This document shows, piece after piece, positions 1-64,000 of a stretch of DNA of 64,000 nt. The position numbers and the translations under genes are program-made. The notes under the pieces are model-generated. The model saw nothing but the letters and a program-made list of their open reading frames with translations, was not told the origin of the DNA and did not search any database. The DNA is taken from assembly GCA_965240325.2 (NCBI GenBank), contig OZ251230.1, positions 2,046,001-2,110,000 of the forward strand, in the 5' to 3' direction. The DNA comes from Rebecca billardiae RCC1528. Taxonomy: Eukaryota > Protista > Haptophyta. Each line of letters starts with the position of its first letter. Positions within the stretch are counted from its first letter, which is position 1.

Positions 1-1380
1 TGGTGGCGGCGAGGGCGGTGGCAACGGCGGTGGTGGCGAAGGTGGTGGCGAGGGCGGCGGCGAGGGTGGCGGGTGCGGCGGCGGATGTGGCGGCGGGCTC
101 GGAGGTGGCGAGGGTGGCGGCTTCGGCGGTGGGCTGGGGGGCGATGGCGGCGGGAGCGGCTCTGTGCGCGGTGGGGGCGGCGGCGAGGAGGGTGGTGGCG
201 ACGGCGGAGGCGATGGCGGCGGTGACGGTGGCGGCGACGGCGGCGGCCTTGGGGGGGGCGATGGCGGCGGCGATGGTTGTGGCGGCGGCGGCGATGGCGG
301 CGGTGACGGCGGCGGCGACGGAGGGGGCGTCGGCGGCGGCGAAGGCGGCGGTCTCGGCGGAGGCGCAGGCGGGGGAGACGGTGGTGGGCTCGGTGGGGAT
401 GGCGGAGATGCCGGCGGAGGCGAGGGCGGGGGCACCGGCGGTGGCGACGGCGGCGGCCGCGGTGGCGGGCTTGGCGGCGGTGACGGGGGCAACGGCAGTG
501 GCGGCGGGGGCGTGGGTGGCACTGGTGGCGAGGGCGGCGACGGTGGAGGCGGGGGCGGCGATGGCGGCGGACCCGGCGGCGGGCTCGGCGGTGGCTTTGG
601 CGGGCGCGACGGCGGCGGCGGCGATGGGACGGGTGGCGGCGGCGGTGGGAACGGCTCAGTGCGAGGTGGCGGCGGTGGCGCTGGCGGCGGGGCCGGTGGC
701 GAGGGTGGCGGGAACGGCGGGGGCGAGGGCGGCGGGCTCGGCGGCGGCGAGGGCGGCGGGCTCGGCGGCGGGCTCGGCGGTGGGCTCGGCGGCGGCGAAG
801 GCGGCGGCGGGCTTGGCGGCGGACTGGGTGGTGGGCTTGGCGGCGGGCTCGGCGGCGGCGAGGGCGGCGGTGAGGGCGGAGGCGTCGGCGGCGGACTTGG
901 CGGTGGCGAGGGTGGCGGGCTCGGCGGCGGGCTGGGCGGCGGGCTCGGCGGTGGCGGGCTCGGCGGCGGGCTCGGAGGTGGGGTCGGCGGCGAGCCCGGC
1001 GGAGGCGGGCTTGGCGGCGGGCTCGGTGGCGGACTCGGTGGCGGGCTCGGCGGCGGCGGGCTCGGCGGCGGCAGCGGCGGAGGGCTCGGTGGCACCGGCG
1101 GAGGCGTGGGGGGCGACGGCGGTGGTGGCGACGGCAATGGAGGCGGTGGCGTGGGCGGCGCCAGCGGGGGCGGCGGCGAGGGCGGTGGCGAGGGCGGCGG
1201 GCCCGGCGTCGAGCTCAGCTGCCTGCTCGAGCTGCCCCAGCTGCGGCTGGCCGCTGAGGCGGGCCCATCCGCGGGAGTAGCCGTCCCTCGGAGTGTGACG
1301 CCCGGCGCGCCCGCGCTGCGCGGGGCGCCCAGCAGCCAAAGCAGCGTGAAGAGCGCGGCGGCCGGCGGCCGTCGCCTCAT
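1..1380 (-). CDS. 5' part of a secreted extensin/pherophorin-like proline-rich protein (continues beyond the window start)
   Basis: ATG at 1380 (minus) reads MRRRPPAAALFTLLWLLGAPRSAGAPG..., which looks like a signal peptide. About 400 aa of (S/A/T)PPP repeats follow with no stop before position 1, including RTEPFPPP. It is absent from the ORF track because it has no stop in the window. Confidence 0.85.
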   Translation of the reverse strand, partial: MRRRPPAAALFTLLWLLGAPRSAGAPGVTLRGTATPADGPASAASRSWGSSSRQLSSTPGPPPSPPPSPPPPLAPPTPPPPLPSPPPPSPPTPPPVPPSPPPLPPPSPPPPSPPPSPPPSPPPSPPPPGSPPTPPPSPPPSPPPPSPPPSPPPSPPPSPPPSPPPTPPPSPPPSPPPSPPPSPPPSPPPSPPPPSPPPSPPPSPPPSPPPSPPPSPPPSPPPFPPPSPPAPPPAPPPPPRTEPFPPPPPPVPSPPPPSRPPKPPPSPPPGPPPSPPPPPPSPPSPPVPPTPPPPLPLPPSPPPSPPPRPPPSPPPVPPPSPPPASPPSPPSPPPSPPPAPPPRPPPSPPPTPPPSPPPSPPPSPPPPQPSPPPSPPPRPPPSPPPSPPPSPPPSPPPSSPPPPPRTEPLPPPSPPSPPPKPPPSPPPSPPPHPPPHPPPSPPPSPPPSPPPPLPPPSPPP

Positions 1381-1554
1381 CTGCGTTGGAGATGCGGGCG
1401 CCATCGCCCAAATGTTGGCTTCAAAGGCTCAAAAGCTCGATCGCCTGAGTGCCAACCACCTCCTGACCATCCATCCGCCAACTGTTCGATCCGGGACGCC
1501 GGTGGTGACAGTCCGGCTGGCTCCGGAAGCTCGTCTCAAGCTGGCGACGCAATA

Positions 1555-2583
1555 ATGATGGATGTCCTCCCGCGGTTGGTGACGATGACGTTCTCCGACG
1601 ACTCGACGTACGCTGCGCGCCTGCGCCACGTGTTCGGCGCGTGGGATCCGACCCTGCTCGTTGTCCCCCGCGCCACGATCGATCGCTCTCGCCGGCTCGT
1701 GTCGCTCGCCGAGGAGGGTCGCGTCCTCCCTGCCAGCGTCACGCCGGCCGAGCTCACCCGCGCCAAGCAGATTGTCGCCGACGCCGTGCACCCGGTGACC
1801 GGCGACGTGCTGCCGAACTTCTGCCGGAAGTCCAGCGCGATCCCAGTGAACTCGCTCATCGCCGCGGCCATGATCTCCACCTCGTCCGTCAGTGGCACCG
1901 CCGGCCTGCACATCTACTACCAGGCGTACCAGTCGGCCGTGCGGTACGCAAACCACGCGGACGAGCGCCACCCGCTGCAGTCGCGCCGGTTGTGGCTCGG
2001 CTGGGGGTTGGCGACGGGCAGCGCCGTCATGATCGGCGTCGGCGTCGCGCACGCCCTCCGCGACGCGCCGCGCCGCCTCCGCCCGCTGCGCATGGTCGTG
2101 CCGCACCTCGCGGTCGCGTGCGCCGGAGGCATCGGCATCTTCATGCACAACGAGGGCGACGCGCGCGACGGCGTGGAGCTGGTGGACGGGGAGGGCGAGG
2201 TGCGGGGCGTGTCCGTCGAGGCGGGGAGGGCGAGCCTCGGCGCGGCGCTCGCGCTGCACGCCGTCACGCTCCCGGCGTGCCAGCTCCTCCTCCCGCCGCT
2301 CTTCATGCGCTACGCGGCCGGGCCGTGGCTTGCGCAGCTGCCGGGCATGCAGCGGTTGTCGTTTGCGTTCCCGCTCGCGCTGGGGACCACGTTCGTGTGC
2401 GTCGCGGGCGTGGCGCCGCTGGCGACGGCGTGCTTCCCGCGACGGCTTGCCTTCAGCCCCGACATGCTCGAGCCCGAGCTGGCGAGCGCGCTCGCACGGC
2501 CCGTCCAGCCGCAGGCGAGCGGCTCTGACGCGCCCCAGCCGGCTGAGCGGCTGTACTACTACACGGCCAAGGCGCTCTACTGA
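1555..2583 (+). CDS. SFXN: Sideroflexin (mitochondrial tricarboxylate/serine carrier, Mtc family)
   Basis: DDSTYAARLRHVF..DP, AKQIVADAVHPVTG...FCRKSSAIPVN, YQAYQSAVRYAN and a C-terminal P-L-A-x-A-x-F-P match sideroflexin motifs (DQST..GR..HF, HPDTG, RMS, Q..NA..NY.N). Confidence 0.85.
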   Translation: MMDVLPRLVTMTFSDDSTYAARLRHVFGAWDPTLLVVPRATIDRSRRLVSLAEEGRVLPASVTPAELTRAKQIVADAVHPVTGDVLPNFCRKSSAIPVNSLIAAAMISTSSVSGTAGLHIYYQAYQSAVRYANHADERHPLQSRRLWLGWGLATGSAVMIGVGVAHALRDAPRRLRPLRMVVPHLAVACAGGIGIFMHNEGDARDGVELVDGEGEVRGVSVEAGRASLGAALALHAVTLPACQLLLPPLFMRYAAGPWLAQLPGMQRLSFAFPLALGTTFVCVAGVAPLATACFPRRLAFSPDMLEPELASALARPVQPQASGSDAPQPAERLYYYTAKALY

Positions 2584-2835
2584 GTACTGACCCGCGCCAT
2601 CTCGAGAGGGCGCGTGGATCGGCTGGCAGCTCTGGGCCCGGGCGATGCAGGTGTTCCGCGCTTGGCGGCGTGGCGCAGCTACGGGTCAGCGGGCATTTGC
2701 TCAGCTGCGGCAGGGGGCGGCCTCAGGGGCTGCAGTCCGTGGACACTCATGCACACGCTGATTCGCACACGGGGTCCACTCAGTGATCACGGTCCAGCGG
2801 CGGCGTCCGCCCATGCGCCGGACGCAGTGCATATG

Positions 2836-2844
2836 TATATATAA

Positions 2845-2879
<35 letters not shown>
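2836..2879. repeat. (TA)n microsatellite
   Basis: Run of TA dinucleotides immediately left of the MULE insertion. Similar runs lie at about 15463-15513, 15941-15990, 46708-46728 and 57146-57170. Confidence 0.95.
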
Positions 2880-2884
<5 letters not shown>

Positions 2885-3329
2885 GAGCCGACGTCAGTTG
2901 TATTGCCGCTTTGGATAGTGTGGTCAGTTGTATTGCCACAAGCGGTCCTTGTTCCTTGTTCGCCGCATGATTGTAGTATGTTATGCCCACTGCTACGCAG
3001 TCACCAGATCGGCGACGTCGTCGACAGTTGGGATACCTCCAAGTGGAGGCCCGAGTGGTTTCCAGGTTGCAGCCCACTGTGCCACCAGGGTACTTGCGGC
3101 TGCGACGTGTTTGCCGCGCTGACGTTCCCCGCACACAGTAACCGCCCACCCGGGCGCGGACGCACTGCCCACAGTGCCGCCCGCGAGCCAGGGGCCCGCC
3201 GTCTCGGACCGCCAGCCGAAGCGCATGCGCCGGACCGGAGCTGCACTACGCAGGGCCCTGCGCAGAGCCCCAGCCGGCCACCTTGTACAGCAGAGGTGGT
3301 AGGAGCACATCCTGCACAATGCAGGGAAT

Positions 3330-6300
3330 TCCGGCTCGGGCAGACTGCCCCTTCTGCATGCTGCTGCAGGAAACCGTGCGCCGACTGCCGCACGGGCGAC
3401 TGCCGCACGTCCAGCATTGCAGGAAAGCAGCGGCTCCAGCCAAGCCGGGCAGCTGCCCCGTGACCTGCAGCAGGAAACCGCGCGTGCCGGTGTAACGAGC
3501 AGGCTCTGCTGCATGCTGCAGCGACCTCGGTCTGCAGAGGGCTTGCTGGGCTCTTGACACGAGGCACGAGGCACGATGCTCTCCAGCTGGCGTCTTGACC
3601 AGCAGCATCTGCACCTGCTGCGGCCTGGCGGGCCGCTGGGGGAGGGTCGTAGCAGAACCCCCTTCCTGTGCCAGCTCCGAGAGCCTCAGGTCTGTCGTTC
3701 AGTGCGAGTGCACGACCCTGCACGGGCTCCAGCGGCCTGCGGGCCGGGTTCCGCGCCGGCTGGGCTGCTGCCCCTTCTGCACGCTGCAGGAAAGTCGCTC
3801 GGGCTGGGCTGCTGCCCGTCTGCATGAGCAGGAAGGCAGCTCGGGTTGACCGCCCCTTCTGCATACTGCTGCAGGAAATCACATATGCCTGTGTTGCCTG
3901 GCCGCTGCCTGCGGGTAGTGGCGCCTGCTGCGTGTTAGCCCCGGCAAGGCGAGTGCGATGTGCCGCGCCGTCTAGGCTGCGGCCCCTTGTGCATGCTGCA
4001 GGAAAGCAGCTCGGGCTGGCAGCTGCCTGCGGGCAGCGGCGCCTGCGGAGTGCTAAACCCTTACACTGCGAACGCGATGTTCCGCGCCGGCTGGGATGTG
4101 GCCCCTTCTGCATGCTGCAGGAAAGCCGCTCAGGCTGGGCTGCTGCCCCCTCTGCATGCTGCAGGAAAGCCGCTCGCGGGCTGGCAGCTGCCTGCGGGCA
4201 GCGGCGCCTGCGGAGTGCGAAGCCTTTGACACGCCGAACGCTATGTTCCGCGCCGGCTGGGCTGCGGCCCCTTCTGCATGCTGCAGGAAAGCCGCCCGGG
4301 CTGTACACGGCTACACGCCCACGGCGAGCGCGAGTTCCGCTCTGGCTGGGATGCTGCCCCTTCTGCATGCTGCAGGAAAGCCGCTCGGGCTGGCAGCTGC
4401 CGGCGGGCAGCGGCGCCTGCAGAGTGCTAAGCTCTTGACACTGCAAGCGCGATGTTCCGCGCTGGCTGGGCGGCTGCCCCTTCTGCATACTGCAGGAAAG
4501 CCGCTCGGGCTGGCTGCCCTTCTGCATGCTGCTGCAGGAAATCGCATCACAATGATGCCTGTTTTGTAAGGCTGCTGCCTGCTGGCAGTCGCGCTTGCGG
4601 CTGCGGTTTGCTGAGCCAGGGGCTCGACACTGCCAGCGCGATGTGCAGCGCCGGCTGGGCAGCTGCCCCTTCTGCATGCTGCAGGAAAGCCGCTCGGGCT
4701 GGCGGCTGCCTGCGGGCAGCGGCGCCTGCGAAGTGCTAAGCCCTCGACACTGCGAGCGCGTGTTCGGCGCCGGCTGGGCTGCTGCCCCTTCTGCATGCTG
4801 CAGGAAAGCCGCTCTGGCTGGGCTGCTGCCCCTTCTGCATGCTGCAGGAAAGCCGCTCTGGCTGGGCTGGGGCCCCTTTGCATGCCTCAGTGCTGCAGGA
4901 AATCACACATGCATGCCTGTGTTGCCTGGCAGCTGCCTGCGGGAAGCGGCGCCTGCGGAGTGCTAAGCCCTTGACACTGCGAACGCGATGTTCAGCACCA
5001 GCTGGGCTGCGGCCCCTTCTGCATGCTGCAGAAAAGCAGCTTGGGCTGTACACGGCAAGCGCGAGTTCCGCGCCGGCTGGGCTGCTGCCCCTTCGCCTGC
5101 TGAAGGACAGCCGCTCTGGCTGGGCTGCTGCCCCTTCAGCATGCTGCAGGAAAGCCTCTCTCGGGCTGGCAGCTGCCCGCGGGCAGCGGCGCCTGCAGAG
5201 TGCTAAGCTCTTGACACGGCGAGCGCGAGTTCCGCGCCGGCTGGGCTGCTGCCCCTTCTGCATACTGCACGAAGGCCGCTCGGGCTGGCTGCCCCTTCTG
5301 CATGCTGCTGCAGGAAATCGCACCACATGCCTGTTTTGCCAGGCTGCTGCCTGCAGGCAGCCGCGCTTGCGGCTGTGGTTTGCTGAGCCAGGGGCTCGAC
5401 ACTGCGAGCGCAATATGCCGTGCCGGCTGGGCAGCTGCCCCTTTCTGCATGCTGCAGGAAAGCAGCTCGGGCTGGCAGCTGCCTGCGGGCAGCGGCGCCT
5501 GCGGAGTGCTAAGCCCTCGACACTGCGAGCGCGTTGTTCGGCGCCGGCTGGGCTGCTGCCCCTTCTGCATGCTGCAGGAAAGCCGCTCTGGCTGGGCTGG
5601 CGGGGCCCCTTCTGCATGCCTCAGTGCTGCAGGAAATCACACATGCATGGCTGTGTTGCCTGGCAGCTGCCTGCGGGCATCGGCGCCTGCGGAGTGCTAA
5701 GCCCTTGACACTGCGAACGCGATGTTCAGCACCAGCTGGGCTGCGGCCCCTTCTGCATGCTGCAGAAAAGCAGCTCGGGCTGTACACGGCAAGCGCAAGT
5801 TCCGCGCCGGCTGGGCTGCTGCCCCTTCGCCTGCTGAAGGACAGCCGCTCTGGCTGGGCTGCTGCCCCTTCTGCATGCTGCAGGAAAGCCTCTCTCTGGC
5901 TGGCAGCTGCCGGCGGGCAGCGGCGCCTGCAGAGTGCTGAGCTCTTGACACGGCGAACGCGAGTTCCGCGCCGGCTGGGCTGCTGCCCCTTCTTCATACT
6001 GCAGGAAAGCCGCTCGGGCTGGCTGCCCCTTCTGCATGCTGCTGCAGGAAATCGCATCACAATGATGCCTGTTTTGTAAGGCTGCTGCCTGCTGGCAGTC
6101 GCGCTTGCGGCTGCGGTTTGCTGAGCCAGGGGCTCGACACTGCCAGCGCGATGTGCAGCGCCGGCTGGGCAGCTGCCCCTTCTGCATGCTGCAGGAAAGC
6201 CGCTCGGGCTGGCGGCTGCCTGCGGGCAGCGGCGCCTGCGAAGTGCTAAGCCCTCGACACTGCGAGCGCGTGTTCGGCGCCGGCTGGGCTGCTGCCCCTT

Positions 6301-7300
6301 CTGCATGCTGCAGGAAAGCCGCTCTGGCTGGGCTGCTGCCCCTTCTGCATGCTGCAGGAAAGCCGCTTGGGCTGGCAGCTGCCTGCTGGCAGCGGCGCCT
6401 GCGGAGTGCTAAGCCCTTGACACTGTGAACGAGATGTGCCGCGCCGGCTGGGCTGCTGCCCCTTCACCGCGCCGGCTGGGCTGCTGCCCCTTCACCTGCT
6501 GAAGGAAAGCCGCTCGGGCTGGGCTGCTGCCCCTTCTGCCTGCTGCAGGAAAGCCGCTCGTGGGCTGGCAGCTGCCTGCTGGCAGCGGCGCCTGCGGAGT
6601 GCTAAGCCCTTGACACTGCAAGCGCGTTGTTCGGCGCCGGCTGGGCTGCTGCCCCTTCTGCATGCTGCAGGAAAGCCGCTCTGGCTGGGCTGCTGCCCCT
6701 TCTGCCTGCTGCAGGAAAGCCGCTCGTGGGCTGGCAGCTGCCTGCTGGCAGCGGTGCGTGCTGAGTGCTAAGCTCTTGACACGGCGAGCGCGATGTTCCG
6801 CGCCGGCTGGGCTGCTGCCCCTTCTGCATACTGCAGGAAAGCCGCTCGGGCCGGCTGCCCTTCTGCATGCTGCTGCAGGAAATCGCATCGCCTGCGGCTG
6901 CGGTTTGCTTAGCCAGGGGCTTGACACTGCACGTGCAATGTGCAGCGCCGGCTGGGCCGCTGCCCCTTCTTCCGCATGATGATGCAGGGAAGCCGCTCGG
7001 GCTGACTGCACTTTCTGCATGCTGCTGCAGTAAATAAGGCACGCCTGTGTTGCTTGGCAGCTGCCTGCTGGCAGCTGCGCCTGTGGTGTGCTGAGCCCTT
7101 GGCACTGTGAGCGCGATGTTCCGTGCCATTGCAGGGCAGCTGCCCCTTCCTCTGCATGATCGATGATGCAGGAAATTAGCTCGGGCTGGCTGCCCCTTCT
7201 GCCTCCTGCTGCAGGCGATCACGCATGCCTGTGTTGCCCTGCAGGCAGCTGCCTGTGGGCAGCGGCGCCTGCAGCTTGCAGGGCCCTCGAAACTGCGATC
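3330..7300. repeat. Complex modular satellite (core GCTGCCCCTTCTGCATGCTGCAGGAAAGCCGCTC) with higher-order duplications
   Basis: Dozens of copies of the core alternate with a module of about 75 bp (GGCAGCTGCCTGCGGGCAGCGGCGCCTGCGGAGTGCTAAGCCCTTGACACTG...). Larger blocks are duplicated at about 734-bp (4881/5615) and 1,510-bp (4536/6046) spacing. Further copies lie at about 8690-8880 and 9520-9700. Confidence 0.92.
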
Positions 7301-7366
7301 GCAGTGGTTCCTTGCCTGATTAGCGGCTTTGCACAGCCGAATGCCAGCGTCGGTTGCAACTTGTGA

Positions 7367-7550
7367 CTCCGACCCGTCATCGCTCCGACCCGTCATCGCT
7401 CCTCCGACCAGTCATCGCCTCGCCACTCTCCGACCTCAAACCCCCACCTTCGACCTGGAAGACTCGCCCTGCCTCCGACCCGTCATCGCGCTCCGACCCG
7501 CCATTGCGCCTCCAACCAGTCATCGCCTCACCACTCTCCGACCTGCCTCC
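7367..7550. repeat. Short degenerate tandem repeat (CTCCGACCCGTCATCG-like units)
   Basis: CTCCGACC(C/A)GTCATCG recurs about 6 times, in two similar blocks. Confidence 0.8.
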
Positions 7551-8987
7551 GATGCGCCAACGTCGTCATCTCCTTCGTCAGCAAAGACAATATGAGGCCC
7601 TCAGGCCATGCTCAAGCACACACTCGCGCCATCGGCATCTTGGAGTGAGCTGCTCGCTGGCGCCCAACCAGTGCCCTGTGTCGACTGCCTGCTGGCAGTG
7701 AGAGAGCCACCCTTGCGGTGGTAGTGCATAGCCAGCACTGGTGTCAGCTCCTGCTGGGGCCAGTGGTGAGCACCCTCAGCTGCTTGCCTGGTAGTCAGGG
7801 TGGGTGGGTGGGAGGATTTGCCACAATGAATGCCCTTTGCTGCTGCGGCGCTGCGTGCCGCCATTTGCGGCAACCTCGTGCCTGCTGCTTGGGGCGATAA
7901 TCGCTGAGCTCTGGGCTCTGAGTCCTGCTGCTCCGGATTCTGCGGCTGGATTTGCACAGCGCTTGCGTCTCCAGTACATTGCGGACCCCTTGTGAGCTTC
8001 GCGCCAGACCCACCAAACCAACTGCACAACACAAGCGGTCCTTGTTCCTTGTTCGCCGCATGATTGTAGTATGTTATGCCCACTGCTACGCAGTCACCAG
8101 ATCGGCGACGTCGTCGACAGTTGGGATACCTCCAAGTGGAGGCCCGAGTGGTTGCAGCCCACTGTGCCACCAGGGTACTTGCGGCTGCGACGTGTTTGCC
8201 GCGCTGACGTTCCCAATCGTTCCACAGGGGCGTCGGGTGGCTGTGCTTGTAGGGTCGGGGACCGTAATCCGTATCCCAACTGCACGATGCGCACGGTGGC
8301 GGTGTTCGTTTTTCGATTGCTTTGCTGCCTTTGGCTTTGACGACGACGAGGCAGGCGTTGAGCGGCCTCTCGGCTGCTGCAAGGGCCTTGGCTGCGGCCT
8401 ACCGGCACGGCCCGTGCTGCCTGGCAGGCCAGTGCGCTGATAGCAACGTAGCGGCCCTGCTGTATACCCAGGTTCCAGCAAGTAAGCGGCAGTGCAGGCC
8501 TGCTGGTCTCCAGCGGCCTGCTCAGGCCTAATTAGCAAGGCAGGCTCTGCCGGCCTTGCCCGTATGCTGCAGTGCCAAGTGGATCTGCCTGCTGCAGCCA
8601 GCGGGCTTGCGCCTTGCTGCTCGGCGGAGCTGCCTCACTGCACGGCGAGCGCCGGACGGACAGCCATGGTCCGCACCGGCTGGGCATCCACCCCTTCTGC
8701 ATGACGATATGCAGGAAATCCGCGTATGCCTTATTGGGCGGCTGATGAATGCACCTTTCGCGTAGTACTGCTAGTGCAAGTACTATTGATGCTTAGCAGG
8801 AAGTCACACATGCCTGTGTTAGGTGTTGCCTGGCTGCTGCCTGCGGGCACAAGCGGCACCTGCAGCGTGCTAAGCCCTTGCCTCGACGGCCTGCGGGCCG
8901 GAGGACGGTGGAGGACGCTTGCGAGTCCTGGGCAAGGCTCAGGCGGAGCTCTTGCGGGCCGGGTTCTAGGGCCCGGCGGGCCGCAAA

Positions 8988-9345
8988 GAGCAGCCTCGAC
9001 GGCCGCAGGCCGGAGGACGGTGGAGCAGAGCAGCCTCGACGGCCGCGGGCCGGAGGACGGTGGAGCAGAGCAGCCTCGACGGCCGCGGGCCGGAGGACGG
9101 TGGAGCAGAGCAGCCTCGACGGCCGCTGGCCGGAGGACGGTGGAGCAGAGCAGCCTCGACGGCCGCTGGCCGGAGGACGGTGGAGCAGAGCAGCCTCGAC
9201 GGCCGCGGGCCGGAGGACGGTGGAGCAGAGCAGCCTCGACGGCCGCTGGCCGGAGGACGGTGGAGCAGAGCAGCCTCGACGGCCGCGGGCCGGAGGACGG
9301 TGGAGCAGAGCAGCCTCGACGGCCGCTGGCCGGAGGACGATGGAG
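8988..9345. repeat. 40-bp tandem repeat, about 9 copies (GAGCAGCCTCGACGGCCGC[G/T]GGCCGGAGGACGGTGGAGCA)
   Basis: Near-perfect 40-nt periodicity. The array is bracketed by a direct repeat of about 75 bp (8881-8954 and 9314-9386). Confidence 0.95.
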
Positions 9346-12300
9346 GACGTTTGCGAGTCCTGGGCAAGGCTCAAGCGGAGCTCTTGACACGTGCGCGATG
9401 ACGAAGGCCTGCGGGCCTTTGGGAGCCTCCCTCGCCGCGCGAGAGGGTCTGAGCAATGCACGAGCGCCTGGCAGCGCTCGGTGCGGCGGCCGTGGGCCGA
9501 GAGAGCTGTTGAGGGGGGGGCTGCTGCGGGCTGGGCTGCAGCCCCTTCTGCCTGCTGCAGGAAGCCGTGCGGGCTGGGCTGCGGCCCCTTCTGCATGCTG
9601 CAGGAAAGCCGCTCGGGCTGACTGGGCACCTGCCACTTCTGCACGCTGCTGCAGGAAATCACGCATGCCTGTGTTGCCCGGCCGCTGCCCGCGGGCAGCG
9701 GAGCCTGCGCCTGCGCGTGCGAAGGAATCGGCCGCCGACGCACGCGCACGGACGCCGACGCGATTTGCCACAATGAATGCCCTTTGCTGCTGCGGCGCTG
9801 CGTGCCGCCATTTGCGGCAACCTCGTGCCTGCTGCTTGGGGCGATAATCGCTGAGCTCTGGGCTCTGAGTCCTGCTGCTCCGGATTCTGCGGCTGGATTT
9901 GCACAGCGCTTGCGTCTCCAGTACATTGCGGACCCCTTGTGAGCTTCGCGCCAGACCCACCAAACCAACTGCACAACAAAAGCACGTTATGACTACCGTG
10001 GTCAGTTGTATTGCCGTTTTCAGTAGTATGGGTCAAGAATATTGCCGCTTTTGGATAGTGTGTCAACAATATTGCCCCTCAAATACTGGGTTCAAACCAA
10101 TGACCCTTTCACACTACTTGGTTCACGAATATTGCCGTTTTCGAGCTTGAACATAGTCTGCTCAGAAATATTGCCCTTTCCATAACTATGTGTCAGTTGT
10201 ATTGCCGCCAGCAGCTGGTGGCTGGGGCACGACTCGCGCTCAGACAAGAGACTCGCGCAGCCCGTGTGCGCGTGCGTGCAGAGCTGCGACTGCCTGCGCG
10301 CGGCATGCAGGATACGCGACTGCAACCAACCGACATGCCATCATCATGCGGCCTGCGTAGCTCATCTTGACTTCCAGTAGCAGTCGGCGCTTCCCGTCGC
10401 CGTCGCGCTTGCTGCCCGCCGGCGGCCGGCCGCCAGCGCCATCGGGACAGCTGCTACTTCAGCGGCCACGTGAGCCGCATCGCGTCCCATGCCGCTGCAC
10501 GCGCCGCCTCAAGCTGCGACCGCGCTCGCCAAGCCTGCCACTCGGGTTCCAGCAGCAGCAGGAAGCGTCGCCTGCCCCTCCTGCTTGCTGGCTCGTCGAG
10601 GCGCGCGCGGCGCACCGCTCGCCGGTCGGTGCGTTGTGTTCCAGCTGGCAGTACGCCTTGGACTTCCTCCTCCACGGGCCAATCAGCCTGCGTTGACGAG
10701 TGCGACTGGCGCACGGTCAGCCACCTGCACACGGTTGGCCACAGGGCAGTCTGCTATTGGAGTGATGACAATCGCAAAAAGGCACGCGCCAGCAGTGTTG
10801 CACGAGCGAGAGCGACGCGCGTTGGTTGATCGCCACGGTGTGAATGACAGTCGATGGCAGGGAGTGAGGGGGACGCGCGTCGCGTTGGTCAAGCTCCTTG
10901 AGGCCGTTGAAGAGCACACGCCCGTCGTGCACGTTCGACTCCCGCGAATCGGGGCGCAGCAACACACGCTCACCCTGCTTCACGCATGCACCTGCATGCG
11001 CTGCCGTCGCAATGTCATCGACTGCGCGCTTGACGGTCCCGGAGTCGAAGTGAGCACGGAGCAACGCCGATTCGGTAGAAGTCGCGACGGATTCTCGCCC
11101 GTCTCCGCGTAGACGGCGAGTAGCCCGAGGTGCACGCGCGTGTTGCACTGCGCGCGCATGCGGCAGCGTTTGTGCAGATTCCGGTCCACGGTTCAGGTCG
11201 TCGTTCGGCTTGATGATGTCGAGGAACACGGCGCTACCCCGGCAGAGATCGTCGTCGTTGAACGTCACTCTTCTGGCCTGGGATCAGCTAGGCCTGCTCA
11301 AGGGCACGCCGCGCACGCCGGCGGCGCGTGGGCGCCAGCGCCATCATCAGCGCATGGGCGATCGCGGCAACAAACCTGAATCAAAGATGCGCAAACGGCA
11401 ACACAACTGACCCACACTACGCGACGGCAATACAGCTGGACAAAGTATTGGGCCATCATCCACGGCAATACACCCAAAGGAATATACACCTGACACAAGT
11501 ATTCGACGTTGGCAACAAGATTGACACGTGATTCCCAAACATGGAAAACGGCAATACAACTGACCACGGTAGTCAAAACGTGCGTTTGGCAATACACCTG
11601 ACCACACTTTCCAAAACGGCAATACAGCTGACATTATCTCATATTATAATATGATCGGAAGTGCGCAGTAATAACTGCTGCGCGCAGAGCAGTGCGGGCC
11701 GACTCGACGGTCGACCGGCGACGCAGTGCCGCACGGTGAGTGGCCGTGCCCGACGACAAGTGATGATGATGTGATATATAATATGAGCGCGCCGCATTCT
11801 GAGGTGCAGACTGCAGAGCAGTCGTGGGGCACCGTGGCCAGACCCCGCACGCGGACCGCCGAGCACTTAATTGACGACTGCTTGGTAATTACGTTCATAA
11901 TAATTGCGGTCATATCACGCGCACTAGTAGTTGCGGGTTATCGCACGACTATACTCGGACTTTCGGAGGCATATGTTGGGCAGCCGCGGCGGCGCGGCCC
12001 GCCCGGCGGCGGCTGCCCAACGATATGCTGACGATACCCAAGTGCTCGGGTCGTGCCCACTGCCCAGACCTGCCCTGACGACCCGCCGGCCCCGGCCCGC
12101 GGCGCCGGCGGCGCCGTAGTTGCAGTCGCACGGTGCTGCCAACGAAGGCCCATCAATAATATATATATATATTATATTACAACTAAGCTAGCCGCTGATG
12201 CGGCTGCCCCATCGTCGGTGATCGTCATCGCGTCAATCGACAATCGTCATCGATTAATAATGCAGCGACTTATTGTATGGCGCGCGCCATATCCCATCGT

Positions 12301-13127
12301 CAGATAATAGTTGTCTGCTGAGGGCTGACGAACTATGACTATACTCATTCTATTTCTACCACACGGCGGATTTAACGACTACACAGGTTCGCCGAGCCGA
12401 CCCCCGCCGCCCGGGGGCGGGCTGCTGGGCGCACGAGCGCGAGCTAGCCGCCGGCGTGAAGCCGAAGTGGAGCCAACTCGTCATTCAACTCGCAGGCGGC
12501 CCGGCTCCTGCGGCCGACCGCCCTGCGCGCGCATCCGCCTGCCTGCTTTGGCGCGGAGGCAAACCCGGTCCCGTACGGCCCAGCCTGCCGCCGCCACGCG
12601 GCGGCCAGTCGGGGTGTCGTGTCGCGATTTGCGGGTGCGCGCCTCGCGGAGCAGGTGGCACTGACCCGCCCGGTCGCTTCCGTACAACGAAATTCCCTCG
12701 CAAGCGCCCGCGAACGCTGTTCCTCACCGCGGGCTCGTCAGGGCCCATGTGCGCACCCGGGTGCCACTGTCGAGCCAGTCTGGTGCGAGCACCGAACGAT
12801 GGTGCGGGCCGGGAGGCGTGGTGCGCGACACCACCAAGGCCGCGGGCCAGCTAGGCACCGCTTGCGCGCCCACCAGTAGCCTGTGGGCCAACCACGCGTT
12901 CAACCGTGCACCCGATGGCAGTCACGGTGCTCTGCGCCTGCGGCTGGAGCGCGCTGTGCGCTCAGGGGCGAGTGGCCGCCAAGTTGCCGGGTAGACGCGG
13001 TGCGCACGCTCTGGCAGCTGCGGATCAGCATCCTGCGAAGCTCTGCTGGCCCCACCTGAATGCTCGCAGCACCCACCACACGGCCAGCCGGCCGTAAAGG
13101 CGCACACGCCGTGCGCCAAGATGCCGT

Positions 13128-13763
13128 GTGTGGCCAGTCGTTTCGCCTGACGAACGGGGAACTTATTACAGTTTATTTGTTTTAACGTGCGTAAGGCTTA
13201 CGCCGCCAACCGCGGCCGCGCCGTCGGACGGGCCCGAGGTGCAACAGGCCAGGCCGGTGCTCGGGGAGTCCAACAACCGCTTGGTGCTGCTCCCCGGCGC
13301 CGCGGCGGCTGGCAACCGCGCGGTGGCCGAGCCGTCCACGCCGGCGGTGGAGGGTGGGCCTCCCTCCGCCGGCGGGGGCGACGCCAAGCCGCCCAAGCAG
13401 GCCCGCACCGACCCCCCCGGCGCCGCCCCCCGTGCTCTGGCTGCTGCCGCGCCGTTGTCGCTGGCCTAGAGCCGCGCGCGGCGCTGGCGCGCCAGGTGCG
13501 CCCAGCCGGGCAGGGCAGGCATCCTGATCCTCAGCGGCCAGGGCGACGACATCCTCAACGGCAAGGGCGACGACTTCCTCTGCGGCCAGGGCGACGACTT
13601 CCTCAACGGCAAGGACGACGACTTCCTCAACGGCAAGGGCGACTACTCCCTCAACTCGGCAAGGCCACTAGGCCGCGCACACCGGCCCGGGCGACCACAC
13701 CCACTACCTGCACTACGGCATCAACTTGAACAGCCTCGGTCGACGACGCGGGCAACTACATGA
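13128..13763 (+). pseudogene. Degenerate coding fragment with 24-bp repeats encoding G[QK]GDD[IF]LN (RTX/hemolysin Ca-binding-like)
   Basis: 13536-13655 reads GQGDDILNGKGDDFLCGQGDDFLNGKDDDFLNGKGDYSLN. It is in frame with ORF 13128-13469 but lies downstream of the TAG at 13467-13469. Confidence 0.4.
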
Positions 13764-14087
13764 TGACCAAGGCCGACGACGACTGCAAAACAGCGGCATC
13801 CCCGGGCGCCTACTACCTCAGTGACCATGTGCTCAGCATCGGATACGACGACTCCCTCACCCGCGGCCAACGCGCTCCGACATCCTCCATTGAACTCCAT
13901 TCAGTACTTCGACAGACGAATCAGGAGAGCTGCGCCCTCGTGCCTGTGTCTTTAAATCATAGAATTAGTCAGTGACGAAACGAAACTGCATGGCGCAAGA
14001 TATTGATTGACGCCATCCAACACTATCGCCTTCAGTCGCTGGACGCGGCGGGGCAGGCGCCCGTCGGCATCGGCGCGCTGCTGCAGG

Positions 14088-15263
14088 ATGGTGGGGCGGA
14101 TCGCTCGCCCCCCGTGTATCGTGACGGTGCTTCTGGCGGCGCGGCTCGGCGCGGCGCTAAGCGCGATCCCGCCCGCGCTCCCGCCGCCGCCCACGACGTC
14201 GCCCTTCCTCTGGCCACGCGAGCAGGTCGACGCGTACACCGCTGCGCGGCTGCGCAGGATCGCGGATTATTACACCAACGTGACGCGCCTGCCGTGCACC
14301 TCCTCCGTGCCCGCCATCGTCGGCGCGGGCTGCAGCGGCCAGCGCGCGAGCAACTGCTCGACGGCGGCGATCGCGCTCGACGAGCGCCTGGAGGCGCGCG
14401 TGTGGCGCGAGTGCTGGGGCTCGATGTCGATGCTCGCGCTGCCGCAGGGCATGCCCAAGCGCCGGACGGTGCTGCTCAAGAGGGCGCTGGACTTCATGCA
14501 CTGGTTCGAGTGGAAGGGCGAAGCGCGTCGCCCGCTGCTGCGCGACCTCGCCGTGCGCCCGGCGCGGCGCTTTGGCGAGTGCGCCGTCACGTCCGGGCTC
14601 TATCCGGCCAACGAGTCGGACATCCCGGCGCTGGACGCGATGCTGACGGGCACGCGCGGGCCGCTCATCCGGCCCAACCACATGTGCGCCGAGTCGATCC
14701 GACCGCGCACCTCGCCGGGCAAGCGGCCACCGTACCACCGCCGCCCCGTGGACATATCGGTGATCAACGGCGGCGTGAACTCGGCCTACGTCTGCGGCGC
14801 GTGCAACGTGGAGGTGCCGGTACCGCGCACCGGGCTGGCGCTGGTCGTGCGGCCGCTCGACGTGTCGACGTTCGTCAACGCGCGCAAGTGCCTCAACGCG
14901 AGCCAGCCCAACGTCTCGTTCAGCGTCGCGTCGGTCGCGACGGTGCGGCTGGCGTACGTCCTCTCTGCGGCCTTCTCCGAGCGCAGCATCTGGCCGTACA
15001 CGCACCCCAACATGATCCGCTCGCCGGTGCCGTCAACCGGCTTCCTGGCCGTGGTGTTCGCGCTGCTGCACTGCGAGCGCGTCGTGCTGTACGGCTTCGG
15101 CGGGCCGCTCGCCGTGGGCGGCCACCTGATGGGCGACCGGCACGACGTGCTCTCCGAGCGCCGTGCGGTCGCCGCGCTGAGCGTGCCCAAGCACGAGCGC
15201 AGCCGGCTCGCGCGCGAGGTGCTGATGGCCACCGGCGCGCAGTCCGTGCGGCTCGTCTACTGA
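14088..15263 (+). CDS. Glycosyltransferase family 29 (sialyltransferase-like) protein
   Basis: N-terminal hydrophobic segment (CIVTVLLAARLGAALSA). Divergent sialylmotif L (RRFGECAV...LDAM...LIRPN), clear sialylmotif S (PSTGFLAVVFALLHCERVVLYGF) and VS motif (HDVLSE). ATG at 14088. Confidence 0.8.
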   Translation: MVGRIARPPCIVTVLLAARLGAALSAIPPALPPPPTTSPFLWPREQVDAYTAARLRRIADYYTNVTRLPCTSSVPAIVGAGCSGQRASNCSTAAIALDERLEARVWRECWGSMSMLALPQGMPKRRTVLLKRALDFMHWFEWKGEARRPLLRDLAVRPARRFGECAVTSGLYPANESDIPALDAMLTGTRGPLIRPNHMCAESIRPRTSPGKRPPYHRRPVDISVINGGVNSAYVCGACNVEVPVPRTGLALVVRPLDVSTFVNARKCLNASQPNVSFSVASVATVRLAYVLSAAFSERSIWPYTHPNMIRSPVPSTGFLAVVFALLHCERVVLYGFGGPLAVGGHLMGDRHDVLSERRAVAALSVPKHERSRLAREVLMATGAQSVRLVY

Positions 15264-15384
15264 GTACGGACGTACCGACGCGCGTGCCGACGCGCGGCGC
15301 GGAGCGCGCCTCGTATATATAGAGAGAGAGAGAGACGAGAGAGAGCGCGCATATTCATTCATCAATGATTCCGATGGCCGTCAT

Positions 15385-15457
15385 GCGGCGCACGTGGCGC
15401 CCGGGGCGGCACGCGCCGACCCGGGCGGGGGCGCTGCGCACGACGAATAATTATTCG

Positions 15458-15494
<37 letters not shown>

Positions 15495-15758
15495 CATATA
15501 TATATATATATATAACTTCGATCGAGACGACGGCTGACGGCGCGTGTCATCACTCATAGCCATATAGTCATTATTATTATAGCAGCGTGGCACCGCGACC
15601 ACCGCGGTGGCGCGCGCGCGTCGACGCCAGACGCCGACTGCAACGGTGCGTCGGGCTTCCGCTCGGCGATGGAGTGATCCGCCGCAGTGATGGCGGGCGA
15701 CTACGAGGGTGGGGGGGGACGATGACGGCGAGGAGCGCTGATCCTGGTGTTTGTCCCT
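15385..15758 (+). repeat. Dispersed repeat family 1, copy A (homologous to 56770-57038)
   Basis: Colinear shared blocks GGGGGCGCTGCGCACGACGA, GAGACGACGGCTGACG, GCGTGGCACCG.GACCACCGCGGTGG, GTCGACGCCAGACG, GGGCGACTACGAGGG and ATCCTGGTGTTTGTCCCT. Confidence 0.85.
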
Positions 15759-16849
15759 ATTGACCTGTGTGAGAATCAAGGGTCGACGGGCGTCGGCCAA
15801 CCCGCGGTCGCCGTCGCGCCTCGCGGGCCGTCGGCCACAGGATAGTTACCCACTTTCGAGTTAATCGGCTTTGACAGACGCCCGGACGGCGTCGGTTTTC
15901 GCCCGTTCATCGGCCAGTGGCCGACTACTGCGACGAATAATAATATATATATAAATTCATGAATACTATATATATATGAATATATATATTCATATTTTAT
16001 GGCCCGCGGTGCAGGGCGGAACGCGCAGCGTGGACGGTGGCGGGTGGAGCCCGCGGCGCGGACACTACTGTCACTACTATTAACACTACTGTCATCACTA
16101 TTATTATAATATAATCACGGTATTTAGCGCGAATTCAAAATTATTAAGAATATATGATCTGCTGCTTTGATATCAGCAAAGAAATAATGGCGCACGGCCC
16201 CCCCCCCCGAAAGGTCTGAGCGTGAGCGAAAGCCGGGGGGGGGGGGGCGGCGCACGTGCTCCGCAAAATCAAAAAGAGGATGCGCGCAGGATTTTGGGGA
16301 TTTTTCGGTAGGTGGCCACCGCGTATGAGTGGATATCGCTGCCGCAATGATTGCGTTTGTAGTAGATGCTAATTTTAACGATAGTAACACTTAGGGGAAT
16401 GCAGGGTGGAATAGCACATAACACCAGCCGTGTGTTAGAACATTCCGTCATAGTAAGATGCCTGAATTGTAAGAGCCTGAAACAGCTCGCCAACCATAGA
16501 AACGATAGGTTGGGTCGTCAGCTTTGATTCACGCGCTTCTGAAAAACAGCGTTTTAGATTAGACGCATCCCTCTTCTCTTAAGAGAACTGCGCTAGAATA
16601 GTGTGGTGAGTGTGTCCTGGACAGCCTGAGCGGAAAGGTCAATAATCACGGTTGTGATTCAAGATTCCTCACCCCGTATTGCCAACTGATTCAAAGCCAA
16701 TGCGGGTATGAATCGACGCGTTTGTGCTCTATCTGCGATCAATAAGAGCTCTCTGATTCAAATGGGTGTACGCTGTCCTGGACAGACTCTGATCAATATT
16801 GATGATCGGCACGAAAAGTTGCGCGTGACGGCTCGGTGACGACGATCCA

Positions 16850-18127
16850 ACGGCAAAGTGCCGCGGGTGCGGCGGCGTCGGTGCGGCGGAGGCGGAGGCG
16901 GAGGCGTCGGGGGAGGCGGCTGAAGGGAGCGAGGGCGATGGTGGCGGCGCAGTCGAGGGAGGTGCGCCGAATGGCATGTCCGTCCTCACCCTCGCCGGCG
17001 GCGGCCGCCCGCGTGCCGCCGCCGCCGCGGCTCCGCGGCTTGCTGGCGACCGGACTGCACGGGTGATGCGACCGGACGCGCCGATGCTGCGCGCGTACGG
17101 GGTGGCGCAGCTGCTGCTCGAGGTGATCGCGCACTGCGCGCTCGACCCCGCCGAGCCCGCCGCATGCGCCACCCTCTCCGCAGGCTGCGTCGCAAATCTG
17201 ACCTATCCGGTCGACAGGCGTCTGCACTCGGACCGCGCGGCGGTGCGGCGCGAGGCCGAGCGCGGGAGCCTGGGCGGCGGCGGGCGCGCGGCGGGGCATG
17301 TGCTGCCCGAGAGGCTGGCGCACTCGCCCAGCGCCGCCGCGCACACCGCCGCCGACCTCGCGCGCACGACCTCCGTCAACTCCTCCGTCAGCGGCGGAGA
17401 GCGCGTCGCGTCACGCCGCCCACGCGGCTGGTCGCTGCCGCCCAGCCGGTTCGTCATCCGAGCGCAGTCGCCCGGCGGCGGCGGGGCGGATCGGAGGCGG
17501 CGGCGTCGGAGGGCGGCGTCGGAGGGCGGCGTCGGAGGGCGGCGTCGGAGGGCGGAGCGGAGGGCGGCGGCGCGCCGCCGCCGCCGCCCGACGGGCTGCC
17601 GCGATCGCCGCTCGCCGCCGCGATCGCCGCCGCCGACGGCAGCGGCGGCGCGCGGGCGCCCGCAGCGCGCGCCGGGCCGGTCGCCGCCTGGGTGGTGGGA
17701 CCGCCGCTGGGGGGCGGGGCGGGCGGAGGAGATGGCGGTGGCGAAGGAGGACGCGGTGGTGGACGTGGACGTCACGCAGTCCGGGCTGCACTGGCTCATC
17801 CACCTCCTCTCCGCACTCGACCCGCCGCCGTCACCGACGGCGCAGCAGCTGGCGGCGGCGCGACGGACGGTGGCGGGCGCGGGCGCGGCCGAAGCGGGCG
17901 CGCGCCGCGCGCGCCGCTGCGGCGGCGTGGAGCGGCGGGAGCTGAGCGGCGCGCTGCTGCACACGCAGTCACGCTGCGCTTACGTGCTGCAGGACGCTGT
18001 GCGAGCGCGCCACCGCCGACGCCGTCGCGCCGCCGCTGCCCCCGCCGCACCGGCACCGTCCGACCGTCCGACCGTGTCGTCACAAGCCGCGGCTGCTGCT
18101 CACATTCACAAGCTGCGTGATCGGTGA
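16850..18127 (+). pseudogene. Hypothetical protein or truncated gene fragment
   Basis: GC-rich, protein-like reading frame (LRAYGVAQLLLEVIAHCALD..., VDVTQSGLHWLIHLLSAL..., LSGALLHTQSRCAYVLQD) between AT-richer flanks. It has an internal 13-bp GGCGGCGTCGGAG repeat (x3) and no recognisable domain or convincing start. Confidence 0.35.
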
Positions 18128-18420
18128 CTCTGAGCACTAGCCACTAGGGCCGTGCGCCCCCAACTTCGTTGTTCACTACCCGAAGATCGGCGTAGCCGAT
18201 CATAATAAATAAATATATAAATAAATAAACCGGGGCGGCCGGGCAACGGCGTACTGATATATATACGGGGACGATATTATAGTTAGGGCTCGGGTGCATG
18301 ATCGATGACCGTCGACTACCGAGTTTCGATTTTTGTTTGATTCACCTCCTTTACTCAGCATATATTTAACGACGACGTCATCGTGCGTGGTATATGCTAC
18401 TGCAATGCCGCGGCAATAAA

Positions 18421-18597
18421 CGACGGGCAAGCGTCAGGCGCTCATGCAGAGTGCGCAGCAGACGACACATCATCATTGATGAATGCGTCCGCGCCTTCCG
18501 ACCAGGTCAGGCACTGTGCGACCCGGCCCCTGCTAGCACGGCCCTGCCCCCTAGCTACGGAAGCGGGGCCGGGATGCCCGCCGGATGGAGCACCGGC
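18421..18597 (+). repeat. Dispersed repeat family 2, copy A (homologous to 46771-46900)
   Basis: Shared colinear blocks CAAGCGTCAGGC, GAATGCGTCCGCGCCTTC, CCAGGTCAG, GCCCTGCCCCCT, AGCGGGGCCGGGATG and GGAGCACCG. Confidence 0.8.
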
Positions 18598-18687
18598 ACA
18601 GGTAGGACGACGCGGGTCTGCTCCTGATTCGTCGTACTGAGTCTGCACGACGGCGCCTTTTTGGCGCCTTTTTGGCGCGTGGGCCCG

Positions 18688-21600
18688 CTAGCCGCACAGG
18701 TTGTGCAGCGCGGTGACGGCGGTGGCGACGGCGGTGGCGAGCAGCTCGTTGATCGCCTCGCCCGTCGCGCCGCCCTGCGAGAGGAGGCGGTCGAAGATGA
18801 TGGGCACGAGCACCGTGAGCGCGATGATGATCGGCTCCTCGAGCCCGAGCGTCTGCGCCTCGGCAAGGACCCAGCTGAAGAGGAGCCAGCGCGTCTGCGC
18901 CGCTCCGAAGGTGAGCGCGAACGCGACGGCGAGGAGAGCGAGCACGGTGAAGATGCCCCACATCGCGAGCCACGCGAGCGCGAGCTTGACGCGCGGCGGC
19001 GGCGTGAGCGCGCGCATGCTGCGCCGCAGCAGGCCGAGCCAGCCGGCCATGCGCTGCGCCTCGCGCCGCGCCTCGTCGGCCACCATCCCATCGTACCACG
19101 CGACGAGCTCGGAGAAGCCGATCGCGCCGTTGCCGTTCGTGTCGAGGTCGTTGGCGAGCTCCTGCACGCGGCGCGGCCGCATCCGGAAGCCGAGCGACTG
19201 GATGAGCCGCGCAAACTCGTCCGTGTCCACCGCGCCGTTGCCGTCCGCGTCGAATGCGCGGAACTTGAGGCGCAGCAGCTCGAGGGTCTCCGCGTTGAGC
19301 GCACTCCCCTCCGGCGGCTCGCTCAGCGCGGCGACTGACTCGCCGGCCTCGCTCGGCGTCTGCGGCACGCTGCCCGTCGCGAAGGCGAGGGAAGGCCCCG
19401 CCGTGCGCCCCTCGCGCACATCGGCCGCGCCGTGCGAGCCGACTTGCTCGGGCGGCGGCGGGATCGGCCGCAGGCTCGCCGCCGGCGTGGCGGCGGTGGA
19501 CCCCGCGGTGGAGGGCGGCGGCGGGCTCGGGGGCGGCGGCTCCGCCGCAACGTCCGCGGCCGGCTCCTCAGGCGCGATCCTAGACGGCCGGGCAGACCCG
19601 ACGCCGGCGCGCAGCGAGGCGTTGGAGCTCGGCCGGCGCGCGCCCGCGGGGGCCTGCGTCTGCGCCGTGCGCGGTGCGCCGCCGTGCGCGCACGCCGCCG
19701 TCTCAGGGGTGCCGACGGGGCGCGAGCGGCGCGGCTCGGCGACATCGCCCAGGGCGCTCACGGCACTGCCGCCGACCTCCAGGTCGGGCTCGTCGGTGGG
19801 GTGCACCGGCGCCGGGCTCGCGCCGCCGAGGATCGCCGCGACCACGCGCCGAACGGGCGACACCGTCGCCGTGCCAGCCTGTGCCGAGGCGGACCCCGCC
19901 GGCGCCCCCTCGGCCGCCTCCGGGTGGATGGGCGCCTCCGGGTGGATGGGCACCCCGCGCTCACCGCGCGGCGTCGTCACACCTCGGGCGGGCGCCGCCG
20001 CGGGCGCGTGGCTGGCAGCGGCGAGCAGCGGAGCGTCGAGGGCCGCGCCGCCGGCCGCGGTGGGCGCGGTGCGCGGCGGCGACTGGTGCTCAGGCGTGGA
20101 GCACTCCGAGGCCTGCTGCCAGGACAGCCAGCTCCTCCGCCCGGGACCCACAGCCTCGCCAGCGCCAGGACTGAATCCTTCCACCGCCCTTGATCCAGCG
20201 CGGCGCGCGCCGGCGCTGCTCGAGGCGAGCTCGTCGAGCGCATCGAACGCGCTCGACTGCGCCGCGCGGTCGCCACCGCGAACGCGGGCCTCGGTGCGCT
20301 CATCGCCACCGCCACCGCCGCTGCCCGAGGTGCGAGGCGTGCCTGCGCCCGAGCTGTCCGACTTGACCTCCTGGTCAGCGAGCACCTGCTCTCGTGAGCG
20401 CTGGGCACGCGAGCGCGCGAGCGCGAGGTCCGCGGGCGCCGCCGCGCGCAGCGCCGAGCCCGCGCGCCCGCGCCGGTCTGACACAATGCGGCGCAGCGCG
20501 AGCGGGCTCGCGGCGCGGTAGCTGCCGTTCGCGACGCTCGTGCGCACGGCGCTCGCAAAGGGCGCGCGCCGGCGCTCCCGCTCGGCGAGCTCGGCCTTGA
20601 GGAAGGCGGCAAAGACGCGCTTGCTCAGCGGCGCCGAGCGCCGGCCGTAGCCCCAGCGGAAGACGGCGCGGAAGAGGACGAGCGCGGGCGCGGTGAGCGC
20701 GGCCGTGAGCAGCGCGGTCAGAATGGCGGAGACCAGTGAGACGCTCGGTGCTGCCGACGCGGGCGGCGCGTCGCTCCCGGAGTAGAGCATGCACGTGATC
20801 ACGAGCCCGAGCATCGCGATGCTCCAGAAGATCTGCGCGAGCTCCGCGCGCTTGGCGTCCTCAGGGTCCGCGAACCAGATGCCCAGGAGGGAGTGGTCGG
20901 TGGAGACCTTGGCCGCGACGAGGCGCACGACGCGCGTGAGCGTGTGGTCACGCGTGCGGTCGGCTGCGCGCGCGCGCCGCTCGCGCAGCTCGGGCGCGGC
21001 CTTGTCGACGGCACGCCGCGCCTTGCGCCCGCGCGCGAAGCGCTGCATCGTGAGCGCCGCCTGCCGCCGCTGCTCGGCCAGGTAATCGTCGAGGTCGTCG
21101 AGCCTCGCCTCGAGCCGGTCGGCGAACGCGCCGCCCTCCGCGCCGCCCGCCCCAGCGCGCTCGTGCGGCGCGATCTCCTCGCCGCCGTCGCGCGCGGCGG
21201 CGGTGGCAGCGGCAGCGGTGGCGGCGAGACCAGTTGCACCCGCGGTCGGCTCGCGTGCGCGCGCCTCGGCGTCGCTCGGTGGCGACGAGCTGGGAGGCGG
21301 CGGCCGGTCGGCGCTGGCCCCACAGCCGCCTGCATGGATGCCTGCGCGGATGCCGCGCGATTGGCGCGAGGCGGCGGTGCCGACGCTTCCGCCAGTGCTG
21401 CCGCGGCGGTCGCCGGAGCTGGCGCGGCGGTCAGTCGCGCCGGGCCCGACCTCGGCGGGGCTCCAGGTCGTGCCGCCAAAGAGCGCGTCCTCCTCCTGCA
21501 TGCGCCGCTGCTCGCGCCTCTTGAGCCACTGGCGCAGGCCGCCGCTGCCGCCGCTGCCTCCAACCGCGCCCGCGTCGCCGGCGGGCGGCTGCGGCGCGTC

Positions 21601-24600
21601 GGCCAGCAGGAGCTGAAGCCGGCGCGCGCGCTCGCTCGAGTCGCGCACGTCGCGCGCACCAAAGAGACCGACGGTGAGCGCGCACGCGATCGCCATGCTC
21701 ACAACCAGCCAGAAGATGTACGGGTTGGCGTCGATCACGGGCGGCGCGCCCACGCCCACCGCGGCGGCGAGGTCGTCCCCGCCGAGGGTGTTCACGTTGA
21801 AGCTCTCCACCTCCTCCGCCGCACCCGCGGCGGACGGCGGCACGCTCACGCCCGCAAAGTCGGTCTGCGCGGCGCGCGCGCGAGGAGGGAGGAGAGAGGC
21901 GGGCGGATACGCGCAGCAGGAACGCCAGTGGGGGCGCGGCGGGGGAGAGGGACGCGCACGGTGCGCGTGAGTGCCGGCGGTGCGTGGTGCAGGCCCGCGG
22001 CAGAGCGCCGAGCGCGCGGCGGGGCGCGCGCACACACCAGGTGCGTGCACGCGCAGTAGCGTGCCATCGTGCCGTCGCCAGCCGCCGAGGGCGCGACGAG
22101 CGTCTCGCAGCCGTCATCGACCCACGCGTGGCGGTACGCGTCCCACCACACACAGCCCCAGCCGCCCGGACCGCCCGCCTCCGCCAGCCCGGGCACCTCG
22201 ACCAGCACGCGCGAGTCGTCGGCGAGGTTGTTGATGGTGAGTGCCTGCCCGCTCGCCGCGCTCAAGAGCGTGACGGAGAAGACGGGCGTCACCAGCCCCG
22301 AGGCGAGGCGCGTGCCGTTGGTCTGCGTGGTCGGGTCGCCGTGCACGTTGCGCGCCACGCTCCAGAGCACCACGTCAACGCCGCCCACAAGCTGCTCCAC
22401 CGGCACCGCGCCAAACACGGCACCCGGCACGCCCACCGAGCCCGCGCCGCCCGGCCCGCTGAGGCTCGCGTTGCGCAGCGCGGCCGGCGTGGAGCGCGCC
22501 GCGGACACGTTGACCGAGGAGGCGACCGCCTCGTACGGCGCCTCGCCCGCGACCGCGCCGGCGAGCAGCGCGGCGGCCAGCCCGCTCACCGCCGCGCTTG
22601 CTGCCTGCCCGATCGCCTCGGCCTGCGCCGCGCCGCTCGACGCGGAGTCGGCGGAGAAGTCGGTCGCGGCCGCGGCGACGAGCGCGGCGTCGGTCGCGCG
22701 CAGCAGCGCCGACGCAGTCGCCGCGTCCACGCCAGACTCAGCCGAGCCCGACGCGATCGCGGCGACCTGCGCGAGCCCGCTGGCCTGCGCCTCCGCATCG
22801 ATCGAGCCGGCGGGCGCGCCCTCGAGCACGGCCGCGAGCGCGCCCGCGGACGCGGCGCGCACCTCGGCGGTGGGCGCGCCCGAGCTCGCGGCGCCCGCGC
22901 TCAGCTCAAGCAGCGCGCCCACCGCGCTTGCGCTCTCGCTCGCGTTGCCCGCCGCGCTCGTGCCGCCGAGCAGCCCGGCGAGCGCGCTCACGAGCTGCGT
23001 CGCCTCGTCCGTCGCGCCGACCGCGAGCGCGGCGCGCGCGCGCGTGAGCGCGCTCGTGAGCGCGGTGCGCGCCTCGTCTGCGCTCGCGCCCGTGCCGAGC
23101 GCGGCAGGCGCGCTCACGCGCACAGCTGCCTCGGCGACCGCCGCGCCGCCGAGCGCGTCCGTCACGCGCAGGCGCGTGGTGCGGTTGCCCGCGGGCAGCA
23201 GCGCCGTGACGGCGCTCGCGGTGGTCGCGGCGCCGAGCGAGACGTCGCGCGCCGCGTCGACTGCGCCCAGCGCCAGGGCGGCGGGCGCGTGGCTGAAGGC
23301 GAAGAGCAGCGGCAGGTCGTCCTCGTCATCATCCGTCCACCCGTCCGCGCGCAGCGCAAAGCGCGTCTCGAGCGCCACGCCCGCGCTCGGCGCGACGGCG
23401 AGCGCGCCGCCGTACGGCGGTCGGTTGATTGCAACCCGCACCTCGCCGTATGCCGGCTGCGCACCGCCCGTGACCTGCAGCCGGAACGAGTAGACCGCGC
23501 CGGGCGTGAGCGCGCCGGAGCGGAACGCGAGCGTCGGACCGAGCGCACCCGTCGTCGTGACTGCCGCCCGGTCTGAGAGGTCGAGCTCGGCGCCCGCGCC
23601 GACGAGCTCGCCCGCAGCGCCGACCCGCAGCACGGACCACGCGTACGCGTACGAGGCGAGGCCGGCCGCCTCGCGCGCAAGCGACTCGTCGTCCAGGCTC
23701 GTCGAGATCGCGAGCCGCTCGGTGTTCAGCTCGAAGACCGCGGGGTACTTGATACGCGCAAGCGGCGCAAAGGCGAGGGTCGGCACGGCGCCGGGCACGA
23801 CGAGCAGCCGCACAGACGCGGACGCGGGCGCGCGAGCCTCCGCGCTGTCGGCGGCGCGCACGCTCACGGCGAGCGTGTACTCGCCTGGCGTGAGTGTGCG
23901 CGCGCGCAGCTCGAAGACCGCCGCGCTCGCGTTGGCGTCGGCAGCGTCGAGCGCGATCGGCTCGGCGCTCGTCGCGTTGGCGAGCGTCCACGCGAACACG
24001 AGACCGCCGACGTCGCCGCCGTCCGCGCCGTCCGCGCTGTCCACCTCGGGGTCGAAGGAGGCGGACGCGTCGACGCGCAGCGGCTCGTCGGCGGGCACGC
24101 GCCGGTCGCCGCCCGCAATCACCGCGCGCAGCGGCTCGCGCGACACGACGACGCGCACGCGCGCCGTTGCGCTCTGCGTCGGGCTCGCGAGCATTGCCGC
24201 GCTGAGCGCGAGCGCGTACGTGTGTCCCGCGCGCAGCGAGTGCGGCCGCAGCACCAGCACCGCCGAGGTGGCGCCGCCGAGCGCGGGCGCGCCTACGGCG
24301 GCCGCGCTCACGTTGGCGCCGCTCGCCGTGTGCACCACGCCCTCGAGCGCCCACGCGAAGCCCATCGCCGGCTCGAAGCCGAGCGGCCAGCACGGCGCGA
24401 GCGAGGCGAGACCGCGCAGCAGCGTGCTCGCGCCTGCGCGCGCGCGCAGCTCAGGCGCGCCGTCAATGGCGAGAAGCGGGCTCGCGCCGTCGCCGCGGCC
24501 GACGGCCCACTCGACGGGCGCCGAGGGCACGCCGAGGAAGGAGGTGACGCGCAGCACGAAGACAAAGCCGCCCGCCACGCCGAGCTCGGCCGATGCGCCG

Positions 24601-27600
24601 TCGCCGCCCAGCTCCAGCACGGCCGCCGACGCGGGCAGCGTGCGCAGCCGCGCGTTGAGCGACGTGGCGCGCACAGAGCGCGTGGGGTCGACGCGCCACG
24701 AGTACGAGGGCGCGCGGATGCCGCCGCGCGACGACGCAGACGCGTCGAGGCGCAGCGCCGCGCCCGGGCAGCTCGAGATCTGCGACGGGCCCGAGACGGC
24801 GCCGACCGGCACCGGGCACCGGATGCCCTCGCCGCACGGCGCGTCCGCATCGACGGACGCCGACGCGGCCGCCGAGAAGCGCTCGGCCGCGCACGGCGTG
24901 CCGCACAGCGCAGGCACGAGCGCGCCCGCGCGCACTCCAATGGCCGCACCGGGCGCGACGCGTGTGTGCGCCGTGAGCTGCACGACGAGCGTCGAGTCGT
25001 CGGCCCAGTAGCACTGCGGCGCGCCGCGCCCATCGCCGCGCACGAGCTCGAGCGTGGCATCGTCGAGCACGGCCGCGCACGCGCCCACGGCCGTGCCCAT
25101 GCCCGCGCGGTCGGTGGGCTGCGCGTCGAAGCGCAGCAGCAGCGCCGTCGCCGCGCGGTTGAAGGCCACCGACTCGAGCACAGGCGCGTGCAGCCCCACG
25201 AAGGAAAAGGTGGGCGCACCGGCTGCGGGTGAGTACTGCTGGCCGTTGAGCGACACGCGCACGGTCGCAACGCCCGCCGCGCCGTACCGCGTGCGCACGA
25301 GCACGCTCGAGGCGTCGACGGACGTGGGCGGCTGCGCGAGCGCGTTGCCGAAGCGCACGCGCACGAGCGCGCCGCCGTCGAGGCCGCCGTCAAAGCCGCT
25401 GCCGTGCAGCGTCACCTCCGTGCCACCGGCGCCATCGCCGAGCGCCGGCTCGAGCGCGTCGAATGTGGGGTGCGCATACGTGGTGAAGTCGAGGCGCGAG
25501 GAGGTGGTCGACGCCGCGGTGCCGCCGCCGAGCGAGAGCTCGAGCGGCGCGCTCGAAGGCGCGGAGGCGCCGTCGGCGACTGCGGGCAGCGTGCACCGCG
25601 CGCGGCTTGTGGCGCCGGCGGGCGCGTCAGCGGGCACAGGCAGCAGCTCCGCCGGGGCGACGCATTCCGCCGCACTGCCGCGCACGCAGCACAGCTGCCC
25701 GTCGCCGTAGTCGGCAAAGCCTGAGCCCACCAGCGTGACCGCTGTGCCGCCCTCGACGGGGCCGCTCGGCGGGCTGAGCGAGGCGATGCGCACCGCGCCC
25801 ATGTCGTACAGCGCAAAGGCCACCGGCTCGAACAGCCCAGGCACGTCCACGTCGGCGGGCGCGCCCACGCCCGCGAGCGCGACCCCCACGGTGAACGCAC
25901 CCGCCGACGTGGCGGGCGGCATCGCGCACTGCAGCCGCGCGTCGCTGATCACCGTCGCGGCCGAGAGGAGGATGCCGTCCTCCGCACCCGCCTCCACACC
26001 GCGCGCCGCGTCGTCGGCGGGCGTGAAGGCGCACTGCGCGCCGCCGTACGCCTCGGCGCCATCGGCGAGCTCGAGGAAGCCCGCGCCGCGCAGCTCGAGT
26101 GCCGCGCCCGTCGCGCCCAGCGGCGCGCCGGCCGGGAAGGCGGAGAGCACCACCACGCGGATGGCGGGCGGGGGCGGCGGCGGCGGGCTCGGCGGCGGGA
26201 GGGGCGGCGGCGAGCTCGGTGGCGGCCGCGGAGGCGGCGAGGGCGGCGGCGAGGGTGGTGGCGAGGGCGGCGGCGAGGGCGGCGGCGCGGGCGGCGGGCT
26301 CGGCGGCGGGCTGGGCGGCGGCGAGGGCGGCGGCGTGGGTGGCGGGCTCGGCGGCGGGCTCGGTGGCGGGCTCGGCGGAGGCGGCGGCGGGGACGACGGC
26401 GGCGGCGAGGGCGGCGCCGAGGGCGGCGACGGTGGTGGGAACGGCTCCACCCGCGGCGGGGGTGGCGGCGTCGGCGGGCTCGGCGGTGGTGCTGGCGGTG
26501 GTGATGGTGGCGGCGGGCTCGGCGGTGGCGCGGGTGGCGGGACTGGCGGCGGCCGAGGCGGCAGGCTCGGGGGCGCGCTCGGCGGCGGCGCCGGGGGCGG
26601 CGGCGGTGGGCTTGGCGGCGGCGCGGGTGGCGGGCTCGGTGGTAGGCGCGGCGGTGGGCTCGGTGGCGGCGCGGGCGGCGGGCTCGGCGGTGGGCTCGGT
26701 GGCGGGCTCGGGGGCGGTGAAGGCGGCGGTGGCGGTGGCGGCAGGCTCGGTGGGCTCGGCGGCGGGAACGGCTGCGTGCGCGGCGGCGGGGGCGGGCTCG
26801 GCGGCGGGCTCGGCGGCGGTGGGCTCGGCGGTGGCTGCGGCGGTGTCGGTGGTGGAGGTAGCGGCGGCGGGCTCGGCGGTGGCGGCTGCGGCGGTAGTGG
26901 CGGTGGGAGCGGCGGTAGCGAGGGCGGCGACCTCGGCGGCGCCAACGGCGGCGCCGACGGCGGGGGGCTCGGCGGCAGCGGCGGCGGCGAGAGTGGCGGG
27001 CTCGGCGGTTGCGACGGCGGACTGGGTGGCGGGCTCGGCGGCGGGCTCGGCGGTGGGCTCGGCGGTGGCGGCGATGGTGGCGGCAGCGGCGGCGGGCTTG
27101 GTGGGCTCGGCGGCGGGAACGGCTGCGTGCGCGGCGGCGGCGGCGGGCTCGGTGGAGGGCTCGGCGGCGGCGGGCTCGGTGGGTCCGCAGGCGGCGAGCT
27201 CGGCGGCGCGCTCGGTGGCGGACGCGGCGGCAGGGCCGGTGGCGGCGAGTGCTGCACGCACGAGCCGTCGTCCACCTCCGCGCCCGAATCAAAGTTGGCC
27301 GCCGCCGCGTCCATGCAGCCGCTCTGCGCGGTGGCTGGCATCTCGAGCACTCCGGCGCCAATCTCGCTCGAGAGCTGCTCGGTCGAGAGCGCCTGCAGCG
27401 CGCCCAGCACGTCGAGGGCGCCGTCGGCGCTGGGCTGCAGCGCGGCGCAGACGATGCGCGCCGACGCCTGCTCGACCGCCACCACGCTCACCCAGCCGTC
27501 GGGCGCGCCCGCCGCGCTCGAGAGCCTCGCGCCGAGCTCGGTGCGCGCCGCCTCCGTCTCATAGTCGCTCGCGTCCGCATCGAGCGTGAGCGCAAAGTAG

Positions 27601-30600
27601 AGCCTCGAGCCGGGGGGCGAGGGCGGCGGTGAGGGCGGCGGCGGTGCTGGGATGCTCGGTGGTGGTGGGCTCGGCGGCGGGTAGGGCGGTGGCGGCGGAG
27701 GCGGCACCGGTGGCGAGCGCGGTGGCGGCGACGGTGGCGGTGAGGGTGGCGATGACGGCGGCGGCGTGGGCGGCGGCGAGTGAGGCGGCGTGGGCGGCGG
27801 CGGCAACGGCGGGGGGCTTGGCTGGCTCGGTGGCGGGCTCGGCGGCGGCGCTGGAGGTGGCGACTGTGGCGGCGCACTGGGCGGAGCGAATGGCGGCGGG
27901 CTCGGCGGAGGGCTCGGCGGCGGCTGCAGCGGCGGCGGGCTCGGCGGCGGGCTCGGCGGCGCGCTCGGCGGCGGGCTTGGTGGTGGGCTCGGTGGCAAGC
28001 GCGGAGGGGGCTGGAGCGGCGGGGGCGTCGGCGGCGGGCTCGGGGGCGGGCGCGGTGGTGGCGACGGCGGAGGCGACGATGGCGGCGGTAGCGGCGGGCC
28101 GGACGGCGGTGGGCTCGGGGGAGGTGAGGGCGGCGGGCCGGGTGGCGGAGTTGGCGGCGGCGTGGGCGGTGGCAACGGCGGCGGCGGCGCCGGTGGTGGC
28201 GGCGCCGGGGGCGGGCTTGGCGGCGGGCTCAGCGGACGGCGAGGCGGCGCTGAGGGGGGCGGCGAGGGGGGCGGCGACGGTGGCTGCAAGGGCGGTGGCG
28301 GCGTGGGCGGTGGTGGGCTCGGCGGTGGGCTCGGTGGGGGTTGTGGCGGCGGCGAGGGCGGCGGGCTCGGCGGCGGGTTGGGCGGCAACGCCGGCGGCGG
28401 GCTCGGTGGCGGGCTCGGCGGCGGCGGCGCCGGTGGTGGCGGGCTCGGCGGCGGGCTCGGCGGCGGGCTCGGTGGCGGCTTGGGCGGAGGGCTCGGCGGC
28501 GAGCTCGGCGGTAGAGGGCTTGGCGGTGGAGTTGGTGGGCTGCGCGGCGGTGGGCTCGGAGGTGGTGACGGCGGCGGTGGGCTCGGCGGTGGCGACGGCG
28601 GCGGGCTCGGTGGCGGGTTTGGCGGCGGGCTCGGTGGTGGGATGGGCGGAGGCGACGGTGGTGGGCTCGGCGGTGGCGATGGCGGCACACCTGGCGGTTG
28701 GTTCGGTGGAGGCGTTGGCGGCGATTGTGGCGGCGGAGGAGACGGCGGTGGGCTCGGCGGAGGCGAGGGAGGAGGCGCCGGGGGCGGCGTTGGCGGTGGC
28801 GGACTCGGTGGTGGGCTCGGTGGCGATGCGGGTGGTGGTGACGGAGGCGGGCCGGGCGGTGGCGGGTTCGGTGGATGGCTCGGTGGAGGGAATGGAGGTG
28901 GACGTGGCGGTGGCGCCGGCGGTGGTGGGCTCGGCGGCGGGCTCGGCGGCGGGCTCGGTGGCGGGCTGGGTGGCGGGCCCGGCGGCGGCGACTTGGGTGG
29001 CGGCGACGGCGGATGACTCGGCGGCGGGCTGGGTGCTGGGCTGGGCGGACTGGCAGGTGGTGGACTCGGCGGGGGGCTTGGTGGCGGGGAAGGCGGGGGT
29101 GGGCTGGGTGGTGGGCTCGGCGGAGACGACGGCGGAGGGCTGGGCGGCGGGCTCGGCGGCGGCGGGCTCGGTGGCGGGCTCGGTGGCGGGCTCAGCGGCG
29201 GGCTCGGTGGCGAGCTCGGTGGTGGCGGGCTGGGCGGCGGGCGGGGCGGTGGCGAGGGTGGCGGTGTCGGTGGCGGACTCGGTGGCGGTGGGCTCGGCGG
29301 TGGGTTCGGTGGCGGCCTGGGAGGTGGGCTTGGTGGCGGACTCGGCGGGGGCGGGCTTGGCGGCGGGCTCGGCGGCGGCGACGGGGGCGGACTCGGCGGT
29401 GGCTGCGGCGGGGAGAGAGGCGGCGGGCTGGGCGGCGGGGTGGGTGGCAGACTCGGCGGCGGCGGGCTCGGCGGCGGCCTTGGTGGTGGCGACGGTGGCG
29501 GGCTGGGCGGTGGGCGAGGCGGCGGTGGACTCGGCGGTGGACTCGGTGGCGTGCTTGGGGGCGGGCTCGGCGGTGGACTCGGGGGCAGCGGGCTCGGTGG
29601 CGGGCTCGGAGGCGGCGACGGAGGTGGGATCGGTGGCGGCGTGGGCGGCGGTGGGCTCGGTGGTGGGCGTGGGGGCTGGGCCGGTGGCGGTGATGGCGGA
29701 GGGCTCGGCGGTGGCGGGCTCGGCGGCGGCGACGGTGGTGGGCTTGGCGGCGGGTTCGGTGGTGGGCTCGGTGGAGAGCCCGGTGGCGGGCTCGGAGGTG
29801 GGCTCGGCGGCGGGCTCGGAGGCGGCGGGCTCGGAGGAGGGGCCGGTGGGGGCGACGGAGGTGAGAGTGGCGGTGAGCTCGGCGGTGGCGGGCTCGGCGG
29901 GGGCGACGGTGGCGGGCTGGGCGGTGGGAACGGCGGTGGACTGGGCGGTGGACTTGGTGGCGCGCTCGGCGGCGGGCTCGGCGGTGGGCGCGGCGGTGGC
30001 GATGGAGGCGGCGACGGTGGCGGACTGGGCGGCGGTGGGCTCGGAGGCGGGCTCGGTGGCAAGCTCGGCGGCGGTGATGGCGGCGGGCTCGGTGGTGGTG
30101 GGCTCGGCGGTGGCGATGGCGGTGGGCTCGGCGGCGGTCGCGGTGGGGGGCTCGGCGGCGGTCGCGGTGGGGGGCTCGGCGGTGGGCTGGGCGGCAGTGC
30201 CGGCGGTGGCGGGCTCGGTGGTGGACTCGGCGGAGGTGCTGGCGGCGGGCTTGGGGGTGGGCTTGGCGGTGGTGGGCTTGGTGGTGGTAGCGGTGGCGGG
30301 CTCGGCGGTGGGTGTGGCGGCGGGTTCGGCGGCGGGCTCGGTGGAGGGCGCGGCGGCGGGCTTGGCGGAGGGCGTGGTGGCGGTGGGCTCGGGGGCGGGC
30401 TTGGCGGCGGCGATGGAGGCGGCGAAGGCGGCGGGCTGGGCGGCGGTGGGCGCGGCGGCGGGCTCGGCGGTGGGCTCGGCGGCGGGCTCGGCGGTGGGGT
30501 GGGTGGCGGTGGGCTCGGTGGAGGCAACGGCGGCGGGCGCGGTGGCGGGCTCGGGGGTGGATTTGGAGGCGGGCTCGGCGGCGGGCTCGGTGGCGGGCTT

Positions 30601-33600
30601 GGCGGTGGTGACGGTGGTGGCGGGCTCGGTGGCGGGCTTGGTGGCGGTGATGGCGGTGGGCTCGGTGGCAGGCGTGGCGGTGGCGGGCTCGGTGGTGGCG
30701 ATGGCGGTGGGCTAGGCGGTGGGCTGGGCGGTGGGCTCGGCAGCGGGCTCGGAGGCGGCGTTGGTGGCGGCGACGGCGGCGGGGTCGGCGGAGGCGGGCT
30801 TGGCGGCGGGCTCGGTGGCGGGCTCGGTGGTGGTGACGGCGGTGGGCTTGGTGGCGGTGGGCTCGGCGGCGGGCTCGGCGGGGGCGATGGCGGTGGACGC
30901 GGTGGTGGGCTGGGCGGTGGCGGGCTGGGTGGTGGCGATGGCGGCGGGCTCGGTGGTGGGCTGGGCGGCGGTGCTGGTGGCGGGCTCGGTGGTGGGCTTG
31001 GTGGCGGGCTTGGCGGTGGTGACGGTGGTGGCGGGCTCGGTGGCGGGCTTGGTGGCGGTGATGGCGGTGGGCTCGGTGGCAGGCGTGGCGGTGGCGGGCT
31101 CGGTGGTGGCGATGGCGGTGAGCTGGGCGGTGGGCTGGGCGGTGGGCTCGGCGGCGGGCTCGGAGGCGGCGTTGGTGGCGGCGACGGCGGCGGGGTCGGC
31201 GGAGGCGGGCTTGGCGGCGGGCTCGGTGGCGGGCTCGGTGGTGGTGACGGCGGTGGGCTTGGTGGCGGTGGGCTCGGCGGCGGGCTCGGCGGGGGCGATG
31301 GCGGTGGACGCGGTGGTGGGCTGGGCGGTGGCGGGCTGGGTGGTGGCGATGGCGGCGGGCTCGGTGGTGGGCTGGGCGGCGGTGCTGGTGGCGGGCTCGG
31401 TGGTGGGCTTGGTGGCGGGCTTGGCGGTGGTGACGGTGGTGGCGGGCTCGGTGGCGGGCTTGGTGGCGGTGATGGCGGTGGGCTCGGTGGCAGGCGTGGC
31501 GGTGGCGGGCTCGGTGGTGGCGATGGCGGTGGGCTGGGCGGTGAGCTGGGCGGTGGGCTCGGTGGCGGGCTCGGAGGCGGCGTTGGTGGCGGCGACGGCG
31601 GCGGGGTCGGCGGAGGCGGGCTTGGCGGCGGGCTCGGTGGCGGGCTCGGTGGTGGTGACGGCGGTGGGCTTGGCGGCGGTGGGCTCGGCGGCGGGCTCGG
31701 CGGGGGCGATGGCGGTGGACGCGGTGGTGGGCTGGGCGGTGGCGGGCTGGGTGGTGGCGATGGCGGCGGGCTCGGTGGTGGGCTGGGCGGCGGTGCTGGT
31801 GGCGGGCTCGGTGGTGGGCTTGGTGGCGGGCTTGGCGGTGGTGACGGTGGTGGCGGGCTCGGTGGCGGGCTTGGTGGCGGTGATGGCGGTGGGCTCGGTG
31901 GCAGGCGTGGCGGTGGCGGGCTCGGTGGTGGCGATGGCGGTGGGCTGGGCGGTGGGCTGGGCGGTGGGCTCGGCGGCGGGCTCGGAGGCGGCGTTGGTGG
32001 CGGCGACGGCGGCGGGGTCGGCGGAGGCGGGCTTGGCGGCGGGCTCGGTGGCGGGCTCGGTGGCGGTGACGGCGGTGGGCTTGGCGGCGGTGGGCTCGGC
32101 GGCGGGCTCGGCGGTGGCGACGGCGGTGGGCGCGGCGGTGGGCTGGGCGGTGGCGGGCTCGGCGGTGGTGATGGCGGTGGGCTGGGTGGTGGGCTCGGCG
32201 GCGGTGATGGTGGCGGGCTCGGTGGTGGGCTTGGTGGCGGTGATGGCGGTGGCGATGGTGGCGGCGGTCTCGGCGGCGGGCTGGGTGGCGGTGATGGCGG
32301 TGGGCTCGGTGGCGGGCGCGGCGGTGGTGGGCTCGGTGGTGGCGATGGCGGTGGGCTGGGCGGTGAGCTGGGCGGTGGGCTCGGTGGCGGGCTCGGTGGC
32401 GGGCTTGGTGGCGGCGTCGGTGGCGGCGACGGCGGCGGGGTCGGCGGAGGCGGGGTTGGCGGCGGGCTCGGCGGCGGGCTCGGTGGTGGTGATGGCGGCG
32501 GGCTGGGCGGCGGCGGGCTCGGCGGCGGGCTCGGCGGAGGAGACGGGGGAGGCGACGGTGGTGGGCTGGGCGGTGGCGGGCTGGGTGGTGGCGATGGCGG
32601 CGGGCTCGGTGGTGGGCTGGGCGGCGGTGATGGTGGTGGGCTCGGTGGTGGGCTTGGTGGCGGGCTTGGCGGTGGTGACGGTGGTGGCGGGCTCGGTGGC
32701 GGGCTTGGTGGCGGTGATGGCGGTGGGCTCGGTGGCGAGCGTGGCGGTGGTGGGCTCGGAGGCGGCGATGGTGGTGAGCTGGGTGGCGGGCTCGGTGGCG
32801 GGCTCGGTGGCGGGCTCGGAGGCGGCGTCGGTGGCGGCGACGGCGGCGAGCTTGGTGGTGGGCTCGGCGGCGGAGTTGGTGGAGGTGACGGGGGAGGCGA
32901 TGGCGGCGGCGGGCTCGGCGGCGGGCTCGGCGGGGGCGACGGTGGCGGCACCGGCGGCGGGCTCGGCGGAGGCGGGCTTGGTGGTGGGCTCGGCGGCGGC
33001 GACGGGGGAGGCGATGGCGGCGGGCTCGGCGGCGGCGGGCTCGGCGGCGGGCTCGGCGGGGGCGACGGTGGCGGCACCGGCGGCGGGCTCGGCGGGGGCG
33101 GGCTCGGCGGTGGAGTCGGCGGCGGCGACGGGGGAGGCGATGGCGGTGGGCTGGGGGGTGGCGGGCTCGGGGGCGGGCTCGGTGGTGGACTGGGCGGTGG
33201 AGCTGGTGGCGGTGTTGGTGGCGGGCTTGGCGGCGGGCTCGGGGGTGGGCTTGGTGGTGGCGACGGCGGCGGTGGGCTCGGTGGCGGGCTCGGTGGTGGC
33301 GCCGGGGGCGGCGGGCTGGGCGGGATGTAGCCGCTCAGGGTGAGCACGTACGCGCCCCCCACGCCATCGGTGCCGCCGCCGCCCTGGGCGCTCGCGCCGA
33401 CGAGCACCTCGGGGGAGCCATCGCCGCTCAGATCGCCCAGATACGCGACGGCGCTGCCAAAGCCGCTCGCGTTGGCGACGGGCGCCGAGAGGCCGCCGAC
33501 GCCATCGCTGATGCGGTCCGCGTGCCGCACCGAGCCGTCCACGCCGAGGAAGAGAATGAATGCAGAGCCAGGGCCGCCTGTGCCGCTCTCGAGCGCGCCG

Positions 33601-36600
33601 ACCAGCACGTCATGTGACGCGCCGTCACCGTCAAGGTCGCCGAGCGCAACGCACGACGCGCCGAACCCCGAGCCCGCGCCTGCGCCCGCGCCGGCAGCCG
33701 TGATCTTGCGCGAGTCGCGCACCGTGCCGTTGGTTCGGAGGTAGAGCACCCACATCGAGCCGCTCCCGGAGCCGTCTGTCGAGTCGCCAGGCGCGCCGAC
33801 AAGCGCGTCGACGACGCCATCGCCGTCAACGTCGCCCGGGCCGCATGCGCCCGCGCCGAAGAGGGCGGAGGGTGTCAGGCTGTCGGCGAAGCCGCCCTCG
33901 CTCTCGGCGATGCGCGCGTAGCCCTTGGCGCTGCCATCCGCGCTCAGGAAGAGGATGTACACCGCCGCCTCCTGGGAGGCGCCCACGAGCAGGTCGATCA
34001 CGCCGTCGCCGTCCACGTCGCCGAGCGCGCCCAGACCGGTGCCAAAGGCAGTTGCGGCGACGGCCGCGAGCGCGCCCTCGCCGGCCGCGAGGGTCGTGTA
34101 CTCCTTGACCGTGCCGTTGGCGCGCAGCCGCAGCACGTACAGCGCGGGCGCGCCGCTCGCCGCACCCGTGCCCACAACCACGTCAGGGACGCCATCGGTG
34201 TCAAGGTCGCCGAGCGGCGCCGCGGAGGAGCCGAACTGGCTGTTGTTGGCGAGCTCGGCGAAGTGCTCGCCCGTTCCAGGCGTGACCCTTGTCGTGTTGC
34301 GCACGGTGCCACGCGCGTCGAGGAAGAGCACGAACGCAGCGCCGACGCTCGCGCCGGCCGAGCTCTCACGTGGCGCGCCGACGAGCACGTCGGGCACACC
34401 GTCACTGTTCACGTCGCCGAGCGCGGCGCTCGAGGCTCCGAAGCCGTCACCCGCGCTGAGGTTGAGGCCAATCTCGGTGGGCGAGAGCGCCACCGTGGCG
34501 AGCACGATCTCTGGCGGCGGCGGCGGCGGGCTCGGTGGCGGGCTCGGCGGAGGGGCGGGCGAGGAGATGAGGATGTCGAAGGCATCACGGACGATAGTGT
34601 CCGCGCCGCCGCCGCCGTGGATGTAGTCCACGTCGCCGTCGAGCGTGTTGATGTAGTCGTCGCCCGCGCCGCCGAACACGCGATCGTAGGCGCCCGCCGC
34701 GCCGTAGATGCGATCGTCGCCGGTGCCGCCGTACATCGTATTGTTCACAGCGCCGGCGGTGGCGCCGTTGGTGGACAGCACGCCGCCGCGCAGCACGTCG
34801 TCGCCGGCGCCGCCGTGCAGCTCGTTCGTGGTCGTGGCCGCACTCCCGTCGGCGGTGCCGTAGCCACCCGTGCCACCAATGAGCTCGTCATTGCCGGCGT
34901 CACCGTACAGCACGTTCACCGCGCCCGCGCCGACGCCGCCGTACGAGCCCCAGCCGCCGTTGCCACCAGTGAGCGTGTCGTTGCCCTCGCCGCCGGACAG
35001 CACGTTGTGCGCCTGCCCCGACGCGAACGACGCCACAGTCGACTTGCCCGAGTTGCCACCCGTGATCGCGTCCGCGCCCAAGCCGCCGCGGAGCGTGTTG
35101 CTCACGTCCACGCCGAGCTGAGGTTGGTTATCCCAGGGGTCCGTGGGGCCAGCGTTGCCGCCCGTGATCACGTCGGCGCCTTCGCCGCCATACGCCGTGT
35201 TGATCGCGGTGCCGCCATAGCTGCCGTTGAAGGTCCAGCTCGCGTCGCCGCCCACAATCACGTCGTCGCCGAGGCCGCCGTCGAAGATGTTGGTCGCGGA
35301 GCCTCCTGTCCCTGTGTCCCAGCTGTAGGCGCCGTCGCCACCCCACATGAAGTCATTGCCCTCACCGCCGGCGAAGACGTTGAGGACATCGCCGCCAAAG
35401 CCGTTCGTTCCTCCGCCCCACGCGGCTCTGCCACCGCGCATCATGTCGTCGCCGTTGCCGCCCGAGAGGGCGTTGTACGCGCTACCGCCGACGCCGTGGT
35501 CCCAGCCAAAGCCGCCGTTCCCACCCCGTAGGACATCGTTGCCCGCGCCACCAGAGAGCGTGTTCACGGAATCGCCACCCCGCGCGTGGTCGCCTCCCCA
35601 GCCGCCTCTACCGCCAGACAGCTCGTCGTTGCCATCGCCGCCCAGCAGCGTGTTGTTCGCCCTGCCGCCGTGGCCGCCTTCGTAGCCCCAGCGGCCACTT
35701 CCGCCGAACAGCATGTCATCACCCGCGCCACCAGACAAGATGCTCGTTGCATCGCCGCCATGGGCGTGTGGGCCGTCGGCCCACCCGCCAGAGCCGCCGC
35801 TCAGCCTGTCGGCGCCATCGCCGCCCGAGAGCGTGTTGTGCGCGTCGCCCCCATGAGCACCCTCCGTGGAGTTGCTCCACGCCCAGCCGCCCGTGCCGCT
35901 CGACAGCTGATCATCTCCCGCGCCGCCGTGGACGACGTTGCGCACATCGCCACCCACGGCGCCCGCCAGCCAAGCCTCGCCGGCTTGGCCGGACCACACG
36001 CGGTCATCTCCATCGTCACCGTAGAGGTAGTTCACCGCGTCTCCGCCGCGTTGGCCGGGCGACAAGTGGCCTATGCCGTCTCCGGCATCGCCACCCCGGA
36101 TGGTGTCCGCACCCCCGAGGCCGTTGATGAGGTTCGCCACACTGTCGCTCGTGAACGGCACGCCCTTGTTCGCTGTCGCAGCATCCACGCCCGCTAGTTC
36201 ATCGTCGGCCGCGCTGCCCGTCGCGACGTTCAGGTTGGCTGGCGGCGGCGGGCTCGGCGGCGGGCTTGGCGGCGGGCTCGGCGGCGCGGCGGGTGGCGGT
36301 GGGCTGGGCGGCGGCGCCGGAGGCGGCGGCGGCGGCGCGGGCGAGCTGCACGGCGGCAGCGACGGCGGGGAGACAGTGGCATTCGGTGCCGTCACTGCGC
36401 CGCACACGCTCGTGTCGCTCACGTCCAACACGCTCAGCGCCGTGAGCAGTGCGAGCTCGGTCGGCAGCGCACCGCGCAGCAGCGTGTTGTTCTGCACGAA
36501 CACGGCCCCAGCGCCGGTGAGCGCACCGAGCGCGGAGGGCAGCACGCCGCTGAGCGAGTTGTGGCTGAGCACGAGCTCTGTGAGAGCGCTCAGCGCGCCG

Positions 36601-39600
36601 ATCGCCGATGGCAGCTCGCCCGTCAGCCGGTTCGCCGAGAGGTCGAGCTCGACAAGGCTGCTCTGCGTGGCGTTCGAGATCTGGCCCGCGGGCAGCGTCC
36701 CTACAAAGCGGTTGCCCCACGCGTACAGCTGCTGCAGGGACGCGATCGTGAAGAGCGTGACCGGCAGCGTGCCCGTGAGGCGGTTGGCCGAGATGTCGGC
36801 GTAGGACAGCTGCGCCAGCGCGCCCACCGCCCAGGGGATGCTGCCCGTCAGCTCGTTCTGCTGCACCTCGAGGCGCCGCAGCGCGGTGAGCGCGAGCAGG
36901 TCGGCTGGCAGCGCGCCAGTGAACGCGTTGTTGAAGAGACGGAGGTATTCCAGCTCGCTCAGCCGCCCGAGCTCCGTGGGCACGGAGCCATTGAGCCCGT
37001 TGTAGTCGACGTGCAGCTTGTACAGCTGGCTCGCGCTGCCGAGCTCGGTCGGCAGCGCGCCGCTCAAGCCGGGGCTGCAGGTGCCGAGGTTGATTGTCTC
37101 GACCGCACCGAGCGCGCCAAACTCGGTCGGCAGCGGCCCCTCGAGGGAGGTGAGCCATGCGGTGATGTCGGTGAGCGCGTCCAGTGCGCCCAGCTCGGTT
37201 GGCAGCGTGCCACTCACGCCCGACGCGGGAACGTGGATGTAAGCGAGGTGGCTGAGGCCGCCGAGCTCGGTGGGCAGCTGCCCGCCCACGGCCGACAGGT
37301 ACAAGTCGAGCAGGTGCAGCGACGCGAGGCCCCCGACCTCCGACGGGAGCACGCCCGTGATCGAGAGCGAGTTGAGCTCGAGAGACGTGAGCTCGCTCAG
37401 GTTGCCGATGGAGGACGGCAGCGTGCCAGTCAGCAGCGTGTCGATGAACGTGAAGGTGACGAGGCCAGTCAGGACGCCGATTTCAGGCGGGAGGGCGCCC
37501 GAGAAGCGGTTGGACTCGATCGCGAGCTTGGTGAGCGCGGTGAGCGCGCCGAGGGCGGGCGGGAGCGTGCCATTGAGCGCGTTGCCCGACACTTCGAGCG
37601 CCGTGAGCGCGGTGAGCGCGCCGATCGCCGGCGGCAGCGCGCCCGTCAGCTCGCAGTCGTCGAGGTCGAGGTACGTGAGCGCGCTGAGCAGCCCGATCTC
37701 GGACGGGATCGTCCCGCTGAACGAGTTGATGTCGAGCTCGAAGTTGGTGAGCGCGGTGAGCAAGCCGATGGAGGGTGGGATCGGCCCCGTGAGCGAGTTG
37801 GAGTCGAGCTCGACAAACTCGAGTGCGGTGAGCGCGCCGAGGTCTGCCGGTAGCGAGCCGCGCAGCTTGTTCCGGCCACCGTCCGCCTCGAGGAAGCGGA
37901 GCGCGGTGAGCCGCGTGAGGTTGGCGGGGAGGTACCCCGTCAGGCGGTTCGCCTGCAAGCGTAGCTCGCTAAGCGCCGTGAGCTGCGCGAGCTCGGACGG
38001 CAGCGCGCCCGAGAAGGAGTTGTAGCCGAGTTGGAGCTGGCTCACGTTGGCGAGCTGCCCGAGCTCGGTGGGCAGCGTGCCCACCAGCCCCGCGTCGCTC
38101 ACGTCGAGGCGAAGCAGCAGCGTGAGCAGTCCCAGCTCGGTCGGCAGCGTGCCAGTGAGCCCGGTGTACGGCAGCACAAGCTCGTCGCACGACGACGGAT
38201 CCGCCACGCACGCCTGGTACTGCGCATTCGCTTGGACAGTGGGTGCGGGCGGCGGGCTTGGCGGCGGCGGGCTCGGCGGAGGTGACGGCGGCGGGCTCGG
38301 CGGAGGTGACGGCGGCAGGCTCGGCGGAGGTGACGGCGGCGGGCTCGGCGGAGGTGACGGCGGCAGGCTCGGTGGAGGTGACGGCGGCAGGCTCGGCGGG
38401 CTCCGCGGTGGCGGGCTCGGCGGCGGGCTCGGTGGGGGAGCCGGCGGGCTCGGCGGGCTCGGCGGGCACGCCGGGAGAGGCGCCGGGCTCACGGCCGGGT
38501 TGACCTGCGCGCCGCACACGTCCGTGCCGGCCACGTCGAAGAGCGTGAGGTCGGTGAGGAGCGCGAGCTCGGACGGCAGCTCGCCGCCGATGAGCGACGC
38601 GTTGCCCACGTCGACGCTCACCAGTTCGGTGAGCAGCCCGAGCTCGGACGGCAGCGAGCCGCTGAACGACGTGCTCGAAGCCTCGAGCTGCGTGAGCGCG
38701 GCGAGCTCGCCGATTGAAGTCGGCAGCGTGCCATTGAGCGAGGTGCCCGACGCCTCGAACCACGTGAGGCGCGGCAGCAAGGCGCCAATCTCGGCGGGCA
38801 GCGTGCCCGTGAAGCCGTTCTGGCCGACTTGGAACTGCTCGAGGGAGCTCAGCGTGAACAAGCCGGAGAGGCTGCCGCGCAGCGCGTTGTCGTTCAGATT
38901 GAGCTGCGTCAGGTTGGCAAGAGCGGGCGAGGCGAGCTCGGTCGGAAGCGTGCCCGTGAACGAGCACTGGTCCAGTCTGAGCACGCTGAGAGAGCTGAGC
39001 GCGCTGATCTCTGTGGGCAACGGCCCCGTGAGGCTGTTGGCGTACGCCGTGAGCTGGTAGACGCGGCTGAGCCTCGCGAGCTCCGTCGGCAGCGGCCCCG
39101 TGAATGCGTTACCCCACGCATCGGCGCGGGTGAGCGCCGTGCACAGGCCGAGCTCGGTGGGCAGTGTGCCTGTCATGTCGTTGCTCCCGACGAAGAGGCC
39201 GACGAGCGACGTGAGCAGGCCCATCTCCGTCGGGATGCTGCCGACCAGGCCCTGCGCGCCGACGCTGAGGGAGGCCGTGCATGAGGATGGCGAGGCGAGG
39301 CACGCCGATACCTCCGCGGTGTCGCTGAACGCCGTCGGCGGCGGCGGGCTCGGTGGCGGGCTCGGCGGCGGCGCGGGCGGCACGCTGAGCGAGAGGATGC
39401 GCACCGCGCCGCTGCCCTGCGCGGCGGAGCCAATGGCGAGCTCGAGCGAGCCGTCGCCGTCCAGGTCGCCGAGCGCGCTCACGCGCGTGCCGAGCTGCTC
39501 GCCGTCGGTCAGCGTGCCCGGCAGCGTGCCGCTCGTTGACGAGAAGGCGAGCGCGCCGAGCACGCCGCCCGCGCTCGAGAGGCGCACGACGTACAGCTTG

Positions 39601-42266
39601 CCGCGCTCGGTGCCGCCATCGTCACTCAGGTGCGCGCCAATCGCCAGGTCGGGCACGCCGTCGTAGTCGATGTCGCCGATGCCGGCCACGTCGCCCGCGC
39701 CGAAGCGCTCGCCGCCCACGACGCCGCCCACTCCCGACGCCAGCGCCGTCTTTGCCTTGGCGGTGCCGCCCGTCGTGAGGAGCACGAGCCAGACCTCGTC
39801 GGCGCGTGTGCCGAGCGCGACGTCGGGCACGCCGTCGCCGTCCACGTCGCCCACGCCGGCGGCGGCGGCGCCGAGCGCGTCGTTGTCGGCGAGGCCGGCG
39901 CCGAAGCTGCCAAAGTTGGTGGCGAGCTGCTGCTCAGCCTTGACGGTGCCGTCACTGTTGAGGAAGAGCACGTACGCAGAGCCGCGGCCCGGCCCGCCGT
40001 CGTCGTCACCGGGCGCGCCCACCAGCACGTCGACGACGCCGTCGCCGTCGATGTCGCCGAGCACCGCGAGTGCGCTGCCGAACGCCGCCTGCGCCTTGAG
40101 CGTCGACACCAAGCCTCCGCTCTCGTCCGAGATCTTCTGCTCCGCCTTGACCGTGCCATTGCTGTGGAGGAAGAGGATGTACGCCGCGCCTGTGTTGGCG
40201 ACGCGGTCGTCGTCGCCGGGCGCGCCGACGACGATATCCGGCACGCCGTCGTCGTCCAGGTCACCGAGCGCACCGACGGCGTCGCCGAACCCGTCGCCCG
40301 CGTCGAGCGGCCCGACGAACCCGCCCTCCGCGGCCGAGATCGTCTGCAGCGCGCGCACGGTGCCGTTGGCGCGGAGGAGGAGCACGTGCAGAGCGCCGCC
40401 ACCGTCGACGCCGCCGAGCGGGTCGAGCAGCGCGGCGTCGCGCACGCCGTCCCCGTCCACGTCGCCCACGCCGATGGCGCCCGGGCGCTCGGCGATGCTG
40501 ATGTTTGCGACGGCGGCTGGGAGCGTGCCCGCAGCGGCCGACAGGATGAGCTCGCTCGCGAGCTGGGCGGCAGGCGGCGGGCTCGGCGGCGGGCTCGGTG
40601 GCAGGCTTGGCGGCGGGCTCGGCGGCGGGCTTGGTGGCAGGCTCGGAGGCGGGATCGGAGGCGGGCTGGGCGGTTGCGGGCTGGGCGGCGGGCTGGGCGG
40701 CGGGCTTGGTGGCAGTGTCGGAGGCGGGCTCGGAGGCGGGGTTGGCGGCGGCGGGCTGGGCGGCGGCCTCGGAGGCGGGCTGGGCGGTGGCGGGCTGGGC
40801 GGCGGCCTCGGAGGCGGGCTCGGCGGTGGCGAGGGTGGCGGGAGGTGCAGCCGCAGCCCGAGCACGTAGAGCGCGCCTGCATTGTTGACGCCGTCATCGT
40901 CCTCGAACGCACCCACGAGCAGCTCGGCGCGGCCGTCGCTGTCGAGGTCGGCGGCGCCGAGCCCAGAACCGAAGCCATCTCCGTCATCAAGCGGGCCGGT
41001 GATGCCGCCGCGCGTCGAGGAGACTTTCATCTCCGCCTCCACCGTCCCGTTCTGCGAGAGCAGGAGGATGTAGCACGCGCCGCGCCCGTCGCCACCGTCG
41101 GAGTCGCCCGGCGCGCCCACGGCGCAGTCTGGGACGCCATCGCCGTTCACGTCACCCAACGAGGCGACGCCGGTCCCGAAGAGGTCGCCGGTCGCGAGCG
41201 CTGCGCGGAGCCCTCCCGAGCCGTCGGTGAGCAGCCTCGACTCGCGCACCGTGCCGTTGGCGCGCATGAACAGCACGTGCGCGGCGCCGGGGCCCGCAGG
41301 GGACGAGGCCGTGCCCTGGCGCTCGCCGACGAGCAGATCGGGCACGCCGTCAGCGTCAACGTCACCCAGCGGCGCGACGGAGGAGCCAAAGAACTGCACC
41401 ACCGGTCCCGTGAGCCCGCCCTCCGTTGACGACACCTTCACCGACGAGGTGAGCGCGAACGTCGGCCACGAGAAGCCGAGGATGTACAGCGCGCCAGAAG
41501 CGCCGGTGCCCTCGCCGATCGCGCCGACGGCGAGCTCTGCGCTGCCGTCCGCGTCCAGGTCGCCGGCGAGGGCGAGGGAAGTGCCAAACAAGGCGGTTGA
41601 GCCGGCGCCCGCCGCGGATCCCGATACCACCGCGCCGCTTGCCACCGTGCCGTTTTCGCGCAGCCGCAGCAGGTGCACCTCGCCGACGGAGGAATCGGTC
41701 GAGGCGGCGTGCGGCGCTCCAATTGCCGCGTCGGGCACGCCGTCCGCGTCCGTGTCGCCGAGCTGCGTGCCTCCAAAGCCGAAGAGCGCCCCCTCGCCGA
41801 GCGCGGCAGGCAGGCCGCCTGCATCGTTCGACAGCCGGGTTGCCGCGCGCACCGTGCCGTTCGCGTGCATGAAGAGCACGAGCGCCGCGCCCGACTGCGA
41901 AGCGCCGCCATCGTCGGCGTGCGGGACGCCGACGAGCAAGTCAGGGACGCCGTCCTGGTCCAGGTCGCCAAGCGTGGCGACGCCGCCACCACCAAGGCGA
42001 TCGTTTGCTCCGAGGATGCCGGTAGGGACTCCGCCCTCCGTCGCCGAGAGCTTCACCTCCAACGATATGGCGCCGAAGTGCGGCGACGGCGGCGGCGGGC
42101 TCGGCGGCGGCGGGAGCGGGTTTGCTATGACTCCGTGCGAACGAGGGAGCAACAGCACGAGTACCGCCGCGGCCGCGACATCGTACAGGGTGCGCGGTGG
42201 TGTCGCACGGGGGCGGCGACAATGGCCCGTACACGCGCTGCGAGGCGATTCGCGCACGCCGTGCAT
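18688..42266 (-). CDS. Giant (about 7,801 aa) polycystin-1-like GAIN/GPS receptor: FG-GAP x3, LRR x2, RTX-like repeats, SPPP stalk, IPT, REJ, GPS, 5 TM, IQ, EF-hands
   Basis: Exon 1 is 42266-22038 (6,743 codons from MHGV..., with hydrophobic VAAAAVLVLLLPRSHG). The intron is 22037-21865 (GTGTGT...CGCAG) and exon 2 is 21864-18688. Splicing gives CVWWD..W..GC...RYCACTHL|TDF, a GPS motif. FG-GAP repeats (GDLDxDGVPDLLVGAP) lie at about 42070-40850, 40570-39380 and 34510-33330. Plant-type LRRs (LTGxLPxELGxL) lie at about 39330-38470 and 38240-36350, and GGxGxD repeats at 36240-34560. REJ-like NRPPYGG...W.D.....PL.F.F, IQ motif LTMQRFARGRKARR, EF loops DADGNGAVDTDE and DTNGNGAIGFSE. Confidence 0.88.
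30560..32200 (-). repeat. 411-bp (137-aa) higher-order tandem repeat within the SPPP stalk, at least 4 near-identical copies
   Basis: The marker AGGCGTGGC (the PPRLPP segment) recurs at 30670, 31081, 31492 and 31903, exactly 411 bp apart. More diverged copies extend to about 32750. Confidence 0.88.
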
Positions 42267-42450
42267 CCCCCTCGTACCTGGCGTCTCCGGCGTGGTTGCC
42301 GGCCCGCGCCCCAGTGGCAGGGAGACGGTTACGAGGCAGCTGATGGCCTGATGCGGGAATACGTATGGATACAGGATGAAGCAGTTCGTCAAAACTCAAA
42401 ATGACAAACTGTTTCGTCGGCTTTGCCTCGTGTGCTATTACAGTTTAGGG

Positions 42451-42475
42451 CAGTTTACTAAGAATAAGAGACGCA
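42451..42475 (+). repeat. 25-bp AT-rich intergenic motif CAGTTTACTAAGAATAAGAGACGCA
   Basis: An identical copy lies at 63718-63742, and a related sequence is on the minus strand at about 16563-16590. Confidence 0.75.
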
Positions 42476-42675
42476 ACAACAGTATCAGCATGGCGTGTGC
42501 GGGTCGGCGCGTTGACCCTGGGCGGCCCAACCGAAGCCGGAGCCCGGCGGCGCGGGCTGACTATGAGCCGAAGGCGCCTAAGCCCGGCGATGTCGTCACC
42601 AGGCCCCACACTTCGTTGTAAGCGATGCTGTATCGTCATCATTGTCTCGGACCTCGGGCGGTCGGGATCTCACTC

Positions 42676-43289
42676 TCAGGGAGGCGTGCGCTCGTAGTCC
42701 CCGCTGCGGCCCCCGCTCTTCGCCTCCAGGCGGATGTCCGAGATCTCGATCTCCTTGGACGAGGCCTTGCACATGTCGTACAGCGTCAGGCCGGCGACAG
42801 AGACGGCCGTGAGCGCCTCCATCTCGACGCCCGTGGGCCCCCTCGCGCTCGCCGTCGCGCTGATCATCACGCTGTGCGCGGCTGCGTTGAGCGTGAGCTC
42901 GAGCTGCACGTTCGTGAGGGCGATGGGGTGGCACAGCGGGATGAGGTCGGCGGTGCGTTTGGCGCCCATCACGCCGGCGAGCTGGGCGACGGCGAGGGCG
43001 TCGCCCTTCTTCAGCTGGTTCTGCTCGAGCAGCTCGTAAGTGGCCTTGCCCAACTTGACCTGCGCGGATGCAACCGCGCGGCGCATGGCCGACCTGCGCC
43101 GCAGCACGTGCGTCACCGCCGTCAGCGCGGCCGGCGCTGAGTTGCGCAGGGCGAAGGCGCGCGCGCGTACTCGGGCTTGTCGGACACGTCGACCATCCGG
43201 GCTCTGCCGTCCTCGCCCACGTGTGTCAGCCTGGGCGGTTGCTTCATGATGGACATGGCGCGCCGGAAGACGCGCGATACGGCGGCCAT
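42676..43289 (-). CDS. moaC: Cyclic pyranopterin monophosphate synthase (molybdenum cofactor biosynthesis protein C), 2 exons, about 178 aa
   Basis: Exon 1 43289-43171 (MAAVSRVFRRAMS..., presequence-like; LTHVGEDGRARMVDVSDK). Intron 43170-43094 (GTACGC...GCTGAC...GCAG). Exon 2 43093-42676 with KKGDALAVAQLAGVMGAKRTADLIPLCHP, TGVEMEALTAVS, LTLYDMCKA and KSGG. Confidence 0.95.
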
Positions 43290-43446
43290 TGCTGGCACCG
43301 GCAAGGGTGGTCGCAAGTTCGCACCGGCCACCTTTCCTCATCCGGACCAGTTGTCCGGACAGTCATTCGTCAATTCACCGCGCGCCGTGGCGCCGACCGC
43401 CGTCGCGCCCCGTTCGTTGTGCCTTTGGCCGAACGGCGACGACGAC

Positions 43447-45789
43447 ATGGCGCCACCCATGTGCGCCTGCCCGGCGCTGGCGCTCGCGCTGCTGGCGGTC
43501 TGCGGCATGCTCGAACCGGTCGGCGCGTTCGCATGGACCCCTCGCCACGCCACCGCCGCCACGCGCCGCCTCTCTGCGCCCCGGCGGTGCGAGGCGAGCG
43601 CGCCGTCCTACCGGCCTGGGAGCATTGCCGAGGCGACGGCCAAGTCGGGCAAGGTGCCGTACGGCGAGTCGAGCCGGCCGTACCGGCGCACGGTGTACCG
43701 GCACGACGACTGGCTCAAGCACCGCGCGGAGGACCGGCTGCTGCGCAACCTCAGGGGCACGCTCACGTCCGGCGTGGTGCGCTCGCTGCGCAGCGCGCTC
43801 GGCTCAGTGATGGCGGTCGCGATCGGCACGCTGGTGTGGAACGCGGTGCTGTTCGGCTGGGACGACCTGGCGAACGTGCGGCACGGCGGGCTCTTCGGCG
43901 TCGTGCCGGACCTCCTCCGCGCCGAGCTGCCCATCTCCCTCTTCACCCTCTCCTCGCCCGCGCTCGGGCTGTTGCTGGTGTTCCGCACCAACACGTCGTA
44001 CGGCCGCTGGCTGGAGGCGCGGCAGATGTGGGGCCGGATCGTGTCGCACTGCCGCAACATCGTGCGGCAGTCGGCGCTGTGGGTCGACGAGGACGACCCG
44101 CGCGCGCGCGAGAGCCTCGACGAGCTCTGCGCGTGCGCCTGGGCCTTCCCGCGCGCGCTGTGGGCGCACCTGAGCTCGCCGGCCGAAGCCGAGCCGCGCT
44201 TCGAGGCCGATGTGCGCGCGGGGCTCGGCGAGGAGGCGGCGGCGTCGGTGCTCGAGGCGCGGCACCGGCCGCTGCGCGCGCTCGCGCTGCTCTCCGCCGC
44301 GATGGACCGCCTCCCCATCGACGAGAAGAAGCGCGTCGAGATGGACAAGTCGGTGATCCTGCTGGGCGACGCGTGCGAGACGTGCGAGCGCATCTACTCG
44401 GCGCCCGTGCCCCTCGTATACACGCGGCACACGGCGAGGTTCCTGTCGGTGTGGCTGCTGCTGCTGCCGCTCGGGCTGTGGGAGCCGTTCGCCGCGTCGT
44501 GGAACCACCTGGCCATCCTGCCCGCCGCGCTCGTCGTCGCCCTCTTCCTCTTCGGCATCGAGGAGCTCGCGGTGCAGCTCGAAGAGCCTTTTTCGATCCT
44601 TCCGCTCGAGCAGATCTGCGCGGAGCTCAAGGAGGCCTCGCACGAGATCGTGGAGGGGGTGGGCAAGGCGAGGGCGAGGCGGGCGAGGCCGCCGCCCAGG
44701 GCGCCGCCGCCGACGGGCGCGCGGGGCGGAGGCCCCTCCGGCGTGCGCATGTGCCTCGGCGCCGCCGCCGAGCTGGGCGCGCAGGCGGCGGCGGCGGCGG
44801 CCGCCGCCGCCGCCGCCGCCGCAACCGCCGCCGCGTCCGCCGAGCCCGCGGGCGCGGCCTCCGCGCTCGCGGCCGCACCCGGCCTCCTCGCCGGCGCGGC
44901 CGCGTCGGTGCTCTCGCCCATCGAGCGCGAGGAGCGCTACGCCCTCGCGGGCGGGCTCTGCGCCGCCGTCTCCCACGCGGTCGCCACGCCGGTCGACGTG
45001 GTGAAGACGCGGCAGCAGACAGTGCCGTCGTACGGCGGCACCTCGCTGCTGCAGGGGCTGGCGCGCGTGGTGCGCGAGGAGGGGCGCGGCGCGCTGCTCA
45101 CGGGGTTCGGGCCGACGGTGCTCGGGTACGGCGCGGAGGGCGCGCTCAAGTTCGGCGCGTACGAGGGGCTCAAGCCCGTCGCCACGTCCGCGCTCGCCGC
45201 CGCCGGGCTGGGCGCCGAGCAGAGCGGCGCGCTCGGCCCGGTGGCGGCGGGCATCGTCGCGGGCGGGCTCGCCTCGCTGCTGCTCGCGCCCGCGGAGGCG
45301 ACGCGGATCCGGATGGTGAGCGACCCGCAGTACGCGCGCCTCGGGCTCGGCCGCGCCGCGTCGCGGCTGTACGAGGCCGAGGGCTCGGCCGGGCTGCTCC
45401 GCGGCGTGCCCGCCACCTGCTCCAAGCAGCTGCCGTACACGGCGACCAAGCAGGTCACCTTTGACCTGCTCGTGAGGGCGGCGGCGGCGGCGCAGCCGGC
45501 GCTCGCGCCGCAGTGGGCGACGACGGCGGGGGCGGCCGCGTCCGCCGCGGTGCTCTCGACGCTCGCCTCGCAGCCCGGCGACGCCGTCCTCTCCGAGGTG
45601 AACCGCGGCGCAGCCGGCGGCGCTGACGACGCGGACGGCGCCGACCTCGGCGTGCTCGCCATCTCGGCGCGGCTCGGCGCGGCCGGGCTGGCGCGCGGCC
45701 TCGGCGCGCGGCTCGTGCACGTCGGCGTGATCGTCACGCTGCAGCTCATCCTGTACGACTCGCTCAAGCATGCGTTCGGCGTGCCGTGA
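43447..45789 (+). CDS. Plastid-type bestrophin (VCCN/BST-like, UPF0187) fused to a mitochondrial phosphate-carrier-like SLC25 domain, 780 aa
   Basis: Signal peptide plus GAF motif. Bestrophin motifs W..HR...R, LLLVFRTNTSYGRW.EAR..WG, CERIY..PVPLVYTRHTARFL and GIEELAVQLEEPF. After an Ala/Pro linker come carrier motifs TPVDVVKTRQQ, GYGAEGALKFGAYE, APAEATRIRMV, KQLPYT and SQPGDAVLS. There is no stop between the domains. Confidence 0.85.
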   Translation: MAPPMCACPALALALLAVCGMLEPVGAFAWTPRHATAATRRLSAPRRCEASAPSYRPGSIAEATAKSGKVPYGESSRPYRRTVYRHDDWLKHRAEDRLLRNLRGTLTSGVVRSLRSALGSVMAVAIGTLVWNAVLFGWDDLANVRHGGLFGVVPDLLRAELPISLFTLSSPALGLLLVFRTNTSYGRWLEARQMWGRIVSHCRNIVRQSALWVDEDDPRARESLDELCACAWAFPRALWAHLSSPAEAEPRFEADVRAGLGEEAAASVLEARHRPLRALALLSAAMDRLPIDEKKRVEMDKSVILLGDACETCERIYSAPVPLVYTRHTARFLSVWLLLLPLGLWEPFAASWNHLAILPAALVVALFLFGIEELAVQLEEPFSILPLEQICAELKEASHEIVEGVGKARARRARPPPRAPPPTGARGGGPSGVRMCLGAAAELGAQAAAAAAAAAAAAATAAASAEPAGAASALAAAPGLLAGAAASVLSPIEREERYALAGGLCAAVSHAVATPVDVVKTRQQTVPSYGGTSLLQGLARVVREEGRGALLTGFGPTVLGYGAEGALKFGAYEGLKPVATSALAAAGLGAEQSGALGPVAAGIVAGGLASLLLAPAEATRIRMVSDPQYARLGLGRAASRLYEAEGSAGLLRGVPATCSKQLPYTATKQVTFDLLVRAAAAAQPALAPQWATTAGAAASAAVLSTLASQPGDAVLSEVNRGAAGGADDADGADLGVLAISARLGAAGLARGLGARLVHVGVIVTLQLILYDSLKHAFGVP

Positions 45790-46770
45790 CTCCGCCCGCT
45801 GGCGATGCGGAATTGCCGGAGTCCTGCGGAGTCCTGTGATAGTCTGATAGATCACTGCTTGCTGATCAGCAGGCTGCGCGGGCCGTTGTTGCGACGTAGT
45901 CGACTGCTATATATACGTCACTCAGTACTCACTCACTGCATGCGCAAGACGCGCTGCTGAGTGCGCTGCTGAGTCGAGGTCGTCGCAGTGTATCGCGACA
46001 ATGAGTATTGATGGCAATAATACTCGTCGATCATACTCATACTCGTCGTCGTCAGTATGATGATACGTACATAATGCTTATGTCTATATGACCGCCGCCT
46101 GTCTTATGCTGGGCCAATATAAGTGCGGCGCATGCGCGCCAGCGCATATCATGCATCATCACTGCTACTCTAATCATGCATCACAGCGCGGACTCGACTG
46201 ACGCAGCCTACCGTTGCGTGCTGCCGGCGCGTCCGCGGCGACTGACTAGCGTATAGTAGTAGCGCGCAGGCACGGCGCTGCCTGTCTGCGTACGACCGTA
46301 CAGCAGCTGCCTGCAGCTGGCACCCGCGTGACACGGTCCGGTACGGACAGCACCATACCGTGTAAGTAACAGTGACCGACGACGTACGCTACTCGCTACT
46401 GTCGCTACTCGCTACGCTAGTAGCGTGCGCTGATGACCGACTAGTAGCAGACGACACTAGCCGCCGTCACGGACAGTCTGAGAGTGCGTCAGTGCCGCCG
46501 CGCCGCTTGTATACTGTTACTGTACTGTAGTACTAATCAATACGTAGTATACGAGTATTATTAGTCCTGCGTGACTGTAGTCGGACAGTCAGACACAGTC
46601 TGTCGCTGCTAAGCCATCAGGCATACACTTCTCGGCCCAGCGCGCAAGCATATGATGCGCTGCGCATGATTGATTGATTCACAGATATGACTGCTCTGTC
46701 TGCTGCTTATATATATATATATATATATTGTAGTTACGACAGTATATATTTATTAACGACGTGGCAGCAT

Positions 46771-46900
46771 CGGACAAGCGTCAGGCTCAGAGTGCAACAG
46801 ACACATAGAATGCGTCCGCGCCTTCGTCCGTCCAGGTCAGACAGTGCGCCACCCGCAGCCCTGCCCCCCTACGGGAGCGGGGCCGGGATGGAGCACCGCC
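46771..46900 (+). repeat. Dispersed repeat family 2, copy B
   Basis: Colinear similarity to 18421-18597. Confidence 0.8.
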
Positions 46901-47294
46901 TCGGCCTGGGGCACGCGGCGGCGACGGCAGATGCCGCCGCGGCCGAGCGCCTTCCGGAGCACTTGGATGAGGGTGAGGTCGTAGTCGATGTCGCCGCCCG
47001 CCGACCTAGCGGCGAGCAGCTCCGGCAAGCGGCAGCCGCGGCTGTCGCCCCCGTGCGCCCGCGTGGGCGCCTGGATGAGGATGAGGTCGTAGTACGCGTC
47101 GCCGCGCGCCGGCCAAGCGGCGCGCAGCTGCAGAAGAGGGGCTTGGAGAGTGAGCGCGCCGCCTAGCGCGCTCTGGGACAGTATATATAGTAGTAGTTGC
47201 AGCATGTCGTGTTGATGATTGTCGTCGTATTCTAGTAGCAGTTTCTACGCCATCGCAATCTACGCGCCTGCGCGCATCAGCCCTCGTGACGTCG

Positions 47295-50200
47295 TCACGA
47301 CAGGCGCGCGAGCAGCTCGAGCGCCGCGGTGGCGGCCGACTCCGCCTCGGCGTGCAGCACGTCGAGGCTGAGCATCGGCCAGTGCGCCATGTCCACCCAC
47401 ATCGGATTGGGCGCGCCCGCCTCCAGCGCGTCGGCGCTCGGCCGGAGCTGCACCGCAAACGTGTTGAGCCCGCCGCGCGCGCGCTGCGTGCCCGCGGGCG
47501 CGGCGCGGCTCGCGTACAGCACAAGCGCGCGCCCGACGCGCTCGGGCCTGAGCCAGCCGAGCAGCAGGTCGAGCTCGGCCCTGCCGAGGGCGCGAGCGCA
47601 GCTGCCGCTCGCGCGCAGCCCGAAGCCGCCGCCGCCGCCCGCGTCCGCGCCGGCCGTCGCGCTCAGCTCGATGGGCCCGCGCGCGCGCGCGAGGCCGCAG
47701 AGCCTTGCCGCCTGCGCGCGCGCGAGGCCGAGCAGCGCCCAGCACACGGAGGCGTCGTACCCCTTGGCGTACGCGCTGGTGGAGCCATCGTCCACGCGCA
47801 CCTCCGCGGAGACGCACAGCGCGGCGAGGGCCGCGCCCTTCTCCTCGCAGCCGCGCGAGCACGCCTCGGCGCAGAGGTGCGCGCCGCAGCTGGCGCACAG
47901 CCACTGCACGCTCAGGTAGCGCGCCTCGCACACGTACGCGCGCACGCGGCTCACCTCGGACGCGCGCGGCGGCGGCGGCAGCGCCGGGCCGCCCGCCGCC
48001 GCGCGCGCGCCGCGCTCCGCGCCGTCGGCGCGCGCGGCGCTCAGCTCGGCCAGCAGCCGCGCGCGCCGCGCGCGCAGCGCGCTCGCGAGCGCGTGCGTGC
48101 CGAGGGCGAGCACCTCGACGTGCGTGCTGCCGATCAGCCGGTGCCGCGCGCGCGGCGGCGCGCCGGCCGCGCCGCCGTCCGCGCCCATCCCAGCAGCCGC
48201 GCCCGCGTCCGCGCCGCCGCCCACCGAGCGCTGCACGCCGTGCAGCGCGACCAGCGCGTGCGGCGGCACGTACGACGCGGCGCCGACGCCCGCCGCGGAG
48301 CCCCACAGCGGGAGGGCGGCCCCGCCGCCCTCGTCCACGGCGCACATGCACAGCGAGAGGCCGCGCGCGCCCGCGGGCGCGCCGCCGTCGCGCTTGAGCT
48401 GCCGCGCGAGCGTGGCGCACAGCACGGAGGTCGGGCCGGCGGGCGGCGCGCGGCCCTGCTCGGAGGGCTCGGCCGCGCCGCCGTCGGCCGCGCCGCCCGG
48501 CGCGCCGAGCGGCGCTGCGAGCGCGCGCACGCTGCACACGCGCACGCGGCGCAGCGCCGCGGCCGGGAGCTCGGCGCGCGCGTCCGCCTCCGCCTCTCGC
48601 GCGAGCACGCGGAACTCGGATGCCTCCGCCCGCGCACTCCACCGCGCGCCGCCGCCGCCGCCGCCGCCGGCAGCGCGCGGCGCGCACAGCGCTACGCCTG
48701 CGAGCAGCAGTGTGCTGCCTGGCTGCAGCAGTGCCCACCAGCTTGCGGCCGCGCCGCCGAGGGCGAGCGTGGCCTCCACCCAGCGCGAGGCGCCGCCAGC
48801 CGCCTCGCCGCCCGCCGTGTCGAACAGAGCGCTCACGCTCACGACCACGCCACCGCCGCCGCCACCGCCGCCGCCGCCGCCACCGCCGCCGCCGCTCCCG
48901 GCCCAAGCTGTCGGCCGCGCGCCGCCCGCCGCGGGCTCGGCCGGCTCGGCCGCGTCGGCGGGCGCGCCCACGTCCGCGGCGCGCGGCGCGCGGCGCGGCG
49001 CGCGCGGCTGCGGCGGCTGCCACTCCTTGGCCAGAATCAGCGCGCGCACGGGGCGCGCGCCGGGAGCGGCCGCCGCGCCCGGCCGCGCGCCGCGCGCTCG
49101 CTCGCCCAGCGGCACGCCGACGGCCGCCGAGCGCGGCGCCTCCGCCAAGCGCGGCGCCGCGCCCGGCTGCCGCGCGCGCTTGGGCGCGGGCGGGGCGGGC
49201 GGCGCGGGCATCTCGCAGAGTAGCAGAGGCCCGGCGCAGTCGACGGCGACGTGGAACCCGCGCCACATCCACAGCCGCCCGCCGTCGAGCACGTCCGCGC
49301 GCTCGGCGCCCGCCGCGGCCGCGGCCGCGCCGCCGCCGGCCCGCGGCTCCGCGGCGCGCGCCGCCGCCGCGCTCGGCTCGAGCAGCGCCGCCGCGCGCGC
49401 ACCGCCGCAGAGGAGCACGCGCGCGCGCGCGGTGTGGTCGCACAGCATCAGGTAGCGCACGTCCTCGCCCTCGCCCTCCGCGCCGCCGCCGCCGCCCGGC
49501 GCGGCCGACGGCCTCGGCAGCCCGACCCGTGCCACGAGCGCGTGCGGCGGCGGCAGCGCGACGCGCACGGGCCTGCCGGAGGAGGCGGCGTGCACGCGCG
49601 CCTCGCGCACGGCGGCGTGCTCGAGGACGTCGCGCAGGGGCAGCGCGCGCACGGCCGGCGGCTGCGCCGCGCCGAGCACCGCGCAACACGAGGCGGAGTG
49701 CTCGAGGAAGGAGCGCACGGGGTCGCGCGCCGCGCGCGCGGGCGCCCACGCGCTCAGCACCGCGCAGAGTGCGGCCGCGCACGGCGGGCGCGCGGCGAGC
49801 GGCGGCGGCGGCGGCGGTGGCTCCGCGCCCGGCGGCGGCTCGGCGGGCGCGCGGGCGCGTGCGCTGGGCGCGCCCTCGCCGAACAGATGCTCGCTCCACG
49901 CCGCCGCCTCCTGCAGCAGTGACCACACCGCCGCCACGGGCAGTGTCGCCCACGCGCGCGCGCTCGGCGCGCGCGCGCTGCGCAGCGCGCCGCCGCTCTC
50001 GGCCGCGCTGAGCACGGGCGGCGAGGCGGGCGGCGGCGCGAGGCGGACGAGCTCGATGCTGGACGCCACGCAGCACCCGAGCGCGCCGAGCGCGCCCGTG
50101 CGCTCATCCCTCAGCGCGTGCGCGTTGTGCACGCGCACGCGCGCGCCCGGCCGGAGCGCGCGCGGCACGCACGCCGCCGGCAGCGCGCCGAGCAGCAGCA

Positions 50201-51560
50201 GCAGCGCGCCGTCGAGCACCGCGCACCAGGGCAGCGCGTCGAGCACGGCGGTGATCTCGCCCTCGTAGCTCACCAGCGGGCGCGGCTCGTCGCCCGGCGC
50301 GGCCCCCGCCCGCCCGGCGCTCGCCCTGGTCGGCACGTGCGCGCGCTGAGCGGCCGCGGGCGGCCGCGGCCGCGGCCGCGGCCGCGGCTGCGGCTGCGGC
50401 AGCGGCTGCGGCTGCGGCTCGCAGCAGCTCGGCGGCGCGGGCGTGGGCGGGCGCGACGCACGCTGCGCCTCCGCGCCCGCGGAGGGCGACACGCTCGACT
50501 CGCTCGGCCCGGCCTCGTCCAGCTCGATCCACGTGCGCCTCGCCGCCGTGTCCATGGTGGCGAGCATGAAGCGCGCCAGGCCGGGCGCGTGCGCAAACGC
50601 GCGCGTCTGCTCGAGGTGGGCGACGCGCACGCGCCGCCCGACGAGCGCGCGCGCGTACGGCCAGAGCGCGAGGGCGCGCGCGCCGCTCGCGGCGCAGATC
50701 GTCGAGACCCGCGCGCGCCCGCCGCCGCCCTCCGCCTCCTCGCACCCGTCCAGCAGCTCGAAGTAGAAGCAGCAGCGCGAGGCCGCGCCGGCGGCGGGCG
50801 CGGCGGGCGCGGCGGCGGGCGCGGCGGCGGGCGCGGCGGGTGCGGCGTGGTGGGCGCCGGGCGTCGGGCCCTCACCGGGCGCGGCGCGGTCGGCGCGCCC
50901 CCGCGCCTGCGTCGCGCGCGCCTCCGCGCCGAGCGGCGCGTGCAGCGGCGTCACCGCGCCGAGCGTCGCGCTGAGGTGCACGACCTGTCGCAGGCTCGGC
51001 TGGAGCACGGCTGCGGCCGCGCGCAGTGGCAGCCACTTGTGCGCGCCGACGGGCGTGGCGCTCGGGCTCGGCGGCGGGCGGGCGAGCACGACGGCGCGCT
51101 CCGCCTCGATCCAGCACGCGCCGCCGCGCGAGCCCGCGCCGCGCTCGCGCACGACGGCCCATTCGTCGAGCAGCAGCAGGCAGCCCTCGGCGCTCGGCTC
51201 CAAGGACAGCAGGCACAGCTCGACGGGCGGTGCGCCGGGCTGCACGAGGGAGAGGACGCCGGGGGGGAGCGCGGAGGCCTCTGACAGGCTGCTCGCCGCG
51301 CGCAGGGTGCCCACGAGCAGCGGCTCGCCGTGCTCGACCGCGCGCGTGATGCTCCCGCGCGTCGGCGCGGCCACAGCCGGCGTGCCCGGCGCTGACCACG
51401 CGCTCAGCCGGGCGAGCGAGAGGTGGCGAGGGCCGGGGTGTGCGGATGCGCGCGTGCGCGCTCGATCGAGCGCGCTCGCGAGCGCCGCGGACACTGAGGC
51501 AAGGTCGTGCTCCGGCAGCGCGATCGCCCGCACCTCCTCGACGGGCAGGCCGCCCGCCAT
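47295..51560 (-). CDS. CTC1: CST complex subunit CTC1-like protein (multi-OB-fold telomere maintenance), about 1,421 aa
   Basis: PLLVGTL, LVSYEGEITAVLD....VLDG, ALRPGARVRVHNAH, LGCCVASSI, DPVRSFLEH...C, LMLCDHTA, a C-terminal CxxC..C...C Zn ribbon and VRVDDGS follow the CTC1 motif order. ATG at 51560. Confidence 0.75.
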   Translation of the reverse strand: MAGGLPVEEVRAIALPEHDLASVSAALASALDRARTRASAHPGPRHLSLARLSAWSAPGTPAVAAPTRGSITRAVEHGEPLLVGTLRAASSLSEASALPPGVLSLVQPGAPPVELCLLSLEPSAEGCLLLLDEWAVVRERGAGSRGGACWIEAERAVVLARPPPSPSATPVGAHKWLPLRAAAAVLQPSLRQVVHLSATLGAVTPLHAPLGAEARATQARGRADRAAPGEGPTPGAHHAAPAAPAAAPAAAPAAPAAGAASRCCFYFELLDGCEEAEGGGGRARVSTICAASGARALALWPYARALVGRRVRVAHLEQTRAFAHAPGLARFMLATMDTAARRTWIELDEAGPSESSVSPSAGAEAQRASRPPTPAPPSCCEPQPQPLPQPQPRPRPRPRPPAAAQRAHVPTRASAGRAGAAPGDEPRPLVSYEGEITAVLDALPWCAVLDGALLLLLGALPAACVPRALRPGARVRVHNAHALRDERTGALGALGCCVASSIELVRLAPPPASPPVLSAAESGGALRSARAPSARAWATLPVAAVWSLLQEAAAWSEHLFGEGAPSARARAPAEPPPGAEPPPPPPPLAARPPCAAALCAVLSAWAPARAARDPVRSFLEHSASCCAVLGAAQPPAVRALPLRDVLEHAAVREARVHAASSGRPVRVALPPPHALVARVGLPRPSAAPGGGGGAEGEGEDVRYLMLCDHTARARVLLCGGARAAALLEPSAAAARAAEPRAGGGAAAAAAGAERADVLDGGRLWMWRGFHVAVDCAGPLLLCEMPAPPAPPAPKRARQPGAAPRLAEAPRSAAVGVPLGERARGARPGAAAAPGARPVRALILAKEWQPPQPRAPRRAPRAADVGAPADAAEPAEPAAGGARPTAWAGSGGGGGGGGGGGGGGGVVVSVSALFDTAGGEAAGGASRWVEATLALGGAAASWWALLQPGSTLLLAGVALCAPRAAGGGGGGGARWSARAEASEFRVLAREAEADARAELPAAALRRVRVCSVRALAAPLGAPGGAADGGAAEPSEQGRAPPAGPTSVLCATLARQLKRDGGAPAGARGLSLCMCAVDEGGGAALPLWGSAAGVGAASYVPPHALVALHGVQRSVGGGADAGAAAGMGADGGAAGAPPRARHRLIGSTHVEVLALGTHALASALRARRARLLAELSAARADGAERGARAAAGGPALPPPPRASEVSRVRAYVCEARYLSVQWLCASCGAHLCAEACSRGCEEKGAALAALCVSAEVRVDDGSTSAYAKGYDASVCWALLGLARAQAARLCGLARARGPIELSATAGADAGGGGGFGLRASGSCARALGRAELDLLLGWLRPERVGRALVLYASRAAPAGTQRARGGLNTFAVQLRPSADALEAGAPNPMWVDMAHWPMLSLDVLHAEAESAATAALELLARLS

Positions 51561-51758
51561 TTCCGCGTTTGAGCCGGGCGAGGAGCGCGCGGTACAGCTC
51601 CGGACTCCGCTCGAGCCGAGCTCTCGATCCGGATAGATGGCTCGGTCAGTCCGGACGGGCAAATTCGATCCGGCCGATCGCGCTCGCCATCATTTCTCTC
51701 GGCCGCAACCTCGCGGGCAGCTGGAGAGGCGCACCACCCCCGAGCTCTCGCCCTTGAA

Positions 51759-52219
51759 ATGGAGGTGAAGCTCGAGACCGCGCCCGTGGACAAGCGGTTC
51801 ACGAACACTAACCAGGCGCGGCACTGCTACGCGTAAGTGCAGCCTCGCGCTCTCGCCCAGCGCTCCGCCCCGCGCGTGACGCTCACCCTCTGCCGGCGCG
51901 GGCCCGGTCGCGGCACCGGCACCCATCGGCCCGCGCAGTTACTACAACGCGTTCTACCAGTGCAAGTACGAGAACGACGACGACGAGTCGGCCTGCTTCG
52001 AGCTCAAGCGGCGCTACCACTCGCTCTGCCCTACCAAGTGGGTGAGTGCTGCTCAGCACGGCCGCGCTCGCACGACCGCACCCGTGCCCGCTCGCCCCGC
52101 TCACCGTGCTCCGCCCTCCGGATGTCGCGTGCGCGCAGGTGGAGTCATGGGATGAGCAGCGCGAAGCGGGCTCGTATGCCGGGCCCGTGCCGGGCGAGGG
52201 GCCGATTCGCAAGCACTAA
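51759..52219 (+). CDS. COX6B: Cytochrome c oxidase subunit 6B (COX12), 3 exons, 85 aa
   Basis: Exons 51759-51832, 51939-52041 and 52139-52219 with GTAAGT/GTGAGT donors and GCAG acceptors. Product MEVKLETAPVDKRFTNTNQARHCYAYYNAFYQC...C...Y.SLCPTKWVESWDEQREAG..., with the TAP.D.RF..TNQ and Cx9C/Cx10C pattern. Confidence 0.95.
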
Positions 52220-52880
52220 GCCATGCGCGCGCCCAGCAGCGCGGCGATCTGGCGCTACGAGCGCGAGTGGGAGCGGCGCAGGGGGGTCTGCGCGCTGCTT
52301 AGCTCCAGGCGGCGCAGCCCGCCTTGCTAGACGACGGCCGCATTTGCTCCGACGAGATCGCCGCGGAGTGCTCCAGGACGACTCCGACTTGAGTGGAGTG
52401 ACTGACTGATCAGACCGCAGCGGACTGCGGGTGCGGGCACGGGCCGAGTCGGATTCTGCCGTCCGCGGTCGCGGACGTCGCGGTCCCGCTGGAGGCGCTG
52501 GACCGGCGCATTGACGACGACGACGATAATGCCACGCGCCCCTGTACTCAGCTCGCGGAATACGCCTGTCGATGTTACCAGTACTAGCTTAGTAGCTATA
52601 GGCCGCCCTCGATACACACATTTGTCATCCGGATCCGCCGCGTGCCGGGCCCGTGGCCCGCGGCGGCCGCATTATCAGCCGCAGCCCGCGGCCGCGGCCG
52701 CAGGGCCGCGTCGGGCCGTCGGGGCCGTCTGCCGGCCGCCGGGCCCCTCCGGCCTCACTGCCACAACACGCGCAGCAGCTAGCGCCTACTCGATCTGGTA
52801 ACCCTTTCGAGCCTCGAGTCTCGTCGCCGCCGTCTGGCTGCCCGCGACGGGGGAGCATCCTGCGGAGGGCCGCCGCGCGG

Positions 52881-53939
52881 CTACTTCATCTGCTGGCCAA
52901 AGAGCTCCTGCTCAAAGTACTTCCACGCGACCGCGAAGATGGCGCCCTGCAGGCCGTTGGCGACCAGCTTGGTGCCGAGCCCGCGCGTGAACAGCCCGGC
53001 GACGCCGTCGCGCTCAATCACCTGCTGCGCGGCCTCGGTGTACGTGATGGTGGTGGGCGACGTCTGCTTGGTCGTCTTGATCACGCGCAGCGAGTTGGAC
53101 ACCGTGTCGCTCACGCACACCGCGCCGAAGCCGATCGAGGCGAGGCGCAGCAGCGTGAGCAGCTTGGCGTACGCCGGGTCGAGCTCGGCGCCGCTCACGC
53201 TCGGCACCAGCCCCTGCAGGAAGTTGTACGTTAGCCACCAGGGGTACGAGCCGACGAAGGAGGTGGCCGCGGCGGCGTACGCGCCCTCCCACAGCACCTG
53301 CGGCCCGCCCGTCTCCACCTTTCTCCTCAGCGTGCCCAGCGCCGTCTCGCCCTCCACCTGCAGAGTCGTCTTGACCGTGTCGAGCGGCAGGAACGTGGTG
53401 CGCCACAGCGCGGACGCGGCGCTCGGCGCGATCTGGCGCACGAAGGGCGCCAGGCCGGCGGTGGCGGGGAACGCGTCAAGGAGCACGGGCACGCCCGTGT
53501 TCGCCGCGACGTCGCCGAAGCGCGTGAGCGGCGTCTGGATGAGCGCGTACGGCAGGCCCTGGTACAGCCGGCCCAGCCCGCCCTGCTTCCACAGCTCGCG
53601 CAGCGCGTCGCCCGACGAGCCGCCCTCGCGGTACTGGTAGTTGATGGTGGTGCGCAGCCACATGAGCGACACAACTTGGACCACCGCCGCCGCCGCGCCC
53701 GAGGTGCCGCCGCCCAGGGCCGCGCGCCCCGCTTTGGAGAGGACGGCCTGCACGTCGATCGCGGCCGCGGCGCTCGGGTCGACCATGGCGATCGCCGGGC
53801 CCGAGCGCCGGCGGAGCTCGACGCGCGACGCGGAGAGCCTCTCGCGGCGCGCTTGCCAGCCCTGCATGCCGGGGTCGCCCAGCCTGCGAGCGCTGGCCGT
53901 CGCTAGGGCGCACGCCGCGAGCACGGCCAGGCGCGCCAT
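52881..53939 (-). CDS. Mitochondrial-carrier-family (SLC25) protein with an N-terminal signal/transit peptide
   Basis: MARLAVLAACALATASA followed by an Arg/Ser-rich stretch. Carrier repeats LMWLRTTINYQY..., PLDTVKTTLQVEG and SNSLRVIKTTKQT, plus GLFTRGLGTK. Confidence 0.85.
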   Translation of the reverse strand: MARLAVLAACALATASARRLGDPGMQGWQARRERLSASRVELRRRSGPAIAMVDPSAAAAIDVQAVLSKAGRAALGGGTSGAAAAVVQVVSLMWLRTTINYQYREGGSSGDALRELWKQGGLGRLYQGLPYALIQTPLTRFGDVAANTGVPVLLDAFPATAGLAPFVRQIAPSAASALWRTTFLPLDTVKTTLQVEGETALGTLRRKVETGGPQVLWEGAYAAAATSFVGSYPWWLTYNFLQGLVPSVSGAELDPAYAKLLTLLRLASIGFGAVCVSDTVSNSLRVIKTTKQTSPTTITYTEAAQQVIERDGVAGLFTRGLGTKLVANGLQGAIFAVAWKYFEQELFGQQMK

Positions 53940-54132
53940 CGCCTGATATCAGGACGGGCGCGAGCCGGAGGCGGAATGGCGGATGCCGCGAAAATGTGCG
54001 CGTCCAATTCTGGTCGAACCAGCGGCGCGAAGGGCGTTTCGTTTATTGCAGCAGATGCATTGTTTTTTGAATTTTCCGCTGCGCAAAAAGCCGCGACCCG
54101 CGCGCCGCGAGATTCGACCGCGCGCGACGACG

Positions 54133-56113
54133 ATGTCGGGCGGCGCGGAGGAGTGGACGACGACCAGCGATGTGGTTCGCGACCTGCACCGCGCGCTCGT
54201 GACGTCGGAGGTCGGCCCGCCAGGCTCGGGCTCCGACGACGGCGGCATCGCGGCCTCGCAGACGCTCCCGACCTTCCTGCCGAGCGAGGAGAGTGCGCGC
54301 CCCAAGCCGCCGACAGAACCGGGAGGCTTCAGGCGCGAGTTCCTGCGGCGGCGTGCGGAGCAGGCGGGCGAGCCGATCGACGAGGCGTGGGACGAGTCGC
54401 TCCTCGACCGGATCGACTCGTCGCTCATGATCAGCCGCCTCGCCTCCCTCTCGGCGATGCCGTTCGGCTACCAGTTTGACGACGACGGCAACCGCGTGCG
54501 CACGGCCGAGCGGCGCGTGAAGGCGGACGCGAGCGACATGGAGGTGGCGATCGCCATCTTCAAGTCGTTCGTCGCGGAGGGCATCATGTTCCTCCCCGCC
54601 GCCTTCATGAACGGCGGCTGGCTCCTCTCGAGCGTAGTGATGCTCGCGGTCGCGTACGCGTCCAAGGTGGGCGTGTTCATGCTGATCGAGTGCTACGCGG
54701 TGCTGCCGGGCACGCTGGGGGACATCGCGCAGGAGGCGGCGGGCGGGGTGGGGCGCATGGCGGTCGAGGTCTCGCTCGTCGTCTCGCAGTTCGCCATCTG
54801 CTGCGCCATGCTCATCTTCGTGCTGCGCACGTCCGAGGTGGCGATCGTGCCGGGCGCGAGCCCGGAGGAATCGCACGCGTTCAGGCTGCGCTGCCTCGCG
54901 GTGTGCCTGCTCGCGCTCGTGCCGCTCAACTGGGTGCGCAACCTGTCGAAGCTCGCGCTGAGCAACCTCGTGGCGAACGCGTGCGTCCTCTTCGGCGTCG
55001 CCATCTCGATCGTGTACCTCGTGCGCCAGCTGGCGCTCGCGGGCGTGCCCTCGGACGTGACCGTCGCCAAGCCGTCCACGATCGCCATCTTCCTCGGTGC
55101 GCGAGAACGCGGGCGGGCGGCGATGCGCGCGGCGAGGGGGCGGGCGGCGCGGTGCCGCTGCGCCACTGCCACAGCGCCATGCTCTCTCTCCCCGTCCCAC
55201 CGTCCCTCTCTCTCTGTCTCTGTGTGGCCAGCTGACGCGCACCTCGCGCGCGTGCGTGTGCGCTTGGGCGTGCGTGTGCGCTTGAATTGCGCAGGGACGA
55301 CGTGCTACGCGTTCGAGGGCATCCCGCTCGTGCTGCCCGTGTACGAGTCGATGCGGAACAAGAGGCACTTCGGGCGCGTCTTCTCGTGGGTGTTCTGGGG
55401 TGCGCGCGCGCGCGCGCGCGGCGCACGCGCTGCTCCGACGCCGGCGCGCTGGGCCGCGTCGCGCGCCCCGTCGCGCGCCACACGCGGCGCGGCCACCACC
55501 GCCGACCGCGCATGCCCCCGCGCACGCCGTGTGTCGTCACGCGCGCGCGGCAGTGGGCGTGGCGGGCCTGGAGACCGCGTATGGGCTGGTCGGCTACCTG
55601 GCGTTTGGCGAGCACATCAACCCGGTGTCGATCCTCTCGATCCCGCTCACCGCGTTCACGCGCACGGTGCTGCTGCTGTTCGGCGCCGCCATCGTGCTCG
55701 GCTTCCCGATGATGTTTGTGCCCGCCTCGCGCATCTTCGAGTCGTACATCTGGGCGGGGCCGGCGAGCGGCGGCTCGGGCGGCGCGCCGCAGCCGCTCGA
55801 CCCGCAGCTGCCGCACGTGCGCCGCGCCGCGCTCGTGCGCAAGGTGCTCAAGAACCTGCTGCGCACGGGCCTCGTGCTCGCGCTCTGCGCCATCTCGCTG
55901 TACGGAGCCGACTTCGTCTCGCAGTTCGTCGCGCTCGCGGGGAGCCTGTGCTGCGTGCCGCTCGCGTTCGTGTACCCGGCGTACTTCCACCTGCGGCTGG
56001 TGGCCAAGACGGCTTCTCAGCGCGCGGCTGCGTGGGCCCTCATCACGGGCGGGCTCGTGCTCATGCCGCTGACGCTGTACCAGGTCGTCTTTGCGTCGCA
56101 CTCAGATGAATAG
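54133..56113 (+). CDS. Amino-acid transporter, Aa_trans/AAAP family (AVT3/AVT4- or SLC36-like), 3 exons, about 542 aa
   Basis: Exons 54133-55096, 55295-55399 and 55554-56113. Motifs PGGFRREFL, IFKSFVAEGIMFLPAAFMNGG, FLGTTCYAFEGIPLVLPV, GLVGYLAFG and GSLCCVPLAFVYPAYFH. Confidence 0.92.
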
Positions 56114-56769
56114 CGGACGACTCAGGCTCAGCTGTCAGCATCACGGACAGCCAGACAGAGATTCACTGCAGACATCAGCAGCAGTGTCGCACTTATATCG
56201 TCGGCAGTAGCAGCCTGCTACGGTCGATCCTGCCGACTAATGAATAAGCAGTCTCACTCTCAGACGACGTCGATCCGGATCTAAGTGTAAAGTGACGATC
56301 GACTGACTGTCTTGACAAGAGAGTCTTGTCATCGACCGGTCTAGCTTGGGCTTGGCTGCTGGGCTCCGCCTCCCGGGCCGAATGCATGGCCGATCATCAC
56401 TCATCACTCATCAGACTCAGTCCGACTCCAGAGTGTCGACGAGTGTGAGTGTCACGACGAGTCGACGATCGGATCCGATGATGTTGCTCAGACTTGTATT
56501 GACGATGATGTCGTCATCGTCAACCGCAACGGTGTCCCGATGCCGTGCCATGATATGACGAGCAGTCATCTAATCAGCAGATGACGAAATATTTAATACG
56601 TGGCGCGCGTGCCTCAGCGCGCCCTTGCGCCCCGCCGCCGAGTCTGCGGCCGAGCGCGCGCTGCTCGGCACCATGCAGCAGCCGCCTGCGCAATAATTGC
56701 GGCGCGAGCTGGGCGGCATATGTGCTGCCTGATGCGTGGCCAGGCCACTGATGATGCTCATCGCCCGCG

Positions 56770-57038
56770 CGCGCATGGCACACGTGCGCCCGGGGGCACG
56801 CGCCCGCCGCGGGGGCGCTGCGCACGACGACTACTTCGAGACGACGGCTGACGACGCGTGGCACCGTGACCACCGCGGTGGGCGCAGGGCGGGGTGGCGC
56901 GCGCGCGTCGACGCCAGACGGTGCGTCGGGCCTCCGCTCGGCGATGGTCACAGACGCGGCGATGAAGTCGGATCATGGGCGACTACGAGGGGGGGGGGGA
57001 CGACGGCGAGGAGCGCTGCCATCCTGGTGTTTGTCCCT
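56770..57038 (+). repeat. Dispersed repeat family 1, copy B
   Basis: Colinear similarity to 15385-15758, lacking most of the AT-rich insertions of copy A. Confidence 0.85.
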
Positions 57039-58501
57039 GCTGCCCGATCTGCTGCTACAGCTTGCTGACTCTGAGTCTGACGCCTGCCCGTTGGCGTTGC
57101 GCATGCCACGTCGTTAAATAATATAGTTATTAAATAATACACACATATATATATATATATGATATATATAATGGCGCGGACTGCGCGAATGAATGACGCG
57201 CAGGCAGCGGCACAAGCAGCACTCCTGCGTGTGCTGCCGCCTGACGTTCACTCGCTGAAAAGTACGGAAAATGATGCTGACGAATCGAAATAATTCGAAT
57301 GACCGCCGCACGATGATAACTCATTATAGTTTGACAACTTAAACTTTCACAAAGACGAGAGTGTCGAGTCACGAACGTCGCCGCGACGGTCCCCGGAGCC
57401 GTCACTATGCGACGATGAATTAAGTTTACTTTATTATTCACGCAGCAGCGAGCTCCGCACACGCACCGTGGCTTTCTCCACGTTTCAGTGCCGATGCCGC
57501 TCGCGCACCGGACGTGCCCCCGTGGCGTGCGATCGGCGCCTTCCGTGCGCGCTGGCCACGGTCGGACTGCCGGACTTCCAGAGCAGCCTTCTCAGACCAC
57601 CGCCCGGTGGCGGCGATACCCAGCGCAGGCGGAGGATAATTGGTCATAGCCAACTGCCACTGCCGCCTGTTTCTGCCCGAGCAGCAGACTGGATGTGAGT
57701 CACCCCTGTCCGCGATTGCGCCGACAACGCCGTGAAGATCGGACCAGTCAAGAGTCAAGCTACTATCACGGAGCTGTGGGCTAGATCTTAGCCCAGCGCT
57801 CCATTCAAGGGTTGGCAACACGATGGATGTCGTGCCGGGTAGGCGCGCCCGCGTCAGGGCCGTGGAGTAATCCCATCAAGGTGCTTGGTCTGCCGACTGT
57901 CACTATGACGGATCCCGGCAAAGTGGCGTCAGAGGGGGCAACACGGGCCTAAAGCTGGACACGAGCCCGTGCAGCGACCACTACACTTCCGAGCTCTGTC
58001 GGGCTCCGCATTGGCGTTCGCGCGGGGCGGTCGCCATAAGACGTCCGCCCGAAAGAGAGGGATTCGAGGAGCCGCTGTGCATCCATGAGGCGAGATCTCG
58101 GTCATCTCGATCCTAATTGATAATATTCATCAATATGGGGGTTACTTGTCTTGCAATTACTCACAAATCCTTGACTGCGACTGGCTTCTCACGAACTCCC
58201 GGAGTTCCGAGTAGCCGGCCAACGGGCGAAGCGGCGGAGTCGTCGGTGTTTGGGGCTTTCCAAGCGCTGGGCCCGTACATGATTGGCTCGATTTGAGCCG
58301 TCCCATCAGGCCATCAACAAGGGACTCCCCTACTTACTTGGTCCCATTTACTGCGGCCGGGGTACCCACATGGCCGTGAGAGCAGGGTGGGCGGTCACAG
58401 TCTGGGCTCGCTGCACGATCGCAGTCATCGGCCAGGCGGCGGGGGTGACTACCTGGCAACCACCACAGCGCAACGCGCGGCCCCTCGCTCCGAGCGGACG
58501 G

Positions 58502-59313
58502 ATGATCACGCCCGTGCGCGCTCAGGCAACGATGTGCACGCCGTACGCGGCGCACGTGCCCAACGTGGCGCCATCGGACCGCCTCGCCGCCGAAGACGAC
58601 GCGTCGGCCTCTCCCGCGGACGCGCTCGGCGATAGCGAATGCGCGCACGCAATTCCGCACGGCGCGCACGCGTCCAAGATGCCAACCTACCTCCTCGGGC
58701 CGAGGGTGCGCGCGCGCGCGCGCGCAGATAGCGGCTCGGTCGGCCCTGCCCTGCCCTGCCCTCCTCTGCCGCGAGCGCCACGGCCACCCCCGCTCCGTGC
58801 ACTCTGAGCACGCACCGCGCACCGCGCACCGCGCGCGCGGCCGCGCTCTGCGCGCGCAGGTCTCGCCCCCGCCAACCTCGCTCGCAGCTGGCAGCGATGG
58901 CTCGCGGTTCTTCGTGCACACGACGTCGATCAACTGTCCCACCCACCCGCCGCGTGCCGACTACGCGTCGCCCGTCATCAGCCAGCAGCACGACTGCAAG
59001 TCCTCCGTGGGCAGCTGCGGCGTCGCGCGGCGAGAGGGCCAGACGCGCTCGCCGCCCGCCGCGCCGGCGGCGACCCAGCCGCCCGTGGCTGCCGCGCTGG
59101 CCAAGGAGGACGGCGTCGGGGGGCACTGGTCGCAGCGCTCGCTGGATGGCTCGGCGCCCACCTCAACCGCCGCCGCGAACGCGAGCTGCCAGTGGCTCGG
59201 CCGGTGTGCGCTCGCGCCGCGCGCTCGCGCCGGCGCGCCGCGCGCTGACAAGGCATCGCGCGGCGGGCGGCCGGCGCACGCGGCGCGCGCTCGCGCGCAT
59301 TCGCTCACCTCTC

Positions 59314-59347
<34 letters not shown>

Positions 59348-60391
59348 GCAGCACGGTGCGCGTGACGCGCGGCAAGGGCGAGGGGCAGCAAGGCATCGTC
59401 ACCAAGTCCGGCCACGGCTTCTACTGCGTGCAGGTCTCGGAGGACGAGACTCTGATGAAGCGCGGCCATGAGATTGAGCTCGTGGGCGGCGGCTCGCTGC
59501 GGCCCAAGGCGCCGCGCTCGCCCGCGCTCAGCCCGGGGGCGAAGCAGCTGGCGGCGCGCGCGACGTCGCCGGGCGGGCGCGCGCTCGGCGGCGTCTCGAA
59601 GGACGGCCCGCGCCACGCGCCGCCGCAGGCCTCGCGCATGGTGATGCGCTCGCCCAGCCCGCCGGCGGGCAGCACGCTGCTGCCGGAGCCGGCCCTGCCC
59701 GTGCACGCGGCCGCGGGCGCGCCGCAGCGGTGCGAGGAGTGTGCGCGCGTGCACGGCGGCGGCTTCGGCTCCGGCCGCTTCTGCTCCAAGAGCTGCGGCG
59801 CGCGCTTCGCGGTCCGCTCGCGCGCGCTCCCCATCCCGACGCCCGTCTCCTCGCTCTCCACGCCACGCGAAGGCGCGGACGCGCCGGCGTACCACGCGCC
59901 GATTGCACTCAAGGTGCCGCGCGCTGCGCTGATGCGCCGCGCCGCGCCGCGCGGCCGGCGCGCGGCCAACAGGGCCGCGCGGCGCGCCTGCGCGGCTGCC
60001 CGCGCGCGCTCACGGTGCGGCGCGCGCGCGCGCGACGCGACGCGCGCGCAGGCGCGTGAGGGCGCCGGCGCATCCGGCTCGGCCGCCTTCCTCTCCGCAG
60101 CGCCCAGCCCCATGGCCGCGCGCCTCCCGCACAAGCGGCCGCCAACGCCTGTCCCCCTTGCCGCGGGCGCCGAGCCGGACAGCGAGGCCGCGCTGGCCGC
60201 GCGCGCGCTGCTGCGCATCATGTCTGCGTCGAGCGTGCACGGGCCGGAGGTGCGCGCGCGCGGCGCGAGCGCGGCGGCGCGCGGGCGTGCGGCGGCGTGG
60301 CTGAGCTCCCTCCCTCTCGCCCGCGCCTCGCCGCGCGCAGGCCTACGGCGGCGCGTTCGATTCCCTCGCCAAGCGCCCGCGTGTGAACTGA
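58502..60391 (+). CDS. Putative nuclear protein with a KOW/SH3-like motif and an FCS-like zinc finger, 5 exons (start uncertain: 58370, 58502 or 58532)
   Basis: Predicted introns 58706-58859, 59204-59351, 59914-60051 and 60250-60340. The spliced product contains WLGRTVRVTRGKGEGQQGIVTKSGHGFYCV and CEECARVHGGGFGSGRFCSKSC, and ends with NLS-like KRPRVN*. Confidence 0.65.
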
Positions 60392-61279
60392 CGACGACGG
60401 CCGGCCGCATCGGGACGGCCCGGAGGACGGGCGGTGCGCCGCCGCGCACCTGTGCATGCTCGTGCCCATGAGACCAAACCGGCCGCCTCGCTCGCCCGAG
60501 CGCGCGCCACCACCGCGCATCAGGCCGCCGCCGCTGCGCCGCGCGCGCGCCTCGCTGCCGCCACCCTCGGCGGCGCGGCCGCGGCGTGAGCGCGCAGCGC
60601 GCGCTGATGCGACCGAACCGGGCAGCGTCACGGCCGCGGTCCCTGCGCGCAGCCGGGGACTGCGGCGAGAGCTTTCGACGCAGCTCTGTCGCGCGGGGCT
60701 CTCGAGTCGAGAAGCACGCCGCCGCCGCTCCCGCGGCCGGCTGTGCTGAGAGAGAGCCCATCTGCGAGTGTCAGTGATGCCCCGGATGGGCGTCGGCTTC
60801 GCCGACTCGCGTATCGCGCGTCGAGCCGACGACCATGCCGCACACCCCAGGGAGACGTGTGGATGATTGAAGAAGTCATACATGCGGGATGATCCGAGTG
60901 CAAGGAAGAGTCGTGTGTGATCTAGCGGCAGCCGTGGAGATGGCGGCGGGCGCGGTCTTCTGCCAGGGCCGCGACTGCGGCTTGGCCGCGCGCCGTCATC
61001 AACCGCGCCCGCTTTTCTTTTCATTCTGGCCTCAAACCCGTTTTTTGCCTCAAGACGGGCGATGGGTCGCATGCAAGGTCGCATCGAGTTGAGTCCGTTC
61101 CGGGTGGCTCCGGCCGGCGCCGGCGAAAGCTTTTGAACACAGACTCCCGCCCAATCGGCGCTGAGTCCGGATGTGCGCTGGACGCCTGTCCGGTGCTGAT
61201 GGGCTGGTTTGTCGTCGTCGGGCCAAGCTCTTGCTGCGCGTGGCGGTGCGGGGCCTGCGCGTGCACGTGGACGGGCGCA

Positions 61280-63363
61280 ATGGCGACGCCGCCGACGCGG
61301 GCTGGCATGGCGCCCATCAAGGCCGAGTTCCTCGCGCCGCGCAAGCCCGAGCCCGAGAAGAGCACGAAACCTGCGGAGCGCGCCGATGCCGGCGCAGCGG
61401 CGGGCGGCGCGCCGGCCACAGCGGCGGCGCCAGCGGCCGCCGCCGACGGCGCGCGGCCCAAGAAGAGGCAACGCGGGATGAACAAGCCGAACGAGCGCGA
61501 GCGCTACCGCCCGAAGGTCTCAGGCCTGTGCGTCCAGTTCGCCTCCGGGCTGGGCTGCCCGTATGGCGACGGCTGCAAGTACTCGCACGACCTCGCCGAG
61601 TACATGCAGAGGCGGCCGGCCGACCTGCCGGGCGAGTGCCCCAGCTTCGCGGCGTTCGGGGCGTGCCGGCACGGCGTGCTGTGCCGGCGCGGGGCGGCGC
61701 ACCTGAATGCCGACGGCACCAACATCGTGCGCCCGGGCGCGCAGCCCTCCTTCGCCGCGCCGCCCACCGAGCGCAACACGCTCGAGCGCGCCACCCTGCA
61801 GCAGCTCAAGCAGCGCAAGCACGCCTTCCCCACGGCGGACGGGGCGGTGGCGCGGGCGAGGGAGCTGGGCAAGGCGGAGGCGGAGAGCGGCGGCGCGATT
61901 GTGAGCGCCGCCGCCGCGCACGGCGCCGCCGCCGCGCCCGAGGCGGCGGCGGCGGCGGCGGCCGCGCCGGCGGCGGCGGCGGCAGCGGAGGCCGCGGCCG
62001 CGCCGGCGGCGGCGCCGGCGGCGGCGGCCGCGGCTGCGCGCTCCAGCGTGTGTGCGCCCGCGGCTGCCGAGGTCGGAGCCGGGTACGGCTGCTCGGAGGC
62101 GGCGCTGCGCGGCGAGGAGCGCGCGCCGATCGACCTGCGCGGCAAGCTCTACCTCGCGCCGCTCACCACGGTGGGCAACCTGCCCTTCCGCCGGCTGTGC
62201 GTGTCGGCGGGCGCGGACGTGACGTGCTCGGAGATGGCGCTCGCGACCAAGCTGCTGCAGGGCGAGCAGTCCGAGTGGGCGCTGCTGCGGCGGCACGAGA
62301 GCGAGACGCTGTTCGGCGCGCAGCTCGCCGCGGCGCACTCGGACACGCTCGCGCGCGCGTGCGAGGCCGTCGCGACCCACACGGACGTGCGCTTTGTCGA
62401 CATCAACATGGGGTGCCCGATCGACCCGGTGTGCAACAAGGGGATGGGCAGCGTGCTGGTCGCACGGCCCGCGCGCGTCGCTGAGCTCGTGCGCTCGGCG
62501 AGCGCGACGCTGCGCCCGTGGGGCGTGGGGCTGACGGTGAAGCTGCGGATGGGCGTGGAGGACAAGAGCCCGGTCGCGCACCGTCTGGTGCCGCACCTCA
62601 AGCACTGGGGCGCGGCCGCGTGCACGCTCCACGGCCGCTCGCGCCAGCAGCGCTACTCGCGCGCCGCCGACTGGGACTACGTGGAGCGCTGCGCGCGCGA
62701 GGCTTCGGTGCCGCTGATCGGCAACGGCGACATGTTCACGCACGAGGACCTGGCGGCCGCGCTCGGCCGGCCGGCGATCGCGTCGGTGATGGTGGCGCGC
62801 GGCGCGCTCGTCAAGCCGTGGATCTTCACCGAGCTCAAGGAGCGCCGGCTGTGGGACATCTCCGCGCCCGAGCGGCTGCAGCTGATGCAGGACTTTGTGC
62901 ACCACGGCCTCGAGCACTGGGGCTCGGTGTGCGCAGCGGACGGGAGGGGGCGGGGGCGCGGCAGGGCGGTCGGAGAGGGGGGCGGCGCGGGGCGGCGCGG
63001 GAGGGCCGCACGGCGCGCCGCCGCCGCGCTCACCCGCGAGCCGCGCGCCCCCGCCCCGCGCCGCCGCCGGCTGTGCAGGACGATCTGGGCGTGGCGCGCA
63101 CGCGCCACTTCCTGCTCGAGTGGCTCTCCTTCTCGTGCAGGTACGTGCCCGTGGGGCTGCTCGAGCGGCTGCCGCCGCGCATCCAGGACTGCGCGCCGCC
63201 GTTCGTCGGGCGCTCCGACCTGGAGACCCTGCTCGGCTCGAGCAGCGCGCACGACTGGGTGCGCCTCTCCGAGATGGTGCTCGGGCCGGTGCCGCCCGAG
63301 TTCCGCTTCACGCCCAAGCACAAGGCGAACGCGCAGGCAGGGCCGATGGTCGCGGAGGGGTAG
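61280..63363 (+). CDS. DUS3L: tRNA-dihydrouridine(47) synthase [NAD(P)+], 2 exons, about 643 aa
   Basis: [12 protein letters not shown] fingers (C...[12 protein letters not shown]; CPSF...CRHGVLC...H), [28 protein letters not shown] and [10 protein letters not shown]. Intron 62927-63078 joins HWGS|DDLGV. C-terminal FTPKHKANA. Confidence 0.96.
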
Positions 63364-63717
63364 GCTGCGCCGCGCGCGGCGGCGGGCGCCACGGGGCGGG
63401 GCCCACCGCCCGGCGCCGCTGCCGTGCCCGTGCATGGCGCGACGAGCGGCATGGATGGCCTCGCGCCTCGGCACTGGCAGGCCGCCGACCGCGCCTGGGC
63501 TCGATCCCGTGGCAACGTGTCCGACTTTGGGCGGACGGGGTCTACTGCGTCGGACGTCACGTTGAATCACCCCGATACGTTTGATGCACCCGGTACGGCG
63601 GCGCGGCCCGTGCCCTCGTACTCGTAAGCTGCCGTAGTGCCCTGACTACTGAGGACGCGCGGAGTCAATAAACGGCGGAGAATCGTCATCGTCACAATCT
63701 GTCCATCGATCAGCATA

Positions 63718-63742
63718 CAGTTTACTAAGAATAAGAGACGCA
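63718..63742 (+). repeat. Second copy of the 25-bp motif CAGTTTACTAAGAATAAGAGACGCA
   Basis: Identical to 42451-42475. Confidence 0.75.
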
Positions 63743-64000
63743 CACAGCTCAGGCAGGCGAGATTGACGCCCGCCAACTGTCACCCAGTATCGAAACAAGG
63801 CCGGATGAACCTAAAAAATGCGCGGAGGGGAACGCCGCCAAACCGGCAAGCAAGATGGCGGACTCGTCGCGCCCTCCGCCTGACCGAGAGCGCGATTACG
63901 ATCGCAATGATGAGGCGGGCGCGAGCGGCCGAGGCGCGGCAGCCGACAGCCGCCGAAAGCCTGCTCCCGCGCAGCCAAAGCAGAATGCCAACTACGAGAC

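What the first reader, a model, noticed from the sequence alone, without database searches (positions are those of the whole stretch)
18688..42266. Giant polycystin-1-like receptor (about 7,800 aa) with a modular adhesive tip on an extensin stalk and Ca2+-sensing modules instead of a channel
Seen: two ORFs join through a 173-bp GT-AG intron into one protein. The order is signal, FG-GAP propeller x2, LRR x2, RTX-like repeats, third FG-GAP propeller, about 2,300 aa of SPPP, IPT domains, REJ, GAIN/GPS and TM1. An IQ motif follows where animal PKD1 has PLAT. Then come TM2-3 (H.LLGIW...R...LY, similar to PKD1 HIWLSIW..R..WY), two EF-hands, and TM4-5 (F.....WL.S.......EP, as in PKD1), after which the protein ends. 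Established: PKD1 has 11 TMs, and the last 6 form the TOP/channel part. Inference: this is a 5-TM, channel-less, self-cleaving surface mechanosensor or adhesin that presents integrin-like, LRR and RTX heads on a long polyproline rod and couples to Ca2+/calmodulin inside the cell. I do not recognise this architecture from any described protein.
Basis: partly seen in the sequence, partly recalled or inferred. Interest (0 to 1): 0.9.

Follow-up and report, generated by a model that had tools for sequence, protein, structure and literature searches.

The report
Giant stalked channel-less polycystin-1-like receptor
A very GC-rich haptophyte alga encodes a 7,801-residue surface protein that holds integrin-like, LRR and calcium-roll modules on a 0.7-micrometre proline rod, anchored by the front half of the kidney-disease protein polycystin-1 (REJ, self-cleaving GAIN, first five membrane helices), with calcium-sensing motifs and no channel half; it is one of about 90 such genes in this genome.

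Summary
On the minus strand, a 6,743-codon exon (42266-22038) and a 1,058-codon exon (21864-18691) are separated by a 173-bp GT-AG intron that lies exactly at the GPS bond HL|T. Pfam confirms FG-GAP, LRR, RTX, TIG, REJ and an EF-hand pair. A family profile matches the GAIN domains of adhesion GPCRs (E 1e-10) and known IQ motifs.

Eighteen paralogues carry the GPS motif uninterrupted, and 13 end at the same C-terminus, which supports both the splice and the five-helix end. There is no PLAT and no PKD_channel.

A confident model of a compact relative (pTM 0.76) superposes on human polycystin-1 TM1-TM5 (Z 19.1, rmsd 2.8 Å; next hit Z 6.0). Profile-to-sequence searches did not reach polycystin-1.

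The gene is not unique. The genome has about 90-100 paralogues, and relatives exist as unnamed or auto-named proteins in Diacronema lutheri, Pavlovales sp. CCMP2436, transcriptomes and marine metagenomes. The scan has flagged the family in other windows of this genome.

The proposed function (adhesion or tension sensing through a tethered agonist, modulated by Ca2+) is inferred. No RNA run was listed. My verdict is a new variant of a known kind.

The parts
42123..42266 (-). Start codon and N-terminal 48 residues, with a hydrophobic stretch (residues 30-41). Probably a signal peptide.
   Evidence: First ATG of the open frame. Hydropathy peak at residues 30-48. No signal-peptide predictor was available.
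40857..42071 (-). FG-GAP beta-propeller 1 (residues about 66-470).
   Evidence: Pfam FG-GAP 1e-28 with 6 stretches in the first 675 aa. DxDxDG-like loops at 171, 236, 302, 372 and 440.
39237..40544 (-). FG-GAP beta-propeller 2 (residues about 575-1010). A 99-residue Ser-Pro linker (40557-40853) precedes it.
   Evidence: Pfam FG-GAP 6e-22 and FG-GAP_2 2e-10. Linker composition.
38493..39149 (-). LRR block 1 (residues about 1040-1258), with plant-type L[TS]GxLP repeats.
   Evidence: Pfam LRR_1 and LRR_14. Motif positions.
36387..38219 (-). LRR block 2 (residues about 1350-1960).
   Evidence: Pfam LRR_14 3e-42 and LRR_8 2e-28.
34587..36029 (-). RTX-like Gly/Asp-rich beta-roll repeats (residues about 2080-2560).
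   Evidence: Pfam HemolysinCabind 2e-35. About 21 GGxGxD-like motifs. The module recurs at more than 100 places in the genome.
33345..34499 (-). FG-GAP beta-propeller 3 (residues about 2590-2974).
   Evidence: Pfam FG-GAP_3 1.5e-12 and FG-GAP 1.8e-8.
26151..33344 (-). Ser-Pro3-4 rod, 2,282 rod residues, about 0.7 micrometre if it forms a polyproline-II helix. A 77-residue Cys-containing island (27249-27479) interrupts it.
   Evidence: 72% Pro, 18.5% Ser, 354 SPPP, 3 Tyr. The 12-bp periodicity is degenerate, with 65-77% matches, so this is not a perfect array.
24390..26069 (-). IPT/TIG domains and flanking beta-rich region (residues about 5400-5959).
   Evidence: Pfam TIG 5.6e-17 with 2 stretches, the best at residues 5600-5681.
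22983..24389 (-). REJ domain (residues about 5960-6428).
   Evidence: Pfam REJ 1.1e-39, profile positions 40-452 of 452.
22038..22982 (-). GAIN domain up to the GPS His-Leu (residues 6429-6743). Contains CxWW...W...GC...CxCxHL.
   Evidence: A family profile with this sequence as first row hits the GAIN domains of ADGRL3 (1e-10, both subdomains), ADGRG6, latrophilin-1 4DLQ and BAI3 4DLO. Invariant C283, G297, C298, C316, C318, H320 and L321.
21865..22037 (-). 173-bp GT-AG intron, placed exactly between the Leu and Thr of the GPS cleavage site.
   Evidence: Sequence. Eighteen paralogues have the motif uninterrupted, and nine of them align contiguously across the junction. The intron is not a repeated element.
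21805..21864 (-). Post-cleavage stalk (the 'Stachel'), beginning TDFAG.
   Evidence: T1, D2, F3 and P9 are invariant, and A4, G5, V6 and V8 nearly so, across 15 paralogues.
21661..21717 (-). TM1 (exon-2 residues 50-68).
   Evidence: Hydropathy 2.4. Maps to helix 45-79 of the model that superposes on polycystin-1.
21010..21081 (-). IQ-type motif in cytosolic loop 1 (exon-2 residues 262-285).
   Evidence: The Q, R, G and R positions are nearly invariant in 16 paralogues. The family profile hits the IQ motifs of RSP23 (3e-6), myosin-Va and Sp17. Pfam IQ scores only 14.3 bits against a cut-off of 20.3.
20671..20841 (-). TM2-TM3 hairpin (residues 342-398), preceded by the conserved DHSLLGIWF...RAELxQ motif.
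   Evidence: 22 invariant columns in alignment A1. Maps to model helices 124-145 and 203-232.
19075..19293 (-). EF-hand pair in cytosolic loop 2 (residues about 858-930), with two canonical 12-residue loops.
   Evidence: Pfam EF-hand_7 3.6e-11. Loops at 872 and 908. pLDDT above 90. Fold matches S100P and centrin at Z 11-12.
18793..18969 (-). TM4-TM5 hairpin (residues 966-1024), with the conserved FG..QTR.LL.SW...Q....EEP motif.
   Evidence: Alignment A3. About 85 loci in the genome. Maps to model helices 301-329 and 332-373.
18688..18777 (-). Conserved C-terminal cytosolic helix (...GGATGEAINELLAT...) and the stop codon.
   Evidence: Thirteen paralogues share this C-terminus and stop position. 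In public relatives the block lies at the very end of the protein.

Best explanation
This is a real gene with at least two exons. It encodes a 7,801-residue type-I-start, five-pass membrane glycoprotein of a Pavlovales-type haptophyte.

Shown:
- Outside the cell, a modular tip of three FG-GAP propellers, two LRR solenoids and an RTX-type calcium roll sits on a Ser-Pro3 rod of 2,282 residues.
- The rod ends in TIG domains, a REJ domain and a GAIN domain with a canonical GPS site.
- The membrane part has the fold of the peripheral TM1-TM5 domain of polycystin-1. It lacks PLAT, the TM6-TM11 channel-like half and the C-terminal tail.
- The two long cytosolic loops carry a conserved IQ-type motif and a canonical EF-hand pair.

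Inferred:
- The protein cleaves itself at HL|T and stays non-covalently joined.
- The tip binds a surface, particle or partner cell, aided by extracellular Ca2+.
- Pull on the rod strains or removes the N-terminal fragment. This frees the conserved TDFAG stalk to act on the five-helix bundle as a tethered agonist, as proposed for polycystin-1 and adhesion GPCRs.
- The output is read or gated on the inside by Ca2+ through the EF-hand pair and the IQ site.

The gene is one member of a repertoire of about 90 genes that share the base and differ in the tip.
For: Gene model:
- Intron borders and phase.
- Nine paralogues align without a gap across the junction.
- Eighteen paralogues have CxCxHLTDF uninterrupted, and 13 run in one ORF from the GPS to the same C-terminus.

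Domains:
- Pfam hits.
- GAIN profile against solved GAIN domains, E 1e-10.
- IQ profile hits.
- EF-hand fold at Z 11-12.

Membrane fold:
- AlphaFold2 model of relative P0100:394-792, built with a 35-row alignment that includes this gene: pLDDT 78.5, pTM 0.76.
- Foldseek's six best hits are all polycystin-1 chains.
- VIA-align gives Z 19.1, rmsd 2.8 Å over 195 residues against PC1 3063-3610. The next hit has Z 6.0.
- Our TM1-5 align one to one with that model's helices, at 25-32% identity in the conserved blocks.

No channel half:
- No PKD_channel match in the window or beside any REJ locus.
- PLAT occurs at only 2 unrelated loci.
- Public relatives carry TIG, REJ, GPS and EF-hand but never PLAT or PKD_channel, and they end right after TM5.

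Expression of the family: two relatives (P0016, P0100) are MMETSP transcripts.

Topology: both the IQ motif and the EF-hands fall on the cytosolic side.
Against: - No RNA run was listed for this gene, so neither the splice nor expression is observed directly.
- The polycystin-1 fold was shown on a relative only 26% identical to this gene. This gene's own model left the helices at pLDDT 40-70.
- Profile-to-sequence searches of the TM blocks never reached polycystin-1.
- AlphaFold2 may have learned the PC1 structure during training.
- Cleavage, ligand binding, tension sensing, Ca2+ binding and proline hydroxylation or glycosylation are all untested.
- Without TM6-11 and the C-tail, none of the known output routes of polycystin-1 is present.
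Confidence: 0.6

Rival explanations
1. Passive structural fibre. The protein is a surface hair, coat or scale-tethering fibril, the five helices are only an anchor, and nothing is signalled.
For: Micron-scale proline rods and many paralogues with interchangeable tips resemble wall and flagellar hydroxyproline-rich glycoproteins such as Chlamydomonas agglutinins and mastigonemes (PMC11015965).
Against: The cytosolic IQ motif, the EF-hand loops, the stalk and polar residues within the TM blocks are conserved across distant paralogues and across species. A mere anchor would not need them. A GAIN domain with an intact GPS is kept in at least 103 loci.
Confidence: 0.2
2. Accessory subunit of a separate channel. 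The five-helix base docks onto one of the genome's PKD2-type channels and gates it, so receptor and channel are split between two genes instead of fused as in PKD1.
For: The genome has at least 8 clear PKD2-type genes with Polycystin_dom plus PKD_channel; the one at L001 also carries a C-terminal EF-hand. In Chlamydomonas, giant proline-rich proteins pair with PKD2 (PMC11015965).
Against: In the PC1/PC2 complex it is TM6-TM11, absent here, that interdigitates with PC2, while TM1-TM5 is peripheral (PMC7728438). No PKD2-type gene lies beside this gene or any REJ locus. No pairing was tested.
Confidence: 0.15
3. Broken or split gene. The 173-bp insert is a disruption, so the locus yields a secreted N-terminal protein, a separate five-helix protein, or nothing.
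For: This is the only one of the 18 paralogues read across the GPS that has anything inserted there. No RNA evidence exists.
Against: The insert has GT...AG ends, and its removal restores the invariant HLTDF exactly and in frame. Both exons stay open for 6,743 and 1,058 codons with all domains intact. Exon 2 has no start codon or signal peptide of its own before TM1.
Confidence: 0.05

Closest known systems
Polycystin-1 family (human PKD1, PKD1L1-3, PKDREJ; sea-urchin suREJ)
   Same: The order REJ, then GAIN/GPS with HL|T, then stalk, then TM1-TM5. The fold of the peripheral TM1-TM5 domain (Z 19.1 against 8z6b_A residues 3063-3610). A large adhesive ectodomain.
   Different: No PLAT between TM1 and TM2. 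No TM6-TM11 channel-like half and no C-terminal tail, whereas the PC-1 family members are described as sharing one 11-TM topology (PMC7728438). An IQ motif and an EF-hand pair sit in the cytosolic loops. The ectodomain is a 2,282-residue proline rod with FG-GAP, LRR and RTX modules instead of PKD/Ig repeats. Sequence similarity in the TM part is too low for HMM detection.
Unnamed Pavlovales proteins in GenBank: Diacronema lutheri KAG8462819.1 and KAG8459354.1; Pavlovales sp. CCMP2436 KAJ1635852.1 and KAJ1633484.1 ('REJ domain-containing protein' or 'hypothetical protein')
   Same: The same base: TIG, REJ, GPS, TM1, IQ, TM2-3, EF-hand, TM4-5, then the end of the protein.
   Different: They are shorter (2,088-3,751 aa as annotated) and have different or truncated tips. 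None carried a functional name, and the D. lutheri genome paper does not contain the words polycystin or REJ (PMC8379373).
Chlamydomonas MST3 and its 7 relatives (poly-hydroxyproline proteins with a partial PKD2-like domain completed by SIP)
   Same: A giant extracellular proline-rich helix, with LRR and other modules, anchored by a polycystin-type membrane domain that is incomplete relative to animal polycystins (PMC11015965).
   Different: MST3 keeps the channel (PKD2-like) half and pairs with PKD2. This protein keeps the opposite, non-channel PC1 front half and has REJ and GAIN, words that do not occur in the MST3 paper.
Adhesion GPCRs (latrophilin, ADGRG6, etc.)
   Same: A GAIN domain with GPS and a tethered stalk directly before the first membrane helix, and a modular adhesive ectodomain.
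   Different: Five helices with a PC1-type fold, not a 7TM bundle. The best adhesion-GPCR match to the membrane model is only Z 5.3.
Ectocarpus Esi0130_0068 (male-gamete REJ/GPS protein)
   Same: An algal REJ plus GPS membrane protein, proposed to act in cell-cell recognition (PMC4700764).
   Different: It is 1,427 aa with 6-7 predicted helices and a polycystin-channel hit. It has no rod, IQ motif or EF-hand.

Membership tests
Polycystin-1 family | REJ domain in the ectodomain | tested here: met
   Pfam REJ 1.1e-39, 136.7 bits against a cut-off of 25.
Polycystin-1 family | GAIN domain with a GPS HL|T site just before TM1 | tested here: met
   Family profile against solved GAIN domains, E 1e-10. 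The motif CACTHL|TDFAG is split by the intron. Close paralogues pass Pfam GPS. The joined sequence itself was not searched.
Polycystin-1 family | Fold of the N-terminal TM1-TM5 domain | tested here: met
   Tested on relative P0100, not on this gene's own model: Z 19.1, rmsd 2.8 Å, 195 residues, PC1 3063-3610, next hit Z 6.0. Our helices map one to one onto that model. This gene's own model was too uncertain.
Polycystin-1 family | Detectable sequence homology of the TM region to PKD1/PKD1L | tested here: not met
   Three profiles (A1, A3, A4) searched against all PDB chain sequences, including PC1, gave no PC1 hit at E up to 10.
Polycystin-1 family | PLAT domain between TM1 and TM2 | tested here: not met
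   No PLAT hit in exon 2 at E up to 1. Only 2 PLAT loci exist in the genome, neither near a REJ gene.
Polycystin-1 family | 11-TM topology with a TM6-TM11 channel-like half (PKD_channel / Polycystin_dom) | tested here: not met
   Five helices, then a stop 34 residues after TM5. No PKD_channel match in the window. The stop position is conserved in 13 paralogues and in public relatives.
Adhesion GPCR | Seven-helix secretin-like bundle after the GAIN domain | tested here: not met
   Five helices. No 7tm hit in Pfam. ADGRF1 reaches only Z 5.3 against 19.1 for PC1.
Extensin / hydroxyproline-rich glycoprotein | Ser-Pro3-5 repeats | tested here: met
   354 SPPP and 65 SPPPP in 2,282 residues.
Extensin / hydroxyproline-rich glycoprotein | Tyr-based cross-linking motifs; Pro hydroxylation and O-glycosylation | tested here: not met
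   Only 3 Tyr in the rod, so the Tyr motifs are not met. Hydroxylation and glycosylation cannot be tested with these tools.
Integrin-alpha-type FG-GAP propeller | Seven FG-GAP blades with Ca2+ loops | tested here: inconclusive
   18 FG-GAP stretches fall in three clusters of about 385-435 residues with DxDxDG-like loops. Blade number was not modelled.
RTX repeat proteins | Tandem GGxGxD nonapeptides forming a beta-roll | tested here: met
   HemolysinCabind 2.3e-35 and about 21 motifs. A bacterial type-1 secretion signal is not expected here and was not sought.
IQ calmodulin-binding motif | [ILVM]QxxxRGxxx[RK] on a helix | tested here: inconclusive
   The motif is present and nearly invariant in the family, and the profile hits the IQ motifs of RSP23, myosin-Va and Sp17. 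However, Pfam IQ is below its cut-off (14.3 against 20.3 bits), and binding is untested.
EF-hand | Paired helix-loop-helix with canonical 12-residue loops | tested here: met
   EF-hand_7 at 43.7 bits against a cut-off of 30. Loops at 872 and 908. Z 11-12 to S100P and centrin.
MST3-type mastigoneme anchor | Partial PKD2-like (channel) transmembrane domain | tested here: not met
   No PKD_channel or Polycystin_dom hit. The membrane fold matches the non-channel part of PC1.

The most novel reading that the evidence does not exclude
The REJ-GAIN-five-helix unit is a free-standing receptor that signals by itself through its own Ca2+ modules, not a truncated polycystin-1. Animal polycystin-1 would then have arisen by fusing such a unit to a PKD2-type channel. 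Pavlovales would keep the unfused form and have expanded it into a repertoire of about 90 receptors with interchangeable tips on micron-long stalks, used for recognising partners, prey or surfaces.
Probability: 0.3. Interest if true: 0.8.

Novelty: new variant of a known kind. Interest (0 to 1): 0.65.

Why it matters
What the peripheral TM1-TM5 domain of polycystin-1 does is still open, because in animals it always comes fused to PLAT and a channel-like half. This family offers that domain alone, behind an intact REJ-GAIN-stalk unit and next to built-in Ca2+ sensors, in about 90 natural variants. It therefore gives a system for asking whether the front half can signal by itself, and how polycystin-1 was assembled in evolution.

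For algal biology, it points to a large, undescribed class of micron-long surface receptors in haptophytes. Such receptors could underlie adhesion, mating, prey capture or interactions with viruses and bacteria.

Tried and rejected
Searches that found nothing or were cut short:
- No RNA run was listed.
- The search for homologous proteins found nothing in three tries: exon 2 whole, the exon-1 REJ region, and exon-2 residues 930-1058. Length limits and low-complexity words are the likely reasons, because the exhaustive profile search did find relatives.
- The feature search of the ESM Atlas gave scores below 0.8, so it offers no lead.
- One genome search failed.
- The look-up of encoding contigs had no record of P0100.

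A slip of mine: one paralogue query was cut out of frame. I used it only to locate paralogues, and it was superseded.

Structure and fold:
- AlphaFold2 on this gene's own exon 2 with 15 paralogues resolved only the EF-hand pair and the IQ helix. The TM helices stayed at pLDDT 40-70, and a fold search with that model returned only EF-hand proteins.
- Profile-to-sequence searches of the TM2-3 and TM4-5 blocks against PDB sequences never hit polycystin-1.

Complex prediction (EF-hand pair with IQ segment): no verdict, score 0.00. This is not evidence either way, so I do not claim the intramolecular EF-hand/IQ clamp.

Readings considered and rejected:
- The intron as a copy of a mobile 'introner'. 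Only one weak partial match exists elsewhere in the genome.
- A hidden downstream channel exon. There is no PKD_channel match in the window, the stop position is conserved, and the downstream ORFs have no Pfam hit.
- The long plus-strand ORFs over the rod. They are Gly-rich mirror images of the Pro codons.
Full report
**Gene structure.** The minus strand carries an open frame of 6,848 codons (21846..42392) followed by one of 1,120 codons (18688..22050). The first ATG is at 42266. Between them, 21865..22037 starts GTGTGT and ends CGCAG. Exon 1 ends on a whole Leu codon and exon 2 begins on a whole Thr codon, so removing the 173 bases gives ...CACTHL|TDFAG.... Read through, the frame stops after 63 more codons, before any membrane helix. 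Other frames in this 70-80% GC DNA break every few hundred codons, so the two frames are not chance. All searches used each exon by reference.

**Homology supports the splice.** The genome (72 Mb, 41 contigs) has 103 REJ matches in giant open frames of up to 21,132 codons. I fetched 20 of these loci. In nine of them the last residues of exon 1 and the first residues of exon 2 align to adjacent bases. Eighteen carry CxCxHLTDF uninterrupted. Thirteen run in a single ORF of 974-1,347 codons from the GPS to the same C-terminus and stop. The junction and the end of the protein are therefore family features. The intron is peculiar to this copy and is not a repeated element. No RNA run was listed.

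**Ectodomain.** Pfam gives the following hits:
- FG-GAP 7e-66, in three clusters
- LRR_14 7e-44, in two blocks
- HemolysinCabind 2e-35
- TIG 6e-14
- REJ 1e-39

Short Ser-Pro linkers separate the tip modules. The rod has 2,282 residues, 72% Pro and 18.5% Ser, 354 SPPP and only 3 Tyr. At 0.31 nm per residue, the value I used for a polyproline-II helix, it would be about 0.7 micrometre long. Its DNA is a degenerate 12-bp periodicity rather than a perfect array. A profile of the last 321 residues of exon 1 with paralogues and public relatives matches the GAIN domains of ADGRL3 (1e-10, both subdomains), ADGRG6, latrophilin-1 and BAI3. Pfam GPS passes its cut-off at 103 places in the genome, including the close paralogues.

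**Membrane and cytosolic part.** Exon 2 has five hydrophobic helices. With the N-terminus outside, both long loops are cytosolic:
- Loop 1 carries an IQ-type motif whose Q, R, G and R positions are nearly invariant. The family profile hits the IQ motifs of RSP23, myosin-Va and Sp17, although Pfam IQ is below its cut-off.
- Loop 2 carries an EF-hand pair (Pfam 4e-11) with two canonical loops. It has pLDDT above 90 and fold matches at Z 11-12.

The loops stay open and in frame in 13 paralogues despite different lengths, so they are coding. There is no PLAT and no PKD_channel here. PLAT occurs at two unrelated loci, and none of the 30 PKD_channel matches lies beside a REJ locus. The TM4-5/C-terminal block occurs at about 85 loci, mostly inside the same giant frames as REJ.

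**Is the anchor polycystin-1-like?** By sequence, no. Three profiles found no PC1 among PDB chains. By fold, yes. An exhaustive profile search found relatives that carry TIG, REJ, GPS and EF-hand but never PLAT or PKD_channel. In those relatives the TM4-5 block lies at the very C-terminus. A compact relative, P0100:394-792, modelled with a 35-row alignment that includes this gene, gave pLDDT 78.5 and pTM 0.76. Foldseek's six best hits are polycystin-1 chains, though with weak E values of 0.05-0.24. VIA-align gives Z 19.1, rmsd 2.8 Å over 195 residues against PC1 3063-3610, and the next chain has Z 6.0. That range is the peripheral TM1-TM5 domain, whereas TM6-TM11 forms the channel with PC2 (PMC7728438). 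Our five helices align one to one with the model's helices at 25-32% identity in the conserved blocks. Two caveats apply: the fold is shown on a relative, not on this gene itself, and AlphaFold2 may know the PC1 structure from training.

**Distribution.** Named relatives come from Diacronema lutheri and Pavlovales sp. CCMP2436. They are annotated only as hypothetical, 'EF-hand domain-containing' or 'REJ domain-containing' proteins. Two others are MMETSP transcripts, so family members are expressed, and the rest come from marine metagenomes. The genome's GC content and scarcity of introns fit D. lutheri (PMC8379373), and the words polycystin and REJ do not occur in that paper. My literature searches found no description of this family. 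Earlier notes of this scan describe the same family in other windows of this genome. My tests agree with them.

**Mechanism and rivals.** The anatomy is shown; the mechanism is inferred. The proposed sequence is: Ca2+-dependent binding by the tip, force transmitted along the rod, strain on the cleaved GAIN domain, action of the conserved stalk on the five-helix bundle, and Ca2+ input through the EF-hand pair and the IQ site. The rivals are a passive fibre, an accessory subunit for one of the PKD2-type channels, and a broken gene. A predicted EF-hand/IQ contact gave no verdict, so I do not claim it.

**Verdict.** It belongs to a large Pavlovales family that has no description in the literature I could search. 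It is best called a channel-less, PLAT-less variant of the polycystin-1 kind.

Noticed in passing
window 27249-27320 (-): A small Cys-bounded motif, GCxDxxAxNFDxxAxxDDGSC, sits in an island inside the rod. Similar motifs (GCT..A.NY...) open the public relatives P0011 and P0151 just before their proline linkers. It may be a recurrent mini-domain at rod boundaries.
   Followed up: partly
window 21865-22037: The only intron of the gene sits exactly on the GPS scissile bond. It is absent from all 18 paralogues read there, and only one weak 103-base match exists elsewhere (C1:2189544-2189648). It looks like a recent, copy-specific intron gain.
   Followed up: partly
G000:C19:1573818-1631915 and C19:1907269-1912381: A tandem cluster of at least four nearly identical family members, spaced about 18 kb apart, with a fifth 0.3 Mb away. 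These are the closest paralogues of this gene's membrane part but lack its RTX module.
   Followed up: no
G000:C16:881490-881921 (-): A PKD_channel match lies inside a 6,448-codon open frame with no REJ nearby. This giant protein seems to keep the channel half instead, reminiscent of Chlamydomonas MST3.
   Followed up: no
G000, many loci (e.g. C23:1199765-1200799, C35:673107-676634, C1:1565175-1579208): The RTX-like Gly/Asp module of this gene recurs at more than 100 places. These include two other REJ genes (C7 about 857-863 kb, C8 about 2,156-2,162 kb) and many shorter ORFs, which suggests module shuffling.
   Followed up: no
window 27629-33343 (+): Plus-strand ORFs of 874-1,296 codons lie over the rod. 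They are the Gly-rich reverse complement of the Pro codons, with strong GC skew. They are artefacts, not genes.
   Followed up: yes
window 16976-18127 (+) and 42625-43140 (+): The flanking ORFs have no Pfam match. The 3' neighbour is convergent and ends about 560 bp from this gene's stop.
   Followed up: partly

Follow-up and report, generated by a model that had tools for sequence, protein, structure and literature searches.

In the window (the whole stretch of DNA that was analyzed, 64,000 nucleotides in length), a single frame of 780 codons was found at positions 43447–45789 of the + strand, as read from the ORF list and its translation. From the N- to the C-terminus, this one ORF encodes a signal peptide, a bestrophin of the VCCN1/BST type, a linker of approximately 110 residues, and a three-repeat SLC25 carrier. 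According to the ORF list, the frame holding the fusion gene stays open from 43177 to the stop codon at 45787–45789 (+ strand), and both the GC content and the third-position GC drop sharply 3′ of this stop. The ATG at 43447 is favored as the start, since the upstream in-frame ATGs lie within the adjacent gene for MoaC (cyclic pyranopterin monophosphate synthase; 42676–43341, − strand; ORF list, Pfam MoaC E 4.3e-50). The MoaC gene and the fusion gene are arranged head to head, the MoaC start being situated ~105 bp from the ATG of the fusion.

An earlier note made from the DNA letters had described one ORF joining a bestrophin to an SLC25 carrier. This description holds, and the search for the same fusion elsewhere, which the note had proposed, revealed it in frame in 12 distinct marine-metagenome sequences (61–72% identical, with linkers of ~65–140 aa), so the orthologues are not always split. 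Current evidence, drawn from sequences and models, suggests that the locus probably represents one real gene translated as one precursor; the probability of this explanation as a whole is put at about 0.78.

The plastid leader and the two transporter halves

The start codon and the signal peptide (aa 1–27, MAPPMCACPALALALLAVCGMLEPVGA; 43447–43527, + strand), delimited by the translation, hydropathy, and the AF2 model, are followed by a Phe at position +1. The motif VGA/FAW at the end of the signal peptide, read by eye, corresponds to the ASAFAP-type motif of complex red-type plastids; hydropathy exceeds 1.6 around aa 10–22, and AF2 places a helix at aa 9–20. The leaders of the orthologues are alike: ...AVCSAASA/FVLP in L001, ...PCST/FVQ in L007, and CSG/LLL in L003. 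Hence, the signal peptide with an AF motif claimed in the earlier note was recovered as VGA/F, in agreement with the hydropathy and the orthologue leaders. Next to it lies a transit-peptide-like stretch (aa 28–55; 43528–43611, + strand; translation, orthologues, pLDDT), rich in R, S, T, A, and P and reaching up to the conserved RPGS motif, which opens the mature part of the bestrophin. Inspection by eye and hydropathy revealed an R/S/T/A/P-rich stretch after each signal peptide in the window, L001, L007, and L003, so all the elements of a bipartite leader (a signal peptide, Leu or an aromatic amino acid at +1, and a transit peptide) were found. The pLDDT is below 50 over aa 19–50 of the leader.

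The Bestrophin_2 domain (aa 89–396; 43711–44634, + strand), a predicted protomer of a VCCN1/BST-type anion channel, was delimited by Pfam, PDB search, Foldseek, and pLDDT. It matches PF25539 with an E-value of 5.7e-64 and 216.8 bits (cut-off 27) over positions 2–284 of the 288-position profile. The best solved relative by sequence in the PDB search was VCCN1 7ek1 (E 5.1e-41); in the AF2 model, the pLDDT of the domain is mostly >90, and Foldseek matched its fold to 7ek1 and KpBest with a TM, by target, of 0.77 and ~0.83, respectively. Judged by the full-length Pfam match and the fold match, the N-terminal half is a complete VCCN1/BST-type bestrophin, as had been stated earlier. Overall, the whole protomer resembles, in both sequence and fold, VCCN1, the voltage-dependent Cl− channel of plant thylakoids. 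Algal BST1–3 and diatom BSTs are putative thylakoid HCO3− channels. The diatom BSTs carry a plastid leader, a feature common to them and the fusion protein (PMC11142338). In contrast to VCCN1 and the BSTs, the fusion protein alone has a C-terminal extension bearing a whole second transporter. A tree was built for each half, as proposed earlier; in that of the bestrophins, the fused ones group with the Micromonas-type ones (support 98), outside the diatom BST subclades, so that, unlike the diatom BSTs, the bestrophin of the fusion belongs to a subclade joint with Micromonas-type green algae.

The bestrhodopsins of marine algae (rhodopsin–rhodopsin–bestrophin) likewise harbor an algal bestrophin in one chain with another membrane module, and bestrhodopsin 7pl9 was matched by the bestrophin half in the PDB sequence search (E 8.5e-5). 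However, the partner in bestrhodopsins is an N-terminal light sensor gating the channel, whereas the partner in the fusion is a C-terminal transporter. Bestrhodopsins are not known to be plastid-targeted.

The SLC25/mitochondrial-carrier domain (44935–45786, + strand; Pfam, alignment, Foldseek, pLDDT) comprises three repeats and six helices. Pfam Mito_carr was matched in three stretches (E 1.1e-31, 108.9 bits, cut-off 22.3), and the AF2 model features six long helices with pLDDT >90, for which Foldseek returned UCP1 8hbv with a TM of 0.73 by target. The carrier signatures PVDVVK (44989–45006) and PAEATR (45289–45306) follow the pattern PX[DE]XX[KR]; the third one, PGDAVL (45574–45591), lacks the K/R, as does PADTLL of the fungal phosphate carriers. 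The motifs quoted in the earlier note were found as GYGAEGALKFGAYE, PAEATRIR, and KQLPYT; the latter is situated on helix 4 of the carrier, and His 510 on its helix 1. The nearest named relatives are mitochondrial phosphate or Cu/Pi carriers (35–42% identity over the full carrier), and the algal relatives were named SLC25 member 3 by JGI. By the Pfam match, the motifs, and these relatives, the C-terminal half is a complete phosphate-carrier-type SLC25 transporter, which confirms the full three-repeat carrier read there previously.

The features common to PiC, SLC25A3, Mir1, Pic2, and the fusion carrier include the helix-1 His, PxDxxK, PxExxR, and the third signature devoid of K/R, as well as GY..G..KFG.YE and [KR]Q.PYT. 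At the same time, unlike the mitochondrial phosphate carriers, the fusion carrier stands behind a plastid leader and not behind mitochondrial targeting, and it bears an insertion before helix 6. In the alignment with fungal phosphate carriers, the helix-1 His is kept (SHA) in the fused carriers; the helix-3 Glu of the fungal AEFFAD is replaced by Gly (AGGLAS) in the fused clade, whereas the Micromonas carriers keep it. This His and this Glu are tied to the H+-coupled transport of phosphate in yeast Mir1; since the Glu is replaced by Gly in the fused clade, phosphate/H+ symport is only a guess for the fusion. In the carrier tree, with fungal outgroups only, the carrier falls into an algal clade of its own, set apart from the nine fungal sequences (support 100), and its placement inside the mitochondrial phosphate carrier clade was not recovered.

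A diatom protein, Phatr3_J11866, is an SLC25 member annotated as a phosphate transporter, possessing a bipartite plastid leader and enriched in the plastid (Liu et al., bioRxiv 10.1101/2024.12.16.628690). By description only, it is of the same kind as the stand-alone relatives P0078, P0217, and P0222; unlike the fusion, it is a stand-alone protein, and bestrophin is mentioned nowhere in bioRxiv 10.1101/2024.12.16.628690. The MCFc family, characterized by the lack of a KEGG assignment and by little similarity to other MCF proteins of Phaeodactylum (bioRxiv 10.1101/2024.12.16.628690), was set aside as the family of the carrier, by description only, since the fusion carrier does not resemble a KEGG-less and dissimilar protein.

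The linker and the mature form of the precursor

The first part of the linker (44611–44748, + strand; linker alignment, pLDDT, in-frame GC3 of 0.98) includes the last helix of the bestrophin followed by a basic segment, KARARRARPPPRAPPPTGARGGGPSGVR; this part is Pro/Arg/Gly-rich, basic, transit-peptide-like, and predicted to be disordered. The second part (44752–44934, + strand; alignment, pLDDT) is an Ala-rich spacer with a pLDDT of 58–66, varying in length and sequence among the homologues and ending in a conserved pre-helix, SVLSPIEREERY. The two parts are separated by Met 435 (44749–44751, + strand), kept in 12/12 fused sequences (the linker alignment together with L023). The linker motifs described earlier, RARRARPPPRAPPP...GVRMC followed by the poly-Ala run at 44785–44826, are present in the window, a conserved S[TA]RxP[LM]P with a basic patch is recognizable in the alignment of the linkers (n = 11), and the pLDDT is <50 at aa 421–445.

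In each of the 12 fused sequences, the basic stretch ends in x-x-Met, much as the transit peptides at the N-termini of these proteins do. In diatoms, Met is found at position +1 of transit-peptide cleavage sites (PMC3774753). The earlier comparison of the linker with a transit peptide is thus supported by the basic stretch, by the x-x-Met, and by this diatom pattern. In two loci, L004 and L061, the unfused carrier begins with this Met as its start codon. Met 435 could thus mark an internal start, position +1 of a processing site, or the two at once, and cleavage of the linker after import is plausible.

The conserved fusion and the divergent gene pair in Micromonas-type algae led us to infer that the two proteins work as partners within the inner membrane system of the plastid, most likely in the thylakoid. 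There, Cl− or HCO3− would flow through the channel half, and the carrier half would transport phosphate or another small anion like it, possibly together with H+. Their joint role could be in the anion balance of the lumen and the partitioning of the proton-motive force, or in the supply of the CO2-concentrating mechanism. By virtue of the fusion, one bipartite leader would take both partners across four membranes at a 1:1 ratio.

Two complete domains reside behind one leader (Pfam, AF2), as in a plastid polyprotein precursor. The known plastid polyproteins of euglenids and dinoflagellates (LHC, RbcS) possess one leader, which serves several mature proteins of the membrane or the stroma, and linkers cut after import. 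However, those precursors repeat a single protein, with short conserved linkers in between, whereas the putative polyprotein considered here joins a pair of unrelated transporters through a linker that is long and variable. A stromal cut just before the conserved linker Met, turning the precursor into a two-protein polyprotein, is given slightly less than an even chance. Were it cut in this way, the precursor would represent a polyprotein that yields two different transporters, in an alga whose complex plastid is of the red type; the literature search found no description of such a polyprotein.

Alternatively, the protein could function uncut, as a permanent chimera in which five protomers form the pore and each tethers a carrier of six helices within that membrane, physically coupling the two fluxes. 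This reading, possible although doubtful, is favored by the frame being open over the 12 sequences and by the linker being under purifying selection between close strains; a precedent is bestrhodopsin 7pl9. The topologies of bestrophins and SLC25 carriers are established, and the C-terminus of the former and the N-terminus of the latter can share one side, where a disordered linker of at least 65 aa reaches the membrane. On the other hand, the partners are separate in Micromonas and in L004/L061, so a covalent link is unneeded for the function. Furthermore, outside the Met and the transit-peptide-like stretch, the linker varies widely in length and sequence, which is more in keeping with a spacer bearing a processing site than with a structured coupler, and the AF2 model displays no confident interdomain contact (pTM 0.51). 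The corresponding mature form, an uncut assembly of ~400 kDa with a pentameric channel and five tethered carriers coupling passive flux to carrier transport, is regarded as rather unlikely; if it exists, it would constitute a new channel–carrier architecture, a supercomplex of a kind undescribed for either family. The remaining probability goes to mixed forms, among them an additional product that begins at Met 435 and contains the carrier alone.

The coding status of the linker and the distribution of the gene pair

According to another, improbable reading, two genes merely look fused: each would have its own transcript or start (an internal promoter, Met 435), with no function for the open frame that separates them. 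The composition of the linker in the window lends itself to this reading, as does the invariant Met 435, at which the unfused carrier of L004/L061 actually starts. The linker (44611–44949) has a GC content of 84% and is stop-free in all three forward frames, and 49% of its shuffled versions remain open as well; hence, the bare open frame is not above chance. However, the in-frame GC3 is 0.93–1.0 throughout the linker, without a break, vs. 0.62 after the stop. In the lower-GC loci L001, L003, L006, L039, and L046, the fusion frame is stop-free in every case, alone in three of them and along with one further forward frame in L003 and L006; the chance of an open in-frame linker amounts to 0.14–0.37 per lower-GC locus, before the factor of 1/3 for the phase. 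Phase is retained through many indels of the linker alignment. The linkers of the near-identical strains L003 and L006 differ by six bases, and all these differences are synonymous. The stand-alone relatives stop 25–45 aa past ILPLE, whereas every fused lineage is free of stops over the ~45 codons from the bestrophin domain to the Met. In addition, a carrier started at Met 435 would be devoid of a leader for a four-membrane plastid, and the ~120 nt between the bestrophin tail and the next start are too short to accommodate a terminator and a promoter.

The fusion is therefore judged to be real on the grounds of GC3, conservation of the phase, lower-GC homologues, and the synonymous-only changes, the same evidence by which a chance read-through of two genes was ruled out. 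By these measures, the linker frame is kept by selection across a whole clade of marine algae. The intron at 44659–44784 that the earlier note had offered as an option is very unlikely: although a GT...AG pair is present, the in-frame GC3 of this stretch is of the coding type (0.98), and it holds the linker motifs conserved in intronless homologues. That the gene is an artefact or dead (an assembly indel masking a stop or frameshift, or a decaying pseudogene) is suggested only by the very high GC and the poly-Ala run, both difficult to sequence, and it is highly improbable given the same architecture in independent assemblies from many samples, both domains full-length in score with motifs intact, and a dN/dS of 0.12–0.13 in both halves (L001 vs. 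L003).

An exhaustive HMMER search of 50%-identity representatives returned, except for P0036, single-domain proteins only; as P0036 was the sole two-domain match, the fusion seems to be confined to one clade, with the reservation that a library of this kind may hide fusions in clusters represented by a fragment. In the ESM Atlas, the search by features gave no match to the whole fusion protein, and the search by shape gave single-domain clusters only. Identity to the fusion protein does not exceed 72% for any public protein, and no description of the fusion was found in the literature on the fusion itself, haptophyte bestrophins, and plastid polyproteins.

Outside the fused clade, 21 Micromonas-type loci, representing at least four divergent groups, carry a bestrophin gene and a Mito_carr gene head to head at a distance of 270–400 bp. 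These divergent neighbors, a bestrophin and a phosphate-carrier-like SLC25 gene in Micromonas-type green algae, are a new observation. No carrier was found within 4 kb of the bestrophin in the Micromonas-type loci L009, L027, and L040, and no bestrophin neighbor of the stand-alone algal carriers in the two loci examined (L056 and L057). In the carrier tree, the carriers of Micromonas did not come out as the sister group of the fused ones, so the origins of the two linkages might be independent.

Models of how algae concentrate CO2 and of how the proton-motive force is adjusted currently give thylakoid bestrophins a central place. We know of no working partners of these channels, and the phosphate-type plastid SLC25 carriers have, to our knowledge, so far been predicted only. 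The clade-wide fusion together with the conserved divergent pair in Micromonas constitutes classic evidence of joint action; it assigns to the channel a particular partner that can be put to the test, and Micromonas is an experimentally tractable organism in which to study this partnership. Inside the fused clade itself, the bestrophin and the carrier of L004 and L061 are separate and arranged head to head. Their unfused carrier, starting at the Met position, displays a dN/dS of 0.05 and, by this measure, is functional.

Reading frame of the fusion gene

The open frame on the forward strand extends from 43177 to the stop codon at 45787–45789, and translation from the ATG at 43447 yields a fusion product of 780 residues. 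This ATG is a sensible start, since the in-frame ATGs upstream of it all fall within a MoaC gene on the opposite strand (42676–43341; Pfam E 4.3e-50) and the orthologues of the fusion protein open directly with the signal peptide. The product harbors a nearly complete Bestrophin_2 profile (aa 89–396; Pfam E 5.7e-64) and, in the carrier half, three Mito_carr stretches (Pfam E 1.1e-31), both on the plus strand; all the motifs quoted in an earlier sequence-only note were found in the translation. The MoaC gene (molybdenum cofactor synthesis) stands head to head with the fusion gene, the start codons being ~105 bp apart (42676–43446), hence a very short shared promoter region. Directly past the stop, GC falls from ~0.8 to 0.46–0.6 (45800–46750), displaying the sharp contrast in composition between coding and non-coding sequence in this genome; this 3' flank contains the short repeats actcactc and gtactgta as well as a (TA)n tract near 46706–46730.

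Judged from the window alone, the single open frame is not beyond chance: the linker (44611–44949) has 84% GC and is stop-free in every forward frame, its shuffled sequence remains open in-frame in 49% of trials, and spurious long ORFs span the locus on both strands. Four lines of evidence, i.e., codon periodicity, conservation of the fusion, lower-GC relatives, and selection on the linker, argue that the frame is real and bear out the earlier claim that it runs uninterrupted from bestrophin to carrier. Third-position GC in the fusion frame is 0.93–1.0 in each 90-nt window from start codon to stop, linker included, and 0.62 right past the stop. Protein searches returned P0001–P0006, which carry both Pfam domains, are alignable end to end at 61–69% identity, and are encoded on marine metagenome contigs, that is, in genomic DNA (Tara Oceans and others). 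More fused copies came from searches not selecting for fusion, either with the bestrophin pattern (loci L006, L038/L039, L046, and L022/L023) or as proteins (P0036 and P0216). In total, 12 distinct fused sequences were recovered, all in phase and stop-free, with linkers of ~65–140 residues and nearly as many linker lengths as sequences.

In the lower-GC loci (L001, L003, L006, L039, and L046; linker GC 0.65–0.76), the fusion frame is stop-free in five of five, and most other forward frames contain stops (one other frame is also open in L003 and L006). The chance of an in-frame open linker is 0.14–0.37 per lower-GC locus, and the combined chance is ~1e-5 (five lineages with DNA, not fully independent, with a phase factor of 1/3 each). 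Between the close strains represented by L003 and L006 (gene-wide dS 0.10), the linker shows six base differences, every one of them synonymous; linker dN/dS is 0.59 for L039 vs. L046 and 0.30 for L001 vs. L003, the latter pair showing 0.12–0.13 in the two domains. The stand-alone channel relatives (L010, L024, L026, and the Micromonas type, a green-algal group with divergent neighboring bestrophin and carrier genes) have a stop 25–45 residues past the ILPLE motif, which never occurs in the fused clade.

The possible intron at 44659–44784 suggested earlier was rejected because its GT/AG pair encloses linker motifs conserved in the homologues; third-position GC of this region is 0.98. The introns present in some environmental fused relatives (L046, ~716–800 and 1020–1175; L039, ~1700–1840; L023) are made up of simple repeats resembling TAACCC or GCCCTC and have direct duplications of 10–20 nt of exon sequence at their borders. 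They look like introner-type insertions with target-site duplications.

Leader, channel, and carrier

The N-terminus of the protein comprises a hydrophobic stretch followed by VGA|FAW; in the orthologues, the equivalent motifs read by eye are ASA|FVL, CST|FVQ, and CSG|LLL, with R/S/T/A/P-rich stretches behind them. A signal peptide motif combined with a transit peptide constitutes the bipartite leader of algae whose red-type plastids have four membranes (cf. PMC3774753). By eye and hydropathy, the leader is predicted to be of this type, in agreement with the plastid targeting proposed earlier.

Among solved structures, the thylakoid chloride channel VCCN1 (7ek1, E 5.1e-41) is closest to the channel half in sequence, followed by the bacterial KpBest. 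The AlphaFold2 model, based on a 66-sequence alignment, has pLDDT values exceeding 90 over most of both domains; it superposes on VCCN1 with TM 0.77 (by target) and on KpBest with 0.83, and its second half superposes on UCP1 with TM 0.73.

A phylogeny was built for each half, as the earlier note had suggested, in quick mode and with few outgroups. Six fused channels form one clade (99*), which joins the Micromonas-type channels (98*), with the named diatom bestrophins outside. The tree of 65 carriers splits nine fungal phosphate carriers from an algal clade (100*). Among the algal carriers, the fused ones, L004 (from an unfused lineage), and four stand-alone carriers that each bear a plastid leader make up a further clade (100*). 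Judging by sequence, the carrier is phosphate-carrier-like, and in this tree it lies outside the mitochondrial phosphate carrier clade.

Among named proteins, fungal mitochondrial phosphate and Cu/Pi carriers come closest to the carrier (35–42% identity), and its algal relatives are labelled "SLC25 phosphate transporter 3" by JGI. In the alignment, it shares with fungal phosphate carriers the helix-1 His, PVDVVK, GY..G..KFG.YE, P.E.TRI, and KQ.PYT; the third signature is devoid of K/R (PGDAVL in the fusion carrier vs. PADTLL in fungi). In place of the fungal helix-3 motif AEFFAD stands AGGLAS (45259–45276): both the fused clade and the diatom-like plastid relatives have Gly where fungi have Glu, which the Micromonas carriers retain. 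The equivalent Glu of yeast Mir1 is reported from mutagenesis to be part of the proton path. The Glu/Gly split hints at proton coupling or substrate differing between the groups.

Stand-alone carriers P0217, P0222, P0224, P0088, and P0078 possess their own signal peptide and an ASAF-type motif (e.g., ...GSALA|FHA, ...PAAS|FFP), suggesting that a plastid-targeted phosphate-carrier-like SLC25 family is widespread in complex-plastid algae.

The linker and the mature form

Eleven aligned linkers and that of L023 have four elements in common, in a fixed order. The last bestrophin helix, ending S[TA]RxP[LM]P, comes first; next are a basic segment poor in acidic residues and a Met that never varies (e.g., DVQ|M, DAK|M, and GVR|M); a variable hydrophobic or Ala-rich spacer then closes in LLAALS..E..ERYF just ahead of carrier helix 1. 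The Met is residue 435 (44749–44751, plus strand) and lies within the only long segment with pLDDT <50 in the AlphaFold2 model (aa 421–445). By eye, the N-terminal transit peptides end in like manner in seven of ten cases (e.g., GVQ|M, SCC|M, PCV|M, ALV|M), a few residues ahead of a conserved RPGS. N-terminal proteomics of the diatom Thalassiosira placed the transit-peptide cut behind a small or charged residue; the chain exposed by the cut usually begins with Ala, Ser, or Met, the Met being trimmed off later (PMC3774753). Since the basic stretch and the Met match both the protein's own N-terminal transit-peptide ends and the Thalassiosira cleavage, the linker resembles an additional transit-peptide end located inside the chain, a resemblance already pointed out in the earlier note.

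As regards the mature form, cutting of the precursor before Met 435 is slightly favored, with a probability of roughly 45%. A permanent tether of the two halves is somewhat less probable. An internal start at the linker Met is possible as well, because this Met is more strictly kept in the linker than at the N-terminal transit-peptide end and is the start codon in the unfused lineage (L004/L061).

Linkage of the two genes and proposed working

The bestrophin-pattern scan revealed a second locus group encoding proteins with simple transit-peptide-like N-termini. In 21 loci (L011–L019, L032, L033, L035–L037, L048–L054), a Mito_carr gene is situated upstream on the opposite strand, with start codons ~270–400 bp apart; four or more mutually divergent groups of sequences contain such pairs. 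One of them, with the Pfam Mito_carr gene upstream of the bestrophin, occupies 2088–5080 of L011, and its carrier is 98% identical to a Micromonas pusilla UniRef protein; the Atlas cluster of the Micromonas-type channel is mostly Chlorophyta. The Micromonas-type carriers align with the same phosphate-carrier-type motifs and are placed within the algal family, on a long branch not adjoining the fused carriers. Common descent of the linked pair is therefore likely for the channel, since the fused and Micromonas channels group together, and less certain for the carrier, whose tree displays no such grouping. The linkage has exceptions: no carrier was detected within 4 kb of the bestrophin in L009, L027, and L040, and no bestrophin neighbor beside two other algal stand-alone carriers.

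Inside the fused clade, the genes are unfused in L004 (1–1268) and L061 (1–1124), which come from independent assemblies, are 93% identical in DNA, and carry the pair head to head, 50–130 bp apart. Their carrier begins exactly at the Met conserved in the fused linkers. Although it bears no visible bipartite leader, its dN/dS of 0.05 points to strong purifying selection.

The fusion in one clade, together with the conserved neighborhood in another, is a classic signature of two proteins working together, suggesting that the channel and the carrier do so. One conserved frame encodes two intact transporters behind a plastid leader, and the two are linked in two distant algal groups. From the known properties of both families, it can be hypothesized that the protein is imported into the plastid as a single precursor chain, the channel half acting as VCCN1/BST does and passing Cl- or HCO3- through the thylakoid membrane, and the carrier half transporting phosphate or a similar small anion. 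Because the channel's C-terminus is stromal and the carrier's N-terminus comes after it, the "matrix" face of the carrier would be turned toward the lumen. A phosphate/H+ symporter so oriented would carry phosphate out of the lumen down the pH gradient, which would complement a channel trading membrane potential for pH gradient; the coupling may differ, given the missing helix-3 Glu.

The literature search found no paper on a bestrophin–SLC25 fusion or on the divergent Micromonas bestrophin/SLC25 pair, and the searched protein collections contained no two-domain protein from a named organism. What is new lies in the domain architecture and the functional link rather than in the type of system. 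Known precedents belong to other kinds: bestrhodopsins for bestrophin fusion, the plastid polyproteins of euglenids and dinoflagellates, and the predicted plastid SLC25 phosphate transporter of Phaeodactylum, which is a stand-alone protein.
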